In this document: positions 1 to 64,000 of the stretch, piece after piece
Layout: each line of letters begins with the position of its first letter
How positions within the stretch are numbered: position 1 is the first letter of the stretch
Assembly: GCA_038064495.1 (NCBI GenBank)
Contig: JBBTSZ010000004.1
Span: 5,363 to 69,362 of the forward strand
Origin: Patescibacteria group bacterium
GTDB lineage: Bacteria; Patescibacteriota; Minisyncoccia; Phycocordibacterales; Phycocordibacteraceae
DNA: 64,000 nucleotides
Reading direction: 5' to 3'
Made by a program: the position numbers and the translations under genes
Notes under the pieces: generated by a model
Databases searched by the model: none
Told to the model about the DNA's origin: nothing
The model's input: the letters and a program-made list of their open reading frames with translations, nothing else

Positions 1-6
1 CTCACT

Positions 7-1860
7 ATGAAACGAATGACAAGGAACCGCTTTATCTATAGTGTTTTTCTCGGATGTATTTTGTTGCTTCCGTCCTACGATGCGCACGCGGCAATGCTTC
101 AAACCCAATGGGCGAGTTCCTGTCCAGCAGGTTGGGTTTCAACGGGAATTACCGATGATAACTTTGATTCATATCATCATCTCGGCGAGGGTTTTGTACA
201 AGGCGCAATTGTTCAGCTCTGCATCAAGTCTGATGATGCAAGCATAACTCTCTTTTCTGAATGGAATGCAGGCGCAACCTGTTCAACTGACTATTCATTC
301 ATGAATTTGTATGATGACCTTGGCGACACGTCTCAATCGAGCGATCTACCGTCGCTTCACGACACAAACGAAAATAGTTATTTGCCAAGTGGCAGTAATG
401 ATAACCACTGGTGTCTGAAAGCAACTGGAGACAGCTCGACGAGCATAGTGCCTCTTTGGCGTGTCTGGAATAGTTCAAACACAGATGGACCTGGTTGCCA
501 ATCGGATGAGACAGTGATTATGGACGGAATTAATAGCGTATTCAATCTTAATCACGCAGTTCACACAGGAGCGAACGAATCCTCACTTTGTTTAAAGATT
601 GTCAGTGACGGGGCCTGTGGAAGTGCAAACGGTGTTGAAGTATCATCAGCTCCAAGCACTGATTTGTGTCTTGTGGGAACAGCAAGTGCCGTGAGTGGAA
701 CAGGACCATGGACATGGAACTGTACTGGAATAAATGGTGGAGTGACGGCATCTTGTTCCGCACCTAAAACAGCAAGTGTCCCGCCTACGGATCCTATAGT
801 TACCGGTACGGCGACCTACACAAATACCTCATATCCTTTCACGTTTACCTCAACTGATCCAAATGGCGACCCACTATGGTATGGCATTGACTGGAATGGA
901 GATGGAACAACCGACGAACTAGCTCCTGCTTCAGGAACTGTTCCAAGCGGAACACCACAAAGCGTAAACCACCAATGGGCTGTTGCCGGAGACTATGTAT
1001 TTAAAGTGCGTGCTATACGTGGAGCTTCCATAGAATCTGCATGGGTCTCAACCTCTATTCATGTTGAAGATCAAAGTGCTCTGCCAGTAGCGTTGATTAC
1101 TGCATCTCCCGAGACTGTTGCGCCAGGAAATTCAACTACGCTTACCTATACCTGTTCCGGCGGAACGTCAGCATTCATCAATAATGGCGTAGGCACTGTT
1201 GTTCCTGCAACAGGTGGAAGTACGGTAGTAACTCCTGCTCAGACAACAACGTATGAACTTATCTGCACAAACGCAGCAGGTTCAGCTGAAGACTCTGTTG
1301 TTGTGACCGTCGCTCCTCCGGGTTCGTTATCATGTACCGTATCGAATCAAAATCCTGAAGTCGGAGAGCTGATATCGTATACCGTCACTCCTTCGAGTGG
1401 TGCTGCTGGTCCCTACACCTGGGATGACTCAAATGGAGGAACGTACGGAACCGGAAATAAAGCACTTCGTACCATGGAAGCGATAGGAATCTATGCCATG
1501 AGTGTGCAGGGAATGAATGCACCCGAGGCATTCTGTCCGCAGGTAACGGTGGGAGCTAACTCCTGTAGCCAACCTTCTTCAGGCACGATTACTGCAACAC
1601 CAAGTCGGGTAAATCCTGGTGGTAGTACGGTTATCGCGTGGACTCTGAATAGAGGAGTTGGCGTTGCCTGCCACGTGACTGGTCCAGGACTTTCAGTAGA
1701 TATACCAATTCAAGCAACATGCGAAGGACCAATTCCTGTGTATGAAGATAATTCCTCTCCACAAACCATTACTGCACAATCTACCTACGTCATCACTTGT
1801 GATAGTGTTCAAGTCGCGCGTAAGACAGTAAACGTCATACCAGCAGTCAATGAGTTCTAG
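7..1860 (+). CDS. Secreted Cys/Thr-rich surface protein, paralog A (Ig-like repeats, conserved C-terminal module)
   Basis: ATG start; signal peptide MKRMTRNRFIYSVFLGCILLLPSYDAHAA; many Cys; repeated about 80 aa units (SL/ASxxAxP..TxxYxLxCTN); C-terminal about 180 aa homologous to the C-termini of the 2891 and 5726 proteins, ending VNVIPAVNEF. Confidence 0.75.
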   Translation: MKRMTRNRFIYSVFLGCILLLPSYDAHAAMLQTQWASSCPAGWVSTGITDDNFDSYHHLGEGFVQGAIVQLCIKSDDASITLFSEWNAGATCSTDYSFMNLYDDLGDTSQSSDLPSLHDTNENSYLPSGSNDNHWCLKATGDSSTSIVPLWRVWNSSNTDGPGCQSDETVIMDGINSVFNLNHAVHTGANESSLCLKIVSDGACGSANGVEVSSAPSTDLCLVGTASAVSGTGPWTWNCTGINGGVTASCSAPKTASVPPTDPIVTGTATYTNTSYPFTFTSTDPNGDPLWYGIDWNGDGTTDELAPASGTVPSGTPQSVNHQWAVAGDYVFKVRAIRGASIESAWVSTSIHVEDQSALPVALITASPETVAPGNSTTLTYTCSGGTSAFINNGVGTVVPATGGSTVVTPAQTTTYELICTNAAGSAEDSVVVTVAPPGSLSCTVSNQNPEVGELISYTVTPSSGAAGPYTWDDSNGGTYGTGNKALRTMEAIGIYAMSVQGMNAPEAFCPQVTVGANSCSQPSSGTITATPSRVNPGGSTVIAWTLNRGVGVACHVTGPGLSVDIPIQATCEGPIPVYEDNSSPQTITAQSTYVITCDSVQVARKTVNVIPAVNEF

Positions 1861-1923
1861 TCACAGGACGTAGAATAGGGGATAAGCTACGTTCGCACGG
1901 TAGACACTCGCTACAATACCTAC

Positions 1924-2904
1924 ATGCCTCCTGAACAACCACAAGAAAATACCGCCTACGAACAACAGGAAGAAAGTTTGTGGAAAAAGCAGAAAATAGC
2001 GGTTGTGTGTGGGGCTCTCGCCACACTCGTGGTGCTTGCACTGTTTTTCTTCGAGTTCAAGTCACGCCTGATACTACCAGGTGACAACATTGTTATCTCA
2101 GCCGGTTACTTTCGAGTGAGTCCGTTGTATATCGTCAACAAAGCGACAACAACACCAGTGCTCGTCAGTTACGGTGGAGTCGAGAAGAAAGCATTTGATA
2201 TGCTTATACTCAGTGATGGCTCCAAACTTTATTCTCTTCGTGAAGAGAGTGATGTACCGTCTTTAAATATCTACCGGGTGGATATCGAAGGTACCGTTAC
2301 ACAATTAACAAACAGCCCGACAGTGAAATTCAATATTTCAGCAGATCCTTCCGAGACGCATATTATTTACGAAGAAATGGTTGCCAAAGACGACCTGGAG
2401 ATATCTACTACTTCTTCGTGGGATATACAGCAACTTGATTTAAACACGCGTGCTGTTGAGCACATAACAAGTGGCGTGCAACCACGATATATACGCTCAG
2501 GTGCTCTTTTGGTCGGTCAAAAGAATGGAGTAGTCCTCTACCACCCCGAGAATCAGTCACGCAAGAGTGCGAGTTCCACCCCGGTGCTTTCTTCCAAAGT
2601 ATATTCACTCTATGCGGTGAGCGCAGAGGGAGAACACGTCGCTGCCTACAACACCAAAACAGGCGCAGTAGATGTATTTGACGTTACGGTGGCAGGGACA
2701 CTTTCCTATGCTTACTCGAGCAAGCCTGAGCACCAACCCTCCAATATCAGCTTCAGTGACGGAGAGCCAGTCTCAGTAGAATCAACCCCGTCTCCTCGTG
2801 GAGTCGTGTATACGGTAACCCGCTATAGCGTAAGCCGTACCGAATGGAACATTACTGGTCCGCAAGGACTTATAGCCCAGCGACTCATATATGCATCACA
2901 TTAA
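1924..2904 (+). CDS. Single-pass membrane protein with predicted beta-rich (TolB/PD40-like) ectodomain, paralog 1
   Basis: Short charged N-terminus then TM IAVVCGALATLVVLALFFF; remainder beta-strand-rich; paralog of 4780..5733; stop overlaps start of next gene by 14 nt. Confidence 0.6.
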   Translation: MPPEQPQENTAYEQQEESLWKKQKIAVVCGALATLVVLALFFFEFKSRLILPGDNIVISAGYFRVSPLYIVNKATTTPVLVSYGGVEKKAFDMLILSDGSKLYSLREESDVPSLNIYRVDIEGTVTQLTNSPTVKFNISADPSETHIIYEEMVAKDDLEISTTSSWDIQQLDLNTRAVEHITSGVQPRYIRSGALLVGQKNGVVLYHPENQSRKSASSTPVLSSKVYSLYAVSAEGEHVAAYNTKTGAVDVFDVTVAGTLSYAYSSKPEHQPSNISFSDGEPVSVESTPSPRGVVYTVTRYSVSRTEWNITGPQGLIAQRLIYASH

Positions 2905-4714
2905 AAGACCACTCTTTTTCATAAGTTTTATTCTCCTCGTTACTGCGCCGGGGCAGGCGTATGCGTTTTCCTACACCCAAGTACACACACTGTGGCAGGA
3001 CCCCGCCTACGTTTCAAACAATGCTCCAGACTACCTTGGTCCAACCTTCCCAGGATGGGGCTTGTTTCCTTTTTTCGCTGACCCGGTAGGACCTTTAGGG
3101 ACATATCCGACCTATGAAGCTATGTGTGACTCGTTTGCCACGGCGCAAGGCTACACGAACACCACTGACTTTTATTGTGTCTACGATGCTCAAATGAGTA
3201 GTTCTAGTTTCGGAACACCGTGTTTTGGCACTGCATGCTCACCGGGCGTAGGAACCATCAACATTTACAATGGCTTTGTTAAATTGTATACAAATCCACC
3301 GACACAGACATCCTATGCAACAATCAGTGCACAGCTTACTGCTCTCTGGACCACGTGGCTTAGCAATGTAGGTCTTGGCATACTCCCGAATCCGCTCCCA
3401 ACCAACCCAGACGTCTGTGACCGGTCAGAAGTATTTAGTGGTCTTATACCGCCGCTTGGATTCAACCCTCCTAACTCAATTCCATTCTACGACAGGTGCA
3501 ATATTTATCATCATGTAGGAATGCCTTCGAGTGTACCCAGTGCTTCGCTTTCCGCTACACCCCCAACAGTAACAGCAGGAAGTAGTGCATTGCTTACGTA
3601 CACCTGTAGTAATGGCGCCACCTCAGCAACCATTGATAATGGTGTCGGGTCAGTTACTCCCGCGGCAGGAGGGAGTGTGCCGGTGACACCAGGCTCTACC
3701 ACCACCTATAGCCTTGTTTGTACAAACGCAAATGGCGCAAGTGTTCCAGCCGTTACAACCGTAACGGTTATCCCTCTCCCAACGCTGCCGGACTTGACTA
3801 CCGGAGCTATCTCACCAACCACTGCAACCGCAGGGCAGTCCACGAGTCTTTCCGCGCCGGTATCAAACACGGGTAATGGGGCAACTGGAGTAGTCTTTAC
3901 TGACCTGTTCCAAAGCGCCACTGACTCATCGGGTAGTAACGCAACCGATATCGGTACGTATCCGAGTATTGCACTCCCTGCAAGCATTGGTAACCTCGCA
4001 CTCCTTTCCTATACCTTCCCGACGGCAGGAACCTACTACCTTCGTGCGTGTGCTGACAAATCATCTAGTGGAAGCCCCGGAGTTATTTCTGAGTCTAATG
4101 CCCTTGGTACCGCAGAAACCAACAACTGTGGCCCATGGACAGCCGTTACGGTTGCTTCTGCGGGAGTACCGAGTGTTTCCTGCACCCCCTCAAATGCAAA
4201 CCCACCAGTTGGCGGAACCGTCATCTATACCGCAACAGTCGGTGGAGGAGCGGGAGCGCCCTTTACGTGGAATCCGTCACTTCCATCAGCTTGTACTGCA
4301 AGTACGGGAAGTACCATCTCGTGTACCTTCACGACGGCAGGCCTCTACGCTATGAATGTGTCTGCTACAGGAGTCGCAGGCTCAGTACCATGTTCTCCAA
4401 ATCCTATTCAAGTTGGTGCCCCATCGTGTGCGGTGCCAGCGAATGCAACACTGACGCCAAGTATGAATCGTGTTCGACAGGGAACCGGCACGACCATTAG
4501 TTACAACGTCACTGGTGGCATCAACACCTCGTGCACTATCACGGGTCCCGGAGCTCCCGGCACCATCAACGCAAATGCCTGTGCCCTGAATCCATCATCA
4601 GGTTCCTTCTCAACTGGACCACTGAATTCACAAGCTACCTACATCATTAGGTGTGACGGCACCGAGCTCTCTCGCACTATCGTGAATATCATTCCGAACT
4701 TCAAAGAGTTCTAG
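2891..4714 (+). CDS. Secreted Cys/Thr-rich surface protein, paralog B (Ig-like repeat + CARDB-like domain + conserved C-terminal module)
   Basis: Signal peptide (…LLVTAPGQAYA); CARDB-like hallmark DLTTGAISPT…ESNALGTAETNNCGPWTAVTV; last about 310 aa about 70-80% identical to the 5726 protein; ends TIVNIIPNFKEF. Confidence 0.8.
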   Translation: MHHIKRPLFFISFILLVTAPGQAYAFSYTQVHTLWQDPAYVSNNAPDYLGPTFPGWGLFPFFADPVGPLGTYPTYEAMCDSFATAQGYTNTTDFYCVYDAQMSSSSFGTPCFGTACSPGVGTINIYNGFVKLYTNPPTQTSYATISAQLTALWTTWLSNVGLGILPNPLPTNPDVCDRSEVFSGLIPPLGFNPPNSIPFYDRCNIYHHVGMPSSVPSASLSATPPTVTAGSSALLTYTCSNGATSATIDNGVGSVTPAAGGSVPVTPGSTTTYSLVCTNANGASVPAVTTVTVIPLPTLPDLTTGAISPTTATAGQSTSLSAPVSNTGNGATGVVFTDLFQSATDSSGSNATDIGTYPSIALPASIGNLALLSYTFPTAGTYYLRACADKSSSGSPGVISESNALGTAETNNCGPWTAVTVASAGVPSVSCTPSNANPPVGGTVIYTATVGGGAGAPFTWNPSLPSACTASTGSTISCTFTTAGLYAMNVSATGVAGSVPCSPNPIQVGAPSCAVPANATLTPSMNRVRQGTGTTISYNVTGGINTSCTITGPGAPGTINANACALNPSSGSFSTGPLNSQATYIIRCDGTELSRTIVNIIPNFKEF

Positions 4715-4779
4715 ACAAAAATCTACTCTGGATTGGGGATTAAAAAAACGACAGCCTGAATCAAGGCTATACTAGACGC

Positions 4780-5733
4780 ATGCCTCCGATACAAAGCATC
4801 CCGGGAATGCCAGCGACCCCATCTTTTACAAATCACCCCAGACACTGGAATAAAAAGATATGGGCACTCGTCTTTGGTGCGATAGCTACTGTTGTAGTAC
4901 TTACGATGTTTTTCCTTGAATGGAAATCAGGACGCCTCCACTTCTCCGAACCAACAATCCTGCTAAGTCCGTCGGAAGCGCCTTTGTTTCAGGCTCTCAC
5001 CATCAATTTAGGTGGAAAAACGACCTCGCCAATTTTGGTAGAAGGCCTTGGTACCGCAGTCGTTACTGATATGGCTCCAAACAAACAGAGAAACTATTAC
5101 TTGATAGCAAACCAATCACTCACTGAATCAAATCTTTATTCTTCAGATTCCCATAACCCGCAAGCAGGCCTGAGTCAGAGAACGTTCTCGCACACCACCA
5201 AATTCAGTCTCTCGTATGACCCGCAATCAGGCGCAGTCGCGTATGTATCGAAAAAGGGTAGTGAACCTGGCGTAATAACGCTTCTCCTGCAGGGCACGAC
5301 AACAGAGAAGTTGCTGGGAGAGGGATCTAATCCAGAGTTTCTGAAAGGAGGATTTTTTGTAACGTATCAAAAAGGTAACGAAGTCCTTTCAGTAAACGTG
5401 CACACAAAAGAGACACACACCCTGTTTACTATTCCCGAGGGAGGCACGTATGCTGTAGACGGAGAAGGACTGCGAGCAGTTGTGTATGATCCGACAACAC
5501 GCACTCTCCAGTATTTCTCACTTGAGGGCATGACATCTGCAAGCTTTACGACGTTTAAGAAAGAAGAAGGAGTAGCTATCCAGAGACGTATTCTAGGAAT
5601 TTCTGGAGACACGCTTGCAAGTCTTATTCAAGCCGAGGAAGGTATCTCTATTACCCTTGGGAAAGACAAACCAGTCTTCTTCGGAGGTGTTACAGCACAC
5701 GAACACTCACGACTGACCATCTATCATGACTAA
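4780..5733 (+). CDS. Single-pass membrane protein with predicted beta-rich ectodomain, paralog 2
   Basis: Same architecture as 1924..2904 (N-terminal tail, TM IWALVFGAIATVVVLTMFFLEW, beta-rich ectodomain); N-terminal regions align; stop overlaps next gene start by 8 nt (ATGACTAA). Confidence 0.6.
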   Translation: MPPIQSIPGMPATPSFTNHPRHWNKKIWALVFGAIATVVVLTMFFLEWKSGRLHFSEPTILLSPSEAPLFQALTINLGGKTTSPILVEGLGTAVVTDMAPNKQRNYYLIANQSLTESNLYSSDSHNPQAGLSQRTFSHTTKFSLSYDPQSGAVAYVSKKGSEPGVITLLLQGTTTEKLLGEGSNPEFLKGGFFVTYQKGNEVLSVNVHTKETHTLFTIPEGGTYAVDGEGLRAVVYDPTTRTLQYFSLEGMTSASFTTFKKEEGVAIQRRILGISGDTLASLIQAEEGISITLGKDKPVFFGGVTAHEHSRLTIYHD

Positions 5734-8116
5734 TACTTCACAACTTCCCGTACTCGGTTTACTTACTTCGGCTGTGGTGATAGGTATATCGTTGTTTGCA
5801 TCGCATGCTGTATACGCGCAAACATACACAGCCGGTTCTTGTGGTGCGACAATAGTATCGAGCATAAATGCTTTTGACTGTAGCTCAAACTATTTGACGT
5901 GTGCGCCTGACCAATTAGGACAAGATCGCATACCTGCAACTAAATTACGAGAGTGTCCCGCGGGAAGCGGCGATTTCTATCTAATTGATCAGCCAGGAAG
6001 ATGTATTGCTGATCCTGTATGCGCCTTCGGAGCACCGTCTGCAAGCATAACTGCGAATCCGGCCTCTATTGTGCGTGGGAATAGCAGTGCTGTTTCCTGG
6101 AGCTCAGCAAATACAACCTCGTGTACGAGTACCAGCTTCTCCACTGGTAATGCTACGAGCGGCACGATAGCGGTATCGCCCACACAAACGACAAGCTACG
6201 ACGTTACCTGTACGGGTCCCGGCGGTTCAACGGGTATAAAAACTGTCACTGTCACCGTCACCGCTCCCGTGTTTGATGCTAGTTGTTCAGTTAATCCAAC
6301 GTCTGCACAAATTGGAGAGACGGTTACGTGGAGTGCCAGCGCATGGAATGGAACCGCACCTTATACATTTTCTTGGATTGGACAAATTATAGAAGGACTC
6401 ACAGGATCCAGTGCATCTGTGTCCTATTCAACTTCAGGTGTAAAGACAGGATCGATACAGGTAACAGACTCAACATCTAATGGAACAAGTGTCAGTCTAA
6501 CCAATAACGACAACAAAATTTGTACGGGACCTGTAATTGCATCAAACATTACGCCCGGACTTCAAGAAGACGGAGGAACACAGTCGGCTATGCAAAATGA
6601 GGCGTACTCCTTTACTAGAGGAGGTTTTCGTGGAGGTATTGGTATCTTCTATGACCAATCATACAGTGCCACCTATGCTACAGTTAAGGCAAATCCTCAG
6701 AACTACTGTATAGATGTAAAACTCTCACAACGGTGTAATCCTCCTCCTGGTTGGGAAGGTTGTAATTGGAGTTTCGATATAGATATTCACCAAGGAACGG
6801 GTCTACGAGACCCTCAAGCGAGCGATCAAGGTCCGTATGTACCGAATCAAAACGGATTTGGTACTTGGAATCAAGCGCGTTTCTTTGGTGCAGTACTTGG
6901 AACACCAGTCTCAGGAGCTCAGACAATTAACCGTTCCTGTGTAAACTCAGTTACCGTTGCCGCCGCCGCAACAACAGCAAATCTTTCTGCAAATCCTATC
7001 TCCATTACGCAAGGCAACTCCTCAACGCTTACATGGTCATCCACAAATGCCACATCCTGTACGAGTCCTGACTTCAATACCGGTGGAGCAGTCTCGGGAA
7101 GTATTTCCGTAAGTCCCTCAGCTGACACTATGTACACAGTAGACTGCACTGGTTCTGGTGCTCCTGCATCAAGTTCGGTAACGGTATCAGTCACCGCGGC
7201 TCAATCTGATCTAACTGCTGCAGCGGTTTCTCCTGCCAGTGCAATAGCCGGTACGCTCGTTACACTTTCAGCACTTGTTTCTAATTCTGGAGTTGCAGGA
7301 ACTGGAGTAGGTTTCACAGACCTGTTTCAGCGGGCCACAGACTCCTCTGGTAGTAACGCGACTGACATTGGTACCTATGCGAATACGGCACTCGCCTCTA
7401 GTGGAAATACAAGTGCAACCATGAATTACTCCTTCCCATCAGCAGGCACCTGGTATGTGCGTGCTTGTGCCGATAAAGCTTCAGCTGGCGACAGCGGCGC
7501 CATCAACGAATCAAATGAAGGAAATAACTGCGGTCCCTGGACCGCCATCACGGTTGCTGCTGCAGGAGTGCCTGCGGTTTCTTGCACCCCTTCAAACGCA
7601 AATCCTCCCGTCGGTGGAACCGTCACGTATACGGCAACCCCAAGTGGTGGGGCGGGAGCACCATTCACGTGGAATCCATCACTCCCGTCTGCCTGTACAC
7701 CAAGTACCTCAAGCACGATTTCCTGTACCTTCACAATCGCAGGCCAGTACGCTATGAATGTGTCTGCTACAGGGGTCGCCGGCTCCGTACCATGCTCACC
7801 GAATCCTATCCAAGTGGGTGCTGCGGCTTGTGGTGTTCCTGCCAGCGCAACCCTGACTCCGGTTAACAACCGTGTTCGTAAGGGCACTGGAACCAGCATC
7901 AATTACAACGTGACTGGTGGCATCAACACCTCCTGTACTATCATGGGTCCAGGAGCTCCAGGCACCATCAGTGCAAACGCCTGTACTCTCAATCCATCTT
8001 CAGGCTCTTTCTCCACCGGCAATCTCTCTGCACAAGCAACCTACATCATTACGTGTGATGGTGTTGAACTCAAACGTACGGTGGTGAACATCATTCCGAA
8101 CTTTGTTGAGTATTAA
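5726..8116 (+). CDS. Secreted Cys/Thr-rich surface protein, paralog C (two Ig-like repeats, CARDB-like domain, conserved C-terminal module)
   Basis: Signal peptide (…ISLFASHAVYA); two repeats SASITANPASI…/ANLSANPISI…; CARDB-like DLTAAAVSPA…ESNEGNNCGPWTAITV; C-terminal module shared with 2891 protein; ends TVVNIIPNFVEY. Confidence 0.8.
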   Translation: MTNTSQLPVLGLLTSAVVIGISLFASHAVYAQTYTAGSCGATIVSSINAFDCSSNYLTCAPDQLGQDRIPATKLRECPAGSGDFYLIDQPGRCIADPVCAFGAPSASITANPASIVRGNSSAVSWSSANTTSCTSTSFSTGNATSGTIAVSPTQTTSYDVTCTGPGGSTGIKTVTVTVTAPVFDASCSVNPTSAQIGETVTWSASAWNGTAPYTFSWIGQIIEGLTGSSASVSYSTSGVKTGSIQVTDSTSNGTSVSLTNNDNKICTGPVIASNITPGLQEDGGTQSAMQNEAYSFTRGGFRGGIGIFYDQSYSATYATVKANPQNYCIDVKLSQRCNPPPGWEGCNWSFDIDIHQGTGLRDPQASDQGPYVPNQNGFGTWNQARFFGAVLGTPVSGAQTINRSCVNSVTVAAAATTANLSANPISITQGNSSTLTWSSTNATSCTSPDFNTGGAVSGSISVSPSADTMYTVDCTGSGAPASSSVTVSVTAAQSDLTAAAVSPASAIAGTLVTLSALVSNSGVAGTGVGFTDLFQRATDSSGSNATDIGTYANTALASSGNTSATMNYSFPSAGTWYVRACADKASAGDSGAINESNEGNNCGPWTAITVAAAGVPAVSCTPSNANPPVGGTVTYTATPSGGAGAPFTWNPSLPSACTPSTSSTISCTFTIAGQYAMNVSATGVAGSVPCSPNPIQVGAAACGVPASATLTPVNNRVRKGTGTSINYNVTGGINTSCTIMGPGAPGTISANACTLNPSSGSFSTGNLSAQATYIITCDGVELKRTVVNIIPNFVEY

Positions 8117-8164
8117 GTAGTCCACAGTTTGTTTGAGGTGTGATATACGTGCTTTACTACGAGT

Positions 8165-8356
8165 ATGTCTCGAGGAATGATACTTATCATGCTTGGTATT
8201 TTGATTGCACTCACTCCCTTTGTTGGGCTCCCCTCAGCAATCTTGGTATTCCTTCTCCCACTTCTTGGAGCGATCGTTGCGTTTTTCGGGGGACTCATTC
8301 GAATAGAAGCAACATCGAGACCGATTCAACCAGAACACATTGTTGGTACGAAGTAG
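8165..8356 (+). CDS. Small two-TM membrane protein (hypothetical)
   Basis: 63 aa, two hydrophobic helices (ILIMLGILIALTPFVGL / ILVFLLPLLGAIVAFFGGL); sits between surface-protein block and ATPase; no homology call possible. Confidence 0.35.
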   Translation: MSRGMILIMLGILIALTPFVGLPSAILVFLLPLLGAIVAFFGGLIRIEATSRPIQPEHIVGTK

Positions 8357-8412
8357 CCACTCACACTGCTCTCACGTGAGCTCAAAACCATCAGTATCGT
8401 ATACTGTAGTGT

Positions 8413-10125
8413 ATGGATGAAAATCAGGATCGCGTCACCTATTTTGCAGCGACTGATGCCAGAGGAAGAAAACAACCCTTCGGTATAAAAATGAAGGACC
8501 GTTCCCGTCACATGTATGTGATAGGAAAGACCGGCATGGGTAAATCAACTCTGCTTGAAAATATGGCGATTCAAGATATCCGTAATGGGGAAGGCATGGC
8601 CTTTATTGACCCACACGGAAGTGCAGTGGAAACACTTCTTGACTATATTCCTGCAAACCGTGTGAATGATATTGTCTACTTCGCTCCGTTTGATTTGGAA
8701 CGCCCGATAGCATTTAACGTGATGGAGGATGTGGGCTACGACAAGCGACACCTCGTGGTGTCGGGCCTCATGGCTACGTTTAAAAAGATCTGGGTAGATG
8801 CGTGGTCTGCTCGTATGGAGTACATTCTTTCAAACACACTGCTGGCACTTCTTGAGTACCCAGGCTCCACCTTGCTCGGGGTGAATCGCATGTACACCGA
8901 CAAGGGGTACCGCAAGAAGGTGATTGATAACGTGAAGGACCCCGTGGTGAAAGACTTCTGGGTGAAAGAATTTAATACGTACACCGATCGGTACACCCAG
9001 GAGGCGACACCGGCTATTCAAAACAAAATTGGGCAGTTCACGAGCAATCCACTCATTCGTAACATCATTGGTCAGCCACACTCCTCGTTTGATATTCGCG
9101 AGTTGATGGACAAAAGAAAGATTCTCATCATCAATCTTTCAAAGGGATTAGTGGGAGACACGAACATGAAGCTTCTTGGTTCCATGATTACCACGCGCAT
9201 CTTCCTTGGGGCTATGAGTCGTGCAAACCTGCCTCCCCACGAACTCGTGAAGGCACCTAATTTTTATTTTTACGTAGATGAATTCCAGAACTTCGCAAAC
9301 GAGACCTTCGCGGAAATTTTGTCTGAGGCTCGTAAATATCGTCTGAATCTTATTATTGCGCATCAATATGTGGAACAGATGGAAGAAGAGGTCGCGGCAG
9401 CAGTCTTCGGGAACGTGGGCACGACGGTCGCGTTCCGAGTTGGACCGTTTGATGCGGAAAAACTGGAAGTGGTGTTTGCTCCAGAATTTACCCCCGAGGA
9501 CCTCGTCAACCTCGGTTTCGCGCAGATTTACCTGAGTCTCATGATTGATGGCATTGGCTCCCGGCCTTTTTCTGCAGTTACCATTCCTCCGATAGAGCCA
9601 CCGAAGCGCTCGTATCGTCCTGAAGTGATTGAAGCATCGCGCGCACAATTTAGCGGAGCACGTGAGTCAGTGGAGGGGTTGATTTACGAGGAGCTTGCTA
9701 TGAGTGAGGCTCTTCCGCCTGAACCACCTGCAAAAAAGACCTACCCACCAAAGCGAGTAGAAAATCGAGAACCCAGACTAGAACAACCGAGGCGTGAAGA
9801 GCGACCACCTGAACGACCTCGTCCAGAGGCTCGTAGACCTGAGCGTGAAAAACGTTCTGAACCTCCGCAACAGAGCGTACAAGACCTGAAAGCTATTTTA
9901 CGAGCCACTCTTGAAAAGAGTACTAAAGCAAAAGACATAACACGAGAAGAAAGAACAGGAACCCTCAAAAGCGCACTTTCAGGTGTCGTTCAAAATTCTC
10001 CCGAGCTGAAAAAAGAAGTATCACCGGCACCTTCGCTGCGTGCACATGAATCAAAACCTAAGGCGGAATCTGTGTTTGAGATTCCAGAAGAAGTATTACG
10101 CGACCTTTTCAAAAAGGAACTCTAG
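8413..10125 (+). CDS. Soluble P-loop ATPase of FtsK/HerA/VirD4 superfamily, type IV coupling protein (TraD/TraG/VirD4)-like, with charged low-complexity C-terminal tail
   Basis: Walker A GKTGMGKST; FIDPHGS about 25 aa downstream (T4CP-like DPxG); Walker B YFYVDEFQNF; IIAHQ motif; no N-terminal TM; tail rich in PRREERPPERPRPEARRPEREKR. Confidence 0.65.
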   Translation: MDENQDRVTYFAATDARGRKQPFGIKMKDRSRHMYVIGKTGMGKSTLLENMAIQDIRNGEGMAFIDPHGSAVETLLDYIPANRVNDIVYFAPFDLERPIAFNVMEDVGYDKRHLVVSGLMATFKKIWVDAWSARMEYILSNTLLALLEYPGSTLLGVNRMYTDKGYRKKVIDNVKDPVVKDFWVKEFNTYTDRYTQEATPAIQNKIGQFTSNPLIRNIIGQPHSSFDIRELMDKRKILIINLSKGLVGDTNMKLLGSMITTRIFLGAMSRANLPPHELVKAPNFYFYVDEFQNFANETFAEILSEARKYRLNLIIAHQYVEQMEEEVAAAVFGNVGTTVAFRVGPFDAEKLEVVFAPEFTPEDLVNLGFAQIYLSLMIDGIGSRPFSAVTIPPIEPPKRSYRPEVIEASRAQFSGARESVEGLIYEELAMSEALPPEPPAKKTYPPKRVENREPRLEQPRREERPPERPRPEARRPEREKRSEPPQQSVQDLKAILRATLEKSTKAKDITREERTGTLKSALSGVVQNSPELKKEVSPAPSLRAHESKPKAESVFEIPEEVLRDLFKKEL

Positions 10126-10214
10126 ATTTGAAACTTTTTTGAGGGTTCTTGAGTACTAGTAAGTACAGAACATTACGAACGAATAACCACCGAATGATAT
10201 GGTGAATGCACTCT

Positions 10215-10254
10215 TGGCCCCTCCGCTCTAGCAACCACTAGAGCGGAGGGGCCA
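10215..10254. promoter_or_regulatory. Perfect GC-rich 17-bp-stem inverted repeat (hairpin) between ATPase gene and glycan operon; terminator-like but no U-tract
   Basis: tGGCCCCTCCGCTCTAG-caacca-CTAGAGCGGAGGGGCCa read directly from sequence. Confidence 0.5.
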
Positions 10255-10303
10255 CCTGTTGCTCGTCCTCTGGTACTCTCGTATCCTACAGACAACTACT
10301 GAT

Positions 10304-11542
10304 ATGAAGCGTATACTCATCTTCTCGTTAAACTACTATCCCGACTTTGTTGGGGGTGCTGAGGTAGCAATTAAGGAGATTACCGACCGTCTGCCGCAGG
10401 AGGAATTTGAATTCCACGTCATAACGCTTCGTTTTAATAGAAACCTTCCAAAGGAAGAAAAAATCGGGAATGTGTCCGTACATCGTATCGGTTTCAGTCT
10501 ACGGGGCGCTACCATACACGACCTTGGTCGGTATCCACTCAAACTCAATAAATACTGGTTTCAGTTCGCAGCAGCGTGGCATGCGCTACGCCTCCACCGG
10601 AAGATCCCCTGTGACGCAATCTGGGCCATGATGGCTCACTCGAGCGCTATTCCAGCAGGACTTTTTAAACGCCTTCACCCGAGTGTCCCGTACCTCCTTA
10701 CCCTTCAGGAAGGAGACCCCCCCGAGTATATAGAACAACAGATGCGAACTGTGTGGCCACTGTTCATCCGAGGAGTGAGAAGCGCTGACTTCATTCAATC
10801 CATCTCAATCTATCTTCAAGCGTGGGGAAGGCGACTACGACCAACCGGGGAGTCCGTTGTTATACCAAACGGGGTTGATATACAGCTGTTTTCTCAAAAA
10901 CCAAACACACCAGCACTCACCGCGTATAAGAACACACTTGGTAAGAAAAAAACGGACATCTATCTCGTGACTACCTCACGACTCGTATTTAAAAACGGCA
11001 TCGATACGGTTATTCGAGCACTTCCAAAACTTCAAGAACACATCTCGTTTCTTATTTATGGAAACGGACCTGACGAGAAGAAGCTACGAATGCTCGTAGA
11101 AGAAATCGGTGTCACATCGCGCGTTCGGTTCATGGGTTACATCTCGCACGCGGACATGCCGCTTGCGCTTAGTGCTTCAGATATTTTTATTCGACCATCA
11201 CGCTCAGAAGGTATGGGCAATTCTTTTATAGAAGCTATGGCAACAGGTGTGCCGGTCATTGCAACTCGTGAAGGTGGCATCCCTGACTTTCTTTTTGATT
11301 CTAAGAACCATCCGGAACAACCTCAGACCGGCTGGTCAGTGAATACCGACGATCCTGATGATGTTGCCCGTATTGTTAATGCCATACTCGCTTCTCCTGA
11401 CACAGTTCGTACCGTGACTCAAAACGCACAAACGCTTGTGACAGAGAAATACGACTGGAACACGGTCGCACGCTCTATCCAGGAACTCTTAGAGAACCTA
11501 ACAAAGGTCTCCGCAATGGGAGGCGAGAACAGGGTACAATAG
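10304..11542 (+). CDS. Glycosyltransferase family 4 (GT-B, group 1)
   Basis: N-terminal ILIFSLNYYPDFVGGAEV; C-terminal EGMGNSFIEAMATGVPVIAT (E-x7-E-like); ATG at 10304 preferred over upstream TTG at 10259. Confidence 0.75.
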   Translation: MKRILIFSLNYYPDFVGGAEVAIKEITDRLPQEEFEFHVITLRFNRNLPKEEKIGNVSVHRIGFSLRGATIHDLGRYPLKLNKYWFQFAAAWHALRLHRKIPCDAIWAMMAHSSAIPAGLFKRLHPSVPYLLTLQEGDPPEYIEQQMRTVWPLFIRGVRSADFIQSISIYLQAWGRRLRPTGESVVIPNGVDIQLFSQKPNTPALTAYKNTLGKKKTDIYLVTTSRLVFKNGIDTVIRALPKLQEHISFLIYGNGPDEKKLRMLVEEIGVTSRVRFMGYISHADMPLALSASDIFIRPSRSEGMGNSFIEAMATGVPVIATREGGIPDFLFDSKNHPEQPQTGWSVNTDDPDDVARIVNAILASPDTVRTVTQNAQTLVTEKYDWNTVARSIQELLENLTKVSAMGGENRVQ

Positions 11543-11547
11543 CCATC

Positions 11548-12645
11548 ATGCGGGTTCTGATAGCCACACCCCTATATCCACCCGAGCTTGGTGGACCAGC
11601 AACCTACTCAAAAATCCTTGAAGAAGGATTACCTGTCCGTGACATAGCCGTTACACTCCTTGCCTTTAGCGAAGTGCGTCATCAGCCGAAAATTTTTCGA
11701 CACCTGCTCTATTTTTGGAAAGCCCTTCAGCTCGCACGCGCTGTTGATGTTGTGCTCGCACTTGACCCAGTCTCAGTCGGTCTGCCAGCGTACCTTGCGG
11801 CACGGCTGGCAGGGAAGAAATTTGTCGTAAAAGTGGTGGGGGACTACGCCTGGGAACAGGGACGTCAACGGTTCGGCATCTGGCTTCCGCTTGATGAATT
11901 TGTCCGCACCAAGGAAGTTCCTTTGCAGGTATTGCTACGACGTACGGTGCAAGAGTTTGTGACACGCAGAGCCCTCCGGGTGATTGTCCCGAGTAACTAC
12001 CTGAAACACATCATACAGTTCTGGGGTATTCCTCAAGAGAAAGTCAGCGTTATTCATAATGCCGTTGCAAGTACGAAGCCGAGTACGGTTCCAAGTGTGG
12101 TCGCCGACTCAGGAACACCAAGAATTATTAGTGTCGGGCGACTTGTTCCGTGGAAAGGCATGCACGGACTCATTAGTGCAATGCCTGAAATACGAACGCA
12201 CGTTCCAACCGCGGAGCTTATCATTGTGGGTGAAGGACCTGACCAGGAACAGCTTGAACGATTTGCTGAAGCGCGTGTTCCAGGAGGTGTGGTGTTTACC
12301 GGAGCCCTTCCTCATGACGAAACCTTGGCAGCAATCGCCGCATCAGATGTTGTGGTACTTAATTCAACCTACGAAGGACTCTCACATCTCCTCATTGAGG
12401 CCCTAACTCAGGGGTCTGCCGTAGTGGCAACAAAGGCTGGCGGAAACCCAGAACTGATTGAATCTGAGAAAAATGGTCTCCTCATTTCTATTGGCGACCC
12501 TGAAGGTCTTGCTCGCGCCTGTGTTCGTCTCCTTACCGACACTGCCTTTGCCGGGAGGCTTAAGATGGAAGCAAAAAAATCAATGCAGGACTTTAGTCAG
12601 GAGCGGATGCTCTTGGCTACGGAAACCCTTCTGCGAGGCGTATGA
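11548..12645 (+). CDS. Glycosyltransferase family 4
   Basis: MRVLIATPLYPPELGGPATY; C-terminal EGLSHLLIEALTQGSAVVAT. Confidence 0.75.
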   Translation: MRVLIATPLYPPELGGPATYSKILEEGLPVRDIAVTLLAFSEVRHQPKIFRHLLYFWKALQLARAVDVVLALDPVSVGLPAYLAARLAGKKFVVKVVGDYAWEQGRQRFGIWLPLDEFVRTKEVPLQVLLRRTVQEFVTRRALRVIVPSNYLKHIIQFWGIPQEKVSVIHNAVASTKPSTVPSVVADSGTPRIISVGRLVPWKGMHGLISAMPEIRTHVPTAELIIVGEGPDQEQLERFAEARVPGGVVFTGALPHDETLAAIAASDVVVLNSTYEGLSHLLIEALTQGSAVVATKAGGNPELIESEKNGLLISIGDPEGLARACVRLLTDTAFAGRLKMEAKKSMQDFSQERMLLATETLLRGV

Positions 12646-13760
12646 ATGTCCTCTTCATCTCAAACGACCCCTCCCTTTGTCTTCCTGAGAGTTCTGCTCG
12701 CACTCGCCTGAAAGGGTATGCCCGCACAATCGGCACGTTGCATGTGCTCACTCCTGCAAAAGAGAATCTTGAAGTAACTGATGAGAATCTCACCATTCAT
12801 GGTGTTCGTGGAAGCGCGGTTACTACATACCGTTCGCGTCTCAAGCGTGGACGTGCCCTCGTGCAGGATGCAGAGATAGAGATAGTCTCAGCACAGGACC
12901 CATTTGAAAACGGATGGCTTGCTCGCGCAATCACTCGTGGCACGAAAGCAAAACTCCATCTACAACTCCATACCGACTTCCTCTCACCCTGGTTTGTACG
13001 AACAGGGTCACTGAGTATGTCATTCAAAAATCGCGTGCGCAGAATGATTGCTGACATATTACTGCCGCAAGCAGACGGTATCCGTGTGGTTTCCGAGCGT
13101 ATCAAGACATCACTCGCTACTCGGTACGCTAATCGTATTCAATCGGTAACCGTACTCCCGATTGCGGTGAGCACTACGGTTCCAGAACGTGCGGAACTTC
13201 CACCGCATTCGTTTCAAACCGTCCTCGTAACCATCGGTAGACTTGAAGCAGAAAAGCATATAGACGATATCTTGCGGGCACTTTCAAAAACACCATCCTC
13301 CGTCGGTCTCTTTGTTATTGGAGAGGGGAGACTCCGTGCTTCTCTTGTTAGGCGTACCCGTGAGTTGCATATATCTGACCGAGTAAGCTTTCTGGGTGCT
13401 CAGACTAACGCCTGGGGACTTATGCAAAGTGCGGATGCCTATATTCAAGCAAGTGTATATGAAGGCTATGGGATGACGCTCGTAGAGGCGGCACTTTCCG
13501 GGGTGTCGATTATCACCACCGACGTCGGGATTGTGGGGGAGGTGCTTACGCCAAAGAAGGATGTTGTGGCAGTATCTCCTGGCGATATCAAGGGCCTTAC
13601 AAGTGCCATTACTGGCCTCACAGGGCCCCTGACAGAGCGAGAGACACGTAGAGCGAACGCTCGCAACTCAGTACAGTCTCATCTGAGCGCGTATCAAAAT
13701 CTAGCCAGTTTAATCACGAGCGACCTTTCGAGGCTTCTTGCTGGTTCTACAAGAGCATGA
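12642..13760 (+). CDS. Glycosyltransferase family 4 / group 1
   Basis: C-terminal EGYGMTLVEAALSGVSIITTDVG; 4-nt ATGA overlap with upstream gene. Confidence 0.7.
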   Translation: MNVLFISNDPSLCLPESSARTRLKGYARTIGTLHVLTPAKENLEVTDENLTIHGVRGSAVTTYRSRLKRGRALVQDAEIEIVSAQDPFENGWLARAITRGTKAKLHLQLHTDFLSPWFVRTGSLSMSFKNRVRRMIADILLPQADGIRVVSERIKTSLATRYANRIQSVTVLPIAVSTTVPERAELPPHSFQTVLVTIGRLEAEKHIDDILRALSKTPSSVGLFVIGEGRLRASLVRRTRELHISDRVSFLGAQTNAWGLMQSADAYIQASVYEGYGMTLVEAALSGVSIITTDVGIVGEVLTPKKDVVAVSPGDIKGLTSAITGLTGPLTERETRRANARNSVQSHLSAYQNLASLITSDLSRLLAGSTRA

Positions 13761-14272
13761 CCTACTTCGTCGACTTTGACCGAACCCTTTTTGATACCGA
13801 CCGCTTCCAGAAGGACTACGCGGAGCAACTTTCCCTTGCCGAGGAAGAACCGGGAGTTATTCACCGGGCGCTCGTGAAACTTTTGGCGGAGGGAAATCTC
13901 ACCTTTACGCAAGGAGAACTTACTCCCTACCTCTATGCAGACGCAGCAGAATTCTTACGAGGACTCGGGAACGAAGCTACTATTATCACTCGTGGGGATA
14001 TCGCGTTTCAAACAGCAAAAGTAAAAAGTGCGCTTGTCGGCATTCCGCGCCTCAGTGTGTTTTACACAGGTGAAAACAGCAAGGCTGCATACCTTGCTCC
14101 ACGGATTGATGCCTACCGAGATCCGGTGCTTGTTGACGATAAGCCTCTTGAGCTTGAGATACTGGCAACTACCTGTCCGACACTCCGTTTGTACGAAATG
14201 CGTAGAGATGGAGAGAAAGGGGACGGGCGGTGGTCTATCGTACAGTCACTCGGAGAGCTACCTTCAACATGA
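13757..14272 (+). CDS. HAD-superfamily hydrolase (sugar-phosphate phosphatase, possibly GmhB-like)
   Basis: HAD motif I FVDFDRTLFDT (DxDxT) at N-terminus; 171 aa. Confidence 0.5.
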   Translation: MTYFVDFDRTLFDTDRFQKDYAEQLSLAEEEPGVIHRALVKLLAEGNLTFTQGELTPYLYADAAEFLRGLGNEATIITRGDIAFQTAKVKSALVGIPRLSVFYTGENSKAAYLAPRIDAYRDPVLVDDKPLELEILATTCPTLRLYEMRRDGEKGDGRWSIVQSLGELPST

Positions 14273-15312
14273 GATTACTTATTGTCACGCAGAAAGTAGA
14301 TCGCGAAGACCCCATCCTCGGGTTCTTTCACACGTGGCTTCTTGAATTTGCTAAGCAGGTGGAATCACTCACGGTGATATGTCTCTCTGAAGGAGTCCAC
14401 TCGCTTCCAGAAAATGTCACGGTCTATTCCCTCGGTAAGGAAGAAGGAGAGCGTTCTTTACTCTTGTATAGTTTTGATTTTCTACAGCGTGTCATCAGAC
14501 TACGCGATACCTATGACACGGTGTTTGTGCACATGAATCCTGAATACCTCATTCTGGCCGGTGCTTTCTGGAGAGTCACGGGCAAGCGTACGGCGCTCTG
14601 GTATATGCACAAGGAGGTCTCGTGGCGCCTTCGGCTCGGTGTCTTCTTTGCTCATGACGTGTTTACCGCAACGAAGGAGAGTATGCGCCTAGATACGCGT
14701 AAGAAACGGGTCATGGGCCATGGTATTGATACAGACACTATTCCTGAACTTACTCCACCAAACTATCCACCACTCCACCTTGTTTCGGTGAGTCGTATTT
14801 CTCGCATCAAGCGCCTTCATATTCTTATTGAAACCGTCTCGCAACTCCTTGAGGGAGGCATAGAAGCTGAACTCACCCTTATTGGTGGACCGGTAACGGA
14901 CGACGACGAGGTGTATCTCAAGGAGCTCCATGGTCAAGCCGAGGCGCTTGGCTCTGCAGTCCGCATTCGGTTTATGGGGCCGGTAGAGCGCTCCGAGCTA
15001 CGCTACGTGTTTGAAGACGCTCACCTGTTTCTCCACGCCTCAGCTACCGGCTCGCTTGATAAAGCATCACTAGAACCACTACTTGCGGGTGTACCGGTCA
15101 TTACGGTTTCAGAAGAGCTTGCGGAACTTTCACTTCCGGGCATTCTCCTTGCCGCACCAAATGCTGAGGCGTTTACGAGTGTGGTCCGCAAAGCAATTGG
15201 CACACGCCTCTGGGACGATACGGAGATACGGGCATCTTCAAGAGCCTATGTTATGGAACAGCATGACGTCGCAAAACTCATTCCACGCATACTTGCTATA
15301 GTACAAACCTAG
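14269..15312 (+). CDS. Glycosyltransferase family 4 / group 1
   Basis: MRLLIVTQKVDREDPILGFFHTWL N-terminus; ATGA overlap with HAD gene; an alternative GTG start at 14230 would create a long overlap. Confidence 0.65.
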   Translation: MRLLIVTQKVDREDPILGFFHTWLLEFAKQVESLTVICLSEGVHSLPENVTVYSLGKEEGERSLLLYSFDFLQRVIRLRDTYDTVFVHMNPEYLILAGAFWRVTGKRTALWYMHKEVSWRLRLGVFFAHDVFTATKESMRLDTRKKRVMGHGIDTDTIPELTPPNYPPLHLVSVSRISRIKRLHILIETVSQLLEGGIEAELTLIGGPVTDDDEVYLKELHGQAEALGSAVRIRFMGPVERSELRYVFEDAHLFLHASATGSLDKASLEPLLAGVPVITVSEELAELSLPGILLAAPNAEAFTSVVRKAIGTRLWDDTEIRASSRAYVMEQHDVAKLIPRILAIVQT

Positions 15313-15314
15313 CT

Positions 15315-15950
15315 ATGGACGCTCCACAAACAGACAAATCGCATTACGCTATCGGCTCCTACGGATTTGAGGGCAGATTTGTGAGTTATTTTCACCAGCT
15401 ACACGAAGTGCTTTCACTGAAACCAAGAACCATTCTTGAAGTTGGGGTAGGGGACCGCGTGTTCGGCGATTTTATTAGAAACAACACAGGTGTGGGCTAT
15501 ACCTCAGTTGATATCGCTCCCGATCTCCATCCGGACGTGCTTGGAAGTGTGACAAAACTTCCATTTGCCGACAACTCGTTTGATGTGGTGTGTGCCTTTG
15601 AAGTCCTAGAACACCTTCCGTTTGAGGAGTTTGATGTCGCACTTTCTGAACTTGCTCGTGTTGCCAAGCGCGCCGTTATCCTTTCACTTCCGCATTTTGG
15701 TCCTATGCTCTCGTTCTCTCTAAAGGTTCCGTTCATTCCTCAGCTTCAGTGCGCAGTGAAGCTCCCGGTGTCTCGCACACATGCATTCAACGGTCAGCAT
15801 TATTGGGAAATTGGGAAGCGAGGATATCCACTCAGCCTCATTCGCACCAAGCTACACACGATCGGCGTACGTACCAAAGATTTCATTCCGTTCAACAGTC
15901 CATATCATCATTTCTTTACTATTGATGTTTCCAAACAACGCGGCGTATGA
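15315..15950 (+). CDS. Class I SAM-dependent methyltransferase
   Basis: Motif I ILEVGVGDRVFGDF; motif post-I region CAFEVLEHL. Confidence 0.7.
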   Translation: MDAPQTDKSHYAIGSYGFEGRFVSYFHQLHEVLSLKPRTILEVGVGDRVFGDFIRNNTGVGYTSVDIAPDLHPDVLGSVTKLPFADNSFDVVCAFEVLEHLPFEEFDVALSELARVAKRAVILSLPHFGPMLSFSLKVPFIPQLQCAVKLPVSRTHAFNGQHYWEIGKRGYPLSLIRTKLHTIGVRTKDFIPFNSPYHHFFTIDVSKQRGV

Positions 15951-16960
15951 AGTACGCGTACCTCTACGGCGGAGCCATCGGGGATTCTTTAGTCGGTCTT
16001 CACCTCGGGCGTGCACTTCACGAGCGCCTACCTGGGTCACATTTAATTCTTATCTCAACACGTCGAAGTCCATTTGTTCGTGAATTGGCAGAAACACTTC
16101 CGTATGTTCACTACCAGGAATTAATAAAAGAGGATCCCCGAACATGGTGGTTTTTTATGTTGCTTGCAATAACACCTTCGTCTATTTTTGTGTTTGAGCC
16201 GACCGATGTTTCGGTTCCGAGGTGGTGGAAACTTATCTTACGAGTAGCGACCGTGCTCCCCGGCAGTAAAGAAGTACACAGTCAGCTTATCGGTCATGAA
16301 CGAGCCGTACGTGCGCGGGTAGTGACGAGTATTGTTGGTCCCGAGGACAATCTCTTTATGGTTAATGTGCCACGAACTCTTCGTGCATGGGCAGTAGACC
16401 CGGGAGATGCACTAACGCCATTTCTACCGAGACCAAAGTGCAAGACTCCAGAGAAACCGAATATCCTCTTTCATTTCTTTGCCGCTAGTTATCGTCGTAG
16501 CTATCCCGTTGATAAAGCACGCAGTGTGCTTGAGCACGCACGCACACTGTTTCCTACCTACGAGTTTATTCTCAGCGCAACACCAGACGAACGTGAGCGA
16601 GCTGAAGCTATGGCAAAAGGCATTCCCGATATTCGGATTGAAACAGAGTTATCTGCGTCCGAACTCCTTTGTTACTTACAAAACGCCACCGTTGTGGTCG
16701 GTGTTGCTTCGGGAGTAACGCACCTTGCTTCACATCTTGGGAAACCAGTCATTGCACTTTCCAACCTCTCTGATCCGTATTGGCTGCCGACCTATGCACC
16801 AAAGACGATTATTCTTGCTAATCGTGAGCACTGTCGGTGCAAGGGGAACAAGCAGGGAGACTGTGTAGAGGATACTCCCGACGGGGAAGTGTTCAGATGT
16901 CTCTACTATATATCGACAGAATCGATACTTGAGGCCATGCAAGCAACGCACGCGCTATGA
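15947..16960 (+). CDS. Glycosyltransferase family 9 (heptosyltransferase-like)
   Basis: N-terminal YLYGGAIGDSLVGLHLGRAL and C-terminal VGVASGVTHLASHLGKPVIAL (GT9 GxxSGxxHLA-like). Confidence 0.6.
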   Translation: MKYAYLYGGAIGDSLVGLHLGRALHERLPGSHLILISTRRSPFVRELAETLPYVHYQELIKEDPRTWWFFMLLAITPSSIFVFEPTDVSVPRWWKLILRVATVLPGSKEVHSQLIGHERAVRARVVTSIVGPEDNLFMVNVPRTLRAWAVDPGDALTPFLPRPKCKTPEKPNILFHFFAASYRRSYPVDKARSVLEHARTLFPTYEFILSATPDERERAEAMAKGIPDIRIETELSASELLCYLQNATVVVGVASGVTHLASHLGKPVIALSNLSDPYWLPTYAPKTIILANREHCRCKGNKQGDCVEDTPDGEVFRCLYYISTESILEAMQATHAL

Positions 16961-18006
16961 GTACACACTTTTACCTACCTAAACCGTGTGACTCCATGCC
17001 GATTCATAACCTGTTTTACTTCAGGTTCCAGCCGGTGGACCTTAAAACAAATGTATTCAACGAACCACCCTTTGAAAACTTCTTTGAGACGGTCTCGCTC
17101 GTGAACGAGGTCGAGACTGCAGACGCGATCATACTTCCAAACAACTTCGCCTCACTGGATGATGATGCGCGAACATACATACGCACGTATGCAGATATGG
17201 GTGAACGTTTCCGTATCCCAGTCTATCTGCTTTCTTTCAGCGACTATTCCTATCGGCTTGTCTTTGACTCCCGTGTACGAGTATTCCGTATGTCGAGCTA
17301 CAAGAGTTTAATGCGAGACACCGATATCATTGTTCCGACAACCGCTCGCAGGTTTGAAGAAATCCCATTTGTGCCGAGGAAAAAACAAGAACTACCCATG
17401 GTTTCTTTCTGTGGTTATGCAGGATTTAAAACAGCACGACAATGGGTTACCTATGGCGCTCGAAATCTATGGTGGGAAGTTCGTGCGCTTTGTATACCTC
17501 ACTACCGGGCACGGAAAGTTGGTATTTACTGGCGTAGGGCGTCCATGCGAGCGCTTGCAGGTTCGGGGCGTATTCGCACGAACTTCATTGTTCGTCGGAG
17601 TTTCTCAGGAGCTGTCCGTACCATAGAACTTTCACCTGCCGAAGCACGAGCAGAATTCATAGACAGCATCGTCAACAGTGACTTTGTGCTTGCTCCAAAG
17701 GGAGATGGGAACTATTCAAATCGCTTTCTTGAAGCACTTTCCCTTGGTCGGATTCCGGTGCTTATTGATACTGATGTACCGCTTCCGTGCGAAAACGTCA
17801 TACCATACGAGAAAATTATGGTTCGAGTCCCTATGCAAGAGGTACATAAGACCGCTGAGTACGTCAGTAGATTTTACGATGCGTTGAGTGAACCTGAATG
17901 GGTGGAACGACAAGCACTTGCACGCACTATGTTCAGAGACTATCTCGAACAAAAGCAGTTCTTTCAGAATTATTTTGCGACTCATCCGACAACCGTACGT
18001 CCATGA
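16957..18006 (+). CDS. Exostosin-like glycosyltransferase (GT47 family)
   Basis: FVLAPKGDGNYSNRFLEALSLGRIPVLIDTDVPLPCENVIPYEKI matches exostosin motif FCLxPRG…[16 protein letters not shown]…LPF. Confidence 0.55.
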   Translation: MSTHFYLPKPCDSMPIHNLFYFRFQPVDLKTNVFNEPPFENFFETVSLVNEVETADAIILPNNFASLDDDARTYIRTYADMGERFRIPVYLLSFSDYSYRLVFDSRVRVFRMSSYKSLMRDTDIIVPTTARRFEEIPFVPRKKQELPMVSFCGYAGFKTARQWVTYGARNLWWEVRALCIPHYRARKVGIYWRRASMRALAGSGRIRTNFIVRRSFSGAVRTIELSPAEARAEFIDSIVNSDFVLAPKGDGNYSNRFLEALSLGRIPVLIDTDVPLPCENVIPYEKIMVRVPMQEVHKTAEYVSRFYDALSEPEWVERQALARTMFRDYLEQKQFFQNYFATHPTTVRP

Positions 18007-19172
18007 AAAAGAAACTCATATATCTGAGTCATTGGCGCTTTCCGTCCGAGAAGACCATGACGCCACTCATCATGAAAACTTGCGAAGGCTTCGTGCAGGA
18101 GGGATATGATGTTGAACTCTGGATTCCCACTCGACACAATCCCGAGTTCCATATTCAGGACCCATTTCAAGTCCACAACATCAAAACACAGTTCACGATA
18201 CGCCGATTGTTTGCGATTGACCTCATACGTTTTCTCGGAAGATTCGGTTTCTTGCTTCTCGTCATGTCTTTCAATCTACAGGTTTTTCTACGACTTTTGT
18301 TTGCTGACCGTTCACGCACCATTCTGTATGCGCATGACGTCCGGGATATCCTTTTTCTCACGTACCTTGGATACCCGACCTACATAGAGATACACGACTT
18401 CTACGAAAGCAGACTGCACGCTATAAATCGCATGGTATTTCGTCACACCACGGGGCTTATTGTGACGAATACGTTAAAACTAAAGCATATTGCTGGGACG
18501 TATGGATTTCCTGCTACCGCAATGATTCATCAACCAAACGCTGTTGACTATACATTCTTCAATACCAATCTTAAGCAAGATGAGGCACGCAAGGTACTTG
18601 GATTACCTAACGACAAACGCATCATTCTGTATACTGGGCACTTGTTCTCTTGGAAGGGAGTAGAAACGCTTGCGCTCGCATCCCGCTCTCTGCCAGATGA
18701 TTACCTTGTCTATTTTGTTGGAGGAACACCCCATGACCGAGAGGTACTCAAGGAATTTGTCAGAGAACATTCTCTTCCACGTATTGAGTTCCTTGCACAC
18801 CAGGATCATGCGAGAATCCCACTTTTCTTGAAAGCAGCTGATGTACTTGTTCTACCAAATACTGCAAAGGAAGAGGCCTCACGTCTTGAAACATCACCCG
18901 TTAAATTGTTTGAGTACATGGCATCGGGTGTTCCTATTGTTGCTTCAGATTTGCCGTCCATTCGCGATATCGTGACTGATAATGAGGTCCAATTCTTTGT
19001 TGCTGACGACCCCGAGAGTCTCGCCGAAGCAATCAAGGAAACACTTACGAACCCAGACGAGTCTACTGAGCGTTCTCAGCGTGCAGCAGAGCATGCTAAA
19101 CGACTATCTTGGGAGGCCCGGAGAGCGGCTATTGCGATTCTCATTCGAGAAACAAGTACTATACGCTCGTAG
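18003..19172 (+). CDS. Glycosyltransferase family 4
   Basis: ETSPVKLFEYMASGVPIVASD (E-x7-E); ATGA overlap with upstream gene; ORF-track N-terminal extension from 17898 rejected. Confidence 0.75.
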   Translation: MKKKLIYLSHWRFPSEKTMTPLIMKTCEGFVQEGYDVELWIPTRHNPEFHIQDPFQVHNIKTQFTIRRLFAIDLIRFLGRFGFLLLVMSFNLQVFLRLLFADRSRTILYAHDVRDILFLTYLGYPTYIEIHDFYESRLHAINRMVFRHTTGLIVTNTLKLKHIAGTYGFPATAMIHQPNAVDYTFFNTNLKQDEARKVLGLPNDKRIILYTGHLFSWKGVETLALASRSLPDDYLVYFVGGTPHDREVLKEFVREHSLPRIEFLAHQDHARIPLFLKAADVLVLPNTAKEEASRLETSPVKLFEYMASGVPIVASDLPSIRDIVTDNEVQFFVADDPESLAEAIKETLTNPDESTERSQRAAEHAKRLSWEARRAAIAILIRETSTIRS

Positions 19173-19207
19173 TTGCGCTCCTTCGCCTAAATGGATAGCA
19201 TCAACCT

Positions 19208-20434
19208 ATGTCTAAAAAGCTCTTGAAGCCGAGATTCGACGTCTGTGTCATAGGCGGAGCAGGGCATGTGGGACTTCCACTTGGTGTCTCATTCGCGCTT
19301 GCAGGGAAAAGGACCGTCCTTTTGGATATTAACGAAGTGTCGGTTGCTTCAATTATGCGCGGAAAATTTCCCTTCAAAGAAGAAAAAGGAGATGAGCACC
19401 TGAAGAAAGCTTTGAAACAAGGAACGCTTACTGCTGTCACTGGACCAGCGGATGTAATCAGCCAGAGCAAGGTGATTGTAATGGTTGTTGGTACACCGGT
19501 CGATGAATACCTGAATCCACACTTCGGTGCGCTCGAACGCACGCTTGAAAAATATCTACCACACTTCCGGGACGGCCAGGTCTTTATGTTGCGCAGTACG
19601 GTTTTTCCTGGGACTGCAGAGCGTATTCAGAGTTACTTTAAGAAACATCGTCTGACCATTGGTGTTGCATTTTGTCCGGAACGAATCGTGCAGGGCAAGG
19701 CATTCAAGGAATTAAAGGAGATGCCACAAATTATCTCCGCGTTCGATAAAAAGACCTTGTCGAGTGTGCGTGCGCTTTTCAGCAGCATCTCAAATTCTGG
19801 GGTTGTAGAAGTTGAACCGGTAGAAGCTGAGCTCGCAAAACTGTATTCAAATGCTTGGCGGTACATTACGTTTGCTGTGGTGAATCAGTTTTATATGATG
19901 GCGAACGACCTTGGAGTTGATTACACGAACATACATAAGGCAATGACGTTGAATTACGAGCGCAATAAAAATCTCCCGCGCCCGGGATTCACCGCTGGTC
20001 CCTGTTTGTTCAAGGATACGATGCAGTTGGCGGCATTTAATCACAACCGGTTCTTCCTCGGGCATTCGGCAATGCTTATAAATGAAGGACTTCCGCAGTA
20101 CATCATGCAACACGTGAGTGACAGGGTAGGGAGGGACGAACTAAAAAAGAAAACCATAGGAATACTCGGTATGGCATTTAAAGCCGATAGCGATGATCAT
20201 CGAGACTCACTTTCATTCAAACTCCGGAAAGTGGCAAGTCAACATGCACGCGAGGTGCTCTGTCATGATTACTTCCTGGAACGTGATATACTTTCTCCTC
20301 TTGATGAGGTCCTTAAGAAGTCACACATTCTTATTGTGGCGACACCGCATAGTGAATACAAAATGTTACCAAAAAGCGCCCTCAAAGGGAAAGTCGTGAT
20401 TGATATTTGGAATCACCTTCCGTCGTATACATAA
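19208..20434 (+). CDS. Nucleotide-sugar 6-dehydrogenase (UDP-glucose/GDP-mannose dehydrogenase family)
   Basis: N-terminal Rossmann VCVIGGAGHVGLPLGVSFA; catalytic Cys region GFTAGPCLFKD; 408 aa. Confidence 0.75.
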   Translation: MSKKLLKPRFDVCVIGGAGHVGLPLGVSFALAGKRTVLLDINEVSVASIMRGKFPFKEEKGDEHLKKALKQGTLTAVTGPADVISQSKVIVMVVGTPVDEYLNPHFGALERTLEKYLPHFRDGQVFMLRSTVFPGTAERIQSYFKKHRLTIGVAFCPERIVQGKAFKELKEMPQIISAFDKKTLSSVRALFSSISNSGVVEVEPVEAELAKLYSNAWRYITFAVVNQFYMMANDLGVDYTNIHKAMTLNYERNKNLPRPGFTAGPCLFKDTMQLAAFNHNRFFLGHSAMLINEGLPQYIMQHVSDRVGRDELKKKTIGILGMAFKADSDDHRDSLSFKLRKVASQHAREVLCHDYFLERDILSPLDEVLKKSHILIVATPHSEYKMLPKSALKGKVVIDIWNHLPSYT

Positions 20435-20435
20435 G

Positions 20436-21431
20436 ATGAAAAAAATTCTTATCACTGGCGGAGCAGGATTCATTGGGGGTACGCTTGCAAAGCGTCTTGC
20501 GGGAGAGGGTCATGATATTACCCTTGCAGACAACTTTTTCCGAGGAAAGCGTGATTCTGATTTTGAGGCACTGATTGTACTTGATAATGTGACCCTCATT
20601 GAGGGAGACCTCACCGCGTCGTCTGCATGGGATGCTCTCGGCACTGGGTACGATGAGGTGTACCACCTCGTTGGTATCAATGGAACGAAACTTTTTTATT
20701 CCATTCCTCATGAAGTGCTTCGCATCGGGGTTTCAACGACCATGAACGCGCTTGAGTGGTTCCGTTCTAAAAATGGAAAGCCTGATGCGAAGATACTGTA
20801 CACCTCGTCAAACGAAGCCTACGCGAGCGGATTCGATTTGGGTATTATCCCGATTCCAACTCCGGAAACAGCCCCCCTCATCATCAGCGATACTTACAAT
20901 GCGCGCTGGTCCTATGGAGGTCAGAAATTGATCGGCGAGCTGTTTTTCATTAACTACTCTCGAGCATACAACTTCCGTATGTCTATCGTGCGCCCCCATA
21001 ATTTCTATGGACCTCGTGCAGGCTATGATCATGTTATTCCTGAGATTATCGGACGTATTGAGGCAAGAGTAGAACCGTTTCCTATCTTCGGCACAGGAGA
21101 AACGCGCTCATTCTGTTATATCGAAGACGCTGCAGAGGCGATTCAAAAGGTGATGGAATCGAAAACGACAGATGGTGGAACCTATCACATTGGCACCTCT
21201 GAAGAAACAGAGATTCAAGGTCTTGTTGAAAAACTCTTTGAACTCGCTGGGTGGAAGCCAGGAGAGCTCGATATACAGGCTTCACCGGAGGGAAGTGTGA
21301 AGCGCCGTCTTGCGGATGTATCTAAAATCGAACGCGATACCGGGTGGAAAGCCTCAACACCACTACAAGAAGGACTTACGAAGACACTTGAATGGTATCG
21401 TGCACATCCTAAGCCCAAGGAGAAATCCTAA
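20436..21431 (+). CDS. NAD-dependent epimerase/dehydratase (extended SDR; UDP-glucuronate decarboxylase-like)
   Basis: ILITGGAGFIGGTLAKRL; YxxxK as SYGGQK. Confidence 0.7.
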   Translation: MKKILITGGAGFIGGTLAKRLAGEGHDITLADNFFRGKRDSDFEALIVLDNVTLIEGDLTASSAWDALGTGYDEVYHLVGINGTKLFYSIPHEVLRIGVSTTMNALEWFRSKNGKPDAKILYTSSNEAYASGFDLGIIPIPTPETAPLIISDTYNARWSYGGQKLIGELFFINYSRAYNFRMSIVRPHNFYGPRAGYDHVIPEIIGRIEARVEPFPIFGTGETRSFCYIEDAAEAIQKVMESKTTDGGTYHIGTSEETEIQGLVEKLFELAGWKPGELDIQASPEGSVKRRLADVSKIERDTGWKASTPLQEGLTKTLEWYRAHPKPKEKS

Positions 21432-22359
21432 CGCGCTTTCCCGTTTTCGCAGATTTCTGGAACGCCTCCGTAATTGCTACTGATGCAATTCCGTCCGCGA
21501 GTGTTGCAAGTGAAGTCTTCTTTCCTGCAAGCTCTTTCAGGAATGATTGGATCGTTCTCTCGTACAGCTCTGCTGGAACATGTGTGAATATATCGCGAAT
21601 TTCAATAACACCTTTCGTTCCATACAACACGACACGGTTATCGCTATTTGGTACTGACTTACTCGTCATAACATACACAGCAGCACCATTTGAAAGTGTG
21701 AGAACTCCGAGAGCGGTACGGTCTACGGTGGTAGGGGTTGCATCAGACTTAGCGAGTACCGAGATCACCTCCTTTCCCGTAAGGAATCGTATGAGATCAA
21801 ACAAGTGTGAACCACGTGTTGGGAGCGAACCCCCTCCAGACTCTTTCGGATCTTCTCGCCATCGCATATGCGGAGGAAGGGAAGGGGTTTTTCCTTCAAG
21901 TCCTCCTACAGCCCACACGAACTCCCCGTACAGGAGTGTCCCAATCTTTCCTTTTTGTATATCTCTTTGAGCCTTCAGTACGCTTGGGTGCATACGCAAT
22001 TGAAAATCCACAAATCCTTTCACGCGATTCTTTTTTGCCGCTGTGCGAATACGTTTCGCTTCGCTCAGTGTCCGAGCCAGCGGCTTCTCTATAAGGAATG
22101 GTTTTTTACACTCGGCGACAGCTATCGCGTCAGATGCATGAAGATGGTTTGCGCTTGCTACCAGTACAGCATCTACATCTTCCAACGTGGAGATGGAAGA
22201 TGTTCCGTGTATCTTTCGTATCTTTGTAAACTCCGCAAGTCGTTTTTCTGAACGGCTCACGGTACAGGTAAGAATCACCCCTTTCGTTTTTGAGGTTGCG
22301 TCTGTAAGACGTTCACCTTGAAGACCGAGACCGATGAGTGCGATGCGTACCAAGAGCAT
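21409..22359 (-). CDS. Gfo/Idh/MocA-family NAD(P)-dependent oxidoreductase
   Basis: Start MLLVRIALIGLGLQG; EKPLA motif; convergent 23-nt overlap with upstream plus-strand gene. Confidence 0.6.
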   Translation of the reverse strand: MLLVRIALIGLGLQGERLTDATSKTKGVILTCTVSRSEKRLAEFTKIRKIHGTSSISTLEDVDAVLVASANHLHASDAIAVAECKKPFLIEKPLARTLSEAKRIRTAAKKNRVKGFVDFQLRMHPSVLKAQRDIQKGKIGTLLYGEFVWAVGGLEGKTPSLPPHMRWREDPKESGGGSLPTRGSHLFDLIRFLTGKEVISVLAKSDATPTTVDRTALGVLTLSNGAAVYVMTSKSVPNSDNRVVLYGTKGVIEIRDIFTHVPAELYERTIQSFLKELAGKKTSLATLADGIASVAITEAFQKSAKTGKRVRISPWA

Positions 22360-22461
22360 GCTATCCAGTATACCGAAAGAGATTACGGGATAGGTATTAT
22401 TGACAAATGGTATTAATTCTGATATAGTTAATACAGACTTCATTACACGAGGAGACATAGA

Positions 22462-22857
22462 GTGCCTGGTCATATAGCAGAACTGGTAGCCATCGGTCAC
22501 CAAGATGGACGACGAACAATTTACGACCTCATCACTGGCGGAGATGCTGGGGGAGGTGAGGAGCTTTCAAATCTGGCCTACTTCAGCCCGCTACGTGCAG
22601 GAATGTCCATCGGCAGGCACTACCACGAAAAGATGTGGGAAACCTATCTCATTCTTTCCGGCCAGGGTCAGTTTTCGCTCATTGATATTGATTCGGGCGA
22701 ATCTGAACGGATTGAAATAACACAGGTTCCGTTTCGGATAACGGTACCCCCGCGTCACGCCCACACGCTTCTGGCACGGACTGAAATGACACTGCTCATC
22801 GCAGCAACCGGAGAAGTGTCAGACGCAGATATGATTCCGTATCCCACGCACGCCTGA
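22462..22857 (+). CDS. Cupin-domain protein (sugar isomerase/epimerase-like)
   Basis: GTG start with GGAG 8 nt upstream; cupin core GMSIGRHYHEKMWETYLILSGQGQF. Confidence 0.5.
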   Translation: MPGHIAELVAIGHQDGRRTIYDLITGGDAGGGEELSNLAYFSPLRAGMSIGRHYHEKMWETYLILSGQGQFSLIDIDSGESERIEITQVPFRITVPPRHAHTLLARTEMTLLIAATGEVSDADMIPYPTHA

Positions 22858-22896
22858 CGACATTCAGAAGTGCGGATAGGAATCTCACTAAACGTG

Positions 22897-22930
22897 TAGG
22901 CCGGCTCGTGAGAGCCGGCCTATTTCATTT
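22897..22930. terminator. Bidirectional rho-independent terminator between convergent genes
   Basis: taGGCCGGCTC-gtga-GAGCCGGCCta followed by TTTCATTT. Confidence 0.6.
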
Positions 22931-24173
22931 ATATAACCTTTGTTTTAGGGAGGGGAAGTATGAATTTTCCTTTGTAGCCGAGTTTCTTCATGAGAGCAAC
23001 GAGCTCTGTGCCAATGTGCCAGGAGAGTACGAGTGCGTACTCTGGTTGCTCAGCGAATAGTCGGGATTCGTCAACCACTGGAACGTGCGTACCTGGCGTA
23101 TACATACCAATCTTTGGTGAGCCCTTTTTTTCACACGCATAGTCAAGTATGGAATCATCGATATTGCAGAAACCAAGCAGAGTATTTGAGCGAGCTGAGC
23201 TGGTAAGGCCCACAATCCGCTTACCACTTTTCTTCAACGCAAGAAGGGTCGATACCAGGTCATACTTTGCCTGGTATACCTTTTTAGAAAATGCGAGTAA
23301 CTTTTTCTCGTCATTGATACCTGCCGTTGTCTCACGTGCAAGCAATTTCTTTGCACGGGCGCTCATCGGATGCGTACCTTTCTTTGCATAGACACGTATT
23401 GAACCACCTGCCGCAGAGATATGTTCTGCATCAATAACGGAAAGCCCATGTTTGTTGAGTAAGTAGGTAATTGTTTTTAACGAGTAAAAGCGAAGATGTT
23501 CGTGATAGACCGTATCAAACTCAAGTTTTTCGACGATGTCCATAAGATACTGGGACTCAGACACGAAAACACTTTTTGGACCCATGAGACTTTTCACATT
23601 CTGTACCAGAGAGGCAGTATCGTTGATGTGAGCAAACACATTTGTTGCTGTCACCACTTTTGCCGTGCCGTATTTCTTCTTGATTTTCTTCACGGTACTG
23701 CTGCTGAAATATTCCTGATAGGTAGGAATACCATTTTTGTTCGCACTCTTCGCAGCGTCCGTTGGTTCAACGCCAACAACACGTGCACCACGGGCTTTGA
23801 ACGGTTTCAGGAGTGTGCCGTCATTTGAACCAATATCAACAACGAGCCCGCCCGCCGTGTATGCTTTCTCATCTTCAAGTCCTCCGGCAAGTGATTCAAA
23901 GTTTCGAATTAGCATGTTCGTAAGTCCGGTGCGATAGGGGTATTGTCGCGGAAAGACCTTTCTTGGATCCACGATGTAACTAAGTTGTACGAGCCCGCAT
24001 TTCCTACAGCGCACGAGTTCGAGTGGATACGTTTCTTCAAGACCTGAAAGGTCGGCTTTTGTAAGATATTCCTGAACAATAGGTTGATGGCCAAGTGAGA
24101 GAATGGATATAAGGCGTGAACTACTGCAGACTTGGCACGTCGTAACGGGGCCAATATGAAGGGGTTTTTTCAT
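22929..24173 (-). CDS. NDP-hexose C-methyltransferase-like (N-terminal Zn-ribbon + class I SAM MTase; TylCIII family-like)
   Basis: CQVCSS…CRKCGL zinc ribbon; SAM motif GLVVDIGSNDGTLL; 414 aa. Confidence 0.55.
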   Translation of the reverse strand: MKKPLHIGPVTTCQVCSSSRLISILSLGHQPIVQEYLTKADLSGLEETYPLELVRCRKCGLVQLSYIVDPRKVFPRQYPYRTGLTNMLIRNFESLAGGLEDEKAYTAGGLVVDIGSNDGTLLKPFKARGARVVGVEPTDAAKSANKNGIPTYQEYFSSSTVKKIKKKYGTAKVVTATNVFAHINDTASLVQNVKSLMGPKSVFVSESQYLMDIVEKLEFDTVYHEHLRFYSLKTITYLLNKHGLSVIDAEHISAAGGSIRVYAKKGTHPMSARAKKLLARETTAGINDEKKLLAFSKKVYQAKYDLVSTLLALKKSGKRIVGLTSSARSNTLLGFCNIDDSILDYACEKKGSPKIGMYTPGTHVPVVDESRLFAEQPEYALVLSWHIGTELVALMKKLGYKGKFILPLPKTKVI

Positions 24174-24274
24174 AGGGAGGGATATTGGTAGCGGGTGTCA
24201 AAACTGTAGCATGGCCTCGAGGTGCGTGCAGTATGTGATAGACGCTCCTTCGGACGACCCGTATAGTACTTCGT

Positions 24275-25105
24275 ATGCGCGTATCGGTTGTACTTCCGGC
24301 TATTGACGAAACAAGATCTCTTCTTGAGACAGTCACTGTGGTAGAGGAGAAACTCAAGAAACATGAGGTGACGTATGTCATTGTCACTTCACCAAAACTC
24401 ACAACGAAAGGGTGCCGCAACGCCATTAGAAATCTTACTGACACGTACGGTTCAGCCATCGACCATTTTGAACAGAGCCTTCCAGGTGTTGGTGGCGCGC
24501 TTCAAGAGGCGTTCGCACGAGCGGACGGAGAGGTCGTTGTCCTGATGACTTCAGACCAAGAGACACCGCCGCAAGTAGTTGGGGAAATGGTTGCAAAAAT
24601 AGAAGAGGGATACGATATGGCAACGGCAACCAGATGGCGTAAGGGGATCGCCTTTAATGGGTATCCGCCGATAAAGCTCCTACTGAATTTCTGCTATCAG
24701 CAAGTCTTCCGTATTCTGTATCTAACGAGGTTGTCGGATCTGACCTATGGGTATCGTGCTATGCGTGGCGATAAACTCCACGCAATTAAGTGGGAAGAAC
24801 TACGCCACCCATTCTTTTTTGAGACACTATTGAAACCACTTCGACTTGGATACCGTATCGCTGAAGTAGATGCTCCGTGGGCTCTGTTCACGACGCGTAA
24901 AGCAGACAGACATCGCGGGAAAACCGACGATCTCTTGTCATATATAAAAAAAATAGGCATACCCTATACCCTGATGGGTTTACGGATTCGCTTTACTTCG
25001 CGGAGACACCTCCTTAGTACTGGAAGCATGGTATCGCCAAATCCACAGTCTGTACCACGTGTAATTCCAGAAAAAACTAAGGATAATACTTCCACCATAC
25101 GCTAG
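24275..25105 (+). CDS. Glycosyltransferase family 2, polyprenol-phosphate sugar synthase-like (GtrB/DPM1-like)
   Basis: MRVSVVLPAIDETRS…; DGEVVVLMTSDQ; short soluble GT2 about 276 aa. Confidence 0.6.
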   Translation: MRVSVVLPAIDETRSLLETVTVVEEKLKKHEVTYVIVTSPKLTTKGCRNAIRNLTDTYGSAIDHFEQSLPGVGGALQEAFARADGEVVVLMTSDQETPPQVVGEMVAKIEEGYDMATATRWRKGIAFNGYPPIKLLLNFCYQQVFRILYLTRLSDLTYGYRAMRGDKLHAIKWEELRHPFFFETLLKPLRLGYRIAEVDAPWALFTTRKADRHRGKTDDLLSYIKKIGIPYTLMGLRIRFTSRRHLLSTGSMVSPNPQSVPRVIPEKTKDNTSTIR

Positions 25106-25450
25106 GTGGAGCAAGACAATGTCAGTGGTGGCATTCTCCGTAAGATATACACAGATGAACTGAATAAGAACCGCTCCTGATACTACGAGGTGAAAGCGAG
25201 CGAGACGCATCAGCACTGAATGTCTCGTGGCAATATCACCAAAAGCAAACCAGTTATTCAAAGTGAAGTTAAGAAGAATACCAGCTTCTGCACCGATAAC
25301 CGTTGCTACCGATGGAGCGACGAGTCCCAACCAGATTGCGAGTATCTCAAATATTGCGGTTTGGAGCATAACGCTCAGACCTCCAGATAGAAGAGAACGT
25401 ATCACGCGTCGAGAGAGAAGGGTAGTACAGAATAGAGTGACCTGATGCAT
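24980..25450 (-). CDS. GtrA-family small polytopic membrane protein (putative lipid-linked sugar flippase)
   Basis: About 157 aa, 4 predicted TMs (LQTAIFEILAIWLGL…, GAVLIQFICVYL…); start chosen at MHQVTLF; 3' end overlaps the convergent GT2 gene by about 125 bp. Confidence 0.45.
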   Translation of the reverse strand: MHQVTLFCTTLLSRRVIRSLLSGGLSVMLQTAIFEILAIWLGLVAPSVATVIGAEAGILLNFTLNNWFAFGDIATRHSVLMRLARFHLVVSGAVLIQFICVYLTENATTDIVLLHLAYGGSIILSFFWNYTWYRLWIWRYHASSTKEVSPRSKANP

Positions 25451-25492
25451 GTGTTCTAGAGTATAGCTGAAGCAGGGTATACTACGCGTACT

Positions 25493-27310
25493 ATGCCTGA
25501 ACAGAGGAGTCTTCGCGTACGCGCGGGGCTGTGGATACAAGCAAATAAAGGGTTTTGCACGGCTCTCGCTTTTATACTTGCCGTCATGCTCGTGCCGACT
25601 ATTTTGCCGAGAATTATTCTTGGCGAGGACTACAAGGACGTTCCAGTTGCATTTACTGATGCTGCGATGTACCAAGCGCATGTTGCACACGTGGGGAGAG
25701 GACACCTGAGTGATGGGAATCCCTATCTCTTAGAACATGCTCATGAACCTGCACTGGTCATCTTCCTTGGAGACTATCTCCATGCACTCCCCTTATTTGT
25801 CGGAGTCCCGCTCGTTCCGACTTTGTTTCTAAACCTCCTTGTGTTTAGTCTTTTGTTCGCAATCTCATTTTATCTCCTGTTTCTCAGACTTGGTGTTGGT
25901 CGCAATAAATCTGCACTCGGCGTAGCTCTCCTCTACCTCCTTTTCTTCAGCCACATAGACCGACCGAGCAATATGCAGCCGTTCCTCCCACTTCTTGCAC
26001 TGTTCTATATCGGTCTTCTCGGAATGTTAGAGGCCCCAACGAAACGATCAATTGCTCTGGTTGCAACTACGCTCGGTGCAATGTTCTATTTTTATTCATA
26101 CCTATGGCAATCATTTGTTATTTCGCTCGGCCTCCTTTTCCTATATGCGCTCGTTCGCAAACAAAAAGAACGAGTAAAAGGGACCGTACTTGCTGGTAGT
26201 AGCGGGGTGCTCATCGGCCTCCCGTCGCTCTTCTATATTCTTTGGCTTTCACACACCTCGCCATACTTTTGGGAGAGCATTGGTCGGTACGGTCTCGTAG
26301 AAACACATTTACCGATGATGGAAGCACTGTACTCTGGCGGATGGGTATGGTTTGCACTCTGCCTTCTCAGTATTCTTCTGTGGCGTGTGAAAGTGCTTCG
26401 AAACGACTCTTTTTTTACGAGGCTCTCAGTGTTCTTTTTTGTTTCCGGCTTTGGTCTCTGGTTCATGCAAGTCAGTAATGTACTTACGGGAAAACTTCTT
26501 GAGAATGCTCAGCACATGGTGTACTTCATTGCTGCTTGGCTCATTCTTTTTGTATTTGCGATGGGAGCGAGACTGTACGATTTTCGACATCTCCTGACGC
26601 GCAGATTACAGGCTCTCGTTTTTTTCAGTCTTCTGTTACTTACGCTCGTTTCGCTCAATAACCTATACCGATATTACGTACTAAATTATATTCGTGACCC
26701 TCTGACAGCGAGACTTACCGACATTTGGCGAACCCAACAACTTTCCCAAGCACCGCTTGCCTATATCGACGCACACGAAACAGATCCTGTTGTTATATGG
26801 GAAGACCCACACGACATGAGTACGTGGGACACACCAGTTCTTTCGCGTGATTATGTGTTGTTTGCGACGCCAGCTATGTGGCATCTCGTACCAGACGGTG
26901 AACTCGTAGAGCGATTTCTGGTAGCAGAGTACTTTGCTACTCCAACAGAGGAAAGTCTTAAGAAAGATGTGGATCTCTATCTTGGACGTCAGTGGGCATT
27001 CCACAAAGCAAAGACCATTGAACGTCGCATAAAGCTCTGTCGTATTCTCCATCACCTTACGAACCCATCTTATGATTGCGGTACCGTACCCTCATCAGTG
27101 GACGTCATAGGAGAAGAACGATTTGTCGAGTGGGAACGCAAATTCACAAGTGATATCAAGCCACATATACTCGACTACCTCGCAAAGTATCACGTCTCCT
27201 ATATCTTGAAGGATGTACTCTCTCATCCTGAATATCAGCCGGAGAAACTCGGAGCCAAGAAGGTATATGAAGATGGACGGTTTGAGCTATGGAAACTAGC
27301 GAACCAGTAG
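25493..27310 (+). CDS. Polytopic membrane protein, GT-C-type glycosyltransferase candidate (GtrC/PMT/ArnT-like)
   Basis: At least 10 hydrophobic helices in N-terminal about 400 aa followed by soluble C-terminal domain; context GtrB-like + GtrA-like. Confidence 0.45.
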   Translation: MPEQRSLRVRAGLWIQANKGFCTALAFILAVMLVPTILPRIILGEDYKDVPVAFTDAAMYQAHVAHVGRGHLSDGNPYLLEHAHEPALVIFLGDYLHALPLFVGVPLVPTLFLNLLVFSLLFAISFYLLFLRLGVGRNKSALGVALLYLLFFSHIDRPSNMQPFLPLLALFYIGLLGMLEAPTKRSIALVATTLGAMFYFYSYLWQSFVISLGLLFLYALVRKQKERVKGTVLAGSSGVLIGLPSLFYILWLSHTSPYFWESIGRYGLVETHLPMMEALYSGGWVWFALCLLSILLWRVKVLRNDSFFTRLSVFFFVSGFGLWFMQVSNVLTGKLLENAQHMVYFIAAWLILFVFAMGARLYDFRHLLTRRLQALVFFSLLLLTLVSLNNLYRYYVLNYIRDPLTARLTDIWRTQQLSQAPLAYIDAHETDPVVIWEDPHDMSTWDTPVLSRDYVLFATPAMWHLVPDGELVERFLVAEYFATPTEESLKKDVDLYLGRQWAFHKAKTIERRIKLCRILHHLTNPSYDCGTVPSSVDVIGEERFVEWERKFTSDIKPHILDYLAKYHVSYILKDVLSHPEYQPEKLGAKKVYEDGRFELWKLANQ

Positions 27311-27326
27311 GTCAGAATTAGTATCT

Positions 27327-28349
27327 ATGAAGATTAAGAAAGCGCTGACATTTCGGGCTTCCTCCATAGGAGACTGTCTTATGGGAAAGTATTTGCTTGA
27401 AAATATACATCAGGCCTATCCTGACGCACGTTGCGGAATCGTCGTCGGCAGTCGTGGCTCGATGATACGTGACTTGCTAGCTGACTATCCCTGGATAGAA
27501 GTGATTGAAGCGAATCGGAAGAGTCCGAAAGCTTTGCTTACACTGATACGCACCTACTGGAGAAGTGACCTTGTCACGACCTTGTACACGGGCGGAAAAC
27601 TTAATCTCTCAACCAAACTCGTCGCACGTTTACTTGCGAAGCGAGGAAGTCTCGTAGGATTCACCGACACCTCGCCAGCTAATAGATTCCTGTTTGATAT
27701 CACATTACCAACTCATGGACGGGACGGTGTGCCGCGCCTCCACGAGCTTGCCGTACTTACCGCAATGCATATTCCTGTCGGTATAACGTGGATGAGGTAC
27801 TCCTATATCCCACAGAGGGAACTCTTGCCTCGGTTACAACTTACTGAAAAAACGTATGTTGTTGTAGGACTTTTTTCTGGAGCTGACGCTAGAGGACTTT
27901 CGCCAAAGCGTAAACAAGACCTCATTGAGGCACTTGCGCGTTCATTCCCAAATCATAAATTGGTTTTCACTGGCACTCCTACTGAACGTGCAAAACTTGC
28001 TGAGCTTCACGTGCCACCAACCGCAGTTATTGCTGAAACAACAGTGCAAGAAGCAGCAGCACTTATTGCTGCTTCGGTGGGCATGGTCTCACTTGGCACT
28101 GGAACGTCTCATATCGCGGCCCTCCTGCACGTTCCACTCGTGGTCATGGTTGCTTGTCAGGGTCGCCAATGGGTTGGTCCGGAACAATTCGGTGACGCTC
28201 CCGTACGTGTTTTCTCAAACCCGAGCGCCTGTCCACCAGAAGGACACGACTATTCAGGCTACGCGCCGTGTATCAATACGATAGATATGGATACTCTTAG
28301 TAAGAGTGCACAACAATTATTCCTTAGTACGGAGACACCTTCTGTGTAA
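27327..28349 (+). CDS. Glycosyltransferase family 9 (heptosyltransferase-like)
   Basis: N-terminal LTFRASSIGDCLMGKYLL; C-terminal LGTGTSHIAALLHVPLVVM. Confidence 0.6.
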   Translation: MKIKKALTFRASSIGDCLMGKYLLENIHQAYPDARCGIVVGSRGSMIRDLLADYPWIEVIEANRKSPKALLTLIRTYWRSDLVTTLYTGGKLNLSTKLVARLLAKRGSLVGFTDTSPANRFLFDITLPTHGRDGVPRLHELAVLTAMHIPVGITWMRYSYIPQRELLPRLQLTEKTYVVVGLFSGADARGLSPKRKQDLIEALARSFPNHKLVFTGTPTERAKLAELHVPPTAVIAETTVQEAAALIAASVGMVSLGTGTSHIAALLHVPLVVMVACQGRQWVGPEQFGDAPVRVFSNPSACPPEGHDYSGYAPCINTIDMDTLSKSAQQLFLSTETPSV

Positions 28350-29154
28350 ACGTCGCGTATTTGTTTTCAAAAAAAGTTCCTCTCCCTTTGTAGTACTCCC
28401 AGTCAATCGGCTCGTCTAAAGTGACAACGTGCGGAGTGTTTCCAAACCATGCAGCAAGATTGCTCATACTTGAATTCGTGCCAATGATGACGCTCGTAGT
28501 GCTAAGCAAATGAAAATCAAGGGAAGGCACATCAGTACCTCTCACGGTTGCATATTCTGCAAACGCCCCATTGGGAAATGGTCCATCAGAAACAACGACA
28601 AGTCCAACCTCTCCTTTAGACAATCCTTGGTGTGCAAGATATTCAGAAACAATAGCTTCAACACGCTCAGGCTGTAGAAGAAATTCGCCGTCCGAAAAAT
28701 ACGTAAAGGGACGTTGGCGTACATGTATTCCGATAAGCGTACGACCGGCGAGCGGTTGGAGTATCTCGCCAATTCTCTTAGTCACTCGGTCAGGAGCACG
28801 GAACCGCTCCTTGATTTCTGTTCCGTACTTCTCAAACCCGAGAGGATTTCGAAAAAGCATTCCCAGTAGATACAGATTTCCAGAATCTGTATATTTCTCC
28901 GGAAGCGGAGTCGTTGGTGGTAGATAACGCACGGTGCCGCCCCAGGCAAACATGCTGTCCTTAGGGTGGAGTACTCGCCCTATATACTGCGCATATACCT
29001 CATAGAGTGTGCGAAGGAACGGAATGTTTTGGACAAGAGGTGGTAGTGTTGCTTTCGCACCCAGTTCTAGACTAGCGGCATACACACTCAGATCGTTCCA
29101 GAGTCGGTTTGCATACTCCTTACAATCGTATTTCACTGCAATCAAGTTTTTCAT
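28324..29154 (-). CDS. Putative glycosyltransferase (GT11 alpha-1,2-fucosyltransferase-like motifs)
   Basis: IGIHVRQRPFTYF resembles GT11 HVRRGDY motif; C-terminal NSSMSNLAAWFG resembles STFSWWAAYL; start chosen at MKNLIAV, 1 nt after upstream stop. Confidence 0.35.
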   Translation of the reverse strand: MKNLIAVKYDCKEYANRLWNDLSVYAASLELGAKATLPPLVQNIPFLRTLYEVYAQYIGRVLHPKDSMFAWGGTVRYLPPTTPLPEKYTDSGNLYLLGMLFRNPLGFEKYGTEIKERFRAPDRVTKRIGEILQPLAGRTLIGIHVRQRPFTYFSDGEFLLQPERVEAIVSEYLAHQGLSKGEVGLVVVSDGPFPNGAFAEYATVRGTDVPSLDFHLLSTTSVIIGTNSSMSNLAAWFGNTPHVVTLDEPIDWEYYKGRGTFFENKYATFTQKVSPY

Positions 29155-29155
29155 A

Positions 29156-29857
29156 CTACGAGAGGACGACCCATGGCTTACGAAGTACCGGAAGGTTCCA
29201 TGCTGCATTCGGACGTGCATACCTATGCACAAAGAGTTTCTGGCCGGGCGCTTTGTATTTCATGCAATCAATCAAAAACATGAACGAAGAATCAATCACA
29301 TGCACTTCCTCTGCTCGCTCAATAATTCCCGAATAATCAAAAAGGTTATCGGTTAGTCCAGGACCAACTCGGAACTTCGGAAGGGGAGAGGTGACTAACT
29401 CGTCGTTAATGGGATATCGTCCATCATCATGTACAAACACATACTGTGAGGGAAGAGATAGTTTTGCCTCAAGAATTCGTTCAGCGTCCCTATCCCGCTC
29501 TACATGAAAACTGTCCCATTTCTTTACGTACGGAACGTCGGCTAATTTATAAAATTGGTACTCTGACGGAATACCCGTTTCAAAATCCACATCCCATATT
29601 TTTCGTATTTCATCGTAGTGTCCTGAACCGAAGGTAAGAAAATTCTTTATCCGAAAGAATGTTTTGTCGCGGTGTGTGTGTACGATAACGATTTCAAGAT
29701 TTGGGAGGTCTCGAAACATAAAACGAACGAACGGTTCGAATGTGGGTATGGTAAAAAGACCAACTCGGTCGTGCCGCTTTGCATATTCCCGGACAAGACC
29801 GTTACACATCAAGTGGTCTCCGAGCCGGTTGTGGTGGTCTACTAGCACGCTCGACAT
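29156..29857 (-). CDS. Short GT9-like glycosyltransferase
   Basis: N-terminal RLGDHLMCNGLVRE and C-terminal VIDSSFMFLIDCM resemble GT9 motifs; 233 aa. Confidence 0.4.
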   Translation of the reverse strand: MSSVLVDHHNRLGDHLMCNGLVREYAKRHDRVGLFTIPTFEPFVRFMFRDLPNLEIVIVHTHRDKTFFRIKNFLTFGSGHYDEIRKIWDVDFETGIPSEYQFYKLADVPYVKKWDSFHVERDRDAERILEAKLSLPSQYVFVHDDGRYPINDELVTSPLPKFRVGPGLTDNLFDYSGIIERAEEVHVIDSSFMFLIDCMKYKAPGQKLFVHRYARPNAAWNLPVLRKPWVVLS

Positions 29858-29926
29858 GGCGTTAGTGTACTACGTCGACTGAGTAAAAATGAGAACCTTT
29901 TATGCTAGATTGAAGTTCTATTGGGC

Positions 29927-31093
29927 ATGAAATACGACATCATTATCTGTGGAGGTGGTATTGCAGGGCTCTGGCTCTTGAATACTCTTACAGCGAAGGG
30001 TCTCAACGTGGTGCTTATAGAAAAGAATACTCTGGGTGGGGTCCAAACACTCGCTTCTCAAGGAATGATTCACGGAGGACAGAAATATCTCTTACAAGGA
30101 CATGCGACTCCCGAGGCGCTCTCAATCGCGAAGATGCCTGAACGCTGGCAGAAGTGTTTTGAGGGAAGTGGCGACATCAATCTATCACGGGTTTCCACGC
30201 TTTCTGAAACACAAGTCATGTGGCCAGCAGGTTCAAAACTTTCTGAAATCGGGCTTGTTGCAGCAGCAAAGCTAGTGAACGCAAAAACGAAGAAACTCTC
30301 TCCAAACGAATATCCAAAGGCTCTTCGTGGTGGCACTGGCCACGGACCAGTATATGAGTTACCTGAGAAAGTCATGGACACCCATTCGCTTGTCTCAGCA
30401 CTCGTCGCACCACATACGGAACGGATTGTGAAAGGTGACATCACTAAACTTGCAGTGGATGGTTCACTTACCGTAAATGGACTCAAGCTTGAGGCTCAAT
30501 TAATCATCTCTACCGCGGGCACTGGTAATGAGGAAGCTTTACGGATGCTCGGTGTATCGGTGGAAGAACATTCGCAGCGTCGACCGCTCCGTCAAATTAT
30601 GATTAAGACGATGGAGTATCCGCTGTATGGTCATGGAGTGGTAAACAACCCGAAGCCTCGGGTAACGATAACGAGCCACCCGCTCCCTGAAGGTGGATAT
30701 GTATGGTATTTGGGGGGAGCCATAGCAGAACAAACCGCCACACTTTCGGATGCCGAAGCGATTACCTATGCGAGAAAGGAAATGCAGGACATATTTCCGG
30801 AAATCGATTGGTTTGGTAAGCATTGGGCCTCATGGCTCGGCGACCGTGCTGAAGCACGCCATCCCGGAGGAGTTATCCAAGATGGTCCAGCAGTTCAAGA
30901 ATACGGAAAGGTTCTCGTAGTGTGGCCGACGAAACTCACCTTCATGCCCGCATTATCAGACAACGTGCATGCTTACGTTGATTCTCACGGACTCACTCCT
31001 TCTTACACTGACGAACCGCCAATCCTCTCATTTCCAGAGGGGGGAGTGTCTCCTTGGGAAAGTGCTCACTGGGCTCATAAAAATCAGGAATAA
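29927..31093 (+). CDS. FAD-dependent oxidoreductase (DAO family)
   Basis: MKYDIIICGGGIAGLWLLNTLTAKGLNVVLIEKN dinucleotide-binding motif. Confidence 0.65.
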   Translation: MKYDIIICGGGIAGLWLLNTLTAKGLNVVLIEKNTLGGVQTLASQGMIHGGQKYLLQGHATPEALSIAKMPERWQKCFEGSGDINLSRVSTLSETQVMWPAGSKLSEIGLVAAAKLVNAKTKKLSPNEYPKALRGGTGHGPVYELPEKVMDTHSLVSALVAPHTERIVKGDITKLAVDGSLTVNGLKLEAQLIISTAGTGNEEALRMLGVSVEEHSQRRPLRQIMIKTMEYPLYGHGVVNNPKPRVTITSHPLPEGGYVWYLGGAIAEQTATLSDAEAITYARKEMQDIFPEIDWFGKHWASWLGDRAEARHPGGVIQDGPAVQEYGKVLVVWPTKLTFMPALSDNVHAYVDSHGLTPSYTDEPPILSFPEGGVSPWESAHWAHKNQE

Positions 31094-31201
31094 TCTGAAA
31101 GGTACGTGCCAGGCTGAAACCGCCATAACAGCAATTCAGTTTGAATAGATACGACAGCCTATTTAGACAAAGCCTTATTTTATCTATATAATTTGCCAAT
31201 T

Positions 31202-32233
31202 ATGAAAGCAGCCGTCCTTGAGACGCTTAATAAACCTCTTGTTGTGGGAGAGGTCACGCTGACTCCTTTGACTCCAGGCCAAGTACTCGTCAAGAATCTG
31301 GTCACGGGTATTTGTGGGGCTCAGCTCGAGGAGATACAGGGCCATAAGGGTAACGCGAAATTCGTTCCACATCTCTTAGGGCATGAGGCATGTGGCATTG
31401 TGGAGGACATCGGTCCTGAGGTACAAAAAGTTAAAAAAGGAGACAAAGTAGTACTGCACTGGAGAAAGGGAGAAGGCATCGAATCAGATTTTCCGAAATA
31501 TATCTACAAGGGAAAAGAAATATCAAGTGGGAAGGTAACAACATTTAGCGAGTACACTATTGTTTCTGAAAATCGGGTAACGCCGGTACCGCACGACACT
31601 CCGAATGATCTTGCTGCGCTACTTGGATGTGCACTTTCTACGGGACTTGGTGTGGTGAGCGGAGCTGCCAAGGTTCAGCCTGGTGAATCCGTCATCATCA
31701 TTGGGGCTGGGGGTGTTGGTTTGAATCTTATACGAGCAGCAGTACGAGCCGGTGCGAATCCCGTCATAGCGGTTGATATCGCAGACAAAGAAACACTGGC
31801 AAAAAATGTGGGCGCCCATTTTTTTATTCATTCAGGTAAAACCGGTCTCGCTGACGGATTAGAGAGCGTGGCAGGTATCAAGAACGTTGACGTGATTATC
31901 TCTACCGTTACTGATAAGAAAACCGCTGAAGAGGCACTTCCACTCCTCGCCCCCTCGGGCAGATATGTGATGGTTGGACAGCCTGTTCCGGGAGAATCTC
32001 TTGAAATTACGAATGCGTTTCATTTCCATGAGGGAGAAGGGAAGGTTCTCATGGGTACCCAGTCCGGAGGTTTTAATCCTACCCGTGACATTCCGAGATA
32101 TCTCAAAATGGCACAAGAGGGTGAGGCTACTATCGACGGAATTATCACGAAGCGCATCAAACTCGACCAAATAAATGAAGCTATTGATGAGATTCGTGCA
32201 GGCAAGGCTGGCAGAATCATGATTGATTTCTAA
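31202..32233 (+). CDS. Zn-dependent medium-chain alcohol/polyol dehydrogenase
   Basis: GHEACGIVEDIG zinc-ligand motif; Rossmann GAGGVGLNLIRAAVRAGA. Confidence 0.7.
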   Translation: MKAAVLETLNKPLVVGEVTLTPLTPGQVLVKNLVTGICGAQLEEIQGHKGNAKFVPHLLGHEACGIVEDIGPEVQKVKKGDKVVLHWRKGEGIESDFPKYIYKGKEISSGKVTTFSEYTIVSENRVTPVPHDTPNDLAALLGCALSTGLGVVSGAAKVQPGESVIIIGAGGVGLNLIRAAVRAGANPVIAVDIADKETLAKNVGAHFFIHSGKTGLADGLESVAGIKNVDVIISTVTDKKTAEEALPLLAPSGRYVMVGQPVPGESLEITNAFHFHEGEGKVLMGTQSGGFNPTRDIPRYLKMAQEGEATIDGIITKRIKLDQINEAIDEIRAGKAGRIMIDF

Positions 32234-32234
32234 T

Positions 32235-33191
32235 ATGAGTACGAACCTAAAGGCATACAAACGAATGCTCTACCTACGGCTCGCTGAACAGGAGCTCGTT
32301 AAGATGTATCTGGATAAGAAGATTTTCAGCATGGTGCATTTTTATGTGGGCCAGGAAGCGGTTGCAGTCGGCGTGTGTGAAGCGCTTACTCCAGAAGATA
32401 AAGTGCTCGGCAACCACCGTTCGCATGGACACTATCTTGCAAAGGGAGGAAACTTCAGAAAGATGGTGAGTGAACTTCTGGGAAGAGCTGATGGCGTTGC
32501 TCACGGCAAAGGGGGTTCCATGCATATGATAGATAAGTCCGTGAATTTCGTCGGCTCTACACCACTCCTCGGGAGCGTTGCGCCTATTGCAGCAGGCGTT
32601 GCCTTCGAGCAGAAATACAACGGTCGCGATGACGTTACCGTCGCATTCTATGGGGACGGTGCATCGGAAGAGGGAGTTGTTTACGAAACGTACAATCTCG
32701 CTGCGCTGTATGAGGTACCACTCCTGCTTGTCGTTGAGAATAATTTCTTTTCCATAAACTCACGTGCACGCGAACGCAGGCCTCAAGGATATGATCTAGA
32801 GAAGATTGTTACAGGATTCGGGATTCCCTTTATGCGTGCTGACGGCAATGACTATGAAGATGTGAATACCAAAGCTGCGAAACTTTTAGAAATGGTACGC
32901 CGTGAGAAGCGTCCGGCAGTGCTTGAATGCCTCACGTTCCGTCACATGGCGCACTCTACGCCTCTGATGGAGGAGAAATATCGTGAGCATGATACGGCAG
33001 AGGTTCGTGAAGCAAAGGACCCGCTTACCAAGATGAAAAAAGATATCCTCTCAAGCGGAGTATCTCAAGCGGAACTTATTTCAATGGAAGAAGGACTGCG
33101 TGAAGAAATCGCGAACGATATTGCAGAAGCAGAGAAAGCCGCATTTCCCACGCGAGAAGAGATGTTTACCGATATGTACTACACCGAATAA
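32235..33191 (+). CDS. TPP-dependent 2-oxoacid dehydrogenase E1 alpha-like subunit
   Basis: TPP-binding YGDGASEEGVVYETYNLAALYEVPLLLVVENN. Confidence 0.7.
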   Translation: MSTNLKAYKRMLYLRLAEQELVKMYLDKKIFSMVHFYVGQEAVAVGVCEALTPEDKVLGNHRSHGHYLAKGGNFRKMVSELLGRADGVAHGKGGSMHMIDKSVNFVGSTPLLGSVAPIAAGVAFEQKYNGRDDVTVAFYGDGASEEGVVYETYNLAALYEVPLLLVVENNFFSINSRARERRPQGYDLEKIVTGFGIPFMRADGNDYEDVNTKAAKLLEMVRREKRPAVLECLTFRHMAHSTPLMEEKYREHDTAEVREAKDPLTKMKKDILSSGVSQAELISMEEGLREEIANDIAEAEKAAFPTREEMFTDMYYTE

Positions 33192-33193
33192 GT

Positions 33194-34222
33194 ATGAGCG
33201 ACCGAATCCTCAAATACACAGAAGCTCTCAGGGAAGCAACCGCGCAGATGCTCGCGGAAAATGATCAGGTGTTTGTCATAGGTCTTGGTGTTCCGCAGGG
33301 CGCAGCAGGCACAACTATGGGCCTAAAAGATGAGTACCCCACGCGCGTGTTGGATACACCTATTTCAGAAGGTGCACTTACCGGTCTTGCGGTGGGTGCG
33401 GCCATCTCCGGCCTACACCCGGTGGTCTACCATGAGCGTGTAGAGTTTGCGCTTGTGGCGGCAGATCAGATATTCACACAGGCGGCAAAGTGGAACTACA
33501 TGTTCGGTGGCGACAACCCTGTACCATTAACACTACGCGTCGCAGTAGGGCGCAAGTGGGGCAATGGTCCTCAGCACTCGCAGGCACTCTACTCTCTGTT
33601 CGGTGCAGTACGAGGTTTGAAGGTGGTTATTGCGTCCACTCCATACATGGCGAAAGGACTCCTCATATCTGCAATACGCGATAAGAATCCTGTCATACTG
33701 CTGGAGAATCTCTGGCTGTATCAGGTAAAGGAGGAAGTTCCTGAAAAAATGTACGCACTTCCTCTTGATAAGGCGAGAGTTGCACAAGAGGGAACCGATG
33801 TCACCGTCGTTACGTACGGGGACGGATTCGTGGACTCTCTTTCTGCACTTACACTCCTTCCGAAAGACATCTCCGTAGAACTCATAGATCTCGTGTCCAT
33901 TAATCCAGTGGATTATGACACTATTGAACAGTCCGTACGAAAGACCGGTCGGCTCATAACGGTAGATACGACCAACGCCGCCTTCAGCGTGGGTGCTGAA
34001 ATCATTGCCAAGATGACCGAGCGAGCTATTCCGCTCTCGAGTACGCCGATTGCGATTGCAACTCCTGATGTGCCAGTACCCACCTCGTCCGCCCTCCTGG
34101 AATTCTATTACCCTACCAAGGTAGACATCGCGAATGCAGTGCTCAAAATGCTTAACAAGGAAGCCCTTGAAACCAAACTCTCCTTTGAAGAGTTACATTT
34201 AGCACCAAGCCACACCCTGTAA
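33194..34222 (+). CDS. TPP-dependent 2-oxoacid dehydrogenase E1 beta-like subunit (transketolase-like)
   Basis: 342 aa; typical E1beta N-terminal pyrimidine-binding and C-terminal domains; immediately follows E1alpha. Confidence 0.7.
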   Translation: MSDRILKYTEALREATAQMLAENDQVFVIGLGVPQGAAGTTMGLKDEYPTRVLDTPISEGALTGLAVGAAISGLHPVVYHERVEFALVAADQIFTQAAKWNYMFGGDNPVPLTLRVAVGRKWGNGPQHSQALYSLFGAVRGLKVVIASTPYMAKGLLISAIRDKNPVILLENLWLYQVKEEVPEKMYALPLDKARVAQEGTDVTVVTYGDGFVDSLSALTLLPKDISVELIDLVSINPVDYDTIEQSVRKTGRLITVDTTNAAFSVGAEIIAKMTERAIPLSSTPIAIATPDVPVPTSSALLEFYYPTKVDIANAVLKMLNKEALETKLSFEELHLAPSHTL

Positions 34223-34226
34223 TGTC

Positions 34227-34970
34227 ATGAAAAAAATCCTCGTCATCGGAGACAGTTGTCGCGACGTTTTCGTGTACTGCCATGCCCAGCGCCTTGCGCC
34301 CGATTTGCCGGTGCCTATTCTTGATGTACATGAAGAAACAGAAAACCCCGGCATGGCAATGAATGTTCTCCGAAATATTCAGGCTATTCACGATGGAGCA
34401 GATATCGCGACAAATCGTGAATGGGAAAAAGTCACCAAGACTCGGTATGTCCACCACAAAACAAACCACACATTCATTCGTATTGATTCTAAGCACCCTA
34501 CAGAACCGATTCTTCTTGATGAAGTACCACTTAACGACTACGACGTGATTGCTATATCTGACTACAACAAAGGATTTCTTACCGAAAAAGATATTGAGAC
34601 TATTTGTAAGAATCATGCGTGTGTATTTATTGATACCAAGAAACAGCTTGGTACGTGGGCTGAGGGTGCTACGTACATCAAGATTAATGATTTTGAATAC
34701 GAACGGTCCAAACATGCACTCACTCCAACTCTAGAAGAGAAGATTATTCGTACTGAAGGTTCCGCTGGTGCAGTGTACAGAGGTAAGCGCTATCCCGTGT
34801 CCAAGAAAGTGGAGGTTCGAGATACCACCGGCGCAGGCGACAGTTTCTACGCAGCACTTTTAGTGAAATACGCCGAGACGGGAGATATCGAGGAGGCAAT
34901 ACAGTTTGCAAACGAGTGTGCTCGCCGTACCGTAATGCAAAAAGGGGTCTCACTCATTGAGCGTCCATAA
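34227..34970 (+). CDS. PfkB-family carbohydrate kinase (HldE/RfaE domain I-like, heptose-7-phosphate kinase candidate)
   Basis: DTTGAGDSFYAALL PfkB signature; 247 aa. Confidence 0.6.
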   Translation: MKKILVIGDSCRDVFVYCHAQRLAPDLPVPILDVHEETENPGMAMNVLRNIQAIHDGADIATNREWEKVTKTRYVHHKTNHTFIRIDSKHPTEPILLDEVPLNDYDVIAISDYNKGFLTEKDIETICKNHACVFIDTKKQLGTWAEGATYIKINDFEYERSKHALTPTLEEKIIRTEGSAGAVYRGKRYPVSKKVEVRDTTGAGDSFYAALLVKYAETGDIEEAIQFANECARRTVMQKGVSLIERP

Positions 34971-34973
34971 TAT

Positions 34974-35474
34974 ATGGGAAAGATAGCCACACTTGAAGAA
35001 GTATTGAAAGCAACACAAAAGGCACGTAAGCAGGGAAAGAAAATAGTTGCTACCAATGGCTGCTTCGATATCCTTCACGTAGGACATGTGCGCAATCTTC
35101 AAGCCGCCAAGAAACTCGGCGACATTCTTATTGTAGGTGTAAACTCTGATGCATCGGTACGACAGAATAAAGGTTCACTTCGGCCCATCGTTCCAGCTCG
35201 TGAGCGGGCAGAGGTCATCGCCGCTCTTGAGGCAGTTGACTACGCTTTCATTTTTTCAGGAAAGACTCCACTTGGTTGGATAGCTAAGATTAAACCGGAC
35301 TTTCACGTAAAGGGTGGGGGAGCGGACGTAAAGGCCCACCCAGATTTTCCTAAGCACGAGGAAGTGGTGAGGAAGGAAGGAGGAAAGCTGATTCTCTTGA
35401 AACATCACCACGGACGTTCAACATCCACGATTATAGAGAAAATAGTAGAAGCTGAAAAAAGGAAGAAAACCTAA
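34974..35474 (+). CDS. D-beta-D-heptose 1-phosphate adenylyltransferase (HldE/RfaE domain II-like cytidylyltransferase fold)
   Basis: GCFDILHVGHVRNLQAAKKLGDILIVGVNSDASV closely matches RfaE domain II. Confidence 0.75.
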   Translation: MGKIATLEEVLKATQKARKQGKKIVATNGCFDILHVGHVRNLQAAKKLGDILIVGVNSDASVRQNKGSLRPIVPARERAEVIAALEAVDYAFIFSGKTPLGWIAKIKPDFHVKGGGADVKAHPDFPKHEEVVRKEGGKLILLKHHHGRSTSTIIEKIVEAEKRKKT

Positions 35475-35487
35475 TTATATCGGCTAT

Positions 35488-35516
35488 TTGACTTACACTC
35501 GCATATGTGCTATGGT
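35488..35516 (+). promoter_or_regulatory. Sigma70-like promoter (TTGACT-17 nt-TATGGT) upstream of NUDIX gene; GGAG RBS at 35551
   Basis: Read directly from sequence. Confidence 0.45.
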
Positions 35517-35560
35517 CCAGATTAGAATACTAGACTGTTCTCATATCTAGGGAGTTTGAA

Positions 35561-36073
35561 ATGGATCATGAAATGGTGGGTGAGGTCGTCTTTTCGGGAC
35601 ACTTTCTTACACTGACCATCGAAAAGCGCGATACCCTTACTTTTGAGCGTTGTTATCAACGCAATGGTGTCTCGGTCATTGTGGTGCCTGAACCAGGCAA
35701 AATTCGACTCATCACTGAAAAGGATTGGGAAGACGGTCTTTCCAAGACCAAGGTGGTTAGCGCCTACCGTGAGGACGGCGAAGACCCTCTTGCCTGTGCC
35801 AAGCGCGAACTGCAAGAAGAAATGGGCTTCACCGCGGAAAATTGGGAACTGTACCATGTCTCCAAGAGCGACGGCGCTATCATCAAGGACCAGCACTACT
35901 ACGTTGCAACCGGTCTCACCGAGGTTGGTGCGAAGCCAGACGAAGATGAAACTATCTTCTACTGGCGGGATTTCTCATTTGAGGAAATCCGCGAGAAGTC
36001 GCTTTCGCTCGGCTTCGGAACGCACGAAAATGCGTTCGCCCTTCTCAGGTTTGTTACTGAAGTACGGGAGTGA
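35561..36073 (+). CDS. NUDIX hydrolase (nucleotide-sugar/ADP-ribose pyrophosphatase-like)
   Basis: Nudix box GEDPLACAKRELQEEMGF. Confidence 0.75.
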   Translation: MDHEMVGEVVFSGHFLTLTIEKRDTLTFERCYQRNGVSVIVVPEPGKIRLITEKDWEDGLSKTKVVSAYREDGEDPLACAKRELQEEMGFTAENWELYHVSKSDGAIIKDQHYYVATGLTEVGAKPDEDETIFYWRDFSFEEIREKSLSLGFGTHENAFALLRFVTEVRE

Positions 36074-36087
36074 GTACCTGGAAACCT

Positions 36088-36122
36088 AACGTCGTTCGAG
36101 CAATTGCTCGAACGACGTTTTT
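36088..36122. terminator. Bidirectional rho-independent terminator (perfect 32-nt palindrome + T-run)
   Basis: AACGTCGTTCGAGCAATTGCTCGAACGACGTT then TTTT; between convergent NUDIX and cupin genes. Confidence 0.7.
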
Positions 36123-36497
36123 CTATTTCTTCTGGCTATCGCCTTTTCCAATGCGGTAGGAATCGTTTTCGTCGTGCGTGGTGGAGATTTCAATTATCGT
36201 TCCTTCCGTGAGAGCGATGAGCTGGTGGGGGGTTGATGGGGGAATGTGCGCCACATCTCCTGGATTGAGTTTCGTTACGAAACGGTCTGCGTTGGTGAGG
36301 TCATAGTGACGGAGCTCAAACTCGCCTTCAAGCACGTACCAGGTCTCTTCCTTCTCAATATGGTAGTGATCACTGAAGGTAGCTCCTGCATTGAATTTAA
36401 GGAGTTTGCCACAGTACTTCTCATTGTTGATGAGCCATACCTCAGCACCCCAGCCCTTGGGGTGATATTCTCCCTTCAAAAACTCAATCTTTTTCAT
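36123..36497 (-). CDS. Cupin-domain protein
   Basis: GATFSDHYHIEKEETWYVLEGEF cupin motifs; 124 aa. Confidence 0.55.
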   Translation of the reverse strand: MKKIEFLKGEYHPKGWGAEVWLINNEKYCGKLLKFNAGATFSDHYHIEKEETWYVLEGEFELRHYDLTNADRFVTKLNPGDVAHIPPSTPHQLIALTEGTIIEISTTHDENDSYRIGKGDSQKK

Positions 36498-36585
36498 AGG
36501 CTCGCATGGTATCGTTTGTTACTGCATTTCGCAACTCGGCTGCATCTTTTAGGTCTCTACCCTAGGTTACTCTCTATAACAGCAC

Positions 36586-38487
36586 ATGAAGGAGAAAGGT
36601 CTCATTTTCGTCTACGAAACCGAACAGATACCGGCGGTCCTTGTGTATCTCGAGGAACATCCAGACTCCATGGTCATCAGCCTCACCCTTTGGGTTGAAC
36701 GGGAACTACGAGCAAACGGGGTGACGAGTCTCCCTCTTACTGACTTTGTATTGCCAACTGAAAATAATCACTCACTATTGGAACAGGCTGACACGCTCGC
36801 ACGAGAGTGGTACCAAACTCCTGAGATGAGTTTCTTCTCGTATGCCGGGATGCATCTCGGGGAAGTTCTAGAGCCGATGCTCTCTGAATATTTCCAAAGA
36901 ATTCTGTACTATCTTCGAGCAGTGCATGCTGTTCTTGCAGTACATGCCGACAGAACATTGCTCGTTACACCGCACTCTTGTAAGGAGGCGCGGTCCACAA
37001 GTGGTCCTCTCGCGCCGTTTGAAATACGTATTGTGGCAAATGTTATTTCTACTATCGGCAAGCAGCGAAGCCTCTCAGTTCAGCTACTTGGTAGGGAACC
37101 AGTAACTCCTACCGCACATATCTACCCTCGTTCACTACTTCGCTCGTATTCACTTGCCTGCATCAACGCATGCACCAAATTCCTAACTCCCCAAAAGCCT
37201 CTTAGGATATATGCAAGTGAATATTGGTGGCACGTCGCTCCCTTCATTCAGACTATGGATGATGCAGAAGTGGTATTTATGGAACGAAAAGAACTCCGGA
37301 ATATTCCATGGACTGAAATACGGAAACATCGTATCAGGTTTGCACACCCCGTTGATGCCACCTCACGGAAGATGAGACGAGACACACGCGAGATAGTGAA
37401 GCAGTTTACGCGTGAGTGGGAAGCAAAACGCGAGAGTGTACGCTCGATGGAGGGCTTCACCTACGAGGGAGACAACTGGTGGAGCTTAGTTGAAGCGGCA
37501 TATGAATATCTCGTCACCGTATATGCAGAACGTATTGTTACTGACCACAAAGCCTTTGAAGCATTATTTAAACGTGAGCATATCAATCGGGTACTGCTAC
37601 GCGCCAGTGTTGGGGGAACACAACACCATTTTTTTGTCGCTGCTCAGGTAGCACGCATGCTCCATATTCCCTCAATTGAGTTACAGCACGCAACTGAAGT
37701 CGTGGATGCACAATCGGTCCACTCTCGGCTTGCTGCGGATTATCTGGCTTCATATGGAGAAGCAACGAAAGAGAATCTAACTCGTAATCACGGGTATGAC
37801 CCAAACCGGATACGAGCGATAGGGTCACCTCGCTTTGATTCGTATACTCAACGTGATTCCTTTACTGAAGCTAAGAAAAGTGAATTTCTTACAACTCTTG
37901 GTTTGAATCCAGAAAAGCCAACACTCCTGTACGCCGTACCATCAGAAATTGTTGATTTGTATATTGCTAACTTTGATTCGTACCAAATCGCTCACTACTT
38001 TACAGAACTCAGGGCGGTGCAGGAACATATTCCGGAGTTGCAGATACTTGCGAAATTCAGAGGCGGCGCGCTGACTGAACGCTATCGGGATTTCCTTACT
38101 GAACTATTTCCTGATGGGGGAATAGTGCTTTCTGATTCACGAGACATCGTGTCGCTTATGCGGGCTTCAACACTTGTCCTCGCCGGTAACTCAACACTCT
38201 TTCTTGAGGCACTTCAGGCAGATTGCCCAACGCTGCTCTATCCGCTTCAGCCCCATGACGTTGTTACGAAGCAGACCTATCAGGCCGTACTTCCTGCACC
38301 AGATAACGCTGATACACTTAAAAACCTTGTCGAACGACTTGTCTTCAATCAGGCCGAACGGGAATTACTGCTTACAGCACAGCAGGCGTTCCTCCACACC
38401 AAGTATGCATTTGACGGCAAGGCGAGTGAGCGTATAGCTGCATTGCTTCGCGAACCACTCGTTAGCTATCCAAACGACATAGCGTAA
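36586..38487 (+). CDS. Hypothetical 633 aa protein; candidate Maf/DUF115-like or capsule-synthesis (KpsC/S-like) nonulosonate transferase
   Basis: No strong motif; size and position directly upstream of PseB-like gene; C-terminal half has GT-B-like alternating pattern. Assignment is inference only. Confidence 0.25.
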   Translation: MKEKGLIFVYETEQIPAVLVYLEEHPDSMVISLTLWVERELRANGVTSLPLTDFVLPTENNHSLLEQADTLAREWYQTPEMSFFSYAGMHLGEVLEPMLSEYFQRILYYLRAVHAVLAVHADRTLLVTPHSCKEARSTSGPLAPFEIRIVANVISTIGKQRSLSVQLLGREPVTPTAHIYPRSLLRSYSLACINACTKFLTPQKPLRIYASEYWWHVAPFIQTMDDAEVVFMERKELRNIPWTEIRKHRIRFAHPVDATSRKMRRDTREIVKQFTREWEAKRESVRSMEGFTYEGDNWWSLVEAAYEYLVTVYAERIVTDHKAFEALFKREHINRVLLRASVGGTQHHFFVAAQVARMLHIPSIELQHATEVVDAQSVHSRLAADYLASYGEATKENLTRNHGYDPNRIRAIGSPRFDSYTQRDSFTEAKKSEFLTTLGLNPEKPTLLYAVPSEIVDLYIANFDSYQIAHYFTELRAVQEHIPELQILAKFRGGALTERYRDFLTELFPDGGIVLSDSRDIVSLMRASTLVLAGNSTLFLEALQADCPTLLYPLQPHDVVTKQTYQAVLPAPDNADTLKNLVERLVFNQAERELLLTAQQAFLHTKYAFDGKASERIAALLREPLVSYPNDIA

Positions 38488-38518
38488 CTTTTTGCACACG
38501 AGCGCGGTATACACTACT

Positions 38519-39520
38519 ATGCAACCTATGATTACGGCTTTTCTCAAAGATAAGGTGGTTCTGGTGACCGGAGGTACCGGTACGTTCGGTAACGCCTTTG
38601 TGAAGAAGGTTCTTGCTGAGAACCAGATTAAGAAACTGATTATCTTTTCACGTGACGAATTGAAACAAAGTCAGATGCAGGCTTCTATAGAAGACCCGCA
38701 CAAAAAACTCCGGTTCTTCCTCGGAGATATCCGTGATTTGCCGCGCCTTAATCAAGCATTTCATGGAGTAGATTATGTTGTTCATGCCGCTGCCTTGAAA
38801 CGAGTTGATGCACTTGAATACAATCCGTCTGAAGCCATCAAAACAAATATCCTTGGAGGTCAGAATGTTATTGATGCAGCGCTCGCGAACAACGTGACTA
38901 AGTGCCTCCTTATTTCTACTGATAAAGCAGTTCAGCCGATTAACCTCTATGGTGCAACAAAACTTGCTGCCGAAAAACTCTTTGTTGCAGCGAACGCATA
39001 CCGGAGTCCTTCACAGAACACCGCATTCGGCGTTGTGCGGTATGGAAACGTCGTCGGTAGCCGTGGGAGTTTTATAGAAATGATTAAGACTCAGCGAGCG
39101 ACGGGTGTCATCACCCTTACCCACGAAAAGATGACGAGGTTCTGGATAACCATAGACAAGGTGATGGACGTGATTATTGAGAGTCTCGACCGGCTCCAAG
39201 GAGGAGAGACTTTTGTGCCGAAGATGGGGAATATGCCGGTCGTTGATGTGATTAAAATGCTTACTCCTGAATGTGAGATTAAGACAATTGGTATGCGCCC
39301 AGGTGAGAAACTCCACGAAGTGCTCGTTACCGAATATGAAGCACCGCGTACCAAAGATGGAGGAACAACCTTTATTGTGAAGCCCGAACAAGACTTCGTT
39401 GCCTCCTATTGCGGATGGCTCGACACACTTCCCGAAGCAGAAAAAGACTTTATTTTTGCAAGTGACAATCCTACATTCTTGCTCACGCAACCAGAAGCTG
39501 AAAAGATTCTCAAAATCTAA
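38519..39520 (+). CDS. pseB: UDP-N-acetylglucosamine 4,6-dehydratase (inverting), PseB/FlaA1 family
   Basis: VLVTGGTGTFG; IIFSRDELKQ; YGATKLAAEKLFVAAN; VVRYGNVVGSRGS; RFWIT; MRPGEKLHEV. All collinear with H. pylori FlaA1/PseB. Confidence 0.8.
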   Translation: MQPMITAFLKDKVVLVTGGTGTFGNAFVKKVLAENQIKKLIIFSRDELKQSQMQASIEDPHKKLRFFLGDIRDLPRLNQAFHGVDYVVHAAALKRVDALEYNPSEAIKTNILGGQNVIDAALANNVTKCLLISTDKAVQPINLYGATKLAAEKLFVAANAYRSPSQNTAFGVVRYGNVVGSRGSFIEMIKTQRATGVITLTHEKMTRFWITIDKVMDVIIESLDRLQGGETFVPKMGNMPVVDVIKMLTPECEIKTIGMRPGEKLHEVLVTEYEAPRTKDGGTTFIVKPEQDFVASYCGWLDTLPEAEKDFIFASDNPTFLLTQPEAEKILKI

Positions 39521-40224
39521 CTACCAGTATAGGTAATGTCTTCGTCATCAAGTCGTCGGTAGGGCTTTTCGTTTTGTATTTCCTCAAGGGCGTGCGCCAT
39601 CATTCCCGGCATGCGACCGAATGCGAAGAGCGGTTTGCCGAGATGTGGGTCAAGTCCGAGCTCAAGCATAAGTGCTGCTATGGCCCCATCAATATTGAGC
39701 GGGAGGTGCTTTCCGGTCGCGACCGCAAGTTCCTTTTCAATTAAACGTGCTTGTTCAACATGTACCCCTGCGATTCCGAGCTCTGTCGCAGCCTGAAGGA
39801 GTTGCTGCGCACGCGGGTCAGCATCCTTATAGACTTTGTGTCCGTAGCCCGGAAAGCGTGAACGCTCTGCAAGTACTTTCTCCACTGAGGTCTTCGCCTG
39901 AAAGTACTGTGCCGCCGCTTCAATAGCACCACCATGGTGGTCTCCTGTTGCGAGAATGCCTGCCGCAATGGCCACATGGAGCGGGTTACCCACTGAGGCC
40001 GATACGCGAGCACTAAATGCCGAAGGAGCCTGGACCCCATGCTCACTCATGGAAACGAGCATCATATCGAAGAGTTTTTGTTCGGTATCTGAAGGAAGTC
40101 TTCCAGAAAGAAGGAGGAAGGAAACCTCTGAAAAGGAATGGTCTCGGACCAGTTCTGAAAGGGAGATGCCCCGTACTACAAGTTGGCCCTCTTTTGTCGT
40201 GCTAATAGCGGTGTTCCATTTCAT
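39517..40224 (-). CDS. Citrate-synthase-family small protein (citryl-CoA lyase-like)
   Basis: TGDHHGGAIEA (citrate synthase GPLHGGANEA) and GYGHKVYKDADPRA (GFGHRVYKxxDPRA). Confidence 0.6.
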   Translation of the reverse strand: MKWNTAISTTKEGQLVVRGISLSELVRDHSFSEVSFLLLSGRLPSDTEQKLFDMMLVSMSEHGVQAPSAFSARVSASVGNPLHVAIAAGILATGDHHGGAIEAAAQYFQAKTSVEKVLAERSRFPGYGHKVYKDADPRAQQLLQAATELGIAGVHVEQARLIEKELAVATGKHLPLNIDGAIAALMLELGLDPHLGKPLFAFGRMPGMMAHALEEIQNEKPYRRLDDEDITYTGS

Positions 40225-40227
40225 ACG

Positions 40228-41124
40228 TTATGTAAGTATACGCTTAAGGGCAGGAGAGATTTCTTCAACCGTGGAAACGATGGTGACGCCAGCAGCAGTG
40301 AGTGCTTGCACTTTAGAGGCATAGCTTCCACGGCCTTTCGCTACGATGGTTCCCGCGTGACCAAGTACTGTGCCGTCAGTGAGTGTGTCTGCAAACTCTC
40401 CAGCGATGAGGGCAACAACAGGTTTGGAGAAAGAATTCTTTTTAATATAGTCAGCAGCTTGCTCCTCATAGGTACCGCCCACCTCTCCGAAGAGAACAAC
40501 GGCTGTCGTTTCAGCATCCTCAGCAAACAAGGTAAGGAGGTCAGTAAAATCGGAACCGATAAGAATGTCAGCACCAATACCTACAGCCGTTGACTGACCC
40601 AGTCCGGCGTTCGTCAGCGCGAGTGCAATCTCACTCGTCATTCCCCCTGATTTTGAAAGCACCCCAACAGAACCAGGTGAATAGACCTTCACCATCTCCC
40701 CAGAACCAATACTTCCAATCTTTGCTTTACCGGGAGAAATGATGCCAACCGACGAAGGGCCGACGACTCGTATGCCACACCTCCTCGCTTCAGCAAGCAT
40801 CCGGGCGGTGTCCTGTGTAGGAATATGTTCGGTCAGAATTACCACAAGCGGAATAGAGGCTCGTATAGATTCAAGTGCAGCGTCCATTGCAAATCGTGCT
40901 GGAACGACAACGAGGGACGTATTTATCTCGGGATGAGCAGTGAGTGCCTCAGCAACCGTGTTGTAGACCGGCACACCTTCCACCATCTCACCTCCTTTGC
41001 CGGGTGTGACGCCCGCAAGCACGGGTGTGCCGTATGCAAGAGACTCTCGACAGGTGCGTGCACCTTCATTCCCGGTGACGCCTTGTATCAAAAGTCGTGT
41101 CTCCTTGTCGATGAGGATGCTCAT
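40228..41124 (-). CDS. Succinyl-CoA synthetase alpha-like CoA-binding subunit (ATP-citrate lyase / citryl-CoA synthetase small subunit-like)
   Basis: LIQGVTGNEGARTCRESLAYGTPVLAGVTPGKGG; phosphohistidine loop LGHAGTIV. Confidence 0.7.
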   Translation of the reverse strand: MSILIDKETRLLIQGVTGNEGARTCRESLAYGTPVLAGVTPGKGGEMVEGVPVYNTVAEALTAHPEINTSLVVVPARFAMDAALESIRASIPLVVILTEHIPTQDTARMLAEARRCGIRVVGPSSVGIISPGKAKIGSIGSGEMVKVYSPGSVGVLSKSGGMTSEIALALTNAGLGQSTAVGIGADILIGSDFTDLLTLFAEDAETTAVVLFGEVGGTYEEQAADYIKKNSFSKPVVALIAGEFADTLTDGTVLGHAGTIVAKGRGSYASKVQALTAAGVTIVSTVEEISPALKRILT

Positions 41125-42179
41125 ACCGTTTTGTACGCAAGCGTCACCATAGTTGTTGCGGTGTCCTTCATGCTCGTCGTTGCGTCAAACAAATGAATAT
41201 CAAATCCTTCCTCTTGGGCAGCATCCTGGAGCATACGAAATGCTTCTTCACGCCGTGGGCCATCCCGGCGTATGACAATAGGGAAGGTTGGCTTCACTTC
41301 ACGCAATGCCTCAAGAAAGCCGGACATGGTTTCATAAATATCCGTAAAGTTCGCCGCGGCACCAACGACCCAGCACCCACGGAGTCCGGGATGCGATAGA
41401 ACTCGCAGGGTTAGTTCCTTAACGACCGACGCGGGAGGATTCCCCGAGTATTCCGTATAGTTTGCCGGTTTGCCTCCTGCACGAATGAGCGTGTCCATGT
41501 TTAAAAGGGAAGCGCCTCCACCAGACGCGAGAATGGCAATGTCCCCCGTGAGGGTCAGGATACGTTTCTCGCCGGGAGCAACTCTTTCGTCATCAGTTTG
41601 AATCTTAGCGTCGCCCGCAACGAGGCCACCGGCTGTTTCAAAAAGCGGATTGATTTCCGCCACAAGCGCGTATTCGTCAATAAACAATTTCCAGAGCTTC
41701 TGAATAACGTCTGAGAATTCTGAATGAACCTCTTTAGGAATATCAGCCGCGGTGTACGCCATGCTGAGGAGTTTGTCAGTAAGGCCTTCGAGAATGGAGA
41801 TGGGTGTGGTGTGTGCATCACTAATTCCCGTTCCTCCAGTTCGTGAGAGTGATAGAACTGGTGCTCGCGTATCTGTGTCGTACGAGAAACTCACATAATA
41901 TTCGTTCGTTGCCTGCACTCGTTCCTCTACAAGGATGTGTTCAACAGGCTCACCGGAAATCTCCTTCGAAAAGAGCGTCGCGAGCCCTTCCTCGGCCTCA
42001 GCCTGGTTTTCTGCAAAGATAATGCCCCCAGCCTTCATGCGGTCGCCAGAGCGCACCTGAGCCTTCAGTACGACCGGGAAGCTGGAAAGGGTGGTAGGAG
42101 CCTCAAGAAGGCTCCCCTCCGGTACTGGGATGCCATAGGAGGTGAAGAGTGCCTTTCCTTCAAATTCTCGGAGCCTCAT
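41121..42179 (-). CDS. Succinyl-CoA synthetase beta-like ATP-grasp subunit (ATP-citrate lyase / citryl-CoA synthetase large subunit-like)
   Basis: REFEGKALFTSYGIPVP, EINPL, ASGGGASLLNMDTLIRAGGKPANYTEYSG collinear with SucC; start chosen at MRLREFEG. Confidence 0.65.
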   Translation of the reverse strand: MRLREFEGKALFTSYGIPVPEGSLLEAPTTLSSFPVVLKAQVRSGDRMKAGGIIFAENQAEAEEGLATLFSKEISGEPVEHILVEERVQATNEYYVSFSYDTDTRAPVLSLSRTGGTGISDAHTTPISILEGLTDKLLSMAYTAADIPKEVHSEFSDVIQKLWKLFIDEYALVAEINPLFETAGGLVAGDAKIQTDDERVAPGEKRILTLTGDIAILASGGGASLLNMDTLIRAGGKPANYTEYSGNPPASVVKELTLRVLSHPGLRGCWVVGAAANFTDIYETMSGFLEALREVKPTFPIVIRRDGPRREEAFRMLQDAAQEEGFDIHLFDATTSMKDTATTMVTLAYKTV

Positions 42180-42259
42180 AGTTAGGAAAACTATACCCCA
42201 GGCTGATACGTTGCGACACAAAACTTTTACCGCTCCTCGTGGTTCTATATACTGTATAT

Positions 42260-42805
42260 ATGGAAGCAAAAGCCTTTCTTGAAGGAGATACACTCATACT
42301 CCGACCACTCGCTATCAGCGACTTGGAAGGGGCTTATATCTCGTGGCTGAATGACCCGGAGGTGAATGCTCATAACTCGCACCACGTGTTTCCGTATACA
42401 GAGGCTCAGGCACGAGCTTACGTGGAGCGGGTGAGTACTGACGAACACAATCTTGTGCTTGCAATCGTCGCAAAAGATTCAAAGACTCATATTGGGAATA
42501 TTTCTCTGCAACACATTGATTTCGTTTCGCACTCGGCCGAATATGCCATTCTCATAGGCGACCGCGCGTATTGGGGAAAGGGCGTGGCTGCTGAAGCATC
42601 AAGGCTTTTGCTGAAACACGGATTCACTGCACTCAATCTCCATCGTATTTATTGCGGGACTAGTTCTGAAAATATTGCCATGCAGAAACTCGCAGCAAAG
42701 CTCGGATTTGTTGAAGAGGGGAAACGCCGAGAAGCCCACTATAAGAATGGAGCCTATACTGACATCATTGAGTACGGTCTTCTCGCCTCAGAATTCTCTG
42801 CATGA
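42260..42805 (+). CDS. GNAT-family N-acetyltransferase (RimL-like; PseH candidate)
   Basis: GNAT core IGDRAYWGKGVAAEASRLLLKHGF; about 181 aa; alternative GTG start at 42239. Confidence 0.6.
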   Translation: MEAKAFLEGDTLILRPLAISDLEGAYISWLNDPEVNAHNSHHVFPYTEAQARAYVERVSTDEHNLVLAIVAKDSKTHIGNISLQHIDFVSHSAEYAILIGDRAYWGKGVAAEASRLLLKHGFTALNLHRIYCGTSSENIAMQKLAAKLGFVEEGKRREAHYKNGAYTDIIEYGLLASEFSA

Positions 42806-43992
42806 TTCCCGAAGACGCAACACCGCTTTTTCCGCACCTTATGTACTGCACTCGTTGTTGTATACCTGAGACTCAAGAAGGAATTGATTTTGACGAGCTT
42901 GGTATCTGTAAAGCATGTCGTTCTTCCGAACAGAAAATACACATCGATTGGGTGGCGCGTGGTAAACAGCTCGAAGAGATACTTGCCGATGCAAAAGCAA
43001 AAGCGGGAGATAACTATGACTGCATCATTCCAATAAGCGGTGGCAAGGACAGTACGTTTCAACTCCACGTACTCACGAAGGTGTATGGCATGAAGCCACT
43101 GGCCGTGACCTTCAGTCATAATTGGTGGAGTGAGAGTGGGTGGTACAACTTACAAAACGCGCTCGAAAAATTCAACGTTGACCACATCGCCTTCACACCG
43201 AACCGTGCCCTTATTAACCGGCTTACCAAACATTCTGTTGAAGGTATCGGAGACGTTAGTTGGCATGATCATGCTGGTGTAGGTTCGTTTCCGCTTCAGA
43301 TGGCTGTGAAATACAACATTCCGCTTTTGATATGGGGTGAATCAATAGCAGAGTCCTCGGGCCGTGCTTCATATGACGATCCGGTCCATAAGTTTGACCG
43401 TGATTATTTTCTTAAAGTATCGGCGAAACTTGCTCCGGACGAAATGGTAAATAAAGACGTTACTTCACGTGACCTGTATCCATTTGTAGTACCGTCTGTC
43501 GAAGAAGTAGAAAAAACTGGCGTTTGGGGTCTTCACTTGGGTGATTACTTATTTTGGGACGAAGAACGTCAGACGGAGTTTATTCGAGATACGTACGGTT
43601 GGCGCGAAACGGAAATGGAAAACGCCTATAAGCGGTACAAGAGCGTTGAGGACATCATGAGTGGTATGCATGACTTCACGTGTTATCTAAAGCGCGGGTA
43701 CGGACGTGCCACCTACCAGGCCTCCATCGACGTGCGCAACGGATTACTCACGCGCGAGGAAGGCTTTCAACTTATTCGGAAACACGACACGGAACGACCG
43801 GAGGCTCTCGACTACTATCTGAAAGTGTCAGGCTCTACTGAGGAAGAATTCTATGCCACGATGGAAAAGAAGCGTCACTCAAAGATGGTAGGAATCAATA
43901 TACCCGTGCACCCTAAAACACATAAAAGCGAAGAGCGCATACTGCCATTTCCGGAGCAATTGATTGAAAAGTTCGACACGAACCATGAATAA
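42802..43992 (+). CDS. N-acetyl sugar amidotransferase (PP-loop ATPase; WbuX/PseA family)
   Basis: N-terminal Cys-rich CTRCCIPETQ…CKACRS; PP-loop IIPISGGKDST. Confidence 0.7.
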   Translation: MIPEDATPLFPHLMYCTRCCIPETQEGIDFDELGICKACRSSEQKIHIDWVARGKQLEEILADAKAKAGDNYDCIIPISGGKDSTFQLHVLTKVYGMKPLAVTFSHNWWSESGWYNLQNALEKFNVDHIAFTPNRALINRLTKHSVEGIGDVSWHDHAGVGSFPLQMAVKYNIPLLIWGESIAESSGRASYDDPVHKFDRDYFLKVSAKLAPDEMVNKDVTSRDLYPFVVPSVEEVEKTGVWGLHLGDYLFWDEERQTEFIRDTYGWRETEMENAYKRYKSVEDIMSGMHDFTCYLKRGYGRATYQASIDVRNGLLTREEGFQLIRKHDTERPEALDYYLKVSGSTEEEFYATMEKKRHSKMVGINIPVHPKTHKSEERILPFPEQLIEKFDTNHE

Positions 43993-45322
43993 ACTTTTTA
44001 TCGAGAACTCCATCAATACACTTGTCGAAAAGCTTCACAGAGGAGCACTTCGACCCGAGGACCTATCGAATGCAACGCGTGAGAACATCTCTGAGCTCGA
44101 CTCGAAGTATCATGCGTTTGTCGTGTCGGCGGACAAGGGAGAGATGCTACGTATGCAACAGACCTCCGCCGGGAAAGGATTGTTCGCGCATGTTCCCGTT
44201 GGCGTAAAAGACATCTACAACACGGCCGATTTTCCAACACAGATGGGAAGTGCGTTATGGAAAAATTTCAAACCAGGCAACGATGCGCGCAGCCTCTTTA
44301 ATTTAAAGCGAGAAGGTGCGGTCGTGGCGGGGAAGACGGTCACGGCTGAGTTTGCCGTACATGCACTGAATGAAACCCTGAATCCCTACGACGTAACCCG
44401 TACGCCGGGCACATCTTCATCGGGTTCCGCTGTCGCGGTTGCGCTCGGCATGGTGCCGTTTGCTACTGGCACCCAGACGGCAGGGTCCATCATCCGTCCT
44501 GCGAGTTTTTGTGGTATCTACGGTATGAAGCCGTCCTTCGGATTTATTCCCCGCACGGGTGTACTGAAGACTACCGACAGTCTCGACACGCTCGGATTTT
44601 TCAGCGTGCATCTCGAGGATTTGAGGCGAGGCTTCGATGCCATGCGCGTTCATGGTCTTGACTACCCGATAAGCAACGTCGCCATAACGGACACGACGCG
44701 ACAGCAGAAGCGGGAAGGTCGCCCCTGGCGCGTCGGCTTCGTTCGCACTCATACCTGGGACGATGCTGAACCATACGCACAAGAGGCGTTCCTTGCGTTT
44801 GCGAAAAAACTTGGTGAGGAACGTGGTTTTGAAGTCGTTGACGCAACACTTCCGGAGCTGCTGCGGCAAGCGCACGAGACGCACGAGACCATATATGACA
44901 AAGCTCTCTCGTATTATTTCCAAAACGAGTACAAACATGCCGAGGACATTTCTCCCGTGATGCAGGAGATGATAGAGAAAGGGAAGGCGATTACGCCCGA
45001 GATGTACCAGGTGGCACTCGCTCGTCAGAGCGAGATGCTCTACGCGATGGACGAATATCTCAAAGAATTCGAGGTGCTTATCACACTTTCGACTGCGGGC
45101 GAAGCCCCGCTTCGTGAAGTGCGCGAGAAGCCAGACTCGTCTCTCATATGGACACTTACGCATCTTCCGGTGGTCGGCGTACCAGCATTTCGCTCACCGG
45201 ACAATCTCCCGTTCGGGTTTCAAGTGGTCGCACGCAAATACAACGACTACCTCCTACTCTCGTTCCTCGACACACTTCGTGAACGGAACCTTATTCCTGC
45301 GCGAGCCGGGTATTTCCTATGA
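43985..45322 (+). CDS. Amidase-signature family enzyme
   Basis: [45 protein letters not shown] amidase signature; 8-nt overlap with upstream gene. Confidence 0.7.
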   Translation: [445 protein letters not shown]

Positions 45323-46158
45323 AAGTTCTTGTACCAGGTTCGCGCGGTCTTTTAGGGACTACACTTACGGCAGTATTACAAAGTCAGCGACATGAAGTAA
45401 TTATCTTTGAAGGAGATATATCTGATGAGCAGAATGTAAAAGAGCAGGTACGTCACACATCGCCGGACGCCATTGTGAATGCATCTGCTATTGCGGATGT
45501 AAAAGTCTGTGAGGAGGAACCGGAGAAGGCAAGGGCAGTAAATGCGCTCGGCCAGAAATATCTCGTCGAAATGGCACAAGAGCTTTCGATTCCAATTATC
45601 TATATTTCCACGGTGTCAGTATTTAACGGAGAAGGAAATTACAAAGAGGATGATATCCCGAATCCACAGAATGTTTACAATAAAACCAAAAGAGAAGGCG
45701 AGCTACATACCCTTGCATACCAGAAGGGAATCGTGGCTCGTGTAAATATAATAGGTATTCATCGAAACGGTTCACGCGGGAAGGCGTTCCTTGAATGGAT
45801 GATTGATACGATAAAGGCTAATAAGGATCTGACTTTGTACACAGACTCGCGAATCAATCCATTATCAAATATCACCTTATCAGATCTCATACTCAAGCTA
45901 CTGGAAAGGCCTCCTGAGTATCAGATTATCCATCTAGGCTCTAAGGATGTGATATCGAAGGCAGATATCGGTGAGATGGTGTTGTCATATTTTCCTGAAT
46001 ACGCTGGTGAGGTGACGCGAACCCCTCAGTCAACCCAGTCAACGCAACCAAGGGAGATGTGGCTGAATGTGGAAAGAGCCGCAAAGCTGTTCGGCCCTCT
46101 TCCCTCTGTTTCAGAGGAGGTTCAGAAAATATTGCTTAATAAGAATGTTGCTTCCTAA
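45319..46158 (+). CDS. RmlD-like NAD(P)-dependent sugar 4-ketoreductase (dTDP-4-dehydrorhamnose reductase family)
   Basis: MKVLVPGSRGLLGTTL; YNKTKREGE (YxxxK). Confidence 0.6.
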   Translation: MKVLVPGSRGLLGTTLTAVLQSQRHEVIIFEGDISDEQNVKEQVRHTSPDAIVNASAIADVKVCEEEPEKARAVNALGQKYLVEMAQELSIPIIYISTVSVFNGEGNYKEDDIPNPQNVYNKTKREGELHTLAYQKGIVARVNIIGIHRNGSRGKAFLEWMIDTIKANKDLTLYTDSRINPLSNITLSDLILKLLERPPEYQIIHLGSKDVISKADIGEMVLSYFPEYAGEVTRTPQSTQSTQPREMWLNVERAAKLFGPLPSVSEEVQKILLNKNVAS

Positions 46159-46186
46159 GCTCTTGGCGCGAGGTTATACTCGGTAC

Positions 46187-47278
46187 ATGAACAGGCAACC
46201 GATCAAAATAGGAAACCGTTTAGTGGGTCCGGGGTATCCGGCCTACATCATTGCCGAGATAGGCTCCAATTTTGACGGCGATCTTGAGAGGGCAAAAATG
46301 CTCGCTAAGATGTCCAAAGACGCGGGAGCAGACGCGTATAAGATTCAAAACTTTCTTGCTCCAAAGATTGTCTCCGCAGAAGGATTTAAAGACCTCCAAG
46401 TAGCCTTCCAGGCAAAATGGGACAAACCGGTAGTGGAAGTATATAAAAACGCGGAGTTTCCTCGTGAATGGGTAAAAGAAGTTGCAGACTACTGCAAAGA
46501 AATCGACATCGAATTCTTCTCTAGTCCGTATGACGAAGACGCAGTGGACCTCCTCGAAGAGCTTGGTGTGGCCGCTTACAAGGTAGGTTCAGGGGAAATA
46601 GATAATCTCGAGTTCATTACGCGTATTGCAAAGACCGGAAAGCCAGTCATTATTGGCGCAGGAGCCGCAACGATAGAAGAAGTTGAAGATGCGATACGTA
46701 CCGTACGCCAGGCGGGGAATGAACAAATTGTTCTTCTCCAGTGTGTTACGAATTATCCTTCACCTATGAAAGACGCAAACTTGCGTGCCATGGTCGCGAT
46801 GGGCGAACAGTTCAACGTACTCTACGGATACTCTGACCACACTATAGGTACCGCAGGCGGAGGAGATGACCCGCTAAACGGCATCACCGTTCCTTTGGCG
46901 TCGGTTGCACTTGGCGGTTGCCTCATAGAAAAACACGTTACGGATGACACTACTCGAAAGGGTCCAGACCATCCCTTCGCTATGGTCATCAACGGAAACT
47001 TCAAAGATATGATTGCTGGCGTACACGCCCTTGAATCCGCCCTTGGTGACGGACATAAGGGGCTCACGTCATCCGAAACGGAGACGTCCGTTATTCAGCG
47101 CCGTGGTGCGTACGCACTGCGGGACATTACGTCGGGAGAGACTATCACCCGAGCTGATTTCGAGTACCTGCGACCGGCAGTAGGCATTCGTCCTCGCGAA
47201 GCAGGAACACTAATTGGTGGAATTGCCAGCCGCGATATTACGAAAGGGAAGCCCATAAAGAATGATGACCTCGCCTAA
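46187..47278 (+). CDS. pseI: Nonulosonic acid synthase (NeuB/PseI/LegI family) with C-terminal SAF domain
   Basis: YIIAEIGSNFDGDLERAKML (canonical NeuB IIAEIGxNHNG); about 364 aa from ATG 46187; ORF-track 5' extension rejected. Confidence 0.75.
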   Translation: MNRQPIKIGNRLVGPGYPAYIIAEIGSNFDGDLERAKMLAKMSKDAGADAYKIQNFLAPKIVSAEGFKDLQVAFQAKWDKPVVEVYKNAEFPREWVKEVADYCKEIDIEFFSSPYDEDAVDLLEELGVAAYKVGSGEIDNLEFITRIAKTGKPVIIGAGAATIEEVEDAIRTVRQAGNEQIVLLQCVTNYPSPMKDANLRAMVAMGEQFNVLYGYSDHTIGTAGGGDDPLNGITVPLASVALGGCLIEKHVTDDTTRKGPDHPFAMVINGNFKDMIAGVHALESALGDGHKGLTSSETETSVIQRRGAYALRDITSGETITRADFEYLRPAVGIRPREAGTLIGGIASRDITKGKPIKNDDLA

Positions 47279-47927
47279 CGAAAAAGTTATTGCCGTCATA
47301 CCGGCCTATAACGAGGCAAAAACAATCAGGAGGGTCATAGAAGGACTACGTCCTTACGTTTCCTCCGTTGTTGTCGTGAACGACGCTTCAAAAGACGAAA
47401 CGGAGAATGAGGCGCACGCTGCGGGCGCCACGGTAGTGTCGCACAAAGTTAACCAAGGATACGACACCACTATTAATGATGGATTCAAGAAAGCTGCGGA
47501 AGAAGGTGCAACCATTATTCTTACGTTCGATGCCGACGGCGAACACGAGCCAACTGACGTGCCGCGCATTCTTGCACCTATTCGTGAAGGAAAAGCAGAC
47601 TTGGTACTCGGCCAAAGGCCAGAGAGTCGCCACTTCGGTGAGCGAGTACTCGCCAGCTATACAAAGGCGAGGTATGGAATTCCTGACCCACTCTGCGGAC
47701 TGAAAGCATATAAGCGAGAAATCTATAACCGTGTGGGTTTTTTTGATTCGGTCTCGTCCATTGGTTCAGAACTTTCGCTTCGCGCGATACGTCTCGGGTA
47801 TAATCCTGCTCTCGTCCCGATAACACTTCACGCGCGGGAGGTAGGAGATACGTCTCGGTTCTACGAATTTAATCTACGGGGTAACATGCGAATACTTATG
47901 GCATTGTGGCGCATACTATGGATATGA
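47262..47927 (+). CDS. Small glycosyltransferase family 2 protein
   Basis: VIAVIPAYNEAKTI…VVVVNDASKDET. Confidence 0.55.
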   Translation: MMTSPNEKVIAVIPAYNEAKTIRRVIEGLRPYVSSVVVVNDASKDETENEAHAAGATVVSHKVNQGYDTTINDGFKKAAEEGATIILTFDADGEHEPTDVPRILAPIREGKADLVLGQRPESRHFGERVLASYTKARYGIPDPLCGLKAYKREIYNRVGFFDSVSSIGSELSLRAIRLGYNPALVPITLHAREVGDTSRFYEFNLRGNMRILMALWRILWI

Positions 47928-48925
47928 AAACCTATCGAGGCGTCGTTATAGGGTGCGGAAAGGTGGGCGCCACCTTCGAAATGGATACCGGTCTTGTGAG
48001 GCCTGCCTCACACGCAGCCGCGCTTGTGGCGCACCCGCAAACAGAACTCGTCGCGCTTGTAGACCCCATGCCTGAGGCACTCGAACGCGCTGGAGGATAC
48101 TACAAGGTGCCTACCTATACTGATGCCGAGACATGCTTCACAGCAATGAAGCCGGATATTGTCATCATCGCGACTCCACCACCTACGCATGAAGCAATGC
48201 TTGCTCTCGCATTTGCGCATAACATTCCTGCTGTAATTTGTGAGAAGCCCGTGGCAGATACTCGTGTAGAAGCAGAACGTATGATTGATGCGACCGCGAA
48301 GGCTTCCACGCTCGTTATTGTTAATCATCAGCGCAGATTCTTTCCTCTGTTTATTGACGCTAAGGAGCGTATTGCAAAAGGAGAGCTAGGACGGGTGCAA
48401 CAAATAACGGCATACTACACTAATGGTCTTACCAATAACGGTACACACACACTTGATGCGATTGCATATCTCATCGCTGACCATGCTACGTGGGTAGTGG
48501 GGGTACGTAACGAAAAGAACACTACAGCGCCATTCAGCACGAACATCGATGGACTTGTCGGGTATGCGGGTGGAGCTGTCGCAGCAATACAGAGTCTTGA
48601 TAACGACTCATACGGGGTTCACGATTTCCGTATATACGGAACGGAGGGGGTCCTCACTATCGGGCAGTACGGCTATGCCTTTTCTCGAACACCTGTCGCA
48701 GAAGGCATAACGTTTGCCGGCGTCAAAGAGCCAGACTGGGAACACTCGGTGAACGAGCTTGATAAACGGAGCATGCTCCTCGGGACCCTTGCCCATACAG
48801 TGGAATGCTTGGAGCGAGGCACCCCGCCACGTAGCACCCTTTCCGATGGTTATCAGACTATGCAGGTACTCGAGGCGCTTACCGAGAGCGCAGACAATGG
48901 AGGCCAGCGCATTACCATTTCATAG
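47918..48925 (+). CDS. Gfo/Idh/MocA-family oxidoreductase
   Basis: YRGVVIGCGKVGATF; ICEKPVADT. Confidence 0.65.
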   Translation: MDMKTYRGVVIGCGKVGATFEMDTGLVRPASHAAALVAHPQTELVALVDPMPEALERAGGYYKVPTYTDAETCFTAMKPDIVIIATPPPTHEAMLALAFAHNIPAVICEKPVADTRVEAERMIDATAKASTLVIVNHQRRFFPLFIDAKERIAKGELGRVQQITAYYTNGLTNNGTHTLDAIAYLIADHATWVVGVRNEKNTTAPFSTNIDGLVGYAGGAVAAIQSLDNDSYGVHDFRIYGTEGVLTIGQYGYAFSRTPVAEGITFAGVKEPDWEHSVNELDKRSMLLGTLAHTVECLERGTPPRSTLSDGYQTMQVLEALTESADNGGQRITIS

Positions 48926-48931
48926 TTTTCC

Positions 48932-50221
48932 ATGGATATCGAAGCTCCAGCCATTCTTGGCGGCACACCCGTTCTTACGACTCCTCTACCACCTACGCAC
49001 AATGTGGGTGAGGAAGAGGTGCGTGCTACTACGCGCGTTCTCATGGGCGGCCCACTTTCCGGTTTCATCGGTACCGTTGGCGCGAGGTTTCTTGGGGGGG
49101 CGGAAGTCCAGCGTTTCGAAGAGGCATTTCGCGAATATTTTGGGGTGAAGCACGCGGTTGCATTTAACTCAGGCACTACCGCGCTTCATGCGGCGATTGC
49201 CGCACTCGGTATTGGGCCGGGTGATGAGGTCATTGTCCCACCGTACTCTATGGCCGCGTCTGCAGTATGTGTCGTGAACAATGGTGCCATACCCGTGTTT
49301 GCAGACATCGACCCAAAGACGTTCACTCTCGACCCAGAATCAGTGAAATCAAAAATCACGAAGTACACCAAAGGCATTGTGGTCGTGAACTTGTTTGGTC
49401 AGGCTGCAGACCTCGATGCCATCATGACCATCGCAAAAGACCACAACCTCAAGGTGCTTGAGGATAATGCGCAGTCACCGCGCGCCATGTACAAGGGAAA
49501 ATATGCAGGCACCATTGGAGACGTGGGCATGTTCAGTTTCAATGTGAACAAAGTTGCGCAGTGTGGAGAGGGTGGGGTGGTGGTTACGAACGATGACACC
49601 TACGCACTTCGTGCGCAGCTTATGCGCAATCACGGCGAGTCAGTGGTGGACGATTTACCTGACTACGATGCTGGACCTATATTCGGCAGTAACTACCGCA
49701 TGACGGAACTCGAGGCTGCCATCGCGTACGAGCAGCTGCAAAAGCTCGAACATTTCAATGCGCGCAAAGTTGAGCTTGCTGAATACCTCACGAGTCAGTT
49801 GAAGGATATTCCTGGGATAACGACTCCGTTTATTCCAGAAGGGAACACCCATGTGTATTTCCAGTACGCACTCAAAGTCGATGTAGAGAAAACAGGCATC
49901 TCGCGCGACAAGCTCGTTGAAGCAATGGCTGCCGAGGGATTCCCCATGGCACGCGGCTACGTGAAGCCCATTTATCTTCTGCGTATGTTCCAGGAGCGCA
50001 AGGCGTTTAACGATACTCATTTCCCCTTTGAGTACGATGGATATCAGGGCAACCCCGACTACTCGAAGGGGTCGTGTCCAGTTGTGGAGCGCATGTACGA
50101 AACGGAGCTTACCTCTAGCATGCTCTGTCAGTTCCCACGCACAAACGAACACATCGACTTGTTCGTGTTCGCATTGAAACGAGTGTTAGCAAACGCAGAG
50201 GCAGTAATGAAAGGAGCATGA
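48932..50221 (+). CDS. pseC: DegT/DnrJ/EryC1/StrS-family PLP aminotransferase (PseC-like)
   Basis: Family-typical length (429 aa) and pattern VIVPPYSMAASA…FSFNVNKVAQCGEGG. Confidence 0.65.
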   Translation: MDIEAPAILGGTPVLTTPLPPTHNVGEEEVRATTRVLMGGPLSGFIGTVGARFLGGAEVQRFEEAFREYFGVKHAVAFNSGTTALHAAIAALGIGPGDEVIVPPYSMAASAVCVVNNGAIPVFADIDPKTFTLDPESVKSKITKYTKGIVVVNLFGQAADLDAIMTIAKDHNLKVLEDNAQSPRAMYKGKYAGTIGDVGMFSFNVNKVAQCGEGGVVVTNDDTYALRAQLMRNHGESVVDDLPDYDAGPIFGSNYRMTELEAAIAYEQLQKLEHFNARKVELAEYLTSQLKDIPGITTPFIPEGNTHVYFQYALKVDVEKTGISRDKLVEAMAAEGFPMARGYVKPIYLLRMFQERKAFNDTHFPFEYDGYQGNPDYSKGSCPVVERMYETELTSSMLCQFPRTNEHIDLFVFALKRVLANAEAVMKGA

Positions 50222-51006
50222 TAGACGGTAAGAAGATCGTTGCGATTATCGAAGCACGCATGACCTCGTCACGCTTGCCGGGGAAGGTGCTCATGCCACT
50301 AGCAGGGGAGTCCGTACTGGCACGCCAGATAGAACGATTGCGCCACAGTACGCACATTGACGACGTCGTGGTCGCAACGACCACGAATGCTCCAGACGAT
50401 GCTATCGTTGCGGAGTGCGAGCGTCTCAACGCGCGCTATTGGCGCGGAAGTGAGGACGATGTGCTTCTGCGCGTACTTGAGGCAGCGCAATCGGTACAAG
50501 CGGATATCATTGTCGAAATCTGTGGAGATTGCCCCTTTATTGACTGGCGTCATGCGGATGCCCTCCTTGAAATGATGGGTAAGGACGGGTATGACTATGT
50601 CGCAAACTCGCTGGAAGAGACGTTCCCCATCGGATTTGATATTCGCATTTTCCCGACGACCATTCTTGATGAGGTAAACCGCATCAGCAAAGACGCATAT
50701 GATCACGAGCACGTCTCTTTGTATATCTACAATCACCCTGAGAAATATAAGCTCGGGAATATCGCTGCGGAAGGAAAGATGCGTCGCAGGGACCTCCGAC
50801 TCGTTATCGATAACAAAGAGGACTATCAACTCGCTTCAACCATCTACGAGAAGCTCTATCCAGGAAATCCCAACTTTAGTGCCGAGGACGTGATTACATT
50901 GTTTGAGCAGGAGCCAGAGCTCGCACTCATAAACCGCGACATTAAACAGAAAGACCCCTACGGTACGTTTATGGAACGGCACATGCGTGAGGACACTATC
51001 GAATAA
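50218..51006 (+). CDS. pseF: CMP-nonulosonate synthetase (acylneuraminate cytidylyltransferase family, PseF-like)
   Basis: KIVAIIEARMTSSRLPGKVLMPLAG matches CMP-NeuAc synthetase N-terminal signature. Confidence 0.7.
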   Translation: MIDGKKIVAIIEARMTSSRLPGKVLMPLAGESVLARQIERLRHSTHIDDVVVATTTNAPDDAIVAECERLNARYWRGSEDDVLLRVLEAAQSVQADIIVEICGDCPFIDWRHADALLEMMGKDGYDYVANSLEETFPIGFDIRIFPTTILDEVNRISKDAYDHEHVSLYIYNHPEKYKLGNIAAEGKMRRRDLRLVIDNKEDYQLASTIYEKLYPGNPNFSAEDVITLFEQEPELALINRDIKQKDPYGTFMERHMREDTIE

Positions 51007-51074
51007 CAGAACGGGTTACGGGTACCGCTCTTACCTCAGTTTCTCTGATTGTTTTACAACCAGCGTTTCTCGTG

Positions 51075-51203
51075 ATGGATATCGTTATACCAATTACGAT
51101 GGGCATCATGATTTTCAAGGAGCGCCGTCAATTCGGACCATGGGACATTGTGTTCTATGTTCTCGGAATTATCGGTTTCCTGCTGGTGCTCTTCGGCTCA
51201 TAA
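51075..51203 (+). CDS. Unannotated 42 aa hydrophobic peptide (small membrane protein)
   Basis: MDIVIPITMGIMIFKERRQFGPWDIVFYVLGIIGFLLVLFGS; below ORF-track length cutoff; followed by intrinsic terminator. Confidence 0.3.
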   Translation: MDIVIPITMGIMIFKERRQFGPWDIVFYVLGIIGFLLVLFGS

Positions 51204-51207
51204 ACTC

Positions 51208-51248
51208 GCGCCCCCACAACGCAAATTGTGGGGGCGCTTTCTGTGGTA
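51208..51248 (+). terminator. Rho-independent terminator
   Basis: GCGCCCCCACAA-cgcaa-TTGTGGGGGCGC then TTTCTGTGGTATCTTT. Confidence 0.65.
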
Positions 51249-51294
51249 TCTTTGCATCGTATACAGGACCTTCAAGGTTATATCTAGTACTTAA

Positions 51295-53058
51295 ATGAAA
51301 AACTGGGGCACGATTAAACGTTTATATGGTAAATACCGACTGCATGTCGGTACCCTTATTGTACTTGGACTTGTTGGGGCGGTGCTTGATGGTCTGGCTA
51401 TCAACATTGCCGTACCCTCTATATCGTTTCTCGTAAATCCGCACTCGGTCCCTACCGACATCATTTCAAAGACCATAGCAGCACTCTTTGCTTTTTTTGG
51501 TGTTTCGTTCACCTTTCGGCACCTCATTATCCTTATTACGATTCTTATGTTCGTTCGTGCAGGGGTGCTTGTTATCTTCGGCTACCTGCGTGGCTGGATT
51601 ACGGGAGATTTCCTTGCAAGTGAAAGTAAGATTGTGCTTGGTGCCACGCTTGCTGCCTCGTGGCCCTTTCTCCTTAAGCAAAAGATTGGTCATGTACAAA
51701 ATACCCTTGAGCGTGATTTGCAACGTTCAGCAAATCTACTTGAGTCGTTTAGTCAACTCGTCCAGTCTTTCACTGGATTCTTGATGTACCTCCTGGTGGC
51801 ACTCAATATCTCTCCATCGACAACCCTTTTTACCTTTGCTGCGGGTGTCGGGCTGGCATTACTCATTCGTCCTTTACTTGCCCGAACACAACGTATTGGC
51901 ATGCAAATGGCCAATACCGACCGTCAGGTATCCCAGTTTGTAACTGAGCATGTTATTGGCATGAAGGCGTTAAAAGCTGCTGGCGTAGAGGGGAAGGCTT
52001 TCTTGGCTGGTTCAGAACTATTTACGACACTGCACACGCTCTATGTGCGGATGGCAACGGTACGTTCACTTTCAACGAGCTTTTTTCAACCGTTCGCAAT
52101 GATATTTATCATTATTCTATTTACACTTAAATATCATTCCGGCTCGTTTGATATTGTGGCATTTGCTGCCACCCTCTATTTGATTCAGAAGATCTTTACG
52201 TATCTCGAGAGTACTCAGGCATCACTCCACGGCATTCGGGAACTCCTGCCGTATGCCGCACACATTGATGAGTTTAAGCAGCAGCTCGAGACTGCCCATG
52301 AGGAGCCTCAAAAGGGCACTCAGTCCTTCTCGCTCAAGAAATCTCTTGCATTTAAGAATGTGTCATTTGGCTACAGCCAAGAAAAGGTAATCCTCAAGAA
52401 TGTATCGTTCTCACTTGCTGCAGGAACCACGACAGCTGTTATTGGTCCCTCTGGTGCCGGGAAGACTTCTATCGCCGACCTAGTGCTCCGTCTCTTTGCT
52501 CCGACTAGTGGAGTGATTGAAGTGGATGGTATTGACTACAAAGACATTTCTCTCGAGAGCCTCCGTGGTTCACTTGGATACGTTACACAAGACTCATTTC
52601 TACTCCACGCATCCATCGCAGATAATGTACGTTTCTACCGCAGTGAACTACGCGATGAAGACATAACCAATGCACTACACTCTGCAAACCTTACGGATTT
52701 TATTGAAAGCCTACCGGATGGAGTTAACACCATTGTGGGGGATAGGGGAGTGCTACTTTCAGGGGGCCAGCGCCAGCGTGTCGCGCTTGCACGTGCACTT
52801 GCAGGCTCACCTGCACTCTTGGTACTCGATGAAGCAACGAGCGCGCTTGATCGTGAGTCAGAACGTCTGGTGCAGGAATCTATTGAGGCACTGCATGGCA
52901 AAGCCACAGTCTTAGTTATTGCTCACCGTCTCTCAACGATTGAGCGAGCTGACTCTATTTTAGTTCTGGATAAGGGTTCTGTTCTTGAGTCGGGTCGCCC
53001 TGAAGAACTGATACAAGACCCAAATTCGTACTACAGTCGTCACCGCACAGGAGGGTAG
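51295..53058 (+). CDS. ABC transporter, fused permease/ATPase exporter (MsbA-like)
   Basis: 6-TM N-terminal domain; Walker A GPSGAGKTS; signature LSGGQRQRVALARAL; Walker B LLVLDEATSALD. Confidence 0.8.
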   Translation: MKNWGTIKRLYGKYRLHVGTLIVLGLVGAVLDGLAINIAVPSISFLVNPHSVPTDIISKTIAALFAFFGVSFTFRHLIILITILMFVRAGVLVIFGYLRGWITGDFLASESKIVLGATLAASWPFLLKQKIGHVQNTLERDLQRSANLLESFSQLVQSFTGFLMYLLVALNISPSTTLFTFAAGVGLALLIRPLLARTQRIGMQMANTDRQVSQFVTEHVIGMKALKAAGVEGKAFLAGSELFTTLHTLYVRMATVRSLSTSFFQPFAMIFIIILFTLKYHSGSFDIVAFAATLYLIQKIFTYLESTQASLHGIRELLPYAAHIDEFKQQLETAHEEPQKGTQSFSLKKSLAFKNVSFGYSQEKVILKNVSFSLAAGTTTAVIGPSGAGKTSIADLVLRLFAPTSGVIEVDGIDYKDISLESLRGSLGYVTQDSFLLHASIADNVRFYRSELRDEDITNALHSANLTDFIESLPDGVNTIVGDRGVLLSGGQRQRVALARALAGSPALLVLDEATSALDRESERLVQESIEALHGKATVLVIAHRLSTIERADSILVLDKGSVLESGRPEELIQDPNSYYSRHRTGG

Positions 53059-53092
53059 TCGCCCTTTTCGAGAGTGGTATAGTCTAGGACAT

Positions 53093-55240
53093 ATGTCCAC
53101 CATGAAAACCACATTACGCTGGGTAATTTACATAGCACTTTTTACTATCCCGTTCCTGGCACTATATGTCGCAAACGGCCTGTTTTTCCCGTTTATAACT
53201 GGGAAAGGATTCGCGTTTCGTATTTTGGTAGAAATTGCACTTTTTGCGTGGATTCTCCTTGCGTGCGCAGACCCGGCGTACCGACCTCGTTTTTCATGGA
53301 CTCTGATTCTCTACGCGGTGTTTGTCTCGTGGATTTTTATTGCGGATGTGTTCGGCGTTAATCCACATAAAGCACTCTGGAGTAATTTTGAACGCATGGA
53401 AGGGTGGGTGACTCTTGTGCACGTGTTTGCGTTCTTCCTGGTTACCGCATCGGTATTTACGACTGATAAACTTTGGCGTAAGTGGTGGCTGACCTTTGTT
53501 GCGGTGGCTGCGCTCGTTTGTTGTTATTGCTTACTTCAGCTTTCGGGGGCGATAACTATTCACCAGGGAGGGGTACGTGTGGACGGAACCTTCGGTAACG
53601 CAGCCTATCTCGCCGTGTATCTGCTATTTGGTGCTGCGGTAGCTCTTTGGCAGGCATTTGAGTCAAAAGGGTTCCTCCGATATTCACTCTTTGTGCTCTC
53701 TTTTGTAGAAGTGGTTATTCTCTTCTTTACTGCCACTCGTGGTGCCGTGCTTGGTCTCGTAGGAGCTATTGGTCTTGGTGCACTTCTTTGGATGGTTGAG
53801 TCAGGTTCAAAGGGTAAAAAAGTGGCAGGAGGCATCTTCGTTGCTCTCGTGATTGTTGCCGGAGGGTTCTATCTCCTTCGTGAAAGTGCCTTTGTACAGT
53901 CAGAACCTACACTGCAACGCATTTCCTCCATCTCTATAGGCGATTTAAAAGTTCGCTTTACGCTCTGGGGTATGGCGGTGAAGGGTGTGAGCGAGCGACC
54001 GCTCACGGGGTGGGGCCAGGAAGGTTTTAATTACATATTCAACGAACATTATGTTCCTTCCATGTATCGCCAGGAGCCATGGTTTGACAGAGCCCACAAT
54101 GTCTTCATTGATTGGCTTGTTGCTGGGGGTATTCCTGGGTTTCTTCTTTTTGTCGCTCTTCTGATAAGTGCGGTGCGAGCACTGTATATGGCTGGAGCGA
54201 CTCGGCCTGAACGCGTGATGCTGGTTGCTGCACTCGGCGGATATGCTATTCAAGGTCTCGTGGTGTTTGATAATCTCTTTACCTATGTGCCGCTTGCCGC
54301 AATACTTGCGACCGCACATTCAGTTTCCTCGCGTCCATGGAAGAAGATTGAGGCGCTACCGGTAGCTCGCGAGGCAACGCTCCAGGTCGCCACCCCTATT
54401 GTGGCTGTGTTTGCTGCAACCATTATATGGATGGTAAACGTGCCGAATATCGCAGCATCTAATGAACTTATACATGCCATGTCGTTTACGAGTAACGACC
54501 TCACTTCAAACGTTGACTACTTTAAACAAGCACTTGCAGAGAATACCTACGCGAAACAAGAAATTCGAGAACAGTTAATTATGTTCACCTCGAACGTTGC
54601 GAATCAGCAACAAGGACCCTCACAAGCGATGACGCAACTCGGACAGTTTGCAATGGAAGAAATGGGTAAAGAAGTAGCAACACAGCCAAAGGATGCTCGT
54701 ATTCGCCTTGAGTACGCATTAGGATACCGTGCACTCGGTGACTATGAACATGCACTTGAACAAATTGGTATTGCCCATGAACTCTCACCAAAGAAGCAAG
54801 GCATTCTTCTGGAACAGGGGATTAACTATTGGCAGGTGAACAAATGGGGTGAAGCGCGAGCCTCATTTCATCAGGCGTATGACCTCGATCACTCGTTCCC
54901 CGAACTCGCTGCCTACGCTGCCGCAGGAGACCTAACAACTGGGCACCTCCAGGAGGGCACAGACCTACTTCTTCAGACGGTGGGTACAACTACCGTAGAC
55001 TCTGAGCCGCTCATCCTTGCCTACTACCAAGTGAAGATGTATCCAGAACTCATTCACTCGCTCCAGCTTCAGGTTACCCGTCAGAACGGTTCGGCGGCGT
55101 CTCGTTTCCGTCTTGCCGCAGCGTATGTGGCTGCCGGACAACATGCTGAGGCTCGTGCACAAGTAAACAAAGCTGTTCTTGAGCACCCCGAAGTTGCAGC
55201 TCAAGCAGCTGAATTCATGAAGCACATTCCTGGTGGTTAA
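53093..55240 (+). CDS. O-antigen ligase/polymerase-like polytopic membrane protein with C-terminal TPR-like repeats
   Basis: About 12 TM helices in N-terminal 430 aa; C-terminal soluble helical repeats (AYALGYRALGDYEHALEQ…). Confidence 0.5.
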   Translation: MSTMKTTLRWVIYIALFTIPFLALYVANGLFFPFITGKGFAFRILVEIALFAWILLACADPAYRPRFSWTLILYAVFVSWIFIADVFGVNPHKALWSNFERMEGWVTLVHVFAFFLVTASVFTTDKLWRKWWLTFVAVAALVCCYCLLQLSGAITIHQGGVRVDGTFGNAAYLAVYLLFGAAVALWQAFESKGFLRYSLFVLSFVEVVILFFTATRGAVLGLVGAIGLGALLWMVESGSKGKKVAGGIFVALVIVAGGFYLLRESAFVQSEPTLQRISSISIGDLKVRFTLWGMAVKGVSERPLTGWGQEGFNYIFNEHYVPSMYRQEPWFDRAHNVFIDWLVAGGIPGFLLFVALLISAVRALYMAGATRPERVMLVAALGGYAIQGLVVFDNLFTYVPLAAILATAHSVSSRPWKKIEALPVAREATLQVATPIVAVFAATIIWMVNVPNIAASNELIHAMSFTSNDLTSNVDYFKQALAENTYAKQEIREQLIMFTSNVANQQQGPSQAMTQLGQFAMEEMGKEVATQPKDARIRLEYALGYRALGDYEHALEQIGIAHELSPKKQGILLEQGINYWQVNKWGEARASFHQAYDLDHSFPELAAYAAAGDLTTGHLQEGTDLLLQTVGTTTVDSEPLILAYYQVKMYPELIHSLQLQVTRQNGSAASRFRLAAAYVAAGQHAEARAQVNKAVLEHPEVAAQAAEFMKHIPGG

Positions 55241-56265
55241 TGATTGTTCGAGAAGCAGTACCATTTTCTGAACTCACCACCTTCCAAGTAGGAGGTGAAG
55301 CGCACCTTCTCGTTGAGTGCGAGACACATGAGGACGTACCGCTCGCGGTCGCGTATGCGCGCGAGCACAACCTTCCATTTGTCATGCTCGGACAGGGTAG
55401 CAACGTACTTCCTCCTGATGAGGGATATCTTGGAGTCGTTATACGAGTATCTTCAAAAGCGCGCGCGTATAGAACGGTCGGAGACACCGTAGTCGTCACT
55501 GCTGATGCTGGCGTGTCGTGGGACGAGCTCGTTTCTGAAGTTGCATCCCGAGATCTTTGGGGGATAGAAAATCTTGCCGGTATACCTGGTACGGTGGGCG
55601 CAGCTCCCATTCAAAACATTGGTGCCTACGGTACTGAACTCCAGTCAGTATTTGTTTCGCTTGTAGCTTACGATGCTCACACAGACACTGAGCGAGTTAT
55701 TACGAAAAGAGAAGCAGGCTTCGGGTATCGTGATAGTCGTTTCAAACATGAGCCGGAACTCATTATTACCGAGGTAACGTTTGCACTTTCAAAAAACGGT
55801 GAGCCCCAGATTGGCTATAGTGACCTTAGGGATGCACAGACTCGAGGAGTAGACCTCTCTACACCATCCGCAATTGGTCGCGCCGTACGTGAAATACGCA
55901 GTACCAAGTTCCCTGATTTGAAGACCCACGGTACCGCTGGTTCGTTCTTCAAGAACCCCATTGTCTCGCCGGAACAATTTTCAACACTCTCAACTCGGTA
56001 CGGCGCTATTCCGAGTTACCCGGTGCTTGATGGAGTTAAGATTCCACTTGCGTTTATTTTGGACCGAATACTAAATCTTCGTGGTTACCGAAAGGGGACT
56101 GTTTCGTTGTTCGGTAATCAACCACTCGTACTGGTTGCCGATCGAGGAGCCACTACTCGTGACGTAGATGCGTTTGCGAAGGAGATTGAAGAAAAAGTAT
56201 TTACTGCAACGGGAATTAGTATTGAACGCGAAGTGCGGATGCTCACCGCGCGCGCATCAAAATAA
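55240..56265 (+). CDS. murB: UDP-N-acetylenolpyruvoylglucosamine reductase
   Basis: FAD-binding N-terminal pattern TTFQVGGEAHLLVE; length 341 aa. Confidence 0.7.
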   Translation: MIVREAVPFSELTTFQVGGEAHLLVECETHEDVPLAVAYAREHNLPFVMLGQGSNVLPPDEGYLGVVIRVSSKARAYRTVGDTVVVTADAGVSWDELVSEVASRDLWGIENLAGIPGTVGAAPIQNIGAYGTELQSVFVSLVAYDAHTDTERVITKREAGFGYRDSRFKHEPELIITEVTFALSKNGEPQIGYSDLRDAQTRGVDLSTPSAIGRAVREIRSTKFPDLKTHGTAGSFFKNPIVSPEQFSTLSTRYGAIPSYPVLDGVKIPLAFILDRILNLRGYRKGTVSLFGNQPLVLVADRGATTRDVDAFAKEIEEKVFTATGISIEREVRMLTARASK

Positions 56266-56426
56266 ATTATTTTTTTGTAAAAAAAGTTATCCACATTTAC
56301 TAAAAAAAAGTTACAAAAAAATTAATTGCGCGCAATAATATTACTTAGAACACATTCGCGTGAAGTATAAAAAGTTTACGTGGATGGGTCGACAATATCA
56401 GTCGTAGAGAACATATACATATACTT

Positions 56427-56552
56427 ATGGCAGCAAAGAAGAAGGCCGCAAAGAAGACGACTAAGCGCAAAGCCGCAAAGAAGACAACTAAGAAGGCCGC
56501 AAAGAAGACCACGAAGAAGGCAGCAAAGCGCAAGACCGCAAAGCGCAAATAG
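56427..56552 (+). CDS. 41 aa Lys/Ala-rich basic repeat protein (histone H1/Hc1-like nucleoid protein candidate)
   Basis: MAAKKKAAKKTTKRKAAKKTTKKAAKKTTKKAAKRKTAKRK; built from 24-27 nt tandem DNA repeats; AT-rich upstream region with 12-bp palindrome ATTGCGCGCAAT (56325-56336); hairpin terminator downstream. Confidence 0.45.
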   Translation: MAAKKKAAKKTTKRKAAKKTTKKAAKKTTKKAAKRKTAKRK

Positions 56553-56570
56553 TCTCTTCTGACTTTTTCC

Positions 56571-56600
56571 AAAAGACTCCTCTCCAGGAGTCTTTTGCGT
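56571..56600 (+). terminator. Hairpin terminator after small basic protein gene
   Basis: AAAAGACTCCT-ctcc-AGGAGTCTTTT. Confidence 0.5.
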
Positions 56601-56747
56601 TAGCAAGCTCTTGAAGCCCTCGTCTGCTTTGTTGCGGGCTACGTGCTTTCTTCCACCGTACTTCAAGTACGTTTCCAGAAATCACGTGCTCGCGCCTCGC
56701 ATACAAGGCCTTCCAGAGCCATCTAAGAAAAGGTATAGTCTATCTCT

Positions 56748-59276
56748 ATGGCCACGTTTTTGGGCAAGTTATTCTCTCAAAACCAGTCCGCAGCTTTTTT
56801 AAAGGCTGGCGGGGCAGTGGTTCTACACGCCAACTCGCTTGCGGCGGGTCTTGAGAAACTCACGAAGGAAGAGCTTAGAGCCCAGCTACAAACGGTGCGT
56901 GCTCGTACGAGTGGCGCACCATCTAAAGACGAAGACATCGGAGAGGTTTTTGCACTGGTTCGTGAAGCATCTCGCCGCACCTTGAAAGAGCGCCACTACG
57001 ACGTACAGCTCCTCGGAGGTCTTGCCCTTAGTAAAGGAAAGATTGCTGAGATGCGTACCGGAGAAGGTAAGACGCTCGTTGCTACGCTTGCCGTTACCCT
57101 TCGTGCTATTGCCGGTAAAGGTGTTCATGTCGTGACAGTGAATGATTACCTTGCACGCCGTGATGGTGCGTGGATGGGGCAGATTTATGAGTACCTCGGT
57201 CTTACGCTTGGCGTGGTCACTTCAAGTGGCTCGTATGTATATGATCCTTCGCACGTTCCAGCAGAAGAAGACGAAGCACGTGACGAAACTGCTTCATTCC
57301 GTGTGTTCTACGATTTCCTTCGTCCGGTGAATAAGAAGGATGCGTACGCATCGGATATTACGTACGCGACGAACAACGAGCTCGGGTTCGATTATCTTCG
57401 AGATAACACTGCGTACGACGCGTCACAAATGGTACAACGCGGACACCACTATGCGATTGTGGACGAGATTGACTCTATTTTGATTGATGAGGCGCGTACC
57501 CCGCTTATTATTTCTGGTCCTGCAGGAGACGCAGAGTCGCTCTACGAGCGCTTTGCTGGCATTGCGGCAACCCTTGCTCTCGGTGAGGACTACACGATAG
57601 ACGAGAAGCAAAAGGCAATTCAGCTGACCGGCGAGGGAATTACTAAGGCCGAGCAGGCGCTCGGGATTGAAAACCTCTACACCGAAGGCGGTATGAAGTA
57701 TGCGCATCACCTGGAGACGGCAGTACGTGCCCAGGCCCTTTTCCATAAAGACAAGGAGTATGTGGTTAAGGATAACGAGATTCTTATCGTGGACGAATTT
57801 ACCGGACGCCTCCAGCCGGGGCGCCGTTGGAGCGAAGGTCTCCACCAGGCGATAGAGGCAAAGGAGCGCGTACCCATACAAAAAGAAACCCGTACGTACG
57901 CAAGTGTGACTTTCCAAAATTACTTCCGCATGTACGAAGCCCTCTCTGGTATGACGGGTACCGGACTTTCTTCAGAAGAGGAGTTCTATACCGTGTACGG
58001 CCTTGATGTCGTTGTGGTGCCAACGAACCGTGAAGTAGCACGTATTGACCACCACGACCTTATTTTCCAGACCACCAAAGGAAAGTACGAAGCACTTACG
58101 AGGCACGTTGAGGAACTCCACAAAAAGGGTCAGCCTGTGCTCGTCGGTACGGTATCCATTGAAGATAACGATGTGGTCGCCGACTATTTTAAGAAAGCGG
58201 GTATTCCGCACGAAGTATTGAATGCGAAGAATCACGAACGTGAAGGAGAAATCATTGCGCAGGCAGGACGCGCAGGACGCGTCACCGTTGCAACGAACCT
58301 CGCCGGTCGTGGTGTGGACATTAAGCTGGGTGGTGCACCGGTTGTTCCTGAGGAATACGACAAGGTTAAAAATGCAGGCGGACTTGCGGTGATTGGTACG
58401 GAGCGTCATGAGGCTCGTCGTATTGATAACCAGCTTCGCGGTCGTGCAGGACGTCAGGGAGATCCCGGTGACACCATCTTCTATGTATCGCTTGAAGATA
58501 AACTCATGCGTGTCTTCGCTTCAGACATGATTAAGAACGTGATGGGCACGTTCAAGATTCCTGAAGATGAACCGATTGCAAGTGGCATGATTACCAAGTC
58601 CCTAGAGACCGCTCAAAAGCGCATTGAAGGGTTTAACTTCGATTCGCGTAAACAGGTGCTTGCGTATGACGACGTCTTGAACACCCAGCGCCTTGCGGTC
58701 TATCAGGACCGAAGAACAGCTCTCCTTGGCACGCCCGAGGAGCTTGAGAGCCGCGTACACGAGCTCATTGAGAGTGATGAGACTGCAAAGCAGGCCTTTG
58801 AGCAAAAGAAAGTGGAAATTGGTACCGAAGTGTTCAGTGCACTCCTCCGTCGTATTGTGCTCCAAGTCACGGACGCGTTCTGGCTTGAACAGTTGGAAAC
58901 GATGGAATACCTTCGTCGCTCTGTCTCGCTTCGTGCCTACGGCCAGCGGGACCCTCTTATTGAGTATCGTAGAGAGGGACTTATTCAATTCAACGTGATG
59001 CAGGAGGGTATTCGTCGCGCCGTCGCTGAAGCGGTTGTGCATGTCGCGCCTGCTGACGATGCGCGCATTCGTGCAGAAGAAGAGCGCACGCGTCGTGCCC
59101 TCGTTGCCGCAAGTGAGGGCGCCGATACTTCGGCAGCCCCTACGCCAGTGGTCCACACGGGTGTTCAACACAGACGGAATGATGAGGTCACCATCCGTAA
59201 GGGAGACGAGACAAAGACACTCAAATTTAAGAAAGCAGAACCGCTCCTTGCTGAAGGTTGGAGTATCGTCGAATAG
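56748..59276 (+). CDS. secA: Preprotein translocase ATPase SecA
   Basis: 842 aa; Walker A MRTGEGKTLVATL; DEAD-like IVDEIDSILIDEARTPLIISG; typical SecA layout. Confidence 0.9.
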   Translation: MATFLGKLFSQNQSAAFLKAGGAVVLHANSLAAGLEKLTKEELRAQLQTVRARTSGAPSKDEDIGEVFALVREASRRTLKERHYDVQLLGGLALSKGKIAEMRTGEGKTLVATLAVTLRAIAGKGVHVVTVNDYLARRDGAWMGQIYEYLGLTLGVVTSSGSYVYDPSHVPAEEDEARDETASFRVFYDFLRPVNKKDAYASDITYATNNELGFDYLRDNTAYDASQMVQRGHHYAIVDEIDSILIDEARTPLIISGPAGDAESLYERFAGIAATLALGEDYTIDEKQKAIQLTGEGITKAEQALGIENLYTEGGMKYAHHLETAVRAQALFHKDKEYVVKDNEILIVDEFTGRLQPGRRWSEGLHQAIEAKERVPIQKETRTYASVTFQNYFRMYEALSGMTGTGLSSEEEFYTVYGLDVVVVPTNREVARIDHHDLIFQTTKGKYEALTRHVEELHKKGQPVLVGTVSIEDNDVVADYFKKAGIPHEVLNAKNHEREGEIIAQAGRAGRVTVATNLAGRGVDIKLGGAPVVPEEYDKVKNAGGLAVIGTERHEARRIDNQLRGRAGRQGDPGDTIFYVSLEDKLMRVFASDMIKNVMGTFKIPEDEPIASGMITKSLETAQKRIEGFNFDSRKQVLAYDDVLNTQRLAVYQDRRTALLGTPEELESRVHELIESDETAKQAFEQKKVEIGTEVFSALLRRIVLQVTDAFWLEQLETMEYLRRSVSLRAYGQRDPLIEYRREGLIQFNVMQEGIRRAVAEAVVHVAPADDARIRAEEERTRRALVAASEGADTSAAPTPVVHTGVQHRRNDEVTIRKGDETKTLKFKKAEPLLAEGWSIVE

Positions 59277-59283
59277 GCTAACC

Positions 59284-59826
59284 ATGAAAGACGTTGTCTT
59301 TATTACGGGCAATGAGCGGAAAGCGGATTATCTAGCCCAGTATCTCGGGATACCAGTTGAACACGTGAAGATGGAGCTCGACGAGATACAGTCACTCGAT
59401 TTCACGGAAGTAGTCCGTCACAAAGTCCGGCAAGCTTATATACGGGTTGATCGACCCGTTCTTGTTGAAGATTCCGGACTAGAGTTCGCTAGTTTCGGTC
59501 GGCTTCCTGGCACATTTAGCAAATCTTTCATTCACGAGATCGGCCTTGAAGCCATGTGTCGACTGGTAGATGGTAGAGACCGATCGGCCACCGTTCGATG
59601 CGTTTTCGGATATTTTGACGGTGAACACGAGGCATATTTCGAGGGTAGTATGTCGGGAACTATTGCAGAGCACCCTGTCGGGAAATCTGGTTTTGGGTTC
59701 GATACTATCTTTATACCAGAAGGGTATAAGGTAACTCGTGCTGAACTTTCTGAAGACGACGACCGAAAGACGTACCTTCGTATTAAGCCGTTTGAACAAG
59801 TAAAGGAGTTTCTGCTCTCCAGGTGA
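59284..59826 (+). CDS. rdgB: Non-canonical purine NTP pyrophosphatase (RdgB/HAM1 family)
   Basis: VVFITGNERKADYL; FGFDTIFIPEG; 180 aa; ORF-track 5' extension overlapping secA rejected. Confidence 0.65.
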   Translation: MKDVVFITGNERKADYLAQYLGIPVEHVKMELDEIQSLDFTEVVRHKVRQAYIRVDRPVLVEDSGLEFASFGRLPGTFSKSFIHEIGLEAMCRLVDGRDRSATVRCVFGYFDGEHEAYFEGSMSGTIAEHPVGKSGFGFDTIFIPEGYKVTRAELSEDDDRKTYLRIKPFEQVKEFLLSR

Positions 59827-59856
59827 TTTCTAGCGACTTGTGATAGGGTGGGCTAT

Positions 59857-60831
59857 ATGGCACTGATAGACCACCTCATACTCCATGCAACAGCCGGTCG
59901 CGGTGGCGACGGTGTGGTGCGCTGGCTTCATATTAAAGGAAAAGAAAAAGGAGGACCTGCTGGTGGCGATGGAGGGAAGGGTGGTGACATCATTCTTGAA
60001 GGAGTACAGGACTTAGGCGCACTCGCTCAGTATCGCTACAGCAAGAAGTTTCGTGCAGAGCACGGTTTTCCCGGAGAGAACAACAACCGCCATGGCGCTG
60101 ACGGAAAACCGGTCGTCATTAAAGTTCCGGTGGGAACGGTTATTAAGAACGCGACTACCAAAGAAACAGTTGAGATTCTTGCTGAAGGTCAGCGCGAAAC
60201 AATCTTTAAAGGTGGAGCAGGTGGGAAAGGGAACGCTCACTACAAAAGCTCTATAAATCAGAATCCAACCGAGTCTTCACCTGGTAAAAATGGAGGGGCT
60301 GGGGATATCGATTTAAGCCTCAAACTCATCGCTGACGTGGGGTTTATCGGCTTCCCGAACGCAGGGAAGTCATCTCTTTTGAATGAATTGACCCATGCAA
60401 AGTCCAAAGTCGCTTCCTATGCCTTCACCACACTTGATCCTCACCTCGGCAACTTTTACGGCTTCATCCTTGCAGACATCCCAGGACTCATTGAAGGTGC
60501 ATCGTCAGGGAAAGGTCTTGGTTCTCGTTTCCTCAAACACATAGAACGTACTAAGTTTCTTGTACATCTCGTCTCGGCTGAACAAGATAAGCCTGCAGAG
60601 GCCTATAGTGCAATACGAAACGAGCTAGCAAGCTTCGGTCGTGGACTTGCGGAAAAGCCGGAACTCGTACTCCTTTCCAAAACGGATATGCTTACTCCCG
60701 AAGAGCTCAAAAAGACCCTTAAGGAACTTGAAGTGGTCACCAAGGTCCCGGTATTGCCACTTTCCATTTTAGAACCGGCGCTCGTAAAATCAGTCTCCGA
60801 CAGACTCGCGAAAGAGCTCAAAACGACCTAA
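59857..60831 (+). CDS. obg: GTPase Obg (N-terminal Obg fold + G domain, no C-terminal extension)
   Basis: Gly-rich Obg fold GRGGDGVVRW…GGPAGGDGGKGGDIILE; G1 GFPNAGKSSLLN; G3 DIPGLIEGAS. Confidence 0.8.
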   Translation: MALIDHLILHATAGRGGDGVVRWLHIKGKEKGGPAGGDGGKGGDIILEGVQDLGALAQYRYSKKFRAEHGFPGENNNRHGADGKPVVIKVPVGTVIKNATTKETVEILAEGQRETIFKGGAGGKGNAHYKSSINQNPTESSPGKNGGAGDIDLSLKLIADVGFIGFPNAGKSSLLNELTHAKSKVASYAFTTLDPHLGNFYGFILADIPGLIEGASSGKGLGSRFLKHIERTKFLVHLVSAEQDKPAEAYSAIRNELASFGRGLAEKPELVLLSKTDMLTPEELKKTLKELEVVTKVPVLPLSILEPALVKSVSDRLAKELKTT

Positions 60832-60900
60832 GTACCGCTTGCGAACCAAGCAGTCTCCATGCAAGATAGAGGTAATGGGAGCGACTAAACGAAAACGAGT

Positions 60901-62145
60901 ATGAGATACGTGACCCTACTTCTTGGCTTCCTTCTTCTGGCTCCTCAAGCACACGCTGCACGAATTTTCCAGACGGGGGCTGAACTTAATAGTACGACCG
61001 CAGGTATGGAAGTGACTTCGGTTGATGGCACGGGAGCAAGCGTAAGCTCAACGAACGTACGCTCTGGTAACTACGTCTGGCGCTCTAACAACAGTGGAAA
61101 TACGAGCGGCATCACACAACGTCTCTCAGGAAACGATGTTTTTACACCTGGTTATCTTCGCGTCTATTTTTACTTCGCCACACTACCCAGTGTGAAGCAA
61201 CGCATCATGCAGTTCAATACCGCAGCTAACCTGCTGTCAGCAAGAGTAGACATATATACCGATGGAAAACTTGTTCTCATGAACTCATCAAGCGTGGCGA
61301 TAGGTACTTCAACTCTTGCACTCCAAACTAACAGGTGGTATCGGCTGGAACTTAAAGATGACCCGACGTTGAACCCAGGAAAACTTGAGCTGAGGGTAGA
61401 CGGCGTCACCGTCGTTAAAGGAGACAGTGATTCACAAGCAGGTTGGGCACGTGTGCGTGTGGGACCAAACTTGAATAACAGCGTCACGGACGTGTACTAC
61501 GACGATATTGCGGTAAACACGAGTTCCGGTACGAGCCAAAACTCATGGCCGGGGGACGGTAAGCTCGTACTCCTTTCGCCAAATGCGGCTGGAGACTCAA
61601 ATCAGTGGCTGGATACGGTGGGAGGAGCTGGTACTACCAATAACTATACGTTGGTTGATGAAATACCACCCAACAACGCTACTGACTTTGTGAACTCCGG
61701 AACACTCAACGATACGGACTGGTACGGCATTTCTCCAATGTCGGCAGTGAGACGTATTAACGTGGTGAGTGTGCATGGTAGGCTCACGAACAATACAGCC
61801 GACGCGACCACAGCAGCAAAATGGCAGATACAGAAGATATCAGGAGGCACGGTCTCCCAAGGAACAGCAGTTATTCCGAACTCAACGACGTGGTGTACGG
61901 ACGGTAACAGCACAACCATTTGGCAGAATATTCTGACACTTTACAACGACCCCGATGGGCAGCCATGGACGTGGCAAACACTACAGACAGCACAAATAGG
62001 TCCTAAGATAACTGCTTCAAACGCGAACCGTATTCAAGTATCCTCTATGTGGGTGTATGTGGATTACTCAGACTTGTCGAGCGGCGTGTATATCCAAACA
62101 AAAGGTCTCTTCCAACTCCTTAAAGGGCTGTTCGTAATACTATAA
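60901..62145 (+). CDS. Secreted lectin-like protein (concanavalin/LamG-like jelly-roll predicted), hypothetical
   Basis: Signal peptide MRYVTLLLGFLLLAPQAHAA; two beta-rich domains; many N-x-S/T; lies between the obg direct repeats. Confidence 0.55.
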   Translation: MRYVTLLLGFLLLAPQAHAARIFQTGAELNSTTAGMEVTSVDGTGASVSSTNVRSGNYVWRSNNSGNTSGITQRLSGNDVFTPGYLRVYFYFATLPSVKQRIMQFNTAANLLSARVDIYTDGKLVLMNSSSVAIGTSTLALQTNRWYRLELKDDPTLNPGKLELRVDGVTVVKGDSDSQAGWARVRVGPNLNNSVTDVYYDDIAVNTSSGTSQNSWPGDGKLVLLSPNAAGDSNQWLDTVGGAGTTNNYTLVDEIPPNNATDFVNSGTLNDTDWYGISPMSAVRRINVVSVHGRLTNNTADATTAAKWQIQKISGGTVSQGTAVIPNSTTWCTDGNSTTIWQNILTLYNDPDGQPWTWQTLQTAQIGPKITASNANRIQVSSMWVYVDYSDLSSGVYIQTKGLFQLLKGLFVIL

Positions 62146-62192
62146 GCAATCCAAACAATGCGGCGCACTGGAGCTTAGGTGACGCAAAGGGG

Positions 62193-62490
62193 TCATCCTT
62201 GCAGACATCCCAGGACTCATTGAAGGTGCATCGTCAGGGAAAGGTCTTGGTTCTCGTTTCCTCAAACACATAGAACGTACTAAGTTTCTTGTACATCTCG
62301 TCTCGGCTGAACAAGATAAGCCTGCAGAGGCCTATAGTGCAATACGAAACGAGCTAGCCACCTTCGGCCGTGGACTCTCAGAAAAGCCACAAACCATCTT
62401 CGTAAAAATAAGTCTCCGACAACCTCGCGAAAGAGCTCAAAACGACCTAAGTACCGCTTGCGAACCAAGCAGTCTCCATGCAAGATGGAG
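62193..62490 (+). pseudogene. Degenerate partial duplicate of obg 3' end plus obg-gatB intergenic region (direct repeat of about 60463-60870)
   Basis: About 166 nt identical to 60463-60629, then diverged/deleted segment, then about 77 nt matching 60791-60868. Confidence 0.75.
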
Positions 62491-62493
62491 GCA

Positions 62494-63900
62494 ATGAGGG
62501 AGTATCGTCCAACTATCGGTCTTGAGGTGCATGCGGAACTTTCTACGCGTACCAAGATGTTTTGCGATTCAGCAAACGACTCTGAAGAAACTGAGCCGAA
62601 CGTGAATGTCTGTCCAGTGTGTCTCGCGCACCCAGGAACGCTTCCCGTGATAAACAAGCAGGCAGTTGCGCACGTGCTTCGTGTTGGCACAGCACTCGGG
62701 AGTACACTCGCAGACTACACTGAGTTCGATCGCAAGTCCTATTTTTATCCGGACATACCGAAGGGCTATCAAATTAGTCAGTATGAACATCCACTCGTTT
62801 CTGGTGGTGAATTGAATGGTGTTGCTGTCACGCGAGTGCATCTTGAAGAAGATACCGCACGCTCTTCGCACGCGAATGACGTAAGTCTTGTTGATTTCAA
62901 TCGTGCAGGTGTGCCACTCATGGAGCTGGTGACGGAACCGGTGATTCATGACGCGAAGACTGCAGGCGCGTTTGCTCGCGAACTCCAGCTTTTGCTTCGT
63001 GCGCTTGGTGCATCACATGCAAATCTTGAGAAGGGAGAGATGCGCGTGGAAGCAAACATTTCTGTGTCAAAAACAGATTCTTTCGGAACAAAAGTAGAAG
63101 TAAAGAATCTCAATTCATTCCGCTCGGTAGAGCGCGCCATTGAGTATGAGATAGCTCGGCAGACAGAGCTCCTTGAATCAGGAGGCACCGTGACCCAAGA
63201 AACTAGAGGGTGGGACGAGAATAAAATGGAGACATTCCCGCAGCGACTCAAGGAGGGAAGTGCCGATTACCGCTATTTCCCTGAGCCAGATTTACCAAAG
63301 CTCGTACTCTCTGACCTTGAAGAATTCAAGAAATCGGTTCTTGAAGAGAGTCTCCCTGAACTGCCTCACGCGCGCAGAACACGCTACGTATTACGGGGAC
63401 TCAAACCAGAAGAGGCGAGTCTCATCACGAGCTCGCTCGAACAGAGCGCATTCTTTGACGAGGTAGTAGCTACACTTGGAGCAGACAGTGAGTCCGTTCG
63501 CTTAGCCACAAATTATTTGCTCAACGACCTTGGAGACGGCCCGCTGCCGAAGGCCAGTGCGTTCTGTGAGCTTATAGAGCTTATACGCAGCAATAAGCTT
63601 TCTTCTCGCGGCGCCAAGGATACGCTCGCAATTCTCGCCGAAACCACTGCACCATCTGCGCTTGCTGTTGCAACTGAGCATGGCTGGCTTCAGGAAAGTA
63701 ATCCTGAGGCCATCCGGGAGGTAGTACGGGGTGTCGTAGCGGCAAACGCGTCCGTGATCGAAGAATACCGGGGAGGAAAGCAAAGTGTCCTGCAATTCCT
63801 GGTCGGACAGGGCATGAAATTGAGTCGTGGAGCGGGCAATCCTGAGGTCCTCAAGAAGTTGCTTATCGAGGAGCTGGGAATACTACCGCCGAAAGAATAA
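62494..63900 (+). CDS. gatB: Asp-tRNA(Asn)/Glu-tRNA(Gln) amidotransferase subunit B
   Basis: YRPTIGLEVHAELSTRTKMFC; VCLAHPGTLPVIN; 468 aa from ATG 62494; ORF-track start 62458 reads through obg remnant. Confidence 0.85.
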   Translation: MREYRPTIGLEVHAELSTRTKMFCDSANDSEETEPNVNVCPVCLAHPGTLPVINKQAVAHVLRVGTALGSTLADYTEFDRKSYFYPDIPKGYQISQYEHPLVSGGELNGVAVTRVHLEEDTARSSHANDVSLVDFNRAGVPLMELVTEPVIHDAKTAGAFARELQLLLRALGASHANLEKGEMRVEANISVSKTDSFGTKVEVKNLNSFRSVERAIEYEIARQTELLESGGTVTQETRGWDENKMETFPQRLKEGSADYRYFPEPDLPKLVLSDLEEFKKSVLEESLPELPHARRTRYVLRGLKPEEASLITSSLEQSAFFDEVVATLGADSESVRLATNYLLNDLGDGPLPKASAFCELIELIRSNKLSSRGAKDTLAILAETTAPSALAVATEHGWLQESNPEAIREVVRGVVAANASVIEEYRGGKQSVLQFLVGQGMKLSRGAGNPEVLKKLLIEELGILPPKE

Positions 63901-63960
63901 ATTTTTTATGACTGTGAACAACCTATCCAAAACGAGCCGAGATAGCCTATACTAAAGCCA

Positions 63961-64000
63961 TGGATGAACTTACTATCGGTGACCAAAAATATCTCTCGTC
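63961..64000 (+). CDS. Possible 5' end of next CDS (MDELTIGDQKYLS…), truncated by window
   Basis: ATG 60 nt after gatB stop, open to window end. Confidence 0.2.

Follow-up and report, generated by a model that had tools for sequence, protein, structure and literature searches.

The ~45 kb between positions 10304 and 55240 of the window (the whole 64,000-nucleotide stretch of DNA analysed here), from an uncultured, ultra-small Parcubacteria-type CPR bacterium, probably form a conserved glycoconjugate locus of the cell envelope that is built of modules and works broadly as proposed below. The observation of a large glycan gene set in this interval was confirmed, and the view that the set is diverse holds as well; precursor pathways, an exporter, a GtrA protein and a Wzy_C/TPR ligase were all recovered. 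The 45 ORFs of the interval are as tightly packed as had been claimed, with ten 4-nt overlaps, nine of them same-strand; these overlaps, together with a TAATG junction at which the stop codon of the last gene overlaps the start of murB, suggest translational coupling. With strand switches or transcription units numbering at least 12, the region may make more than one product.

What did not survive is the reading of the region as an "island", if by that a peculiar insertion is meant. The GC profile is flat (0.465-0.528 inside the region vs 0.473-0.513 in the flanks), and the region lacks a compositional-island signature. Besides, the relatives L085, L087, L002/L006 and L004, at 55-68% protein identity, share these modules and often their order as well. 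L085 keeps the series MT-GT9-GT47-GT4-UGDH-SDR-GFO-cupin-CMT-GT2-GtrA-GT-C and, further on, DAO-ADH-E1ab-PfkB-HldE2-NUDIX; L002, L004 and L087 keep GT9-633aa-PseB-CCS/CCL-GNAT-NASAT-amidase-RmlD-NeuB-GT2-GFO-DegT, and in a Ryanbacteria genome Wzy_C genes lie directly upstream of murB-secA, as they do here. Flat GC and shared modules thus argue for a conserved modular envelope-glycan locus rather than an acquired one, and these sequence comparisons indicate that it is common to relatives and not a one-off. The original prediction had itself named a conserved cell-wall locus of known composition as the alternative: the conservation was found, a known composition of the product was not, and a literature search found no experimental data on any CPR glycan of this type. 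Against our preferred reading stands the fact that most pathway enzymes score under the NCBIfam equivalog cut-offs, and sugar identities are therefore not fixed.

Glycosyltransferases were called by Pfam gathering score and otherwise by predicted structure (AF2 models, Foldseek against the PDB). This gave 12 solid cases (ten by Pfam, two by fold), one probable one and one ligase, so that the predicted "at least 14" is reached only if the last two are counted. The ten Pfam-threshold enzymes comprise five GT4, two GT9, two GT2 and one GT47-like protein. The GT4 genes (coordinates here and below are on the plus strand unless marked minus) lie at 10304..11542 (Glycos_transf_1 116.6 bits plus Glyco_transf_4; start as in the NCBI gene call), 11548..12645 (Glycos_transf_1 117.8 bits), 12642..13760 (84 bits), 14230..15312 (GT4-type, C-terminal domain alone recognised; Glyco_trans_1_4 48.9, Glycos_transf_1 48.2 bits) and 17898..19172 (96.9 bits); the latter coordinates are those of the longest ORF, and the real start is probably later, judging from a 391-aa homolog in L085. 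Of the GT9 (heptosyltransferase family) pair, one is clear (15947..16960; Glyco_transf_9 46.5 bits, cut-off 22) and the other weak (27327..28349; 26.3 bits, same cut-off; Heptosyltransferase I/II models at E ~1e-7, under their cut-offs). The GT47/exostosin-like protein is encoded at 16957..18006 (Exostosin_GT47 47.3 bits, cut-off 33.4).

For a 276-aa protein at 28324..29154 (minus), previously guessed to be "GT11-like", the predicted fold agrees with that guess. Its model (pLDDT 90.8) has fucosyltransferases as all of its best 28 structure matches (FUT8, AtFUT1, POFUT1, POFUT2, NodZ), Pfam GT11 was found in two distant homologs, and the sequence contains an HxRxR-type motif, IGIHVRQRP; on the strength of its predicted structure, it is a fucosyltransferase-like GT-B glycosyltransferase (GT11/23/37/65/68-like superfamily). 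A 633-aa protein at 36586..38487 with a TagB/TagF-type GT-B fold is borderline for Glyphos_transf (22.0 bits, cut-off 22.1); its L087 homolog has a clear PF04464 match. It also matched TIGR04396 and, weakly, the BFO_1060 family (E=1.8e-10). BFO_1060/Tanf_01245 are Pse/Leg transferases of T. forsythia, as shown genetically (PMC5420450), and by sequence the 633-aa protein is probably a TagB-like glycosyltransferase and a candidate nonulosonic-acid transferase. Next to the fucosyltransferase-like gene, a 233-aa protein (29156..29857, minus) is without Pfam, NCBIfam or PDB match; its large, unannotated family has 1421 representatives, the longer of which include fusions to GT34, GT47, GT2, HAD and TPR.

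A separate GT2-GtrA-GT-C system would add single sugars extracellularly from polyprenyl-phosphate donors. The GT2 at 24275..25105 (Glycos_transf_2 51.2 bits) is its probable polyprenyl-phosphate sugar synthase. It is followed by a GtrA-family small membrane protein of 156 aa (24980..25450, minus; GtrA_DPMS_TM 50.1 bits), as originally noted, whose start is probably M86 of a long ORF, chosen from the translation and a 156-aa L085 homolog. The third component, a 605-aa membrane protein (25493..27310) with at least nine hydrophobic segments, has no Pfam model. Its AF2 model (pLDDT 91) found GT-C enzymes as all of its best 31 PDB matches in Foldseek, with AftA, STT3/PglB, DPY19, ArnT, ALG9/12, Emb and PimE on top, in line with the earlier guess of a GT-C fold. 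All 92 homologs are unannotated, the named ones come only from Patescibacteria-group MAGs, and one of the 92 is fused to a GT2; by predicted fold, the protein is a glycosyltransferase of a CPR-restricted GT-C family. L085 retains the three genes in this order, and in L087 they are likewise next to one another. The second GT2 (47262..47927; Glycos_transf_2 82.1 bits) is of the polyprenyl-phosphate glycosyltransferase type (PpgS/AglJ/DPM1-like), with PpgS and AglJ models matching under their cut-offs.

Several gene sets would provide the sugar donors. A UDP-glucose/ManNAc-type nucleotide-sugar 6-dehydrogenase (19208..20434; UDPG_MGDP_dh domains, 3/3) and an SDR nucleotide-sugar epimerase/dehydratase (20400..21431; Epimerase 144, GDP_Man_Dehyd 123 bits) may yield a uronic acid or a derivative. 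C-methyl and 6-deoxy sugars could arise from an NDP-hexose C-methyltransferase type protein (22929..24173, minus; Methyltransf_14 137, Methyltransf_13 67.7 bits; zinc-binding N-domain, SAM methyltransferase and C-methyltransferase C-terminal domain) together with GFO, RmlD-type reductases and two small cupins. One cupin (22462..22857; WxcM/Polysacc_synt_C-type, PF14667 33.2 bits, cut-off 28.7), with a homolog at the equivalent position in L085, is a candidate keto-sugar isomerase/epimerase; the other (36123..36497, minus; Cupin_2 46.3 bits) is WbuC-like, the WbuC family match being weak. The GFO/IDH/MocA oxidoreductase at 21409..22503 (minus) has a Pfam match, and all of its NCBIfam matches are under cut-offs. 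An HldE-like split pair (34227..35474), consisting of a PfkB sugar kinase (34227-34970; rfaE_dom_I 113 bits, cut-off 345) and a nucleotidyltransferase (34974-35474; rfaE_dom_II 168.6 bits, cut-off 181.5), might supply both GT9 enzymes with an ADP-activated heptose-type donor. Of the predicted ADP-heptose pathway, the kinase/adenylyltransferase is present, but both parts score under curated cut-offs and GmhA is absent from the window and 5.5 kb upstream, leaving the route incomplete. Also encoded are a SAM methyltransferase (15315..15950; Methyltransf_11 42.8 bits; conserved in L085) and a 171-aa protein (13757..14272) without Pfam or NCBIfam match, whose HAD-like DxDxT N-terminus (FVDFDRTLFDT) makes it a candidate sugar-phosphate phosphatase.

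A further module would yield a nonulosonic acid of the 5,7-diamino Pse/Leg type. It encodes a PseB-type UDP-GlcNAc 4,6-dehydratase (38492..39520; Polysacc_synt_2 300.8 bits; PseB equivalog 398, cut-off 407.75), a GNAT N-acetyltransferase with a PseH-like role (42239..42805; Acetyltransf_3 107.4 bits; PseH 37.8 bits, under cut-off), a NeuB/PseI/LegI-family synthase with SAF domain (46067..47278; NeuB 252 bits), a DegT-family aminotransferase (48932..50221; DegT_DnrJ_EryC1 329.7 bits) and a NeuA/KdsB-family CMP-ulosonic acid synthetase (50218..51006; CTP_transf_3 103.9 bits). An RmlD-type 4-keto-sugar reductase (45319..46158; RmlD_sub_bind 156 bits) and a GFO/IDH/MocA oxidoreductase (47906..48925; profile matches) lie among these genes. 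The synthase matches the NeuB (298.7 bits) and PseI (295.3 bits) models, both under cut-offs, and ranks pseudaminic acid synthase 8h2c above SpsE and NeuB among PDB entries. The aminotransferase fits the pathway less well: its PseC (231.7 bits) and LegC (213.4 bits) scores are under cut-offs, and among solved structures its best match is perosamine synthetase, nearer than PseC. Of the predicted nonulosonate pathway, the dehydratase, aminotransferase, GNAT, synthase and CMP-synthetase families are in place, but its PseG/NeuC-type step is missing from the window and 5.5 kb upstream. A PP-loop N-acetyl sugar amidotransferase (NASAT; WbuX/WbpG family as defined in PMC10607449) at 42802..43992 (TIGR03573 340.8 bits, cut-off 203.2; PDB 8wex E=7e-45; SGGKDS and tetracysteine motif intact) could convert N-acetyl to acetamidino groups, with a GatA-like amidase-signature protein (43964..45322; Amidase 229 bits; GatA 178 bits, under cut-off) as its putative ammonia donor; the pair also occurs in L002 and L004. 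This amidino-sugar pair and the C-methyltransferase/cupin set had been overlooked earlier. A 103-aa ORF at 50987..51298 has no family match and may not be a gene.

The five divergent GT4 enzymes, both GT9, the GT47-like and fucosyltransferase-like proteins and the TagB-like candidate would assemble a hetero-oligosaccharide on a lipid carrier, on the cytoplasmic side of the membrane. The window and 5.5 kb upstream yielded no initiating phosphoglycosyltransferase, and this enzyme may be encoded elsewhere. An ABC half-transporter (51295..53058; ABC_tran, ABC_membrane, ABCB1-type PDB matches; ABCB/MsbA/PglK fold class) matches the MsbA-like exporter foreseen and, from its context, is a candidate flippase for the lipid-linked glycan. 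The likewise expected O-antigen-ligase/TPR protein (53093..55240; Wzy_C 65.8 bits, C-terminal TPR, 12 hydrophobic segments) would then attach the glycan, by transfer or polymerisation, to an extracytoplasmic acceptor. The earlier argument from N-x-S/T sequons proved weak: two flanking proteins exceed composition-matched shuffles by only ~2 SD, two fall under the mean, and a motif check of the GT-C protein found no PglB/STT3-type WWDxG. Instead, the Wzy_C-type ligase and the GT2/GtrA/GT-C machinery point to O-linked or non-protein acceptors, the likeliest being Ser/Thr residues on surface proteins, or else an anchor in the wall or membrane; the flanking secreted proteins, which are Ser/Thr-rich (19-27%), are possible substrates.

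A purely glycan reading of the region does not hold, since it also contains a citryl-CoA synthetase/lyase operon and an E1 alpha/beta block, both overlooked earlier. About ten of the 45 genes lack a standard glycan role, among them the amidase, the citryl-CoA triad, a DAO-family FAD-dependent oxidoreductase (29921..31093; DAO 68.6 bits; conserved in L085), a Zn-dependent medium-chain alcohol dehydrogenase (31193..32233; ADH_N, ADH_zinc_N), thiamine-diphosphate E1 alpha (32223-33191; E1_dh 215.7 bits) and E1 beta (33194-34222; Transket_pyr, Transketolase_C), with PDH E1 models under cut-offs and no E2 or E3 nearby, and a NudE-like NUDIX hydrolase of the ADP-compound type (35561..36073; NUDIX 39.1 bits; NudE E=7e-9, under cut-off).

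The citryl-CoA operon, on the minus strand, sits inside the nonulosonate module. It encodes a citryl-CoA lyase (CCL; 39517..40224; NF004869 244.5 bits, cut-off 212; annotated lyase 6hxp E=7e-57; HGGA and GYGHKVY intact), a SucD-like synthetase small subunit (40228..41124; CoA_binding, Ligase_CoA; GHAG phosphohistidine loop, residue 255) and an ATP-grasp and citrate-binding large subunit (41121..42179; start M39 set by alignment to SucC residue 1; ATP-grasp_2 106.5, Citrate_bind 82.2 bits; ANYTEYSG loop intact), whose best PDB match is 6hxq, annotated as the corresponding subunit. In distant CPR/DPANN genomes, 12 of 52 CCS/CCL loci adjoin sugar-nucleotide genes (GlmU-like, UGDH, epimerase, NTP-transferase), and sugar genes occur at 1.26 per 10 kb in the nearest 2.5 kb vs 0.43-0.52 further out, an association that is ~2-fold, absent in most loci and drawn from loci that are not phylogenetically independent. 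This embedded citrate-splitting enzyme set is the chief oddity of the locus and, going by its context, may split citrate to supply acetyl-CoA for the N-acetylation of amino sugars.

The region 10304–55240 holds 45 ORFs separated by very short spacers, with ten 4-nt overlaps, and the large, diverse glycan locus claimed in the original prediction is real: ten glycosyltransferases reach the Pfam gathering score and two more are recognised by fold. The ten comprise five GT4 proteins (10304, 11548, 12642, 14230, 17898), two GT9 proteins (15947, 27327), one GT47/exostosin-like protein (16957) and two GT2 proteins (24275, 47262). Since the five GT4 proteins share only 24–29% pairwise identity, they are not recent duplicates. 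When the Wzy_C-TPR protein (53093–55240) is included, the tally comes to 12 solid glycosyltransferases, one probable one and one ligase. Besides, both the GtrA protein (24980–25450, minus strand) and the ABCB/MsbA-class half-transporter were confirmed.

Structures of two ORFs without a family match, 25493 and 28324 (minus strand), were predicted from alignments of their own homologs. No Pfam or NCBIfam match was obtained for the 605-aa membrane protein at 25493 or for its 92 homologs, and the protein does not belong to a described GT-C sequence family (PMT, STT3, ArnT, YfhO and others). The best 31 PDB matches of its AF2 model (pLDDT 91, pTM 0.89) are all GT-C proteins, at a probability of 0.87–1.00 (1.00 for the best 22) and TM scores of 0.28–0.47; they include AftA, STT3/PglB/AglB, DPY19, ArnT, ALG9/12, Emb and PimE, and the model shows a multi-pass membrane GT-C fold. 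As to the acidic catalytic residue that GT-C enzymes have in their first extracytoplasmic loop, the family alignment offers possible candidates in D56, which hardly varies, and in the E81-H82 pair, which never does. The 276-aa product of 28324 (minus strand) likewise lacks a Pfam match and falls outside the GT11 family HMM; PF01531 (Pfam GT11) was detected in just two of its 85 homologs, both of them distant. The best 28 PDB matches of its predicted structure (pLDDT 90.8) are exclusively fucosyltransferases (FUT8, AtFUT1, POFUT1/2, NodZ; E 1e-6 to 1e-3, TM ~0.5), which assigns it a fucosyltransferase-type GT-B fold. At the level of fold, these structure matches bear out the earlier guesses of a GT-C and a GT11-like enzyme.

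The reading of 28324 and the neighbouring 29156 (both minus strand) as one frameshifted gene was ruled out: each has its own family of full-length homologs, and their overlap vanishes with the NCBI start. For the 233-aa protein at 29156–29857 (minus strand), 1421 cluster representatives were counted at E<=1e-3. None of this large family is annotated; its members are mostly ~230 aa long and stand-alone, the longer ones being fused to GT34, GT47, GT2, HAD or TPR domains, so that the protein represents a glycan-associated domain yet to be characterised. A truncated GT9 was considered, but BLASTP against both GT9 proteins was insignificant, and the protein was left unassigned. The 633-aa protein at 36586–38487 (plus strand) has a borderline Glyphos_transf score (22.0 bits vs a cut-off of 22.1) and matches the BFO_1060 family weakly; in a relative, the homologous protein matches PF04464 outright. 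PDB sequence searches with the 302-aa, 233-aa, 633-aa and Wzy_C proteins yielded nothing useful.

Three-component extracytoplasmic systems are known from O-antigen modification (GtrA/GtrB/GtrC), lipoteichoic acid glycosylation (CsbB/GtcA/YfhO) and protein O-mannosylation (Ppm1/Pmt). As in those systems, a GT2 polyprenyl-phosphate sugar synthase (24275), a GtrA-family protein and a GT-C-fold transferase are encoded side by side here. The trio is syntenic in three related loci (L085, L087 and L004), and one GT-C homolog is a GT2-GT-C fusion. The three proteins probably form an independent system by which single sugars would be added outside the membrane. Unlike its counterparts, the GT-C protein of the window lacks a Pfam match and represents a CPR-restricted family, reaching TM scores of 0.42–0.47 at ~10% identity with the nearest folds, AftA and STT3/PglB.

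Precursor genes in the region include, by Pfam, a UDP-sugar 6-dehydrogenase with an SDR, and a TylCIII-type C-methyltransferase with two small cupins and a GFO protein; a sequence motif points to a possible HAD phosphatase. A split HldE-like pair accompanied by a NUDIX gene stays below both curated cut-offs (rfaE_dom_I, 113 vs 345 bits; rfaE_dom_II, 168.6 vs 181.5 bits). The SIS-domain protein GmhA was not found in the window or the 5.5 kb upstream and may be encoded elsewhere in the genome. Genes for DAO, Zn-ADH and E1 alpha/beta (29921–34222) form a tightly spaced run with the HldE-like genes that is kept in L085. They are without a standard glycan role, and neither E2 nor E3 lies near the E1 pair; they may provide a C2-branch donor for a branched-chain sugar or serve acetoin-type metabolism. 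The NUDIX and cupin genes converge on a hairpin with a perfect 14-bp stem (36088–36119), likely a bidirectional terminator.

The nonulosonate module contains a PseB-type dehydratase (38492; Polysacc_synt_2 300.8 bits), which scores 398 bits against the PseB equivalog (cut-off 407.75) and only 57 bits against the LegB model. Its DegT aminotransferase (48932; DegT 329.7 bits), whose best solved relative is perosamine synthetase, is below the cut-offs of both PseC (231.7 vs 423.5) and LegC (213.4 vs 420), and the Acetyltransf_3-type GNAT (42239–42805) obtains 37.8 bits with the PseH model (cut-off 93.1). The NeuB-family synthase (46067; NeuB 252 bits plus SAF) matches the NeuB and PseI models about as well as each other (298.7 and 295.3 bits, both below cut-offs), and its solved relatives are, best first, pseudaminic acid synthase, SpsE and NeuB. 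Together with the CMP-sugar synthetase (50218; CTP_transf_3 103.9 bits) it would make up the synthase-synthetase pair of a Pse/Leg-type pathway, which the sequence matches indicate to be present; an RmlD-type reductase and a GFO oxidoreductase also belong to the module. Neither a PseG-type nucleotide-sugar hydrolase nor a LegG/NeuC-type hydrolysing 2-epimerase was found in the window, the sole trace being a sub-threshold Epimerase_2 match on the GT9 protein 15947 (24 bits vs a cut-off of 30.6).

The module also contains what sequence evidence identifies as an N-acetyl sugar amidotransferase (NASAT; 42802–43992). The protein has no Pfam match, scores 340.8 bits with TIGR03573 (curated cut-off 203.2) and aligns with PDB 8wex at E=7e-45. 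The family is defined by the PP-loop SGGxDS and the tetracysteine CxxC...[GN]xCxxC (PMC10607449), and here SGGKDS is found at residue 79 and CTRC...GICKAC near the N-terminus. HMM score, PP-loop and the CxxC...GxCxxC zinc motif are thus shared with WbuX (E. coli O145), WbpG (P. aeruginosa O5) and LpNASAT (Legionella) (PMC10607449). Unlike in WbuX-type systems, the NASAT gene overlaps a GatA-like amidase-signature gene (43964–45322), and the pair is kept, likewise overlapping, in L002 and L004. WbuX itself has been described with the HisH/HisF-like partners WbuY/WbuZ. We infer that the amidase serves as the ammonia donor for NASAT, and the glycan therefore probably carries an acetamidino group.

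Within this module, a minus-strand operon (39517–42179) encodes a citryl-CoA lyase (CCL) and both subunits of a citryl-CoA synthetase (CCS), a gene set without a standard glycan role. The lyase scores 244.5 bits with NF004869 (cut-off 212), matches PDB 6hxp at E=7e-57 and bears the HGGA and GYGHKVY motifs. The synthetase combines ATP-grasp_2 and Citrate_bind (82 bits), has 6hxq as its best PDB match and contains the phosphohistidine loop GHAG and the citrate-binding loop ANYTEYSG. With loops and lyase motifs all intact, the triad appears to consist of true CCS/CCL family members. Three genes, domain split, loops and CCL motifs are all shared with the 6hxq/6hxp system, the two-enzyme form of ATP-citrate lyase from Hydrogenobacter thermophilus. 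The host here, however, is a fermentative, reduced-genome CPR bacterium rather than an rTCA autotroph, and the operon, here surrounded by a nonulosonate/amidino-sugar module, is found again next to sugar-nucleotide genes elsewhere in CPR and DPANN.

A scan of one genome per species returned 83 CCL loci from CPR, DPANN, Asgard and a few other lineages, with the CCS small-subunit gene close by in 66 of them. In a neighbour census that left out the window's close relatives, the commonest families within 5 kb were sugar epimerases/dehydratases (10 loci), UDP-sugar dehydrogenases and GlmU-like uridylyl/acetyltransferases (8 loci each) and sugar-1-P nucleotidyltransferases (5 loci); a separate census of the three nearest ORFs per side in 25 genomes had GNAT, GlmS-type and epimerase domains among the commonest. 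Up to 2.5 kb from the operon, sugar-gene hits reach a density of 1.26 per 10 kb, vs 0.52 and 0.43 further out, a 2.5-fold fall, and the immediate neighbour is a sugar gene in 12 of 52 distant loci vs 6.8% of other nearby ORFs. The association is modest, and the loci are not phylogenetically independent.

The triad could be ordinary central metabolism, that is, a citrate-cleaving or rTCA-type remnant kept as a passenger by inherited synteny in close relatives, and we give this reading a nearly even chance of being right. The triad is self-contained and lies on the opposite strand, most of the 66 loci across CPR, DPANN, Asgard and other phyla have no recognisable adjoining sugar genes, and the immediate neighbour is something else in 40 of the 52 distant loci. 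Previous work likewise treats CCS/CCL genes in DPANN and CPR, which are enriched in Saccharimonadia, as rTCA-type markers of unclear role (PMC8091004, PMC12577380). Inherited synteny alone is nevertheless insufficient because the partner genes differ between lineages: they are GlmU-like in Daviesbacteria-type loci, UGDH/NTP-transferase/epimerase in Woesearchaeota-type loci, RmlD-like in Ryanbacteria and GNAT-NASAT in the window. The fall in sugar-gene density away from the triad and the prominence of GNAT and GlmS among its neighbours also argue against a mere passenger.

Tentatively, we propose that ultra-small symbionts (CPR, DPANN) have taken over CCS/CCL for the sole purpose of providing envelope glycan synthesis with acyl donors, an idea we consider less likely than the passenger reading. 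The predicted enzyme activity would turn scavenged citrate into acetyl-CoA for the N-acetylation of amino sugars and nonulosonic acids, and the oxaloacetate released might possibly be converted to PEP for the NeuB step. The simplest form of the proposal, in which the operon makes citrate-derived acetyl-CoA for amino-sugar N-acetylation, is equally tentative; in a bolder variant, the citrate-synthase-like CCL would itself make a C-C bond on a keto-sugar. If true, the supply of acyl donors would explain why 'rTCA marker' genes persist in organisms without a carbon-fixation cycle. A literature search on citryl-CoA lyase and Patescibacteria retrieved no CCS/CCL-glycan link.

Two side observations emerged from these loci. 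In the Ryanbacteria locus L003 (JGI 3300025150; 3499–10726), CCS/CCL lies downstream, on the same strand, of a DmpF-like acetaldehyde dehydrogenase, a DmpG-like aldolase, an acetolactate-synthase-type TPP enzyme and an RmlD-like reductase, the whole set sitting within a GT2/DegT/Bac_transf/Wzy_C locus and adding further C2/acyl-forming enzymes to a CPR glycan cluster. Several other loci (L029, L034, L036, L037, L079, L042, L046 and others) come from MAGs titled 'uncultured Gammaproteobacteria', 'Saccharibacteria' or 'Methanosarcinales' (binchicken/TPA assemblies); their CCL genes cluster with CPR/DPANN versions in CPR/DPANN-like neighbourhoods, and record titles and true taxonomy may not match.

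The term 'island', if meant as an insertion, did not survive comparison with related genomes. GC content is flat (0.465–0.528 inside vs 0.473–0.513 outside), so there is no compositional island, and this together with the synteny kept in relatives rules out a horizontally acquired one. L085 (~60–65% identity) agrees with the window in gene order all the way from the methyltransferase 15315 to NUDIX, three small insertions aside. L002/L006 (Kaiserbacteria), L004 and L087 share GT9-633aa-PseB-CCS/CCL-GNAT-NASAT-amidase-RmlD-NeuB-GT2-GFO-DegT and the GT-C/GT2/GtrA trio at 37–78% identity, and the closest homologs of several proteins are from Parcubacteria-type lineages, e.g. Adlerbacteria, Kaiserbacteria and Colwellbacteria. 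Given the flat GC and the modules kept in relatives, the locus is best described as an envelope-glycan region of modular build that this CPR clade has maintained by vertical descent.

The modules are not ordered alike in all relatives, and more than one product is therefore possible. The locus might be a mosaic in which two or more independent glycan systems are neighbours rather than parts of one assembly line, e.g. a nonulosonate glycan ligated by Wzy_C, a heptose/uronic-acid glycan and the GT2/GtrA/GT-C decoration system. We lean against this, while considering it a serious contender: strand or transcription unit changes at least 12 times, the locus has two polyprenyl-phosphate-type GT2 genes, L003 pairs CCS/CCL with quite different sugar genes, and in L087 the GT-C/GT2/GtrA trio lies right next to the GT9-633aa-PseB-CCL block, the E1/HldE block being missing from between them. 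On the other hand, there is only one exporter and one Wzy_C ligase in 45 kb, and the whole set stays together across a divergence to ~60% protein identity. Either way, a mosaic would be compatible with a conserved, modular envelope-glycan locus and bears only on the number of its products.

To its left, the locus is flanked by CARDB-type proteins, which are secreted or anchored, by an ATPase resembling TrwB/HerA and, further upstream, by a FemAB-like gene, a Mur ligase and RsmI; to its right follow murB, secA, a Ham1-family gene, obg and gatB. The window contains no tRNAs, and an Rfam scan of it found no RNA families. At 7–10125 there are two paralogous tandem modules, each pairing an N-terminally anchored ~320-aa protein with a CARDB protein that has a signal peptide (607 aa at 2891–4714 and 796 aa at 5726–8116). 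Over their C-terminal 388 aa the latter two share 66% identity, and a 617-aa protein at 7–1860 has the same C-terminal domain; with the TrwB/VirD4/HerA-like ATPase that follows, these modules may represent a CPR surface or secretion apparatus. On the right, the 3' end of obg and its downstream spacer are duplicated (60464–60877 and 62193–62496; 95–97% identity, the second copy with a 110-nt internal deletion). The copies flank ORF 60901–62145 (414 aa, signal peptide, sequon-rich), an arrangement suggesting that a gene entered the interval between obg and gatB and that its target was duplicated.

For the envelope-glycan locus as a whole, we envisage the following assembly. Nucleotide sugars from the precursor modules would be used by the GT4, GT9, GT47-like and fucosyltransferase-like enzymes to build a hetero-oligosaccharide on a lipid carrier at the cytoplasmic face. 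The TagB-like 633-aa protein, a candidate nonulosonate transferase, would cap it; BFO_1060/Tanf_01245 proteins were genetically shown to add Pse/Leg derivatives in Tannerella (PMC5420450). The ABC half-transporter would then flip the lipid-linked glycan, and the Wzy_C-TPR protein would ligate or polymerise it onto an acceptor. The latter protein has a clear Wzy_C match (65.8 bits vs a cut-off of 31.7) and 12 hydrophobic segments, as expected of a Wzy_C domain in a polytopic membrane protein, a class in which ligase, O-OTase and polymerase subtypes are indistinguishable by sequence; no solved relative was found in the PDB. An initiating phosphoglycosyltransferase was not found in the window or the 5.5 kb upstream; in L003, a Bac_transf initiator adjoins the CCS/CCL operon.

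As for acceptors, the flanking proteins each carry a signal peptide or an N-terminal anchor, and Ser/Thr account for 19–27% of their residues, making them plausible O-glycosylation targets. The argument from N-x-S/T sequons in the original prediction turned out weak, as the 20 and 12 sequons of two flanking proteins lie 2.2–2.5 SD above composition-matched shuffles and the counts of two others below the mean. N-glycosylation of the sequon-rich neighbours is accordingly unsupported: besides the sequon counts, the WWDxG signature of oligosaccharyltransferases was not found in the GT-C protein, whose GT2/GtrA neighbours point to monosaccharide donors. Wall-linked polymer and glycolipid acceptors are further, less probable readings beside O-glycosylation targets.

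The Wzy_C-TPR stop overlaps the murB start (TAATG, 55238–55242), and L003 has two Wzy_C genes directly upstream of murB and secA, as in the window (L003 12239–18086), an arrangement which suggests that glycan ligation is co-expressed with peptidoglycan precursor synthesis. The murB overlap and its Ryanbacteria counterpart would also fit a wall-linked secondary polymer of the teichoic- or teichuronic-acid kind instead of a glycoprotein glycan, with the Wzy_C-TPR protein as polymerase, the TagB/TagF-fold 633-aa protein as a phosphodiester-forming transferase and the murB coupling reflecting attachment to peptidoglycan. Pfam Wzy_C also covers polymerases, the 633-aa family matches Glyphos_transf, a uronic-acid pathway is present, and the genes preceding the window include a Mur ligase and a FemAB-like one. 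We nonetheless judge a wall polymer unlikely, as the window has no LCP-family ligase, no TagO/TagA-type primer enzymes, no TagGH-type ABC-2 transporter and no TagD/TarI/TarJ equivalog, its nucleotidyltransferase scoring 168 bits as HldE domain II vs only 35 as TagD; moreover, a CMP-sugar synthetase is present, and the BFO_1060 nonulosonate transferases are a second family matched by the 633-aa protein. A classical teichoic acid locus is ruled out by the lack of TagO/TagA/TagD/TarIJ/TagGH/LCP genes in the window.

Less probable still is an LPS-core-like glycolipid or lipoglycan, in which the GT9 enzymes would act on a lipid anchor, the MsbA-like protein would be the flippase and a WaaL-like ligase would add a lipid-linked glycan. 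Two GT9 proteins, HldE-like proteins, a CMP-ulosonate synthetase, an ABCB/MsbA-type exporter and a Wzy_C ligase do parallel enterobacterial core/O-antigen assembly, and the families are those of LPS inner-core assembly (HldE, WaaC/WaaF GT9, MsbA, WaaL). Unlike in the inner core, all stay below equivalog cut-offs, GmhA is absent, and the window lacks lipid A (Lpx), Kdo synthase (KdsA) and Kdo transferase genes. The CMP-ulosonate synthetase has KdsB models as its best NCBIfam matches, yet far below cut-off (70 vs 255 bits), and the synthase is of the NeuB/PseI family, not KdsA. CPR bacteria are described as lacking LPS pathways.

By analogy, the locus is best likened to a general O-glycosylation or S-layer-glycan cluster joined to a Gtr/CsbB-YfhO-type three-component system. 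In common with Tannerella forsythia, with its Pse5Am7Gra-terminated O-glycan, and Gram-positive slg loci, it has nucleotide-sugar pathways, many glycosyltransferases, a predicted amidino Pse/Leg-type nonulosonate, a TagB-like candidate for the family of nonulosonate transferases that includes BFO_1060/Tanf_01245 (PMC5420450), an exporter of the flippase or ABC kind, a Wzy_C-family transferase and Ser/Thr-rich secreted proteins nearby. It differs in having no initiating phosphoglycosyltransferase within the locus, a ligase with a C-terminal TPR domain, embedded GT9/HldE-like heptose genes, a GT-C protein of a new family, the E1 alpha/beta block and the CCS/CCL operon. Judged by sequence, it is not a demonstrable member of any one known system, because equivalog thresholds are mostly missed, GmhA, PseG/NeuC and the initiator are missing, and there are no lipid A or teichoic primer genes. 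True family members within it are NASAT, CCL, NeuB and, at fold level, GT-C.

Large, diverse glycan loci are an already known kind. New are the CPR host, the embedded CCS/CCL operon, the NASAT-amidase pairing and two unannotated glycosyltransferase families, i.e. the CPR-restricted GT-C and the fucosyltransferase-like GT-B, the named homologs of which are mostly from Patescibacteria-group MAGs. Our search of the literature on nonulosonates and on O-antigen ligase/S-layer glycosylation in CPR found no earlier description of such a locus. Should none of this hold, the observation would stand all the same, though as an unremarkable case of a large polysaccharide gene cluster; the locus would be more noteworthy if the link from citrate to acetyl sugars were confirmed. 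The embedded citrate-cleaving operon offers a testable reason for the 'orphan' ATP-citrate-lyase-type genes of CPR/DPANN, now read as unexplained rTCA remnants. For CPR bacteria, whose way of life is attachment to other cells and whose surface chemistry is all but uncharted, the locus provides a definite and conserved inventory of parts from which a Parcubacteria surface glycan may be made: a predicted amidino nonulosonate, predicted sugars of the heptose, uronic and C-methyl types, a GT-C family new to science and a Wzy_C-TPR ligase whose gene is coupled to murB. This inventory can guide glycan detection, lectin or antibody probes and studies of host attachment.

Follow-up and report, generated by a model that had tools for sequence, protein, structure and literature searches.

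E1alpha/E1beta enzymes of the alphaKADH2 type add a pyruvate-derived two-carbon branch to keto sugars, for which an in vitro study of KbDH and an aldgamycin knock-out provide support, and the branch's keto group afterwards becomes reduced, transaminated or otherwise changed (PMC12247030, PMC4753412). Split transketolases have been proposed to follow an oxidoreductase that forms the keto sugar (PMC12247030, PMC4753412). Among freshwater CPR bacteria, Paceibacteria alone were found to have the ADP-heptose pathway (PMC9166423). Here an E1 gene pair from a 64,000-nucleotide stretch of DNA (the window), which comes from the MAG of a tiny groundwater member of the Patescibacteria, is likened to the class of AlmDI/DII, KbDH-alpha/beta, AviB1/B2 and Pau11/12 via the literature, the gene context and motifs general to sugar loci.

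As a sequence-only reading had proposed, the genes of an FAD oxidoreductase, a Zn-dependent dehydrogenase, E1alpha and E1beta stand head-to-tail on the + strand (29927-34222), with heptose genes downstream. The stop codon TAA of the ADH gene (32231-32233) lies 1 nt before the ATG of E1alpha at 32235, and the next gaps measure 2 nt (E1alpha-E1beta), 4 nt (E1beta-PfkB kinase) and 3 nt (kinase-nucleotidyltransferase). The top promoter-like match of the region (11/12) ends at 31192, just 5' of the ADH gene; the total count of such sites was not above chance and only the position of this one is suggestive. Given this site and the terminator-like hairpin 3' of the Nudix gene, which would close the operon, the ADH gene may be the first of the operon proper, the FAD gene being a separate same-strand unit. 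A NeuB-type nonulosonate cluster occupies positions 38492-51006 of the same window.

Table 1. Features of the locus in window coordinates
Feature	Position	Strand	Remarks
C-methyltransferase, TylCIII-type family	22929-24173	-	PF08421 + PF08484
GT9-family (heptosyltransferase-like) glycosyltransferase	27381..28349	+	322-aa product; precomputed Pfam PF01075 (weak)
u276, conserved, function unassigned	28324..29154	-	no Pfam family
u233, minimal (233 aa) GT9-like glycosyltransferase	29156..29857	-	fold match; no Pfam family
FAD-dependent oxidoreductase, PA4991 homologue	29927..31093	+	Pfam DAO, E 9e-19
Promoter-like site TAGACA-17-TATAAT	31164..31192	+	11/12 matches
NAD-type Zn alcohol dehydrogenase (MDR)	31202..32233	+	Pfam ADH_N + ADH_zinc_N
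E1alpha, ThDP-dependent, E2-less type	32235..33191	+	E1_dh PF00676, E 9e-64
E1beta, ThDP-dependent	33194..34222	+	Transket_pyr PF02779 + Transketolase_C PF02780
Short (247 aa) HldA/HldE-domain-I-like sugar kinase	34227..34970	+	Pfam PfkB
HldE-domain-II-like sugar-1-phosphate nucleotidyl (adenylyl) transferase	34974..35474	+	TIGR02199 rfaE_dom_II
Nudix hydrolase, weakly NudE-like (ADP-compound hydrolase)	35561..36073	+	Pfam NUDIX
Terminator-like hairpin, 14-bp stem, 8 GC pairs, T-run	36088..36119	+	3' of Nudix
Small cupin, 124 aa	36123..36497	-	Pfam Cupin_2

The best NCBIfam and PDB matches of the E1 subunits were those of PDH. The catalytic residues are intact, with the GDG...NN motif (YGDGASEEG...VVENN in E1alpha), the ThDP-activating Glu (PISE) and QHSQ of E1beta and the alpha and beta His, and the active-site His used for lipoyl acetylation in PDH E1 is retained. 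Some homologues are labelled acetoin:DCPIP oxidoreductase in JGI. All this would suit a conventional E1 belonging to a pyruvate or acetoin dehydrogenase complex whose E2 and E3 are encoded elsewhere, the search in this genome having covered the window. Both subunits, however, scored below the curated NCBIfam cut-offs (E1alpha 289 against 394 bits for PDH; E1beta 261 against 321 bits), and the surrounding genes are all of glycan type. Other residues stand in place of the 'GHSMSDP' loop and the 'NQG' motif that typify E2-linked E1alpha; HRSHGHYLAKGG and GDGASEEG are common to this and other E2-less sugar-locus E1alpha, whereas E2-linked PDH differs, and E1beta carries H.RVEF, as in sugar-locus E1beta, where PDH has EFMTFNF. 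More generally, 'YLAKGG' and 'GDGAxEEG' (alpha) and 'H.R(V/M)(E/D)F' (beta) are absent from E2-linked PDH and present in the E2-less pairs of SDR-E1a-E1b-DegT sugar loci, which are carried by Pelagibacter, Gammaproteobacteria, Lentisphaerales, Terriglobia and an Azospirillum plasmid.

The claim that no lipoyl-E2 or E3 is nearby was borne out. Lipoyl, 2-oxoacid_dh and Pyr_redox_dim domains were found by Pfam in none of the called genes (contig positions 8171-68587), the two remaining window ORFs had no Pfam match, and BLAST of 25 E2 and 25 E3 sequences against the six-frame translation of the 64 kb window gave no match. Beyond the window, 81 related loci, 930 kb in all around E1 homologues, likewise gave 0 matches to E2 or E3, whereas ordinary PDH loci of at least 15 kb carried E2 in 48/57 cases. 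The scores, the motifs, the partners missing from the window and the related loci, and the glycan context support the view that the pair belongs to neither a PDH nor an acetoin-dehydrogenase complex and works in a glycan pathway as an E2-less, sugar-modifying type of enzyme, an ordinary E1 being quite improbable.

In an NJ tree, 74 E1alpha sequences formed a single clade with zero outsiders (identity at least 47% within, at most 40% to anything outside), and this clade was not adjacent to the proteobacterial sugar-type pairs. Conservation was counted in 48 related metagenome loci, each of at least 8 kb and retrieved with peptide patterns from this window, which biases the sample toward relatives. 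Across these loci the gene order Zn-ADH, E1alpha, E1beta, kinase is fixed, and in every related locus the cassette is embedded among glycan genes. Dozens of related genomes from uncultured organisms carry this previously undescribed cassette.

The Zn-ADH is an NAD-type enzyme and the obligate partner of the E1 pair: its gene lies directly 5' of E1alpha in 42/48 loci, and in five further, diverged loci (62-91% mutual identity) both form one fused polypeptide. The Zn ligands C41, H64 and C146 as well as Asp195 are invariant in 59 sequences, and the structural-zinc lobe is missing. The closest families are class I/III ADH, with scores far below curated cut-offs, and the enzyme is nearer to primary-alcohol dehydrogenases than to acetoin or polyol reductases. 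Such an ADH could belong to a fermentation module, in which E1 would decarboxylate pyruvate to acetaldehyde and the ADH reduce this to ethanol, an E2-free redox balance for a CPR cell; the fusion would suit acetaldehyde channelling, and CPR bacteria are fermenters that are not known to have PDH complexes. We nevertheless regard this as improbable, as the cassette is always surrounded by glycan genes, shares a fixed operon with an HldA-like kinase, has GT9-like transferases nearby and in about 60 loci lies beside no glycolytic or fermentation genes, and the E1 motifs group with those of sugar-locus pairs. The substitution of a transketolase-type pair in one locus, described below, also speaks against it.

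Judged by homology, the context is ADP-heptose-like, with an HldA-like kinase, an HldE-II-like nucleotidyltransferase and GT9-like transferases. The kinase is about 70 residues shorter than HldA and reached 113 bits against rfaE_dom_I (cut-off 345), but a profile of 29 orthologues matched the heptose-7-phosphate kinase HldA best (4e84, E 2e-15; next PfkB, 9e-9). The nucleotidyltransferase scored 168.6 bits against TIGR02199, just below the cut-off of 181.5, and the Nudix protein 35 bits against NudE, also below cut-off; Nudix genes are found in 5/48 related loci and in L171. GT9 genes recur beside the cassette, a GT9-like transferase lying within 3.5 kb in 34/48 loci. The protein u233 has 281 homologues, every one unnamed or from Patescibacteria, and its AF2 model (pLDDT 93.7) had the heptosyltransferases WaaF (1psw), GT9 3tov, WaaC (2h1h) and TibC as top PDB folds. 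It is encoded within 3.5 kb of E1alpha in 26/48 loci and immediately 5' of the ADH in 20/48; in L109, L110 and L115 it carries a fused GT2 domain. HldD-like and GmhA-like genes are present in some related loci. Neither an NDP-hexose 4,6-dehydratase nor another obvious keto-sugar generator is tightly linked to the cassette, and extended SDRs come within 3.5 kb in only 5/48 loci. In this ADP-heptose-like context the acceptor is therefore probably a heptose-pathway intermediate.

The kinase gene is the tightest-linked downstream gene, 3' of E1beta in 35/48 loci, whereas the nucleotidyltransferase is present in 13/48 and within 3.5 kb in 9/48. A free or phosphorylated sugar would thus fit as substrate at least as well as a nucleotide sugar, and the E1 pair might build the sugar skeleton before activation. 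Acting like DXP synthase or transketolase, it would join a unit from pyruvate, hydroxypyruvate or a ketose to a C5/C6 aldose (phosphate), giving a 1-deoxy-ketose phosphate or a sedoheptulose-7-phosphate-like product that passes through redox adjustment by the ADH into the kinase, phosphatase and nucleotidyltransferase route, much as in lincomycin biosynthesis, where a transaldolase supplies the heptose-like octose pathway. PDH and acetoin-dehydrogenase E1 reportedly make 1-deoxy-ketoses from pyruvate and aldoses (Yokota and Sasajima, 1980s). A bisphosphate intermediate is implied by the phosphatase-like genes that come after the kinase, EEP in 9 loci and Inositol_P in L171; GmhA is missing from the window and from 42/48 loci, KdsD-like arabinose-5-phosphate isomerases were found in L132 and L141, and a transketolase-family pair can replace E1. 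However, a 1-deoxy-2-ketose is not isomerisable to an aldose, so that neither an anomeric kinase nor a sugar-1-phosphate nucleotidyltransferase nor a GT9 transferase would accept it. Skeleton building also leaves no clear role for the universally linked, sometimes fused NAD-ADH, and the E1 motifs are shared with pairs of nucleotide-sugar-type loci. We consider it unlikely, though the most credible of the alternatives.

We favor, with a probability of roughly 0.55, an alphaKADH2-type ThDP carboligase that attaches a pyruvate-derived C2 unit at a carbonyl on a sugar from the heptose pathway and has the NAD-type Zn-ADH as its obligate redox partner. On a comparative basis (the glycan context, the absence of E2/E3, the ADH-E1alpha fusions, the sugar-locus motifs and the alphaKADH2 literature), C2 transfer from pyruvate to a sugar is the best-supported chemistry, as the sequence-only reading had suggested; the context, though, is that of an ADP-heptose-like rather than a TDP/UDP-4-keto-6-deoxyhexose pathway. 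What is observed is the content, order, conservation and fusion of the genes, the lack of E2/E3 in the loci searched, the intactness of the catalytic residues and the family-level relationships; the pyruvate donor, the carboligation, the accepting sugar, the way in which the ADH works and the ADP nucleotide are inferred. Pyruvate would be decarboxylated to hydroxyethyl-ThDP and the C2 unit transferred to a sugar carbonyl carbon, yielding an alpha-hydroxy methyl ketone, either as a C-acetyl branch or as a two-carbon extension. The ADH could act before this step, oxidising a sugar hydroxyl to the carbonyl acceptor, or after it, reducing the new acetyl group to 1-hydroxyethyl. The sugar would follow an ADP-heptose-like route through the HldA-like kinase, a phosphatase where present and the HldE-II-like nucleotidyltransferase, and GT9-like transferases, the minimal u233 among them, would place it in the cell-surface glycan. 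Several of the above observations run counter to this carboligase: the kinase linkage exceeding that of the nucleotidyltransferase, the lack of a tightly linked keto-sugar generator, the class I/III affinity of the ADH, the retained lipoyl-acetylation His and the position of the clade in the NJ tree.

The FAD oxidoreductase is homologous to the orphan flavoenzyme PA4991 (PDB 5ez7, E 1.4e-72). It was found in 0/81 related metagenome loci and in 0/48 of those of at least 8 kb, so that of the two partner genes proposed earlier only the Zn-ADH is conserved. The FAD gene nevertheless recurs in at least seven loci, those with the ADH most like that of the window, and adjoins the ADH gene in L171, L172, L173-L175 and two JGI contigs; it is a recurrent, lineage-restricted accessory of the module. 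In this lineage the flavoenzyme might perform a further oxidation, plausibly giving a keto group next to a phosphate. In one locus the same two genes, DAO and ADH, precede a small split pair of the transketolase family in place of the E1 genes, a non-orthologous replacement that also speaks for the carboligase, since both pairs are C2-transferring ThDP enzymes.

E1 enzymes decarboxylate 2-oxo acids, and the ADH family favors aldehydes and primary alcohols. With the NeuB-type cluster nearby, the pair could form a 2-deoxy-aldose by decarboxylating a Kdo-, KDN- or nonulosonate-like 2-keto-3-deoxy sugar acid. The ADH would then reduce this aldose, or its phosphorylation and activation would follow. 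This is very improbable: NeuB/KdsA genes are not conserved by the cassette, NeuB having 0 matches in 81 loci, and we know of no precedent.

The C-methyltransferase, correctly described as TylCIII-like, had been taken as part of the pathway. It lies on the opposite strand, 6 kb away, and occurs within 10 kb of the cassette in only 5/48 loci; we therefore place it outside the module, as a neighbor within the same glycan island. Other neighbors recur as well: cupin genes in 9/48 loci and in L006, L171 and L172, and u276 homologues in 10 related loci, mostly adjoining u233.

The cassette is embedded in one long glycan island that makes up the wider window and holds GT4, GT2, GT9 and GT47 transferases, methyltransferases, a UDP-glucose dehydrogenase, an ABC transporter and a Wzy-like gene; window genes were identical to genes in groundwater assemblies from the Hainich aquifer. 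The E1alpha ATG lies 1 nt beyond the stop codon of the Zn-dependent alcohol dehydrogenase (ADH), and the kinase, nucleotidyltransferase and Nudix genes follow. The top promoter-like match of the region ends immediately 5' of the ADH and a strong hairpin with a T-run is found 3' of the Nudix gene. We therefore consider that the core operon probably extends from the ADH to the Nudix gene; the FAD gene shares this strand and lies a short distance upstream. The sequence-only reading had singled out four genes at 29927-34222 (FAD oxidoreductase, Zn-ADH, E1alpha and E1beta), without a lipoyl-E2 or E3 nearby, as a candidate two-carbon branched-chain sugar pathway. This gene content was confirmed, with 0 matches to E2 or E3 in the window.

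Coordinates of the cassette, of other window features and of related reading frames
Feature	Location	Strand	Remark
Two large proteins, 607 and 796 aa, and coupling ATPase	window, 2891-10125		upstream of the glycan island
GT9 gene	window, 15947-16960		Pfam, PF01075
TylCIII-type C-methyltransferase	window, 22929-24173	-	
GT9 gene	window, 27381-28349		Pfam, PF01075
u276, protein without Pfam match	window, 28324-29154		
u233, protein without Pfam match	window, 29156-29857		divergently transcribed
DAO-family FAD oxidoreductase	window, 29927-31093	+	Pfam
Promoter-like match	window, end at 31192		
Zn-dependent MDR alcohol dehydrogenase	window, 31202-32233	+	Pfam
E1alpha	window, 32235-33191	+	Pfam
E1beta	window, 33194-34222	+	Pfam
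PfkB kinase	window, 34227-34970	+	starts 4 nt after E1beta
Cytidylyltransferase-superfamily gene	window, 34974-35474	+	starts 3 nt after kinase
Nudix gene	window, 35561-36073	+	3' of nucleotidyltransferase
Hairpin and T-run	window, 36088-36119		
633-aa protein	window, 36586-38487		
Nonulosonic-acid cluster	window, 38492-51006		PseB-like, NeuB, aminotransferase, CMP-transferase
Citryl-CoA lyase and ligase subunits	window, 39517-42293	-	inside nonulosonic-acid cluster
ADH-E1alpha fusion	L089, 8924-10918		
ADH-E1alpha fusion	L094, 3187-5193		
ADH-E1alpha fusion	L098, 615-2624		
ADH-E1alpha fusion	L099, 8930-10930		
ADH-E1alpha fusion	L127, 2-1984		
E2-less E1 pair, Azospirillum ramasamyi plasmid (L170)	NZ_CP029835.1, 42731-44744		
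E2-less E1 pair, Streptomyces griseofuscus plasmid (L167)	pSGRIFU1, 137096-139142		

Both E1 subunits had PDH E1 subunits as their top matches, yet scored under the curated equivalog cut-offs (E1alpha, 289.3 bits against 393.85 for TIGR03182; E1beta, 261.1 bits against 321 for NF006667), and the nearest solved structures were human and Geobacillus PDH E1. The pair shares fold, ThDP, Mg and catalytic residues with the E1 components of PDH and acetoin dehydrogenase (PdhAB, AcoAB), its best database matches. The motifs GDGASEEG...VVENN (ThDP/Mg), PISE (with the ThDP-activating Glu of the beta subunit), AHS and QHSQ (with the alpha and beta His) are all intact; GDG...NN, the beta Glu and the two His are common to all E1 enzymes and thus non-discriminating. 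These matches would also suit an ordinary PDH with its E2 elsewhere in the genome, of which a single contig was seen. Searches of the window and of 81 related loci (930 kb) with 25 E2 and 25 E3 sequences gave 0 matches; the related set was made up of 78 metagenome loci and several contigs reached via exact-protein look-ups. No E2 or E3 Pfam family was present among the called genes of the window contig. The control set consisted of 80 ordinary PDH-type loci of reference genomes, among the matches listed; an E2 was found within 10 kb in 48 of the 57 that were at least 15 kb long, again among the matches listed. The window pair differs from PDH and acetoin dehydrogenase in the lack of E2/E3, in its sub-cut-off scores, in changed active-site loop motifs and in its glycan context. 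The enzyme type and glycan role put forward in the sequence-only reading thus held, given the PDH scores under cut-off, motifs common to E2-less pairs and the surrounding glycan genes.

Phylogeny gave the same separation: 74 related E1alpha sequences, from loci seeded with the window's own peptides, formed one clade without outsiders in a neighbor-joining tree, the only type of tree used, with at least 47% identity within the clade and at most 40% to everything else. Among the matches listed, a scan of genome contigs with the CPR-clade alignment gave ordinary PDH-type E1alpha and nothing else, at 33-38% identity. These sequences served as E2-positive control and outgroup, and the set exposed a proteobacterial E2-less group.

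E2-linked E1alpha sequences carry the motifs YRDHGHMLAxGM, GDGAxNQG, GGHGIVGAQ and YR(Y)(R/K)GHSMSDP, in place of which the window clade has HRSHGHYLAKGG, GDGA(S/F)EEG, GSTPILGSV and YRHMAHS.P. In the window E1alpha itself, HRSHGHYLAKGG, GDGASEEG and RHMAHSTP replace YRDHGHMLA, GDGAxNQG and YRGHSMSDP. The E1beta of E2-less types shows H.R(V/M)(E/D)F and G.GPQHSQ, where PDH has EFMTFNF. The first two clade motifs of E1alpha are common to scattered other E2-less pairs, found in Pelagibacter (L009, on the chromosome of a Pelagibacter sp.), a gammaproteobacterium (L010), Lentisphaerales (L018), Terriglobia (L027), an alphaproteobacterium (L029) and the Azospirillum and Streptomyces griseofuscus plasmids. 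All of these except the Streptomyces pair have the arrangement SDR - E1alpha - E1beta - DegT aminotransferase - SDR - methyltransferase - GT2, and such arrangements are nucleotide-sugar modification loci. They resemble the cassette in the alpha motifs 'YLAKGG' and 'GDGAxEEG' and the beta motif 'H.R..F', in the lack of an E2 and in their glycan surroundings. They differ from it in identity (35-42%), in their position outside the cassette clade of the neighbor-joining tree and in their partners, which are SDRs and a sugar aminotransferase, a nucleotide-hexose logic, whereas the cassette has a Zn-ADH together with an HldA-like kinase. The 'YLAKGG' and 'GDGAxEEG' motifs were seen in this group across Proteobacteria, Lentisphaerae and Acidobacteria, and its members are likely to be surface-glycan counterparts of the antibiotic sugar-branching enzymes. 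The best Streptomyces plasmid matches were an ordinary PDH with E2 (L168) and the S. griseofuscus E2-less pair, which carries 'YLAKGG' and 'GDGASEEG' and adjoins a condensation-domain protein, an ACP and ketosynthases (PKS/NRPS-linked). In the latter, the same type of enzyme serves secondary metabolism and not sugar chemistry.

In five loci, ADH and E1alpha form one ORF of 660-669 aa, in which a linker of 5-12 residues connects the C-terminus of the ADH with the N-terminus of E1alpha and ADH_N, ADH_zinc_N and E1_dh are all detected in the single chain; these loci share 62-91% identity among themselves. The five fusions, along with the 1-nt spacing seen in the window, are strong sequence evidence that ADH and E1 would share one intermediate. 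Natural ADH-E1 fusions are also potential biocatalysts for tertiary alcohols. Across 59 ADH sequences, the catalytic zinc ligands C41, H64 and C146 are invariant and the structural-zinc cysteines are absent. Asp195, the acidic residue ending the second Rossmann strand, is likewise invariant in the 59 sequences and indicates that the predicted cofactor is NAD, not NADP. Ethanol fermentation by the ADH and the E1 pair was weighed as a rival explanation. Class I/III alcohol dehydrogenases are the nearest families of the ADH, with scores far below their cut-offs; against this rival, glycosyltransferases and FkbM-type methyltransferases are abundant in every locus. Phosphonate biosynthesis, by a phosphonopyruvate decarboxylase with an ADH, was ruled out, no PEP mutase being present in any annotated locus. 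An ADH 70% identical to that of the window is annotated in the isolate genome of Cyanobium sp. HWJ4-Hawea (P0284 = WP_255002937.1), which suggests that the module may have been exchanged horizontally between CPR and picocyanobacteria; if the whole module is present in this isolate, a culturable test organism exists.

The surroundings of the pair were assessed by counting genes within 3.5 kb of E1alpha in the 48 related metagenome loci of at least 8 kb. E1beta was found in 45 of them, the Zn-ADH in 41 (plus the 5 fusions, counted as E1alpha), the PfkB kinase in 35, a GT9-like transferase in 34 and the nucleotidyltransferase in 9 (13 within 10 kb), and the order ADH > E1alpha > E1beta > kinase was invariant. 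A profile of 29 kinase orthologues matched heptose-7-phosphate kinase HldA best among PDB entries (E 2e-15; next PfkB, 9e-9). The kinase also matches the HldE-specific N-terminal motif, lacks about 70 residues compared with HldA and reaches 113 bits against a cut-off of 345; the nucleotidyltransferase reaches 168.6 bits against 181.5 (rfaE_dom_II). The HldA-like kinases that adjoin the cassette are 240-260 aa long in the alignment of orthologues; loci with GmhA-like genes often have full-length PfkB kinases of 306-360 aa (L008, L103, L104, L146, L154, L163).

The commonest gene directly 5' of the ADH (20/48 loci) encodes a 233-aa protein without Pfam match, of which u233 is the window member. 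The family (n = 281) is made up of Patescibacteria or unnamed members. No Pfam family, PF01075 included, matched u233 at E ≤0.01. Its AF2 model is confident (pLDDT 93.7), and the best solved-structure matches in Foldseek are all GT9 heptosyltransferases, namely 1psw (WaaF), 3tov (Veillonella GT9), 2h1h (WaaC) and 4rap (TibC), with probability 1.00 and TM(query) 0.52-0.59. Compared with GT9 enzymes, about 100 residues are missing, and in three loci the protein is fused to a GT2 domain. A second Pfam-less family, that of u276, travels with the cassette.

The cassette resembles the ADP-heptose pathway (GmhA, HldE/HldA+HldC, GmhB, HldD, GT9) in its transferases, which come from the same family, and its kinase and nucleotidyltransferase, at scores under the cut-offs, appear to be of the families of that pathway as well. 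GmhA-like SIS genes are present in 6/48 related loci, and some loci add HldD-like epimerases, KdsD-like isomerases, Nudix genes and small cupins; phosphatase-like genes were also seen, as EEP in 9/48 loci and as Inositol_P in L171, one of the two nearest relatives. It differs from that pathway in the short kinase, far under its cut-off, and in that neither GmhA nor GmhB was found among the called genes of the 64 kb window; the classical pathway, moreover, has neither a ThDP enzyme nor a Zn-ADH. One point in favor of a rival in which the ThDP enzyme would build the sugar skeleton itself from an aldose phosphate is that GmhA is missing from the called genes of the window; some related loci have a GmhA-like gene. 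The hexose-type acceptor of the sequence-only reading found no support, as the activation genes are ADP-heptose-like and no 4,6-dehydratase is linked. Nor did its link to the TylCIII-type C-methyltransferase stand; a gene of this kind lies within 10 kb in 5/48 loci and, in the window, on the opposite strand and 6 kb away, which ruled it out as part of the module.

PA4991 of Pseudomonas aeruginosa has been reported as required for growth of this organism in cystic fibrosis sputum. The FAD enzyme of the window is a clear homologue of this protein (PDB 5ez7, E 1.4e-72), an orphan GR2 flavoenzyme whose active site resembles the glycerol-3-phosphate dehydrogenase site and retains an Arg that binds phosphate or carboxylate, and which was inactive on glycerol-3-phosphate and on 41 amines (PMC4741190). 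The sequence-only reading included the FAD enzyme in the candidate pathway. It is absent in 81/81 metagenome loci, and as a core component it was ruled out by the 48 loci counted here. Look-ups based on the ADH showed that it is a recurrent accessory. In L171 and L172, the two nearest relatives, it adjoins the ADH with a methyltransferase in between, and a widespread freshwater group (L173-L177) has the order GT2 - DAO - ADH - E1alpha - E1beta - Bac_transf, with 52% (DAO), 52% (E1alpha) and 73% (ADH) identity to the window. It is also found beside the ADH in two contigs of JGI sample 3300059473. In a 30-kb contig of this sample, the DAO-ADH pair (ADH 72% identical to that of the window) is part of a full GmhA/kinase/nucleotidyltransferase/GT9 locus and is followed, according to the gene list, by a split transketolase-family pair of 241 aa (PF00456) and 159 aa (PF02779) in place of E1alpha/E1beta; judged by gene content, the ThDP enzyme has apparently been replaced by a non-orthologous one. 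Heptose glycan loci would give the orphan PA4991 family a first possible functional context.

For E1alpha/beta-type ThDP enzymes that branch keto sugars with a C2 unit from pyruvate, a 2025 review defines the class 'alphaKADH2', supported by feeding and knock-outs for aldgamycin and by in-vitro assays for KbDH-alpha/beta of kibdelomycin, with about 120 predicted clusters (Krug et al. 2024, via PMC12247030). The branch ketone can be reduced (paulomycin, trioxacarcin, avilamycin E), transaminated (kibdelomycin), methylated or oxidized (PMC12247030), and is often handled by an adjacent reductase or aminotransferase (PMC12247030, PMC4753412); in paulomycin, Pau11/Pau12 are AviB1/AviB2 homologues and Pau7, an AKR, is the branch ketoreductase (PMC4753412). 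As in these systems (AlmDI/DII of aldgamycin, KbDH-alpha/beta, AviB1/B2 of avilamycin, Pau11/12), the cassette has adjacent E1alpha and E1beta genes without E2/E3 within a sugar-biosynthesis cluster; the motifs it shares are those of other E2-less sugar-locus pairs, and its membership of the class is putative. By analogy, transfer of a pyruvate-derived C2 unit to a sugar carbonyl would be the expected chemistry. The cassette differs from alphaKADH2 in that its host locus is a cell-surface glycan locus of Patescibacteria and not an antibiotic cluster, in that the activation genes are ADP-heptose-like and not of the TDP/CDP-deoxyhexose type, no 4,6-dehydratase being present in the window operon, and in that it is partnered by a Zn-MDR ADH with translational coupling or fusion to E1alpha, whereas Pau7 belongs to the AKR family and no fusion to an ADH has been reported. 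The proteobacterial SDR-E1alpha/beta-DegT loci appear to fit the 'transaminated' pattern, and the CPR cassette, again by analogy, would fit the 'oxidoreductase + ThDP' pattern, although its pathway is of the heptose type.

YerE-type ThDP flavoenzymes (yersiniose, erwiniose and caryophyllose in LPS) likewise place a C-acyl branch, then reduced to hydroxyalkyl, on a surface-glycan sugar, which is the outcome proposed here. YerE is a single-chain enzyme of the decarboxylase superfamily (acetolactate-synthase-like), not homologous to E1alpha/beta. Split-gene transketolases of miharamycin and amipurimycin have been proposed to transfer a hydroxyacetyl group to a keto sugar made beforehand by an oxidoreductase (PMC12247030). 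This sequence of oxidoreductase and ThDP C2 transfer resembles the cassette, and such a split pair takes the place of E1alpha/beta in the JGI contig; the window subunits, however, are E1-type, and their donor would be pyruvate (acetyl) and not hydroxypyruvate or a ketose (hydroxyacetyl). The literature searched contained no lineage-wide cassette of an ADH-coupled, E2-less E1 carboligase on a heptose-type pathway, and nothing relevant on CPR with acetoin dehydrogenase, on E1 with branched-chain sugars or on acetoin dehydrogenase with O-antigen clusters.

Taking family, motifs, context and literature into consideration, the E1 pair is predicted to decarboxylate pyruvate and to add the C2 unit to a sugar carbonyl. 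Decarboxylation of a sugar 2-oxo acid was weighed as a rival. Candidate makers of the acceptor carbonyl are the Zn-ADH (universal), the FAD enzyme (window lineage) and, within 3.5 kb, classical SDRs (6/48) and extended SDRs (5/48). The Zn-ADH may either make this carbonyl or reduce the acetyl group. The first role would be in line with its being the sole universal partner and NAD-type, with a carbonyl acceptor being indispensable and branch reduction optional in known systems, and with a fusion that would pull an unfavorable oxidation by channeling. For the second speaks that the E1 product would always be an acetoin-like alpha-hydroxy methyl ketone, a typical MDR substrate. Since a short, specialized kinase and phosphatase-like genes are tightly linked, a heptose phosphate, prior to nucleotide activation, may be the species on which the reaction takes place. 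Based on its glycerol-3-phosphate-dehydrogenase-like site, one may speculate that the PA4991-like enzyme could oxidize the CHOH adjoining the CH2-O-phosphate of heptose 7-phosphate.

We tentatively propose, with a probability of roughly one in three (0.35), that Paceibacteria-type CPR and, via gene transfer, some freshwater bacteria make a new higher-carbon sugar. This would be a heptose either branched with a C-acetyl or 1-hydroxyethyl group or extended by two carbons (nonose), on a phospho- or ADP-heptose scaffold, formed in an 'oxidize-then-ligate' manner by an NAD-dependent Zn-ADH coupled or fused to an E2-less E1alpha/beta carboligase, together with the short HldA-like kinase and minimal GT9-like transferases. 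CPR/Patescibacteria are abundant, uncultured and mostly episymbiotic, and their surface glycans are thought to mediate host attachment; to our knowledge, nothing is known of the chemistry of these glycans. A cassette conserved in dozens of genomes, with a ThDP carboligase and a Zn-ADH in a heptose-type pathway, predicts a specific, testable and unusual sugar, and would widen the range of alphaKADH2 from actinomycete antibiotics to primary cell-envelope glycans. If true, ThDP-dependent sugar branching would have its first case on the heptose pathway, and CPR bacteria would have a surface-glycan trait that spans the lineage.

Several other features of the window were observed. The nonulosonic-acid cluster looks complete and of the pseudaminic/legionaminic type, with a PseB-like dehydratase (398 bits against a cut-off of 408), GNAT, amidase, SDR, NeuB, GT2, a GFO oxidoreductase, an aminotransferase and a CMP-sugar synthetase. 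A citryl-CoA lyase (NF004869, 244 bits, above cut-off) and both subunits of a citryl/succinyl-CoA-synthetase-like ligase (ATP-grasp_2 with Citrate_bind; CoA_binding with Ligase_CoA) are flanked by the PseB-like gene and the GNAT/amidase/NeuB genes, an odd location for enzymes that may supply acyl-CoA for sugar N-acylation. The two large proteins upstream of the glycan island show weak CARDB matches and precede a TraG/VirD4-like coupling ATPase (570 aa; TrwB_AAD_bind). Finally, CDP-glycerol glycerophosphotransferase (22.0 against 22.1 bits) and the BFO_1060 glycosyltransferase domain are both borderline matches of the 633-aa protein, which is kept 3' of the cupin gene in three related loci (L006, L171, L172).

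Follow-up and report, generated by a model that had tools for sequence, protein, structure and literature searches.

A WbuX-type sugar amidotransferase paired with an amidase-signature protein in a nonulosonic acid operon of an uncultured Patescibacteria bacterium

Background

The closest described counterparts of the locus considered here are the canonical sugar amidotransferases WbuX, WbpG, and AglY, exemplified by E. coli O145 WbuXYZ, P. aeruginosa O5 WbpG, and M. maripaludis AglXYZ, which occur in surface-glycan clusters and presumably convert an N-acetyl into an acetamidino group at the expense of ATP, releasing AMP and PPi. Their partner is a class-I glutaminase together with a HisF-like barrel. 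To our knowledge, Campylobacter PseA and PtmG work without a dedicated partner gene alongside, and a partner is therefore not obligatory for the family. Related chemistry is provided by GatCAB, where a Ser-cisSer-Lys amidase-signature enzyme serves an ATP-dependent amidation partner, while malonamidase E2 (MAE2) of Bradyrhizobium japonicum (1OCK/1OBI) is a stand-alone catabolic enzyme of the amidase-signature type. The surrounding biosynthetic genes recall the PseBCHGIF pathway, LegBCHGIF with PtmF/PtmG, and SpsM/C/D/G/E/F of B. subtilis. In Leg clusters, PtmF oxidoreductases adjoin LegF (PMC4481668).

The 64-kb window, that is, the whole stretch of Patescibacteria (CPR) DNA that was analysed, carries at 36.6-51 kb a tightly packed nonulosonic acid (NulO) operon. 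Its amidotransferase belongs to the same synthetase family as the canonical enzymes and shares their presumed chemistry and surface-glycan setting, but it represents a distinct subfamily with a private C-terminal tail, is accompanied by an amidase-signature protein instead of the glutaminase and barrel, and in relatives is often fused with that protein into one chain. The proposed generation of ammonia by a Ser-cisSer-Lys enzyme resembles GatCAB; unlike in GatCAB, neither GatB nor GatC is involved, and a PP-loop adenylating enzyme takes the place of the kinase-type domain of GatB as the acceptor. Residues K62, S131, S155, and R158 of MAE2 correspond to K75, S144, S168, and R171 here, although the present amidase family lies in glycan loci and is obligately tied to WbuX, by linkage or by fusion. 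As in the Pse, Leg, and Sps pathways, the operon encodes a dehydratase, a synthase, a CMP-transferase, a GNAT, and a DegT protein, as well as an amidotransferase of the PtmG/PseA family and, adjoining the cytidylyltransferase, a PtmF-like oxidoreductase. In contrast to those pathways, it lacks a PseG, LegG, or NeuC hydrolase and contains an additional RmlD-like SDR and a short GT2 protein.

Results

Table 1. Genes of the nonulosonic acid operon and its flanks, with the matches on which each assignment rests.
Feature	Position	Strand	Evidence
Putative glycosyltransferase, 633 aa	36586..38487	+	Candidate nonulosonate transferase
UDP-GlcNAc 4,6-dehydratase, PseB (inverting) type	38492..39520	+	TIGR03589 398 bits, cutoff 407.75
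Citryl-CoA lyase-like protein (shortened citrate-synthase fold)	39517..40224	-	NF004869 244.5 bits, cutoff 212
SucD/CcsB-like CoA-ligase alpha subunit	40228..41124	-	CoA_binding and Ligase_CoA domains
CcsA/AclB-like subunit	41121..42179	-	ATP-grasp_2 106 bits, Citrate_bind 82 bits (Pfam)
GNAT (Acetyltransf_3) N-acetyltransferase	42260..42805	+	PF13302 107 bits; 4-nt overlap with WbuX
N-acetyl sugar amidotransferase (WbuX/NASAT; PP-loop ATP pyrophosphatase)	42802..43992	+	TIGR03573 340.8 bits, cutoff 203.2
Amidase-signature enzyme, proposed ammonia-generating WbuX partner	43985..45322	+	PF01425 229 bits
RmlD-like SDR reductase/epimerase	45319..46158	+	RmlD_sub_bind 156 bits
NeuB-family nonulosonate synthase	46187..47278	+	NeuB 252 bits and SAF domain; contains IIAEIGSNFDGD
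Short GT2-fold protein, 221 aa	47262..47927	+	Glycos_transf_2 82 bits; overlaps end of NeuB-family gene
Gfo/Idh/MocA oxidoreductase (PtmF-like position)	47906..48925	+	Pfam
DegT-family sugar aminotransferase	48932..50221	+	DegT 330 bits
CMP-sugar (ulosonate) cytidylyltransferase	50218..51006	+	CTP_transf_3 104 bits
ABC exporter/flippase (MsbA/PglK/HepA-like)	51295..53058	+	Profile matches
Wzy_C (O-antigen ligase/O-oligosaccharyltransferase family) membrane protein	53093..55240	+	Wzy_C 65.8 bits, TPR repeats

The amidotransferase, originally predicted as a PP-loop enzyme of the WbuX/PseA family, has all the sequence hallmarks of the NASAT family, including the PP-loop S79-GGKDS-84, the zinc tetracysteine motif CxxC...GxCxxC (C16, C19, C36, and C39), and a 157-bit match to 8WEX, the structure of LpNASAT, in accordance with the published description of the family (PMC10607449). 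It ends in a subfamily-specific tail, ERILPFPEQLIEK, whose motif ERILP[FY]PxQLIEK is limited to amidase-type WbuX proteins and occurs in 0 of 88 canonical representatives. Identity is 57-82% inside this subfamily and about 35% to HisH/HisF-linked paralogues of the same loci.

The ATG of the amidase gene precedes the stop of WbuX by 8 nt, confirming the overlap noted earlier, and the sequence shows the GNAT, WbuX, and amidase genes to be translationally coupled. The catalytic triad K75/cis-S144/S168, together with R171, is invariant among 30 orthologues and 60 fusions. Over its full length, the closest solved relative is malonamidase E2 (211 bits, TM 0.88-0.89, 31-32% identity), whereas GatA aligns with the N-terminal half only (136 bits), so that its C-terminal residues that bind glutamine have no aligned counterpart; AtzE also belongs to the nearest relatives, all of which hydrolyse small amides, and the wider structural neighbours include FAAH, aryl acylamidase, and ClbL. 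Assignment as GatA was rejected, since the protein scores 178 bits with the GatA model, whose cutoff is 481. Since the protein is nearer to malonamidase E2 than to GatA, its glutaminase activity is putative. Relatives are named "GatA subunit family amidase" by automatic annotation.

Genes for the amidase occur in at least 554 species genomes. Adjacency was counted in the 80 best loci and two more. Contig ends cut 2 loci of this combined set, and in all 80 evaluable related loci the amidase adjoins or is fused to a WbuX ortholog: WbuX lies directly upstream on the same strand in 73, the two are fused in 6, and WbuX lies downstream in 1. The co-occurrence that had been suggested as a check thus extends far beyond chance, and it spans CPR, Ignavibacteria, Burkholderiales, Desulfobacterota, Chloroflexota, Cyanobacteria, and the methanogenic archaeon Methanoregula. 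The median distance from WbuX stop to amidase start is 9 nt (maximum 62 nt), with overlap in 23 of the 73 loci. The fusions were confirmed as single, unbroken chains of about 870 aa and form about 65 protein clusters, including one from cultured Solidesulfovibrio alcoholivorans; in an AF2 model of one fusion the domains are confident (pLDDT 89), but pTM is only 0.64. Within the block, conservation is highest for WbuX and the amidase (mean pairwise distance 0.32 and 0.44, compared with 0.50 for DegT and 0.59 for NeuB), and their distance matrices correlate at r=0.77, hardly above the WbuX-DegT value of r=0.72. We found no description of the pairing in the searchable literature.

No HisH- or HisF-like gene is present within the window. 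Elsewhere, other WbuX subfamilies are fused to a HisF-like His_biosynth domain (P0149) or a class-I GATase (P0161). Three related loci (L015, L025, and L163) possess both arrangements, a second, divergent WbuX adjoining HisH and HisF and an amidase-type WbuX adjoining or fused to the amidase.

Among the sugar-pathway genes, the family assignments of the original prediction held for the PseB/FlaA1-type dehydratase, the RmlD-like reductase, the NeuB-family synthase with its canonical motif, the DegT aminotransferase, and the CMP-sugar synthetase (Table 1). The dehydratase, whose best PDB match is H. pylori PseB/FlaA1 (2gn4, 312 bits; CapE 210, PglF 144) and whose LegB score in profile searches is just 57 bits, is the sole pathway component approaching its equivalog threshold. 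The synthase scores 298.7 bits with the NeuB model and 295.3 bits with the PseI model, each below its own cutoff, with PseI (8h2c, 181 bits) ahead of SpsE (172) and NeuB (153) in the PDB. The reductase reaches 144 bits with the rmlD model (cutoff 224), and the order PseB-RmlD-NeuB recurs in relatives. DegT was rejected as a PseC or LegC equivalog (232 and 213 bits, both far below the cutoffs); its PDB matches are perosamine synthetase (223 bits), KdnA (180), WbpE (172), and PseC (116). The cytidylyltransferase was likewise rejected as PseF (26 bits, below cutoff), and KdsB-like models reach 70 bits, also below cutoff. The acetyltransferase proposed as a PseH candidate is a GNAT but not PseH (37.8 bits, cutoff 93); its gene lies directly 5' of WbuX in most related loci, and GNAT-WbuX fusion proteins occur. 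The operon contains one Gfo/Idh/MocA gene rather than the two claimed, in a CMP-transferase-Gfo-DegT run kept in relatives; another is found elsewhere in the window, on the minus strand (21409-22503). Profile searches detected no PseG-like gene in the locus, in agreement with the first reading. The pseudaminic-like label consequently fits the dehydratase and, slightly, the synthase, but not DegT, the GNAT, the cytidylyltransferase, or the absence of PseG. Because the window lacks both PseG/NeuC and a GT-B-like "X" gene found in relatives, the encoded pathway looks incomplete.

The 633-aa protein, earlier considered a Maf-like transferase, has no Maf/DUF115 match, and its profile matches are all weak and of glycosyltransferase type (Glyphos_transf 22 bits, BFO_1060 GT 40 bits, TIGR04396); homologues with 27-48% identity head the same cluster in several loci (L001, L002/L012, L014, and L015). 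The short GT2 gene, absent from the first reading, is kept directly 3' of the NeuB-family gene in six (L001, L002, L008, L010, L033, and L068), and the ABC exporter is kept downstream of the cluster in the first four of these. Three minus-strand genes at 39517-42179, also missing from the first reading, resemble citryl-CoA synthetase/lyase and form an operon kept in about 40 metagenome loci. The lyase-like protein has a Citrate_synt C-terminal domain with motifs GDHHGG, GYGHKVY, and NID; the SucD/CcsB-like protein contains the phospho-histidine motif GHAG and scores 301 bits with sucCoAalpha (cutoff 353); and the CcsA/AclB-like subunit likely starts at M39 of its ORF. Wzy_C homologues adjoin this triad or NulO genes in four loci (L087, L095, L102, and L103).

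Discussion

We consider it probable (about 0.7) that the locus is a surface-glycan operon making a CMP-activated, diamino-type nonulosonic acid with a charged acetamidino (acetimidoyl) group, the amidase serving WbuX. Supply of ammonia to an acetamidino-forming WbuX is the most likely role of the amidase, and the predicted replacement of HisH/HisF is well backed by comparative genomics, namely the adjacency in every evaluable locus, the close or overlapping gene spacing, the fusions, and the partners of WbuX paralogues.

An unrelated amidase with a housekeeping role, for instance a paralogue of GatA, standing beside WbuX by chance would agree with the automatic annotation of relatives; the low GatA score, the fusions, and the 80/80 adjacency across bacteria and archaea refute this reading, which we regard as extremely improbable, and the possibility raised earlier that the gene is unlinked in relatives fell with it. 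A tailoring hydrolase acting on the sugar itself, either freeing an amine by loss of its N-acyl group or trimming or reversing the amidine, is unlikely. The structural neighbours include enzymes that hydrolyse secondary amides (FAAH, aryl acylamidase, and ClbL), free-amine NulOs and deacetylase-containing clusters exist (SugarBase preprint), and some relatives have formyltransferase genes and Formyl_trans_N-WbuX fusions. However, the nearest relatives act on small amides, the arginine equivalent to the carboxylate-binding R158 of MAE2 is invariant, the amidase occupies the same fusion and adjacency slot as HisH/HisF of other WbuX paralogues, and a deacylase would not require such strict linkage.

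Somewhat more plausible, yet still doubtful, is that Gfo, DegT, GNAT, WbuX, and the amidase constitute an oxidise-transaminate-acetylate-amidinate line acting at another position or on a later intermediate than in canonical Pse/Leg synthesis, analogous to WbpB/WbpE/WbpD/WbpG or KdnB/KdnA and possibly using a CMP-nonulosonate or UDP-hexosamine. The structural matches of DegT, the retention of the block CMP-transferase-Gfo-DegT-X-GNAT-WbuX-amidase in most loci, the separate PseB-RmlD-NeuB sub-block, and an extra pair of PseB and PseC-like DegT in five loci (L015, L044, L047, L017, and L095) all point this way. Against it, the window and L002 have a single DegT, which the classical 5,7-diamino sugar route also requires, and PtmF-type Gfo/Idh/MocA proteins are ordinary LegF companions in Leg clusters (PMC4481668).

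Under the favoured reading, in which the amidase supplies WbuX, the GNAT would N-acetylate a sugar amino group, whose acetamido oxygen WbuX would adenylate with ATP, releasing AMP and PPi, before the adenylate is replaced by ammonia and the amidine is formed. This ammonia would be produced on site by the amidase, whose triad would hydrolyse a small carboxylate-bearing primary amide, most plausibly glutamine or asparagine, in a pocket resembling that of malonamidase E2. The two proteins would act as a complex, as a single chain in some lineages, with the amidase filling the slot of the HisH glutaminase and the HisF-like tunnel protein in a manner that would parallel GatA feeding GatB. The dehydratase, RmlD-like SDR, Gfo/Idh/MocA protein, DegT, NeuB-family synthase, and cytidylyltransferase would build and activate the nine-carbon sugar, and the 633-aa glycosyltransferase, ABC flippase, and Wzy_C protein may install and export the glycan, whose target would be other than flagellin because the CPR host is non-flagellated.

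Organization of the glycan island and the nonulosonic acid operon

The nonulosonic acid (NulO) operon belongs to a single large surface-glycan island, which occupies ~10-56 kb of the window and also encodes five GT4 glycosyltransferases, GT9, methyltransferases, a UDP-glucose dehydrogenase, and SDRs. Its genes are closely packed, with 4-22 nt overlaps or gaps of at most 28 nt, and the 8-nt overlap reported earlier between WbuX, a PP-loop N-acetyl sugar amidotransferase (NASAT), and the adjoining amidase-signature gene is real. The amidase shares 100% identity with a protein in GenBank from the MAG of a "Patescibacteria group bacterium," which assigns the window to the CPR. Three minus-strand genes between pseB and the GNAT gene had been overlooked in the first reading, and of the two Gfo/Idh/MocA oxidoreductases originally placed in the interval, one lies there and the second is located outside, at 21409-22503. 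The 633-aa ORF, formerly considered a Maf-like transferase, carries neither MAF_flag10 nor DUF115 and yields weak matches to Glyphos_transf, BFO_1060, and TIGR04396 in Pfam and NCBIfam; given the absence of a Maf domain from these matches, this identity was rejected.

Main features of the NulO operon and its immediate surroundings
Feature	Position	Strand	Remark
Putative glycosyltransferase, 633 aa		plus	operon gene within 36586-51006
PseB-type dehydratase		plus	operon gene within 36586-51006
Citryl-CoA lyase-like, SucD/CcsB-like, and ATP-grasp+Citrate_bind (CcsA/AclB-like) genes	39517-42179	minus	divergent from GNAT gene
GNAT	42260-42805	plus
WbuX	42802-43992	plus
Amidase-signature protein	43985-45322	plus
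RmlD-like SDR		plus	operon gene within 36586-51006
NeuB-family synthase	46187-47278	plus
Short GT2-fold protein, 221 aa	47262-47927	plus	overlaps 3' end of NeuB-family gene
Gfo/Idh/MocA		plus	single copy within 36586-51006
DegT		plus	operon gene within 36586-51006
CTP_transf_3 cytidylyltransferase		plus	operon gene within 36586-51006
ABC exporter, MsbA/PglK-like	51295-53058		downstream of NulO operon
Wzy_C (O-antigen ligase/PglL-type) protein, C-terminal TPR repeats	53093-55240		downstream of NulO operon

The combination of a Wzy_C/TPR protein and an ABC exporter suggests lipid-linked assembly and en-bloc transfer of the glycan, possibly as protein O-glycosylation in a CPR bacterium. The 221-aa GT2-fold protein holds its position after NeuB across several phyla, one possibility being a polyprenyl-phosphate sugar synthase-like or hydrolytic role. 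A 103-aa ORF (50987-51298) spans the junction between the cytidylyltransferase and ABC exporter genes and overlaps both. Upstream of the cluster, the segment 29921-36073 encodes an FAD oxidoreductase, a Zn-ADH, PDH-E1 alpha and beta subunits without E2/E3, a PfkB-kinase fragment, a cytidylyltransferase-like protein (split HldE-like), and a NUDIX hydrolase, a set resembling another, atypical cassette for making activated-sugar or acyl units. On the minus strand at 21409-24173, outside the interval, the second Gfo/Idh/MocA gene is accompanied by a sugar C-methyltransferase (Methyltransf_13/14), and this pair indicates more unusual sugars from the same island. Two large CARDB-domain proteins (607 and 796 aa), ORFs lacking a Pfam match, and a TrwB/TraG/HerA-like ATPase are encoded at 2891-10125, upstream of the glycan island.

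Assignment of the sugar pathway

The operon was initially read as a pseudaminic-type pathway, and the dehydratase is the enzyme that comes closest to this assignment. This protein narrowly misses the PseB cutoff (398 vs. 407.75 bits), scores 57 bits against a LegB cutoff of 475, and has H. pylori PseB as its best PDB match; on these comparisons it is PseB-like. The other enzymes do not follow: DegT reaches 231.7 bits on PseC (cutoff 423.5), 116 bits with H. pylori PseC (2fn6), and 213 bits on LegC (cutoff 420), scores so far below the cutoffs that both identities were ruled out, while GNAT scores 37.8 bits on PseH (cutoff 93.1) and the cytidylyltransferase 26 bits on PseF (cutoff 206). The synthase falls under the cutoff on both the PseI model (295.3 bits; cutoff 340.25) and the NeuB model (298.7 bits); its best PDB match is, marginally, PseI (8h2c), followed by SpsE of B. 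subtilis, which makes legionaminic acid (PMC7439481). HMM scores therefore do not discriminate among the Pse, Leg, and Neu pathways, all being under cutoff with PseB a near-miss. Searches of the 64-kb window returned no match to PseG, as the original prediction had anticipated, nor to NeuC, and no Epimerase_2-family gene that could represent a LegG/NeuC hydrolysing 2-epimerase is present in the cluster.

Gene order in related loci provides further information on the route. DegT is always accompanied by the Gfo oxidoreductase and the cytidylyltransferase, and most relatives share a conserved block consisting of cytidylyltransferase, Gfo, DegT, a GT-B-like gene (X), GNAT, WbuX, and amidase. X encodes ~330-370 aa, lies between DegT and GNAT in ~50/82 related loci (for example, at 18388-19380 in L001 and 14760-15689 in L002), and shows weak Epimerase_2/polysialyltransferase similarity; it is probably an NDP-sugar hydrolase. 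X was not found in the window, where the cytidylyltransferase directly follows DegT. In Leg clusters, the CMP-synthetase typically has a Gfo-type "PtmF" beside it (PMC4481668). On the evidence from the dehydratase, synthase, DegT, X, and PtmF, the product is best labelled as a putative Pse/Leg-class diamino-nonulosonate of either stereochemistry, with a late-stage oxidation/transamination route kept as an alternative.

Pairing of WbuX with the amidase across genomes

Scanning 185,579 species genomes with a pattern derived from an amidase-family alignment showed that at least 554 species-level genomes, bacterial and archaeal, encode a relative of the amidase. The best 80 loci and two others were compared by matching all ORFs to the window proteins. 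The best 80 derive from CPR bacteria, Ignavibacteria, Bacteroidota, Burkholderiales, Desulfobacterota, Chloroflexota, Cyanobacteria, Planctomycetota, Verrucomicrobiota, Babeliales, a Methylosinus plasmid, Magnetospirillum, and the archaea Methanoregula and Methanomicrobiales. Two loci could not be evaluated, with a contig end within 160 nt; in all 80 evaluable loci the amidase adjoins or is fused to a WbuX orthologue. A WbuX orthologue (57-82% identity) lies directly 5' of the amidase on the same strand in 73 loci, the two are fused in frame in six, and WbuX is located just downstream in one. Among the 73, the WbuX stop and the amidase start are a median of 9 nt apart (maximum 62 nt), with overlap in 23. 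The six fused ORFs (869-1002 aa) are stop-free and consist of WbuX (residues 1 to ~395), a 25-30-aa linker, and the amidase. A search of 5.8 billion proteins with one fusion recovered ~65 fusion clusters of 850-925 aa, one of them from the cultured Solidesulfovibrio alcoholivorans, where the protein is annotated solely as "N-acetyl sugar amidotransferase." Searching a plasmid collection with the amidase gave zero matches.

Mirror-tree correlation of distance matrices (r = 0.77 for WbuX-amidase; 0.72 vs. DegT and 0.73-0.76 vs. NeuB) does not discriminate the pair, since the whole block is co-inherited. In an AF2 model of a natural fusion, the domains are confident (mean pLDDT 89.1), linker residues 388-396 are floppy, and pTM is 0.64; the best 50 Foldseek matches of this model are to the amidase domain alone.

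Properties of the two partner proteins

The window WbuX exceeds the cutoff of TIGR03573 (340.8 vs. 203.2 bits) and aligns to the LpNASAT structure 8WEX with 157 bits. It contains both the PP-loop (SGGxDS; S79-G-G-K-D-S84) and the tetracysteine Zn motif (CxxCxn[GN]xCxxC; C16-T-R-C19 ... G34-I-C36-K-A-C39) that define the NASAT family (PMC10607449, the sole structural paper), and the cysteines show complete or almost complete conservation across 60 fusion proteins. It is presumed to convert a sugar N-acetyl group to an acetamidino group using ATP and ammonia. A C-terminal tail, ERILP[FY]PxQLIEK, is common to the amidase-type WbuX proteins; it extends past the end of the TIGR03573 model, is kept in both split and fused forms, and was found in none of the 88 full-length canonical WbuX representatives examined. 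This tail is a candidate docking element.

Several other WbuX architectures were observed (listed proteins P0121, P0122, P0126, P0128, P0141, P0348, and P0353), including tandem WbuX-WbuX-amidase proteins of ~1150 aa, ~600-aa proteins whose N-terminal WbuX half is degenerate and has no PP-loop, methyltransferase-WbuX fusions (PtmH-like; possibly N-methyl-acetimidoyl), Formyl_trans_N-WbuX fusions (possibly formimidoyl), and a fusion of a kinase-like domain to WbuX. The ~600-aa proteins were also considered as an unknown N-terminus joined to WbuX that might be a third ammonia module, a candidate that was rejected when they proved to be degenerate-WbuX/WbuX tandems or methyltransferase fusions.

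The amidase matches PF01425 with 229 bits, and across its full length it is closest, among solved structures, to malonamidase E2 (MAE2; 211 bits). The MAE2 residues K62, cis-S131, S155, and R158, the same residues targeted in deposited MAE2 mutants, align to K75, S144, S168, and R171, all of which are invariant in 30 orthologues, as are the equivalent positions in 60 fusion proteins. This conservation of aligned catalytic residues predicts activity on a small amide. In MAE2, R158 is the ligand of the malonamate carboxylate, and by analogy the amide used by the window protein, which has R171 at this position, may bear a carboxylate. When a fused homologue was modelled with AF2, the model superimposed better on MAE2 (TM 0.88-0.89) than on GatA (0.77-0.81). 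The possibility raised at the outset that the gene is a misplaced GatA paralogue is consistent with database labels, which name these amidases "GatA family amidase" (and the fusions just "N-acetyl sugar amidotransferase"). Neither Pfam nor NCBIfam has a model specific to the subfamily. The GatA paralogue was rejected on the GatA model score (TIGR00132; 178.5 vs. 481.1 bits), an alignment to GatA structures limited to residues 8-294 in the N-terminal half, and the adjacency to WbuX in 80/80 loci.

Proposed source of ammonia for WbuX

HisH/HisF-like proteins are the accepted ammonia suppliers of WbuX, WbpG, and AglY in E. coli O145, P. aeruginosa O5, and M. maripaludis (AglXYZ), respectively, a starting point shared by the original prediction. 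An HMMER search with the window WbuX followed by Pfam analysis revealed three kinds of fusion partner: an amidase (P0121, P0122, P0124, and P0183), a HisF-like His_biosynth domain (P0149), and a class-I glutaminase (GATase) domain (P0161). Two WbuX paralogues coexist in L015 (Adlerbacteria), L025 (Methanoregula), and L163 (S. alcoholivorans), where HisH/HisF-like genes flank the divergent copy (35-36% identity in L015 and L025) and the amidase flanks, or is fused to, the amidase-type copy. HisH/HisF-like genes were not detected in the 64-kb window by tblastn with the GATase and HisF domains of the WbuX fusions, and in related loci they occur only beside the second WbuX of these three. These parallel fusions, paralogue-specific partners, and absences suggest that the amidase takes the place, in function, of the glutaminase/tunnel pair, as the original prediction of an ammonia-donating amidase implied. 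Mechanistically, the nearest precedent is the supply of GatB by GatA. GNAT-WbuX fusions and the kept order GNAT-WbuX-amidase are arguments for N-acetylation being followed directly by amidination. In the three loci with both paralogues, two full amidination modules, WbuX2+HisH+HisF(+GNAT) and GNAT+WbuX+amidase, are located side by side (L015 13024-15600, L025 112-2800, and L163 2175-5462), which points to sugars amidinated twice or to two distinct acetamidino sugars.

Taken at this level, WbuX-amidase would be a widespread amidotransferase with a swapped ammonia module. A much broader proposal is that it constitutes an unrecognised class of channelled amidotransferase with an MAE2-like ammonia module and a non-glutamine donor, acting as the last step of a self-contained seven-gene line (cytidylyltransferase, Gfo, DegT, X, GNAT, WbuX, and amidase) that adds the acetamidino group late to an assembled or activated nonulosonate by a route distinct from Pse/Leg, with the minus-strand triad of CPR genomes perhaps feeding acetyl-CoA (plus oxaloacetate/PEP). 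As a whole, we regard the broader proposal as unlikely and favor the swapped-module reading.

A citryl-CoA synthetase/lyase-like triad within NulO clusters

The divergent minus-strand genes (ccsA/ccsB/ccl) encode an ATP-grasp+Citrate_bind protein, a CoA-ligase alpha protein with the catalytic His, and a truncated citrate-synthase lyase, the domain composition of citryl-CoA synthetase/lyase (CCS/CCL; split ATP-citrate lyase) enzymes, with the full set of catalytic motifs; the lyase exceeds the cutoff of the citryl-CoA-lyase subfamily model NF004869 (244.5 vs. 212 bits). The triad forms a fixed three-gene operon in ~40 metagenomic loci (44-60% identity) and resides inside NulO clusters of three more CPR genomes (L002 (= L012), L004, and L016). 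PseB, NeuB, GNAT, or Wzy_C genes adjoin it in the metagenomic loci L087, L095, L099, L102, L103, L106, L116, and L118; in other places it is accompanied by an HMGL-like aldolase together with a TPP enzyme, SDRs, and a NUDIX protein, by CofD, or by GlmS. CPR organisms are generally considered to lack a TCA cycle. A local supply of acetyl-CoA for N-acetyltransferases is a plausible putative role.

Implications

Acidic nonulosonic acids become net-neutral or zwitterionic when they carry acetamidino groups. Phage binding, serotype, and immune recognition are properties that these groups help to determine. To our knowledge, the ammonia supply of NASAT enzymes has been addressed by genetic inference only, and only for the HisH/HisF-linked type, and we know of no source for Campylobacter PseA/PtmG; a full-text literature search found no paper tying an amidase to WbuX, PseA, PtmG, PP-loop enzymes, or acetamidino formation. 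The present locus points to an amidase-signature partner, sometimes fused, as a second and widespread ammonia solution for these enzymes, and the system is directly testable because natural single-chain versions exist in a cultured Solidesulfovibrio species. It also offers a better annotation rule for "GatA family amidase" and "N-acetyl sugar amidotransferase" entries, a new example of the modular swapping of ammonia-generating domains among amidotransferases, and evidence of investment by CPR bacteria in elaborate surface glycans that carry charge.
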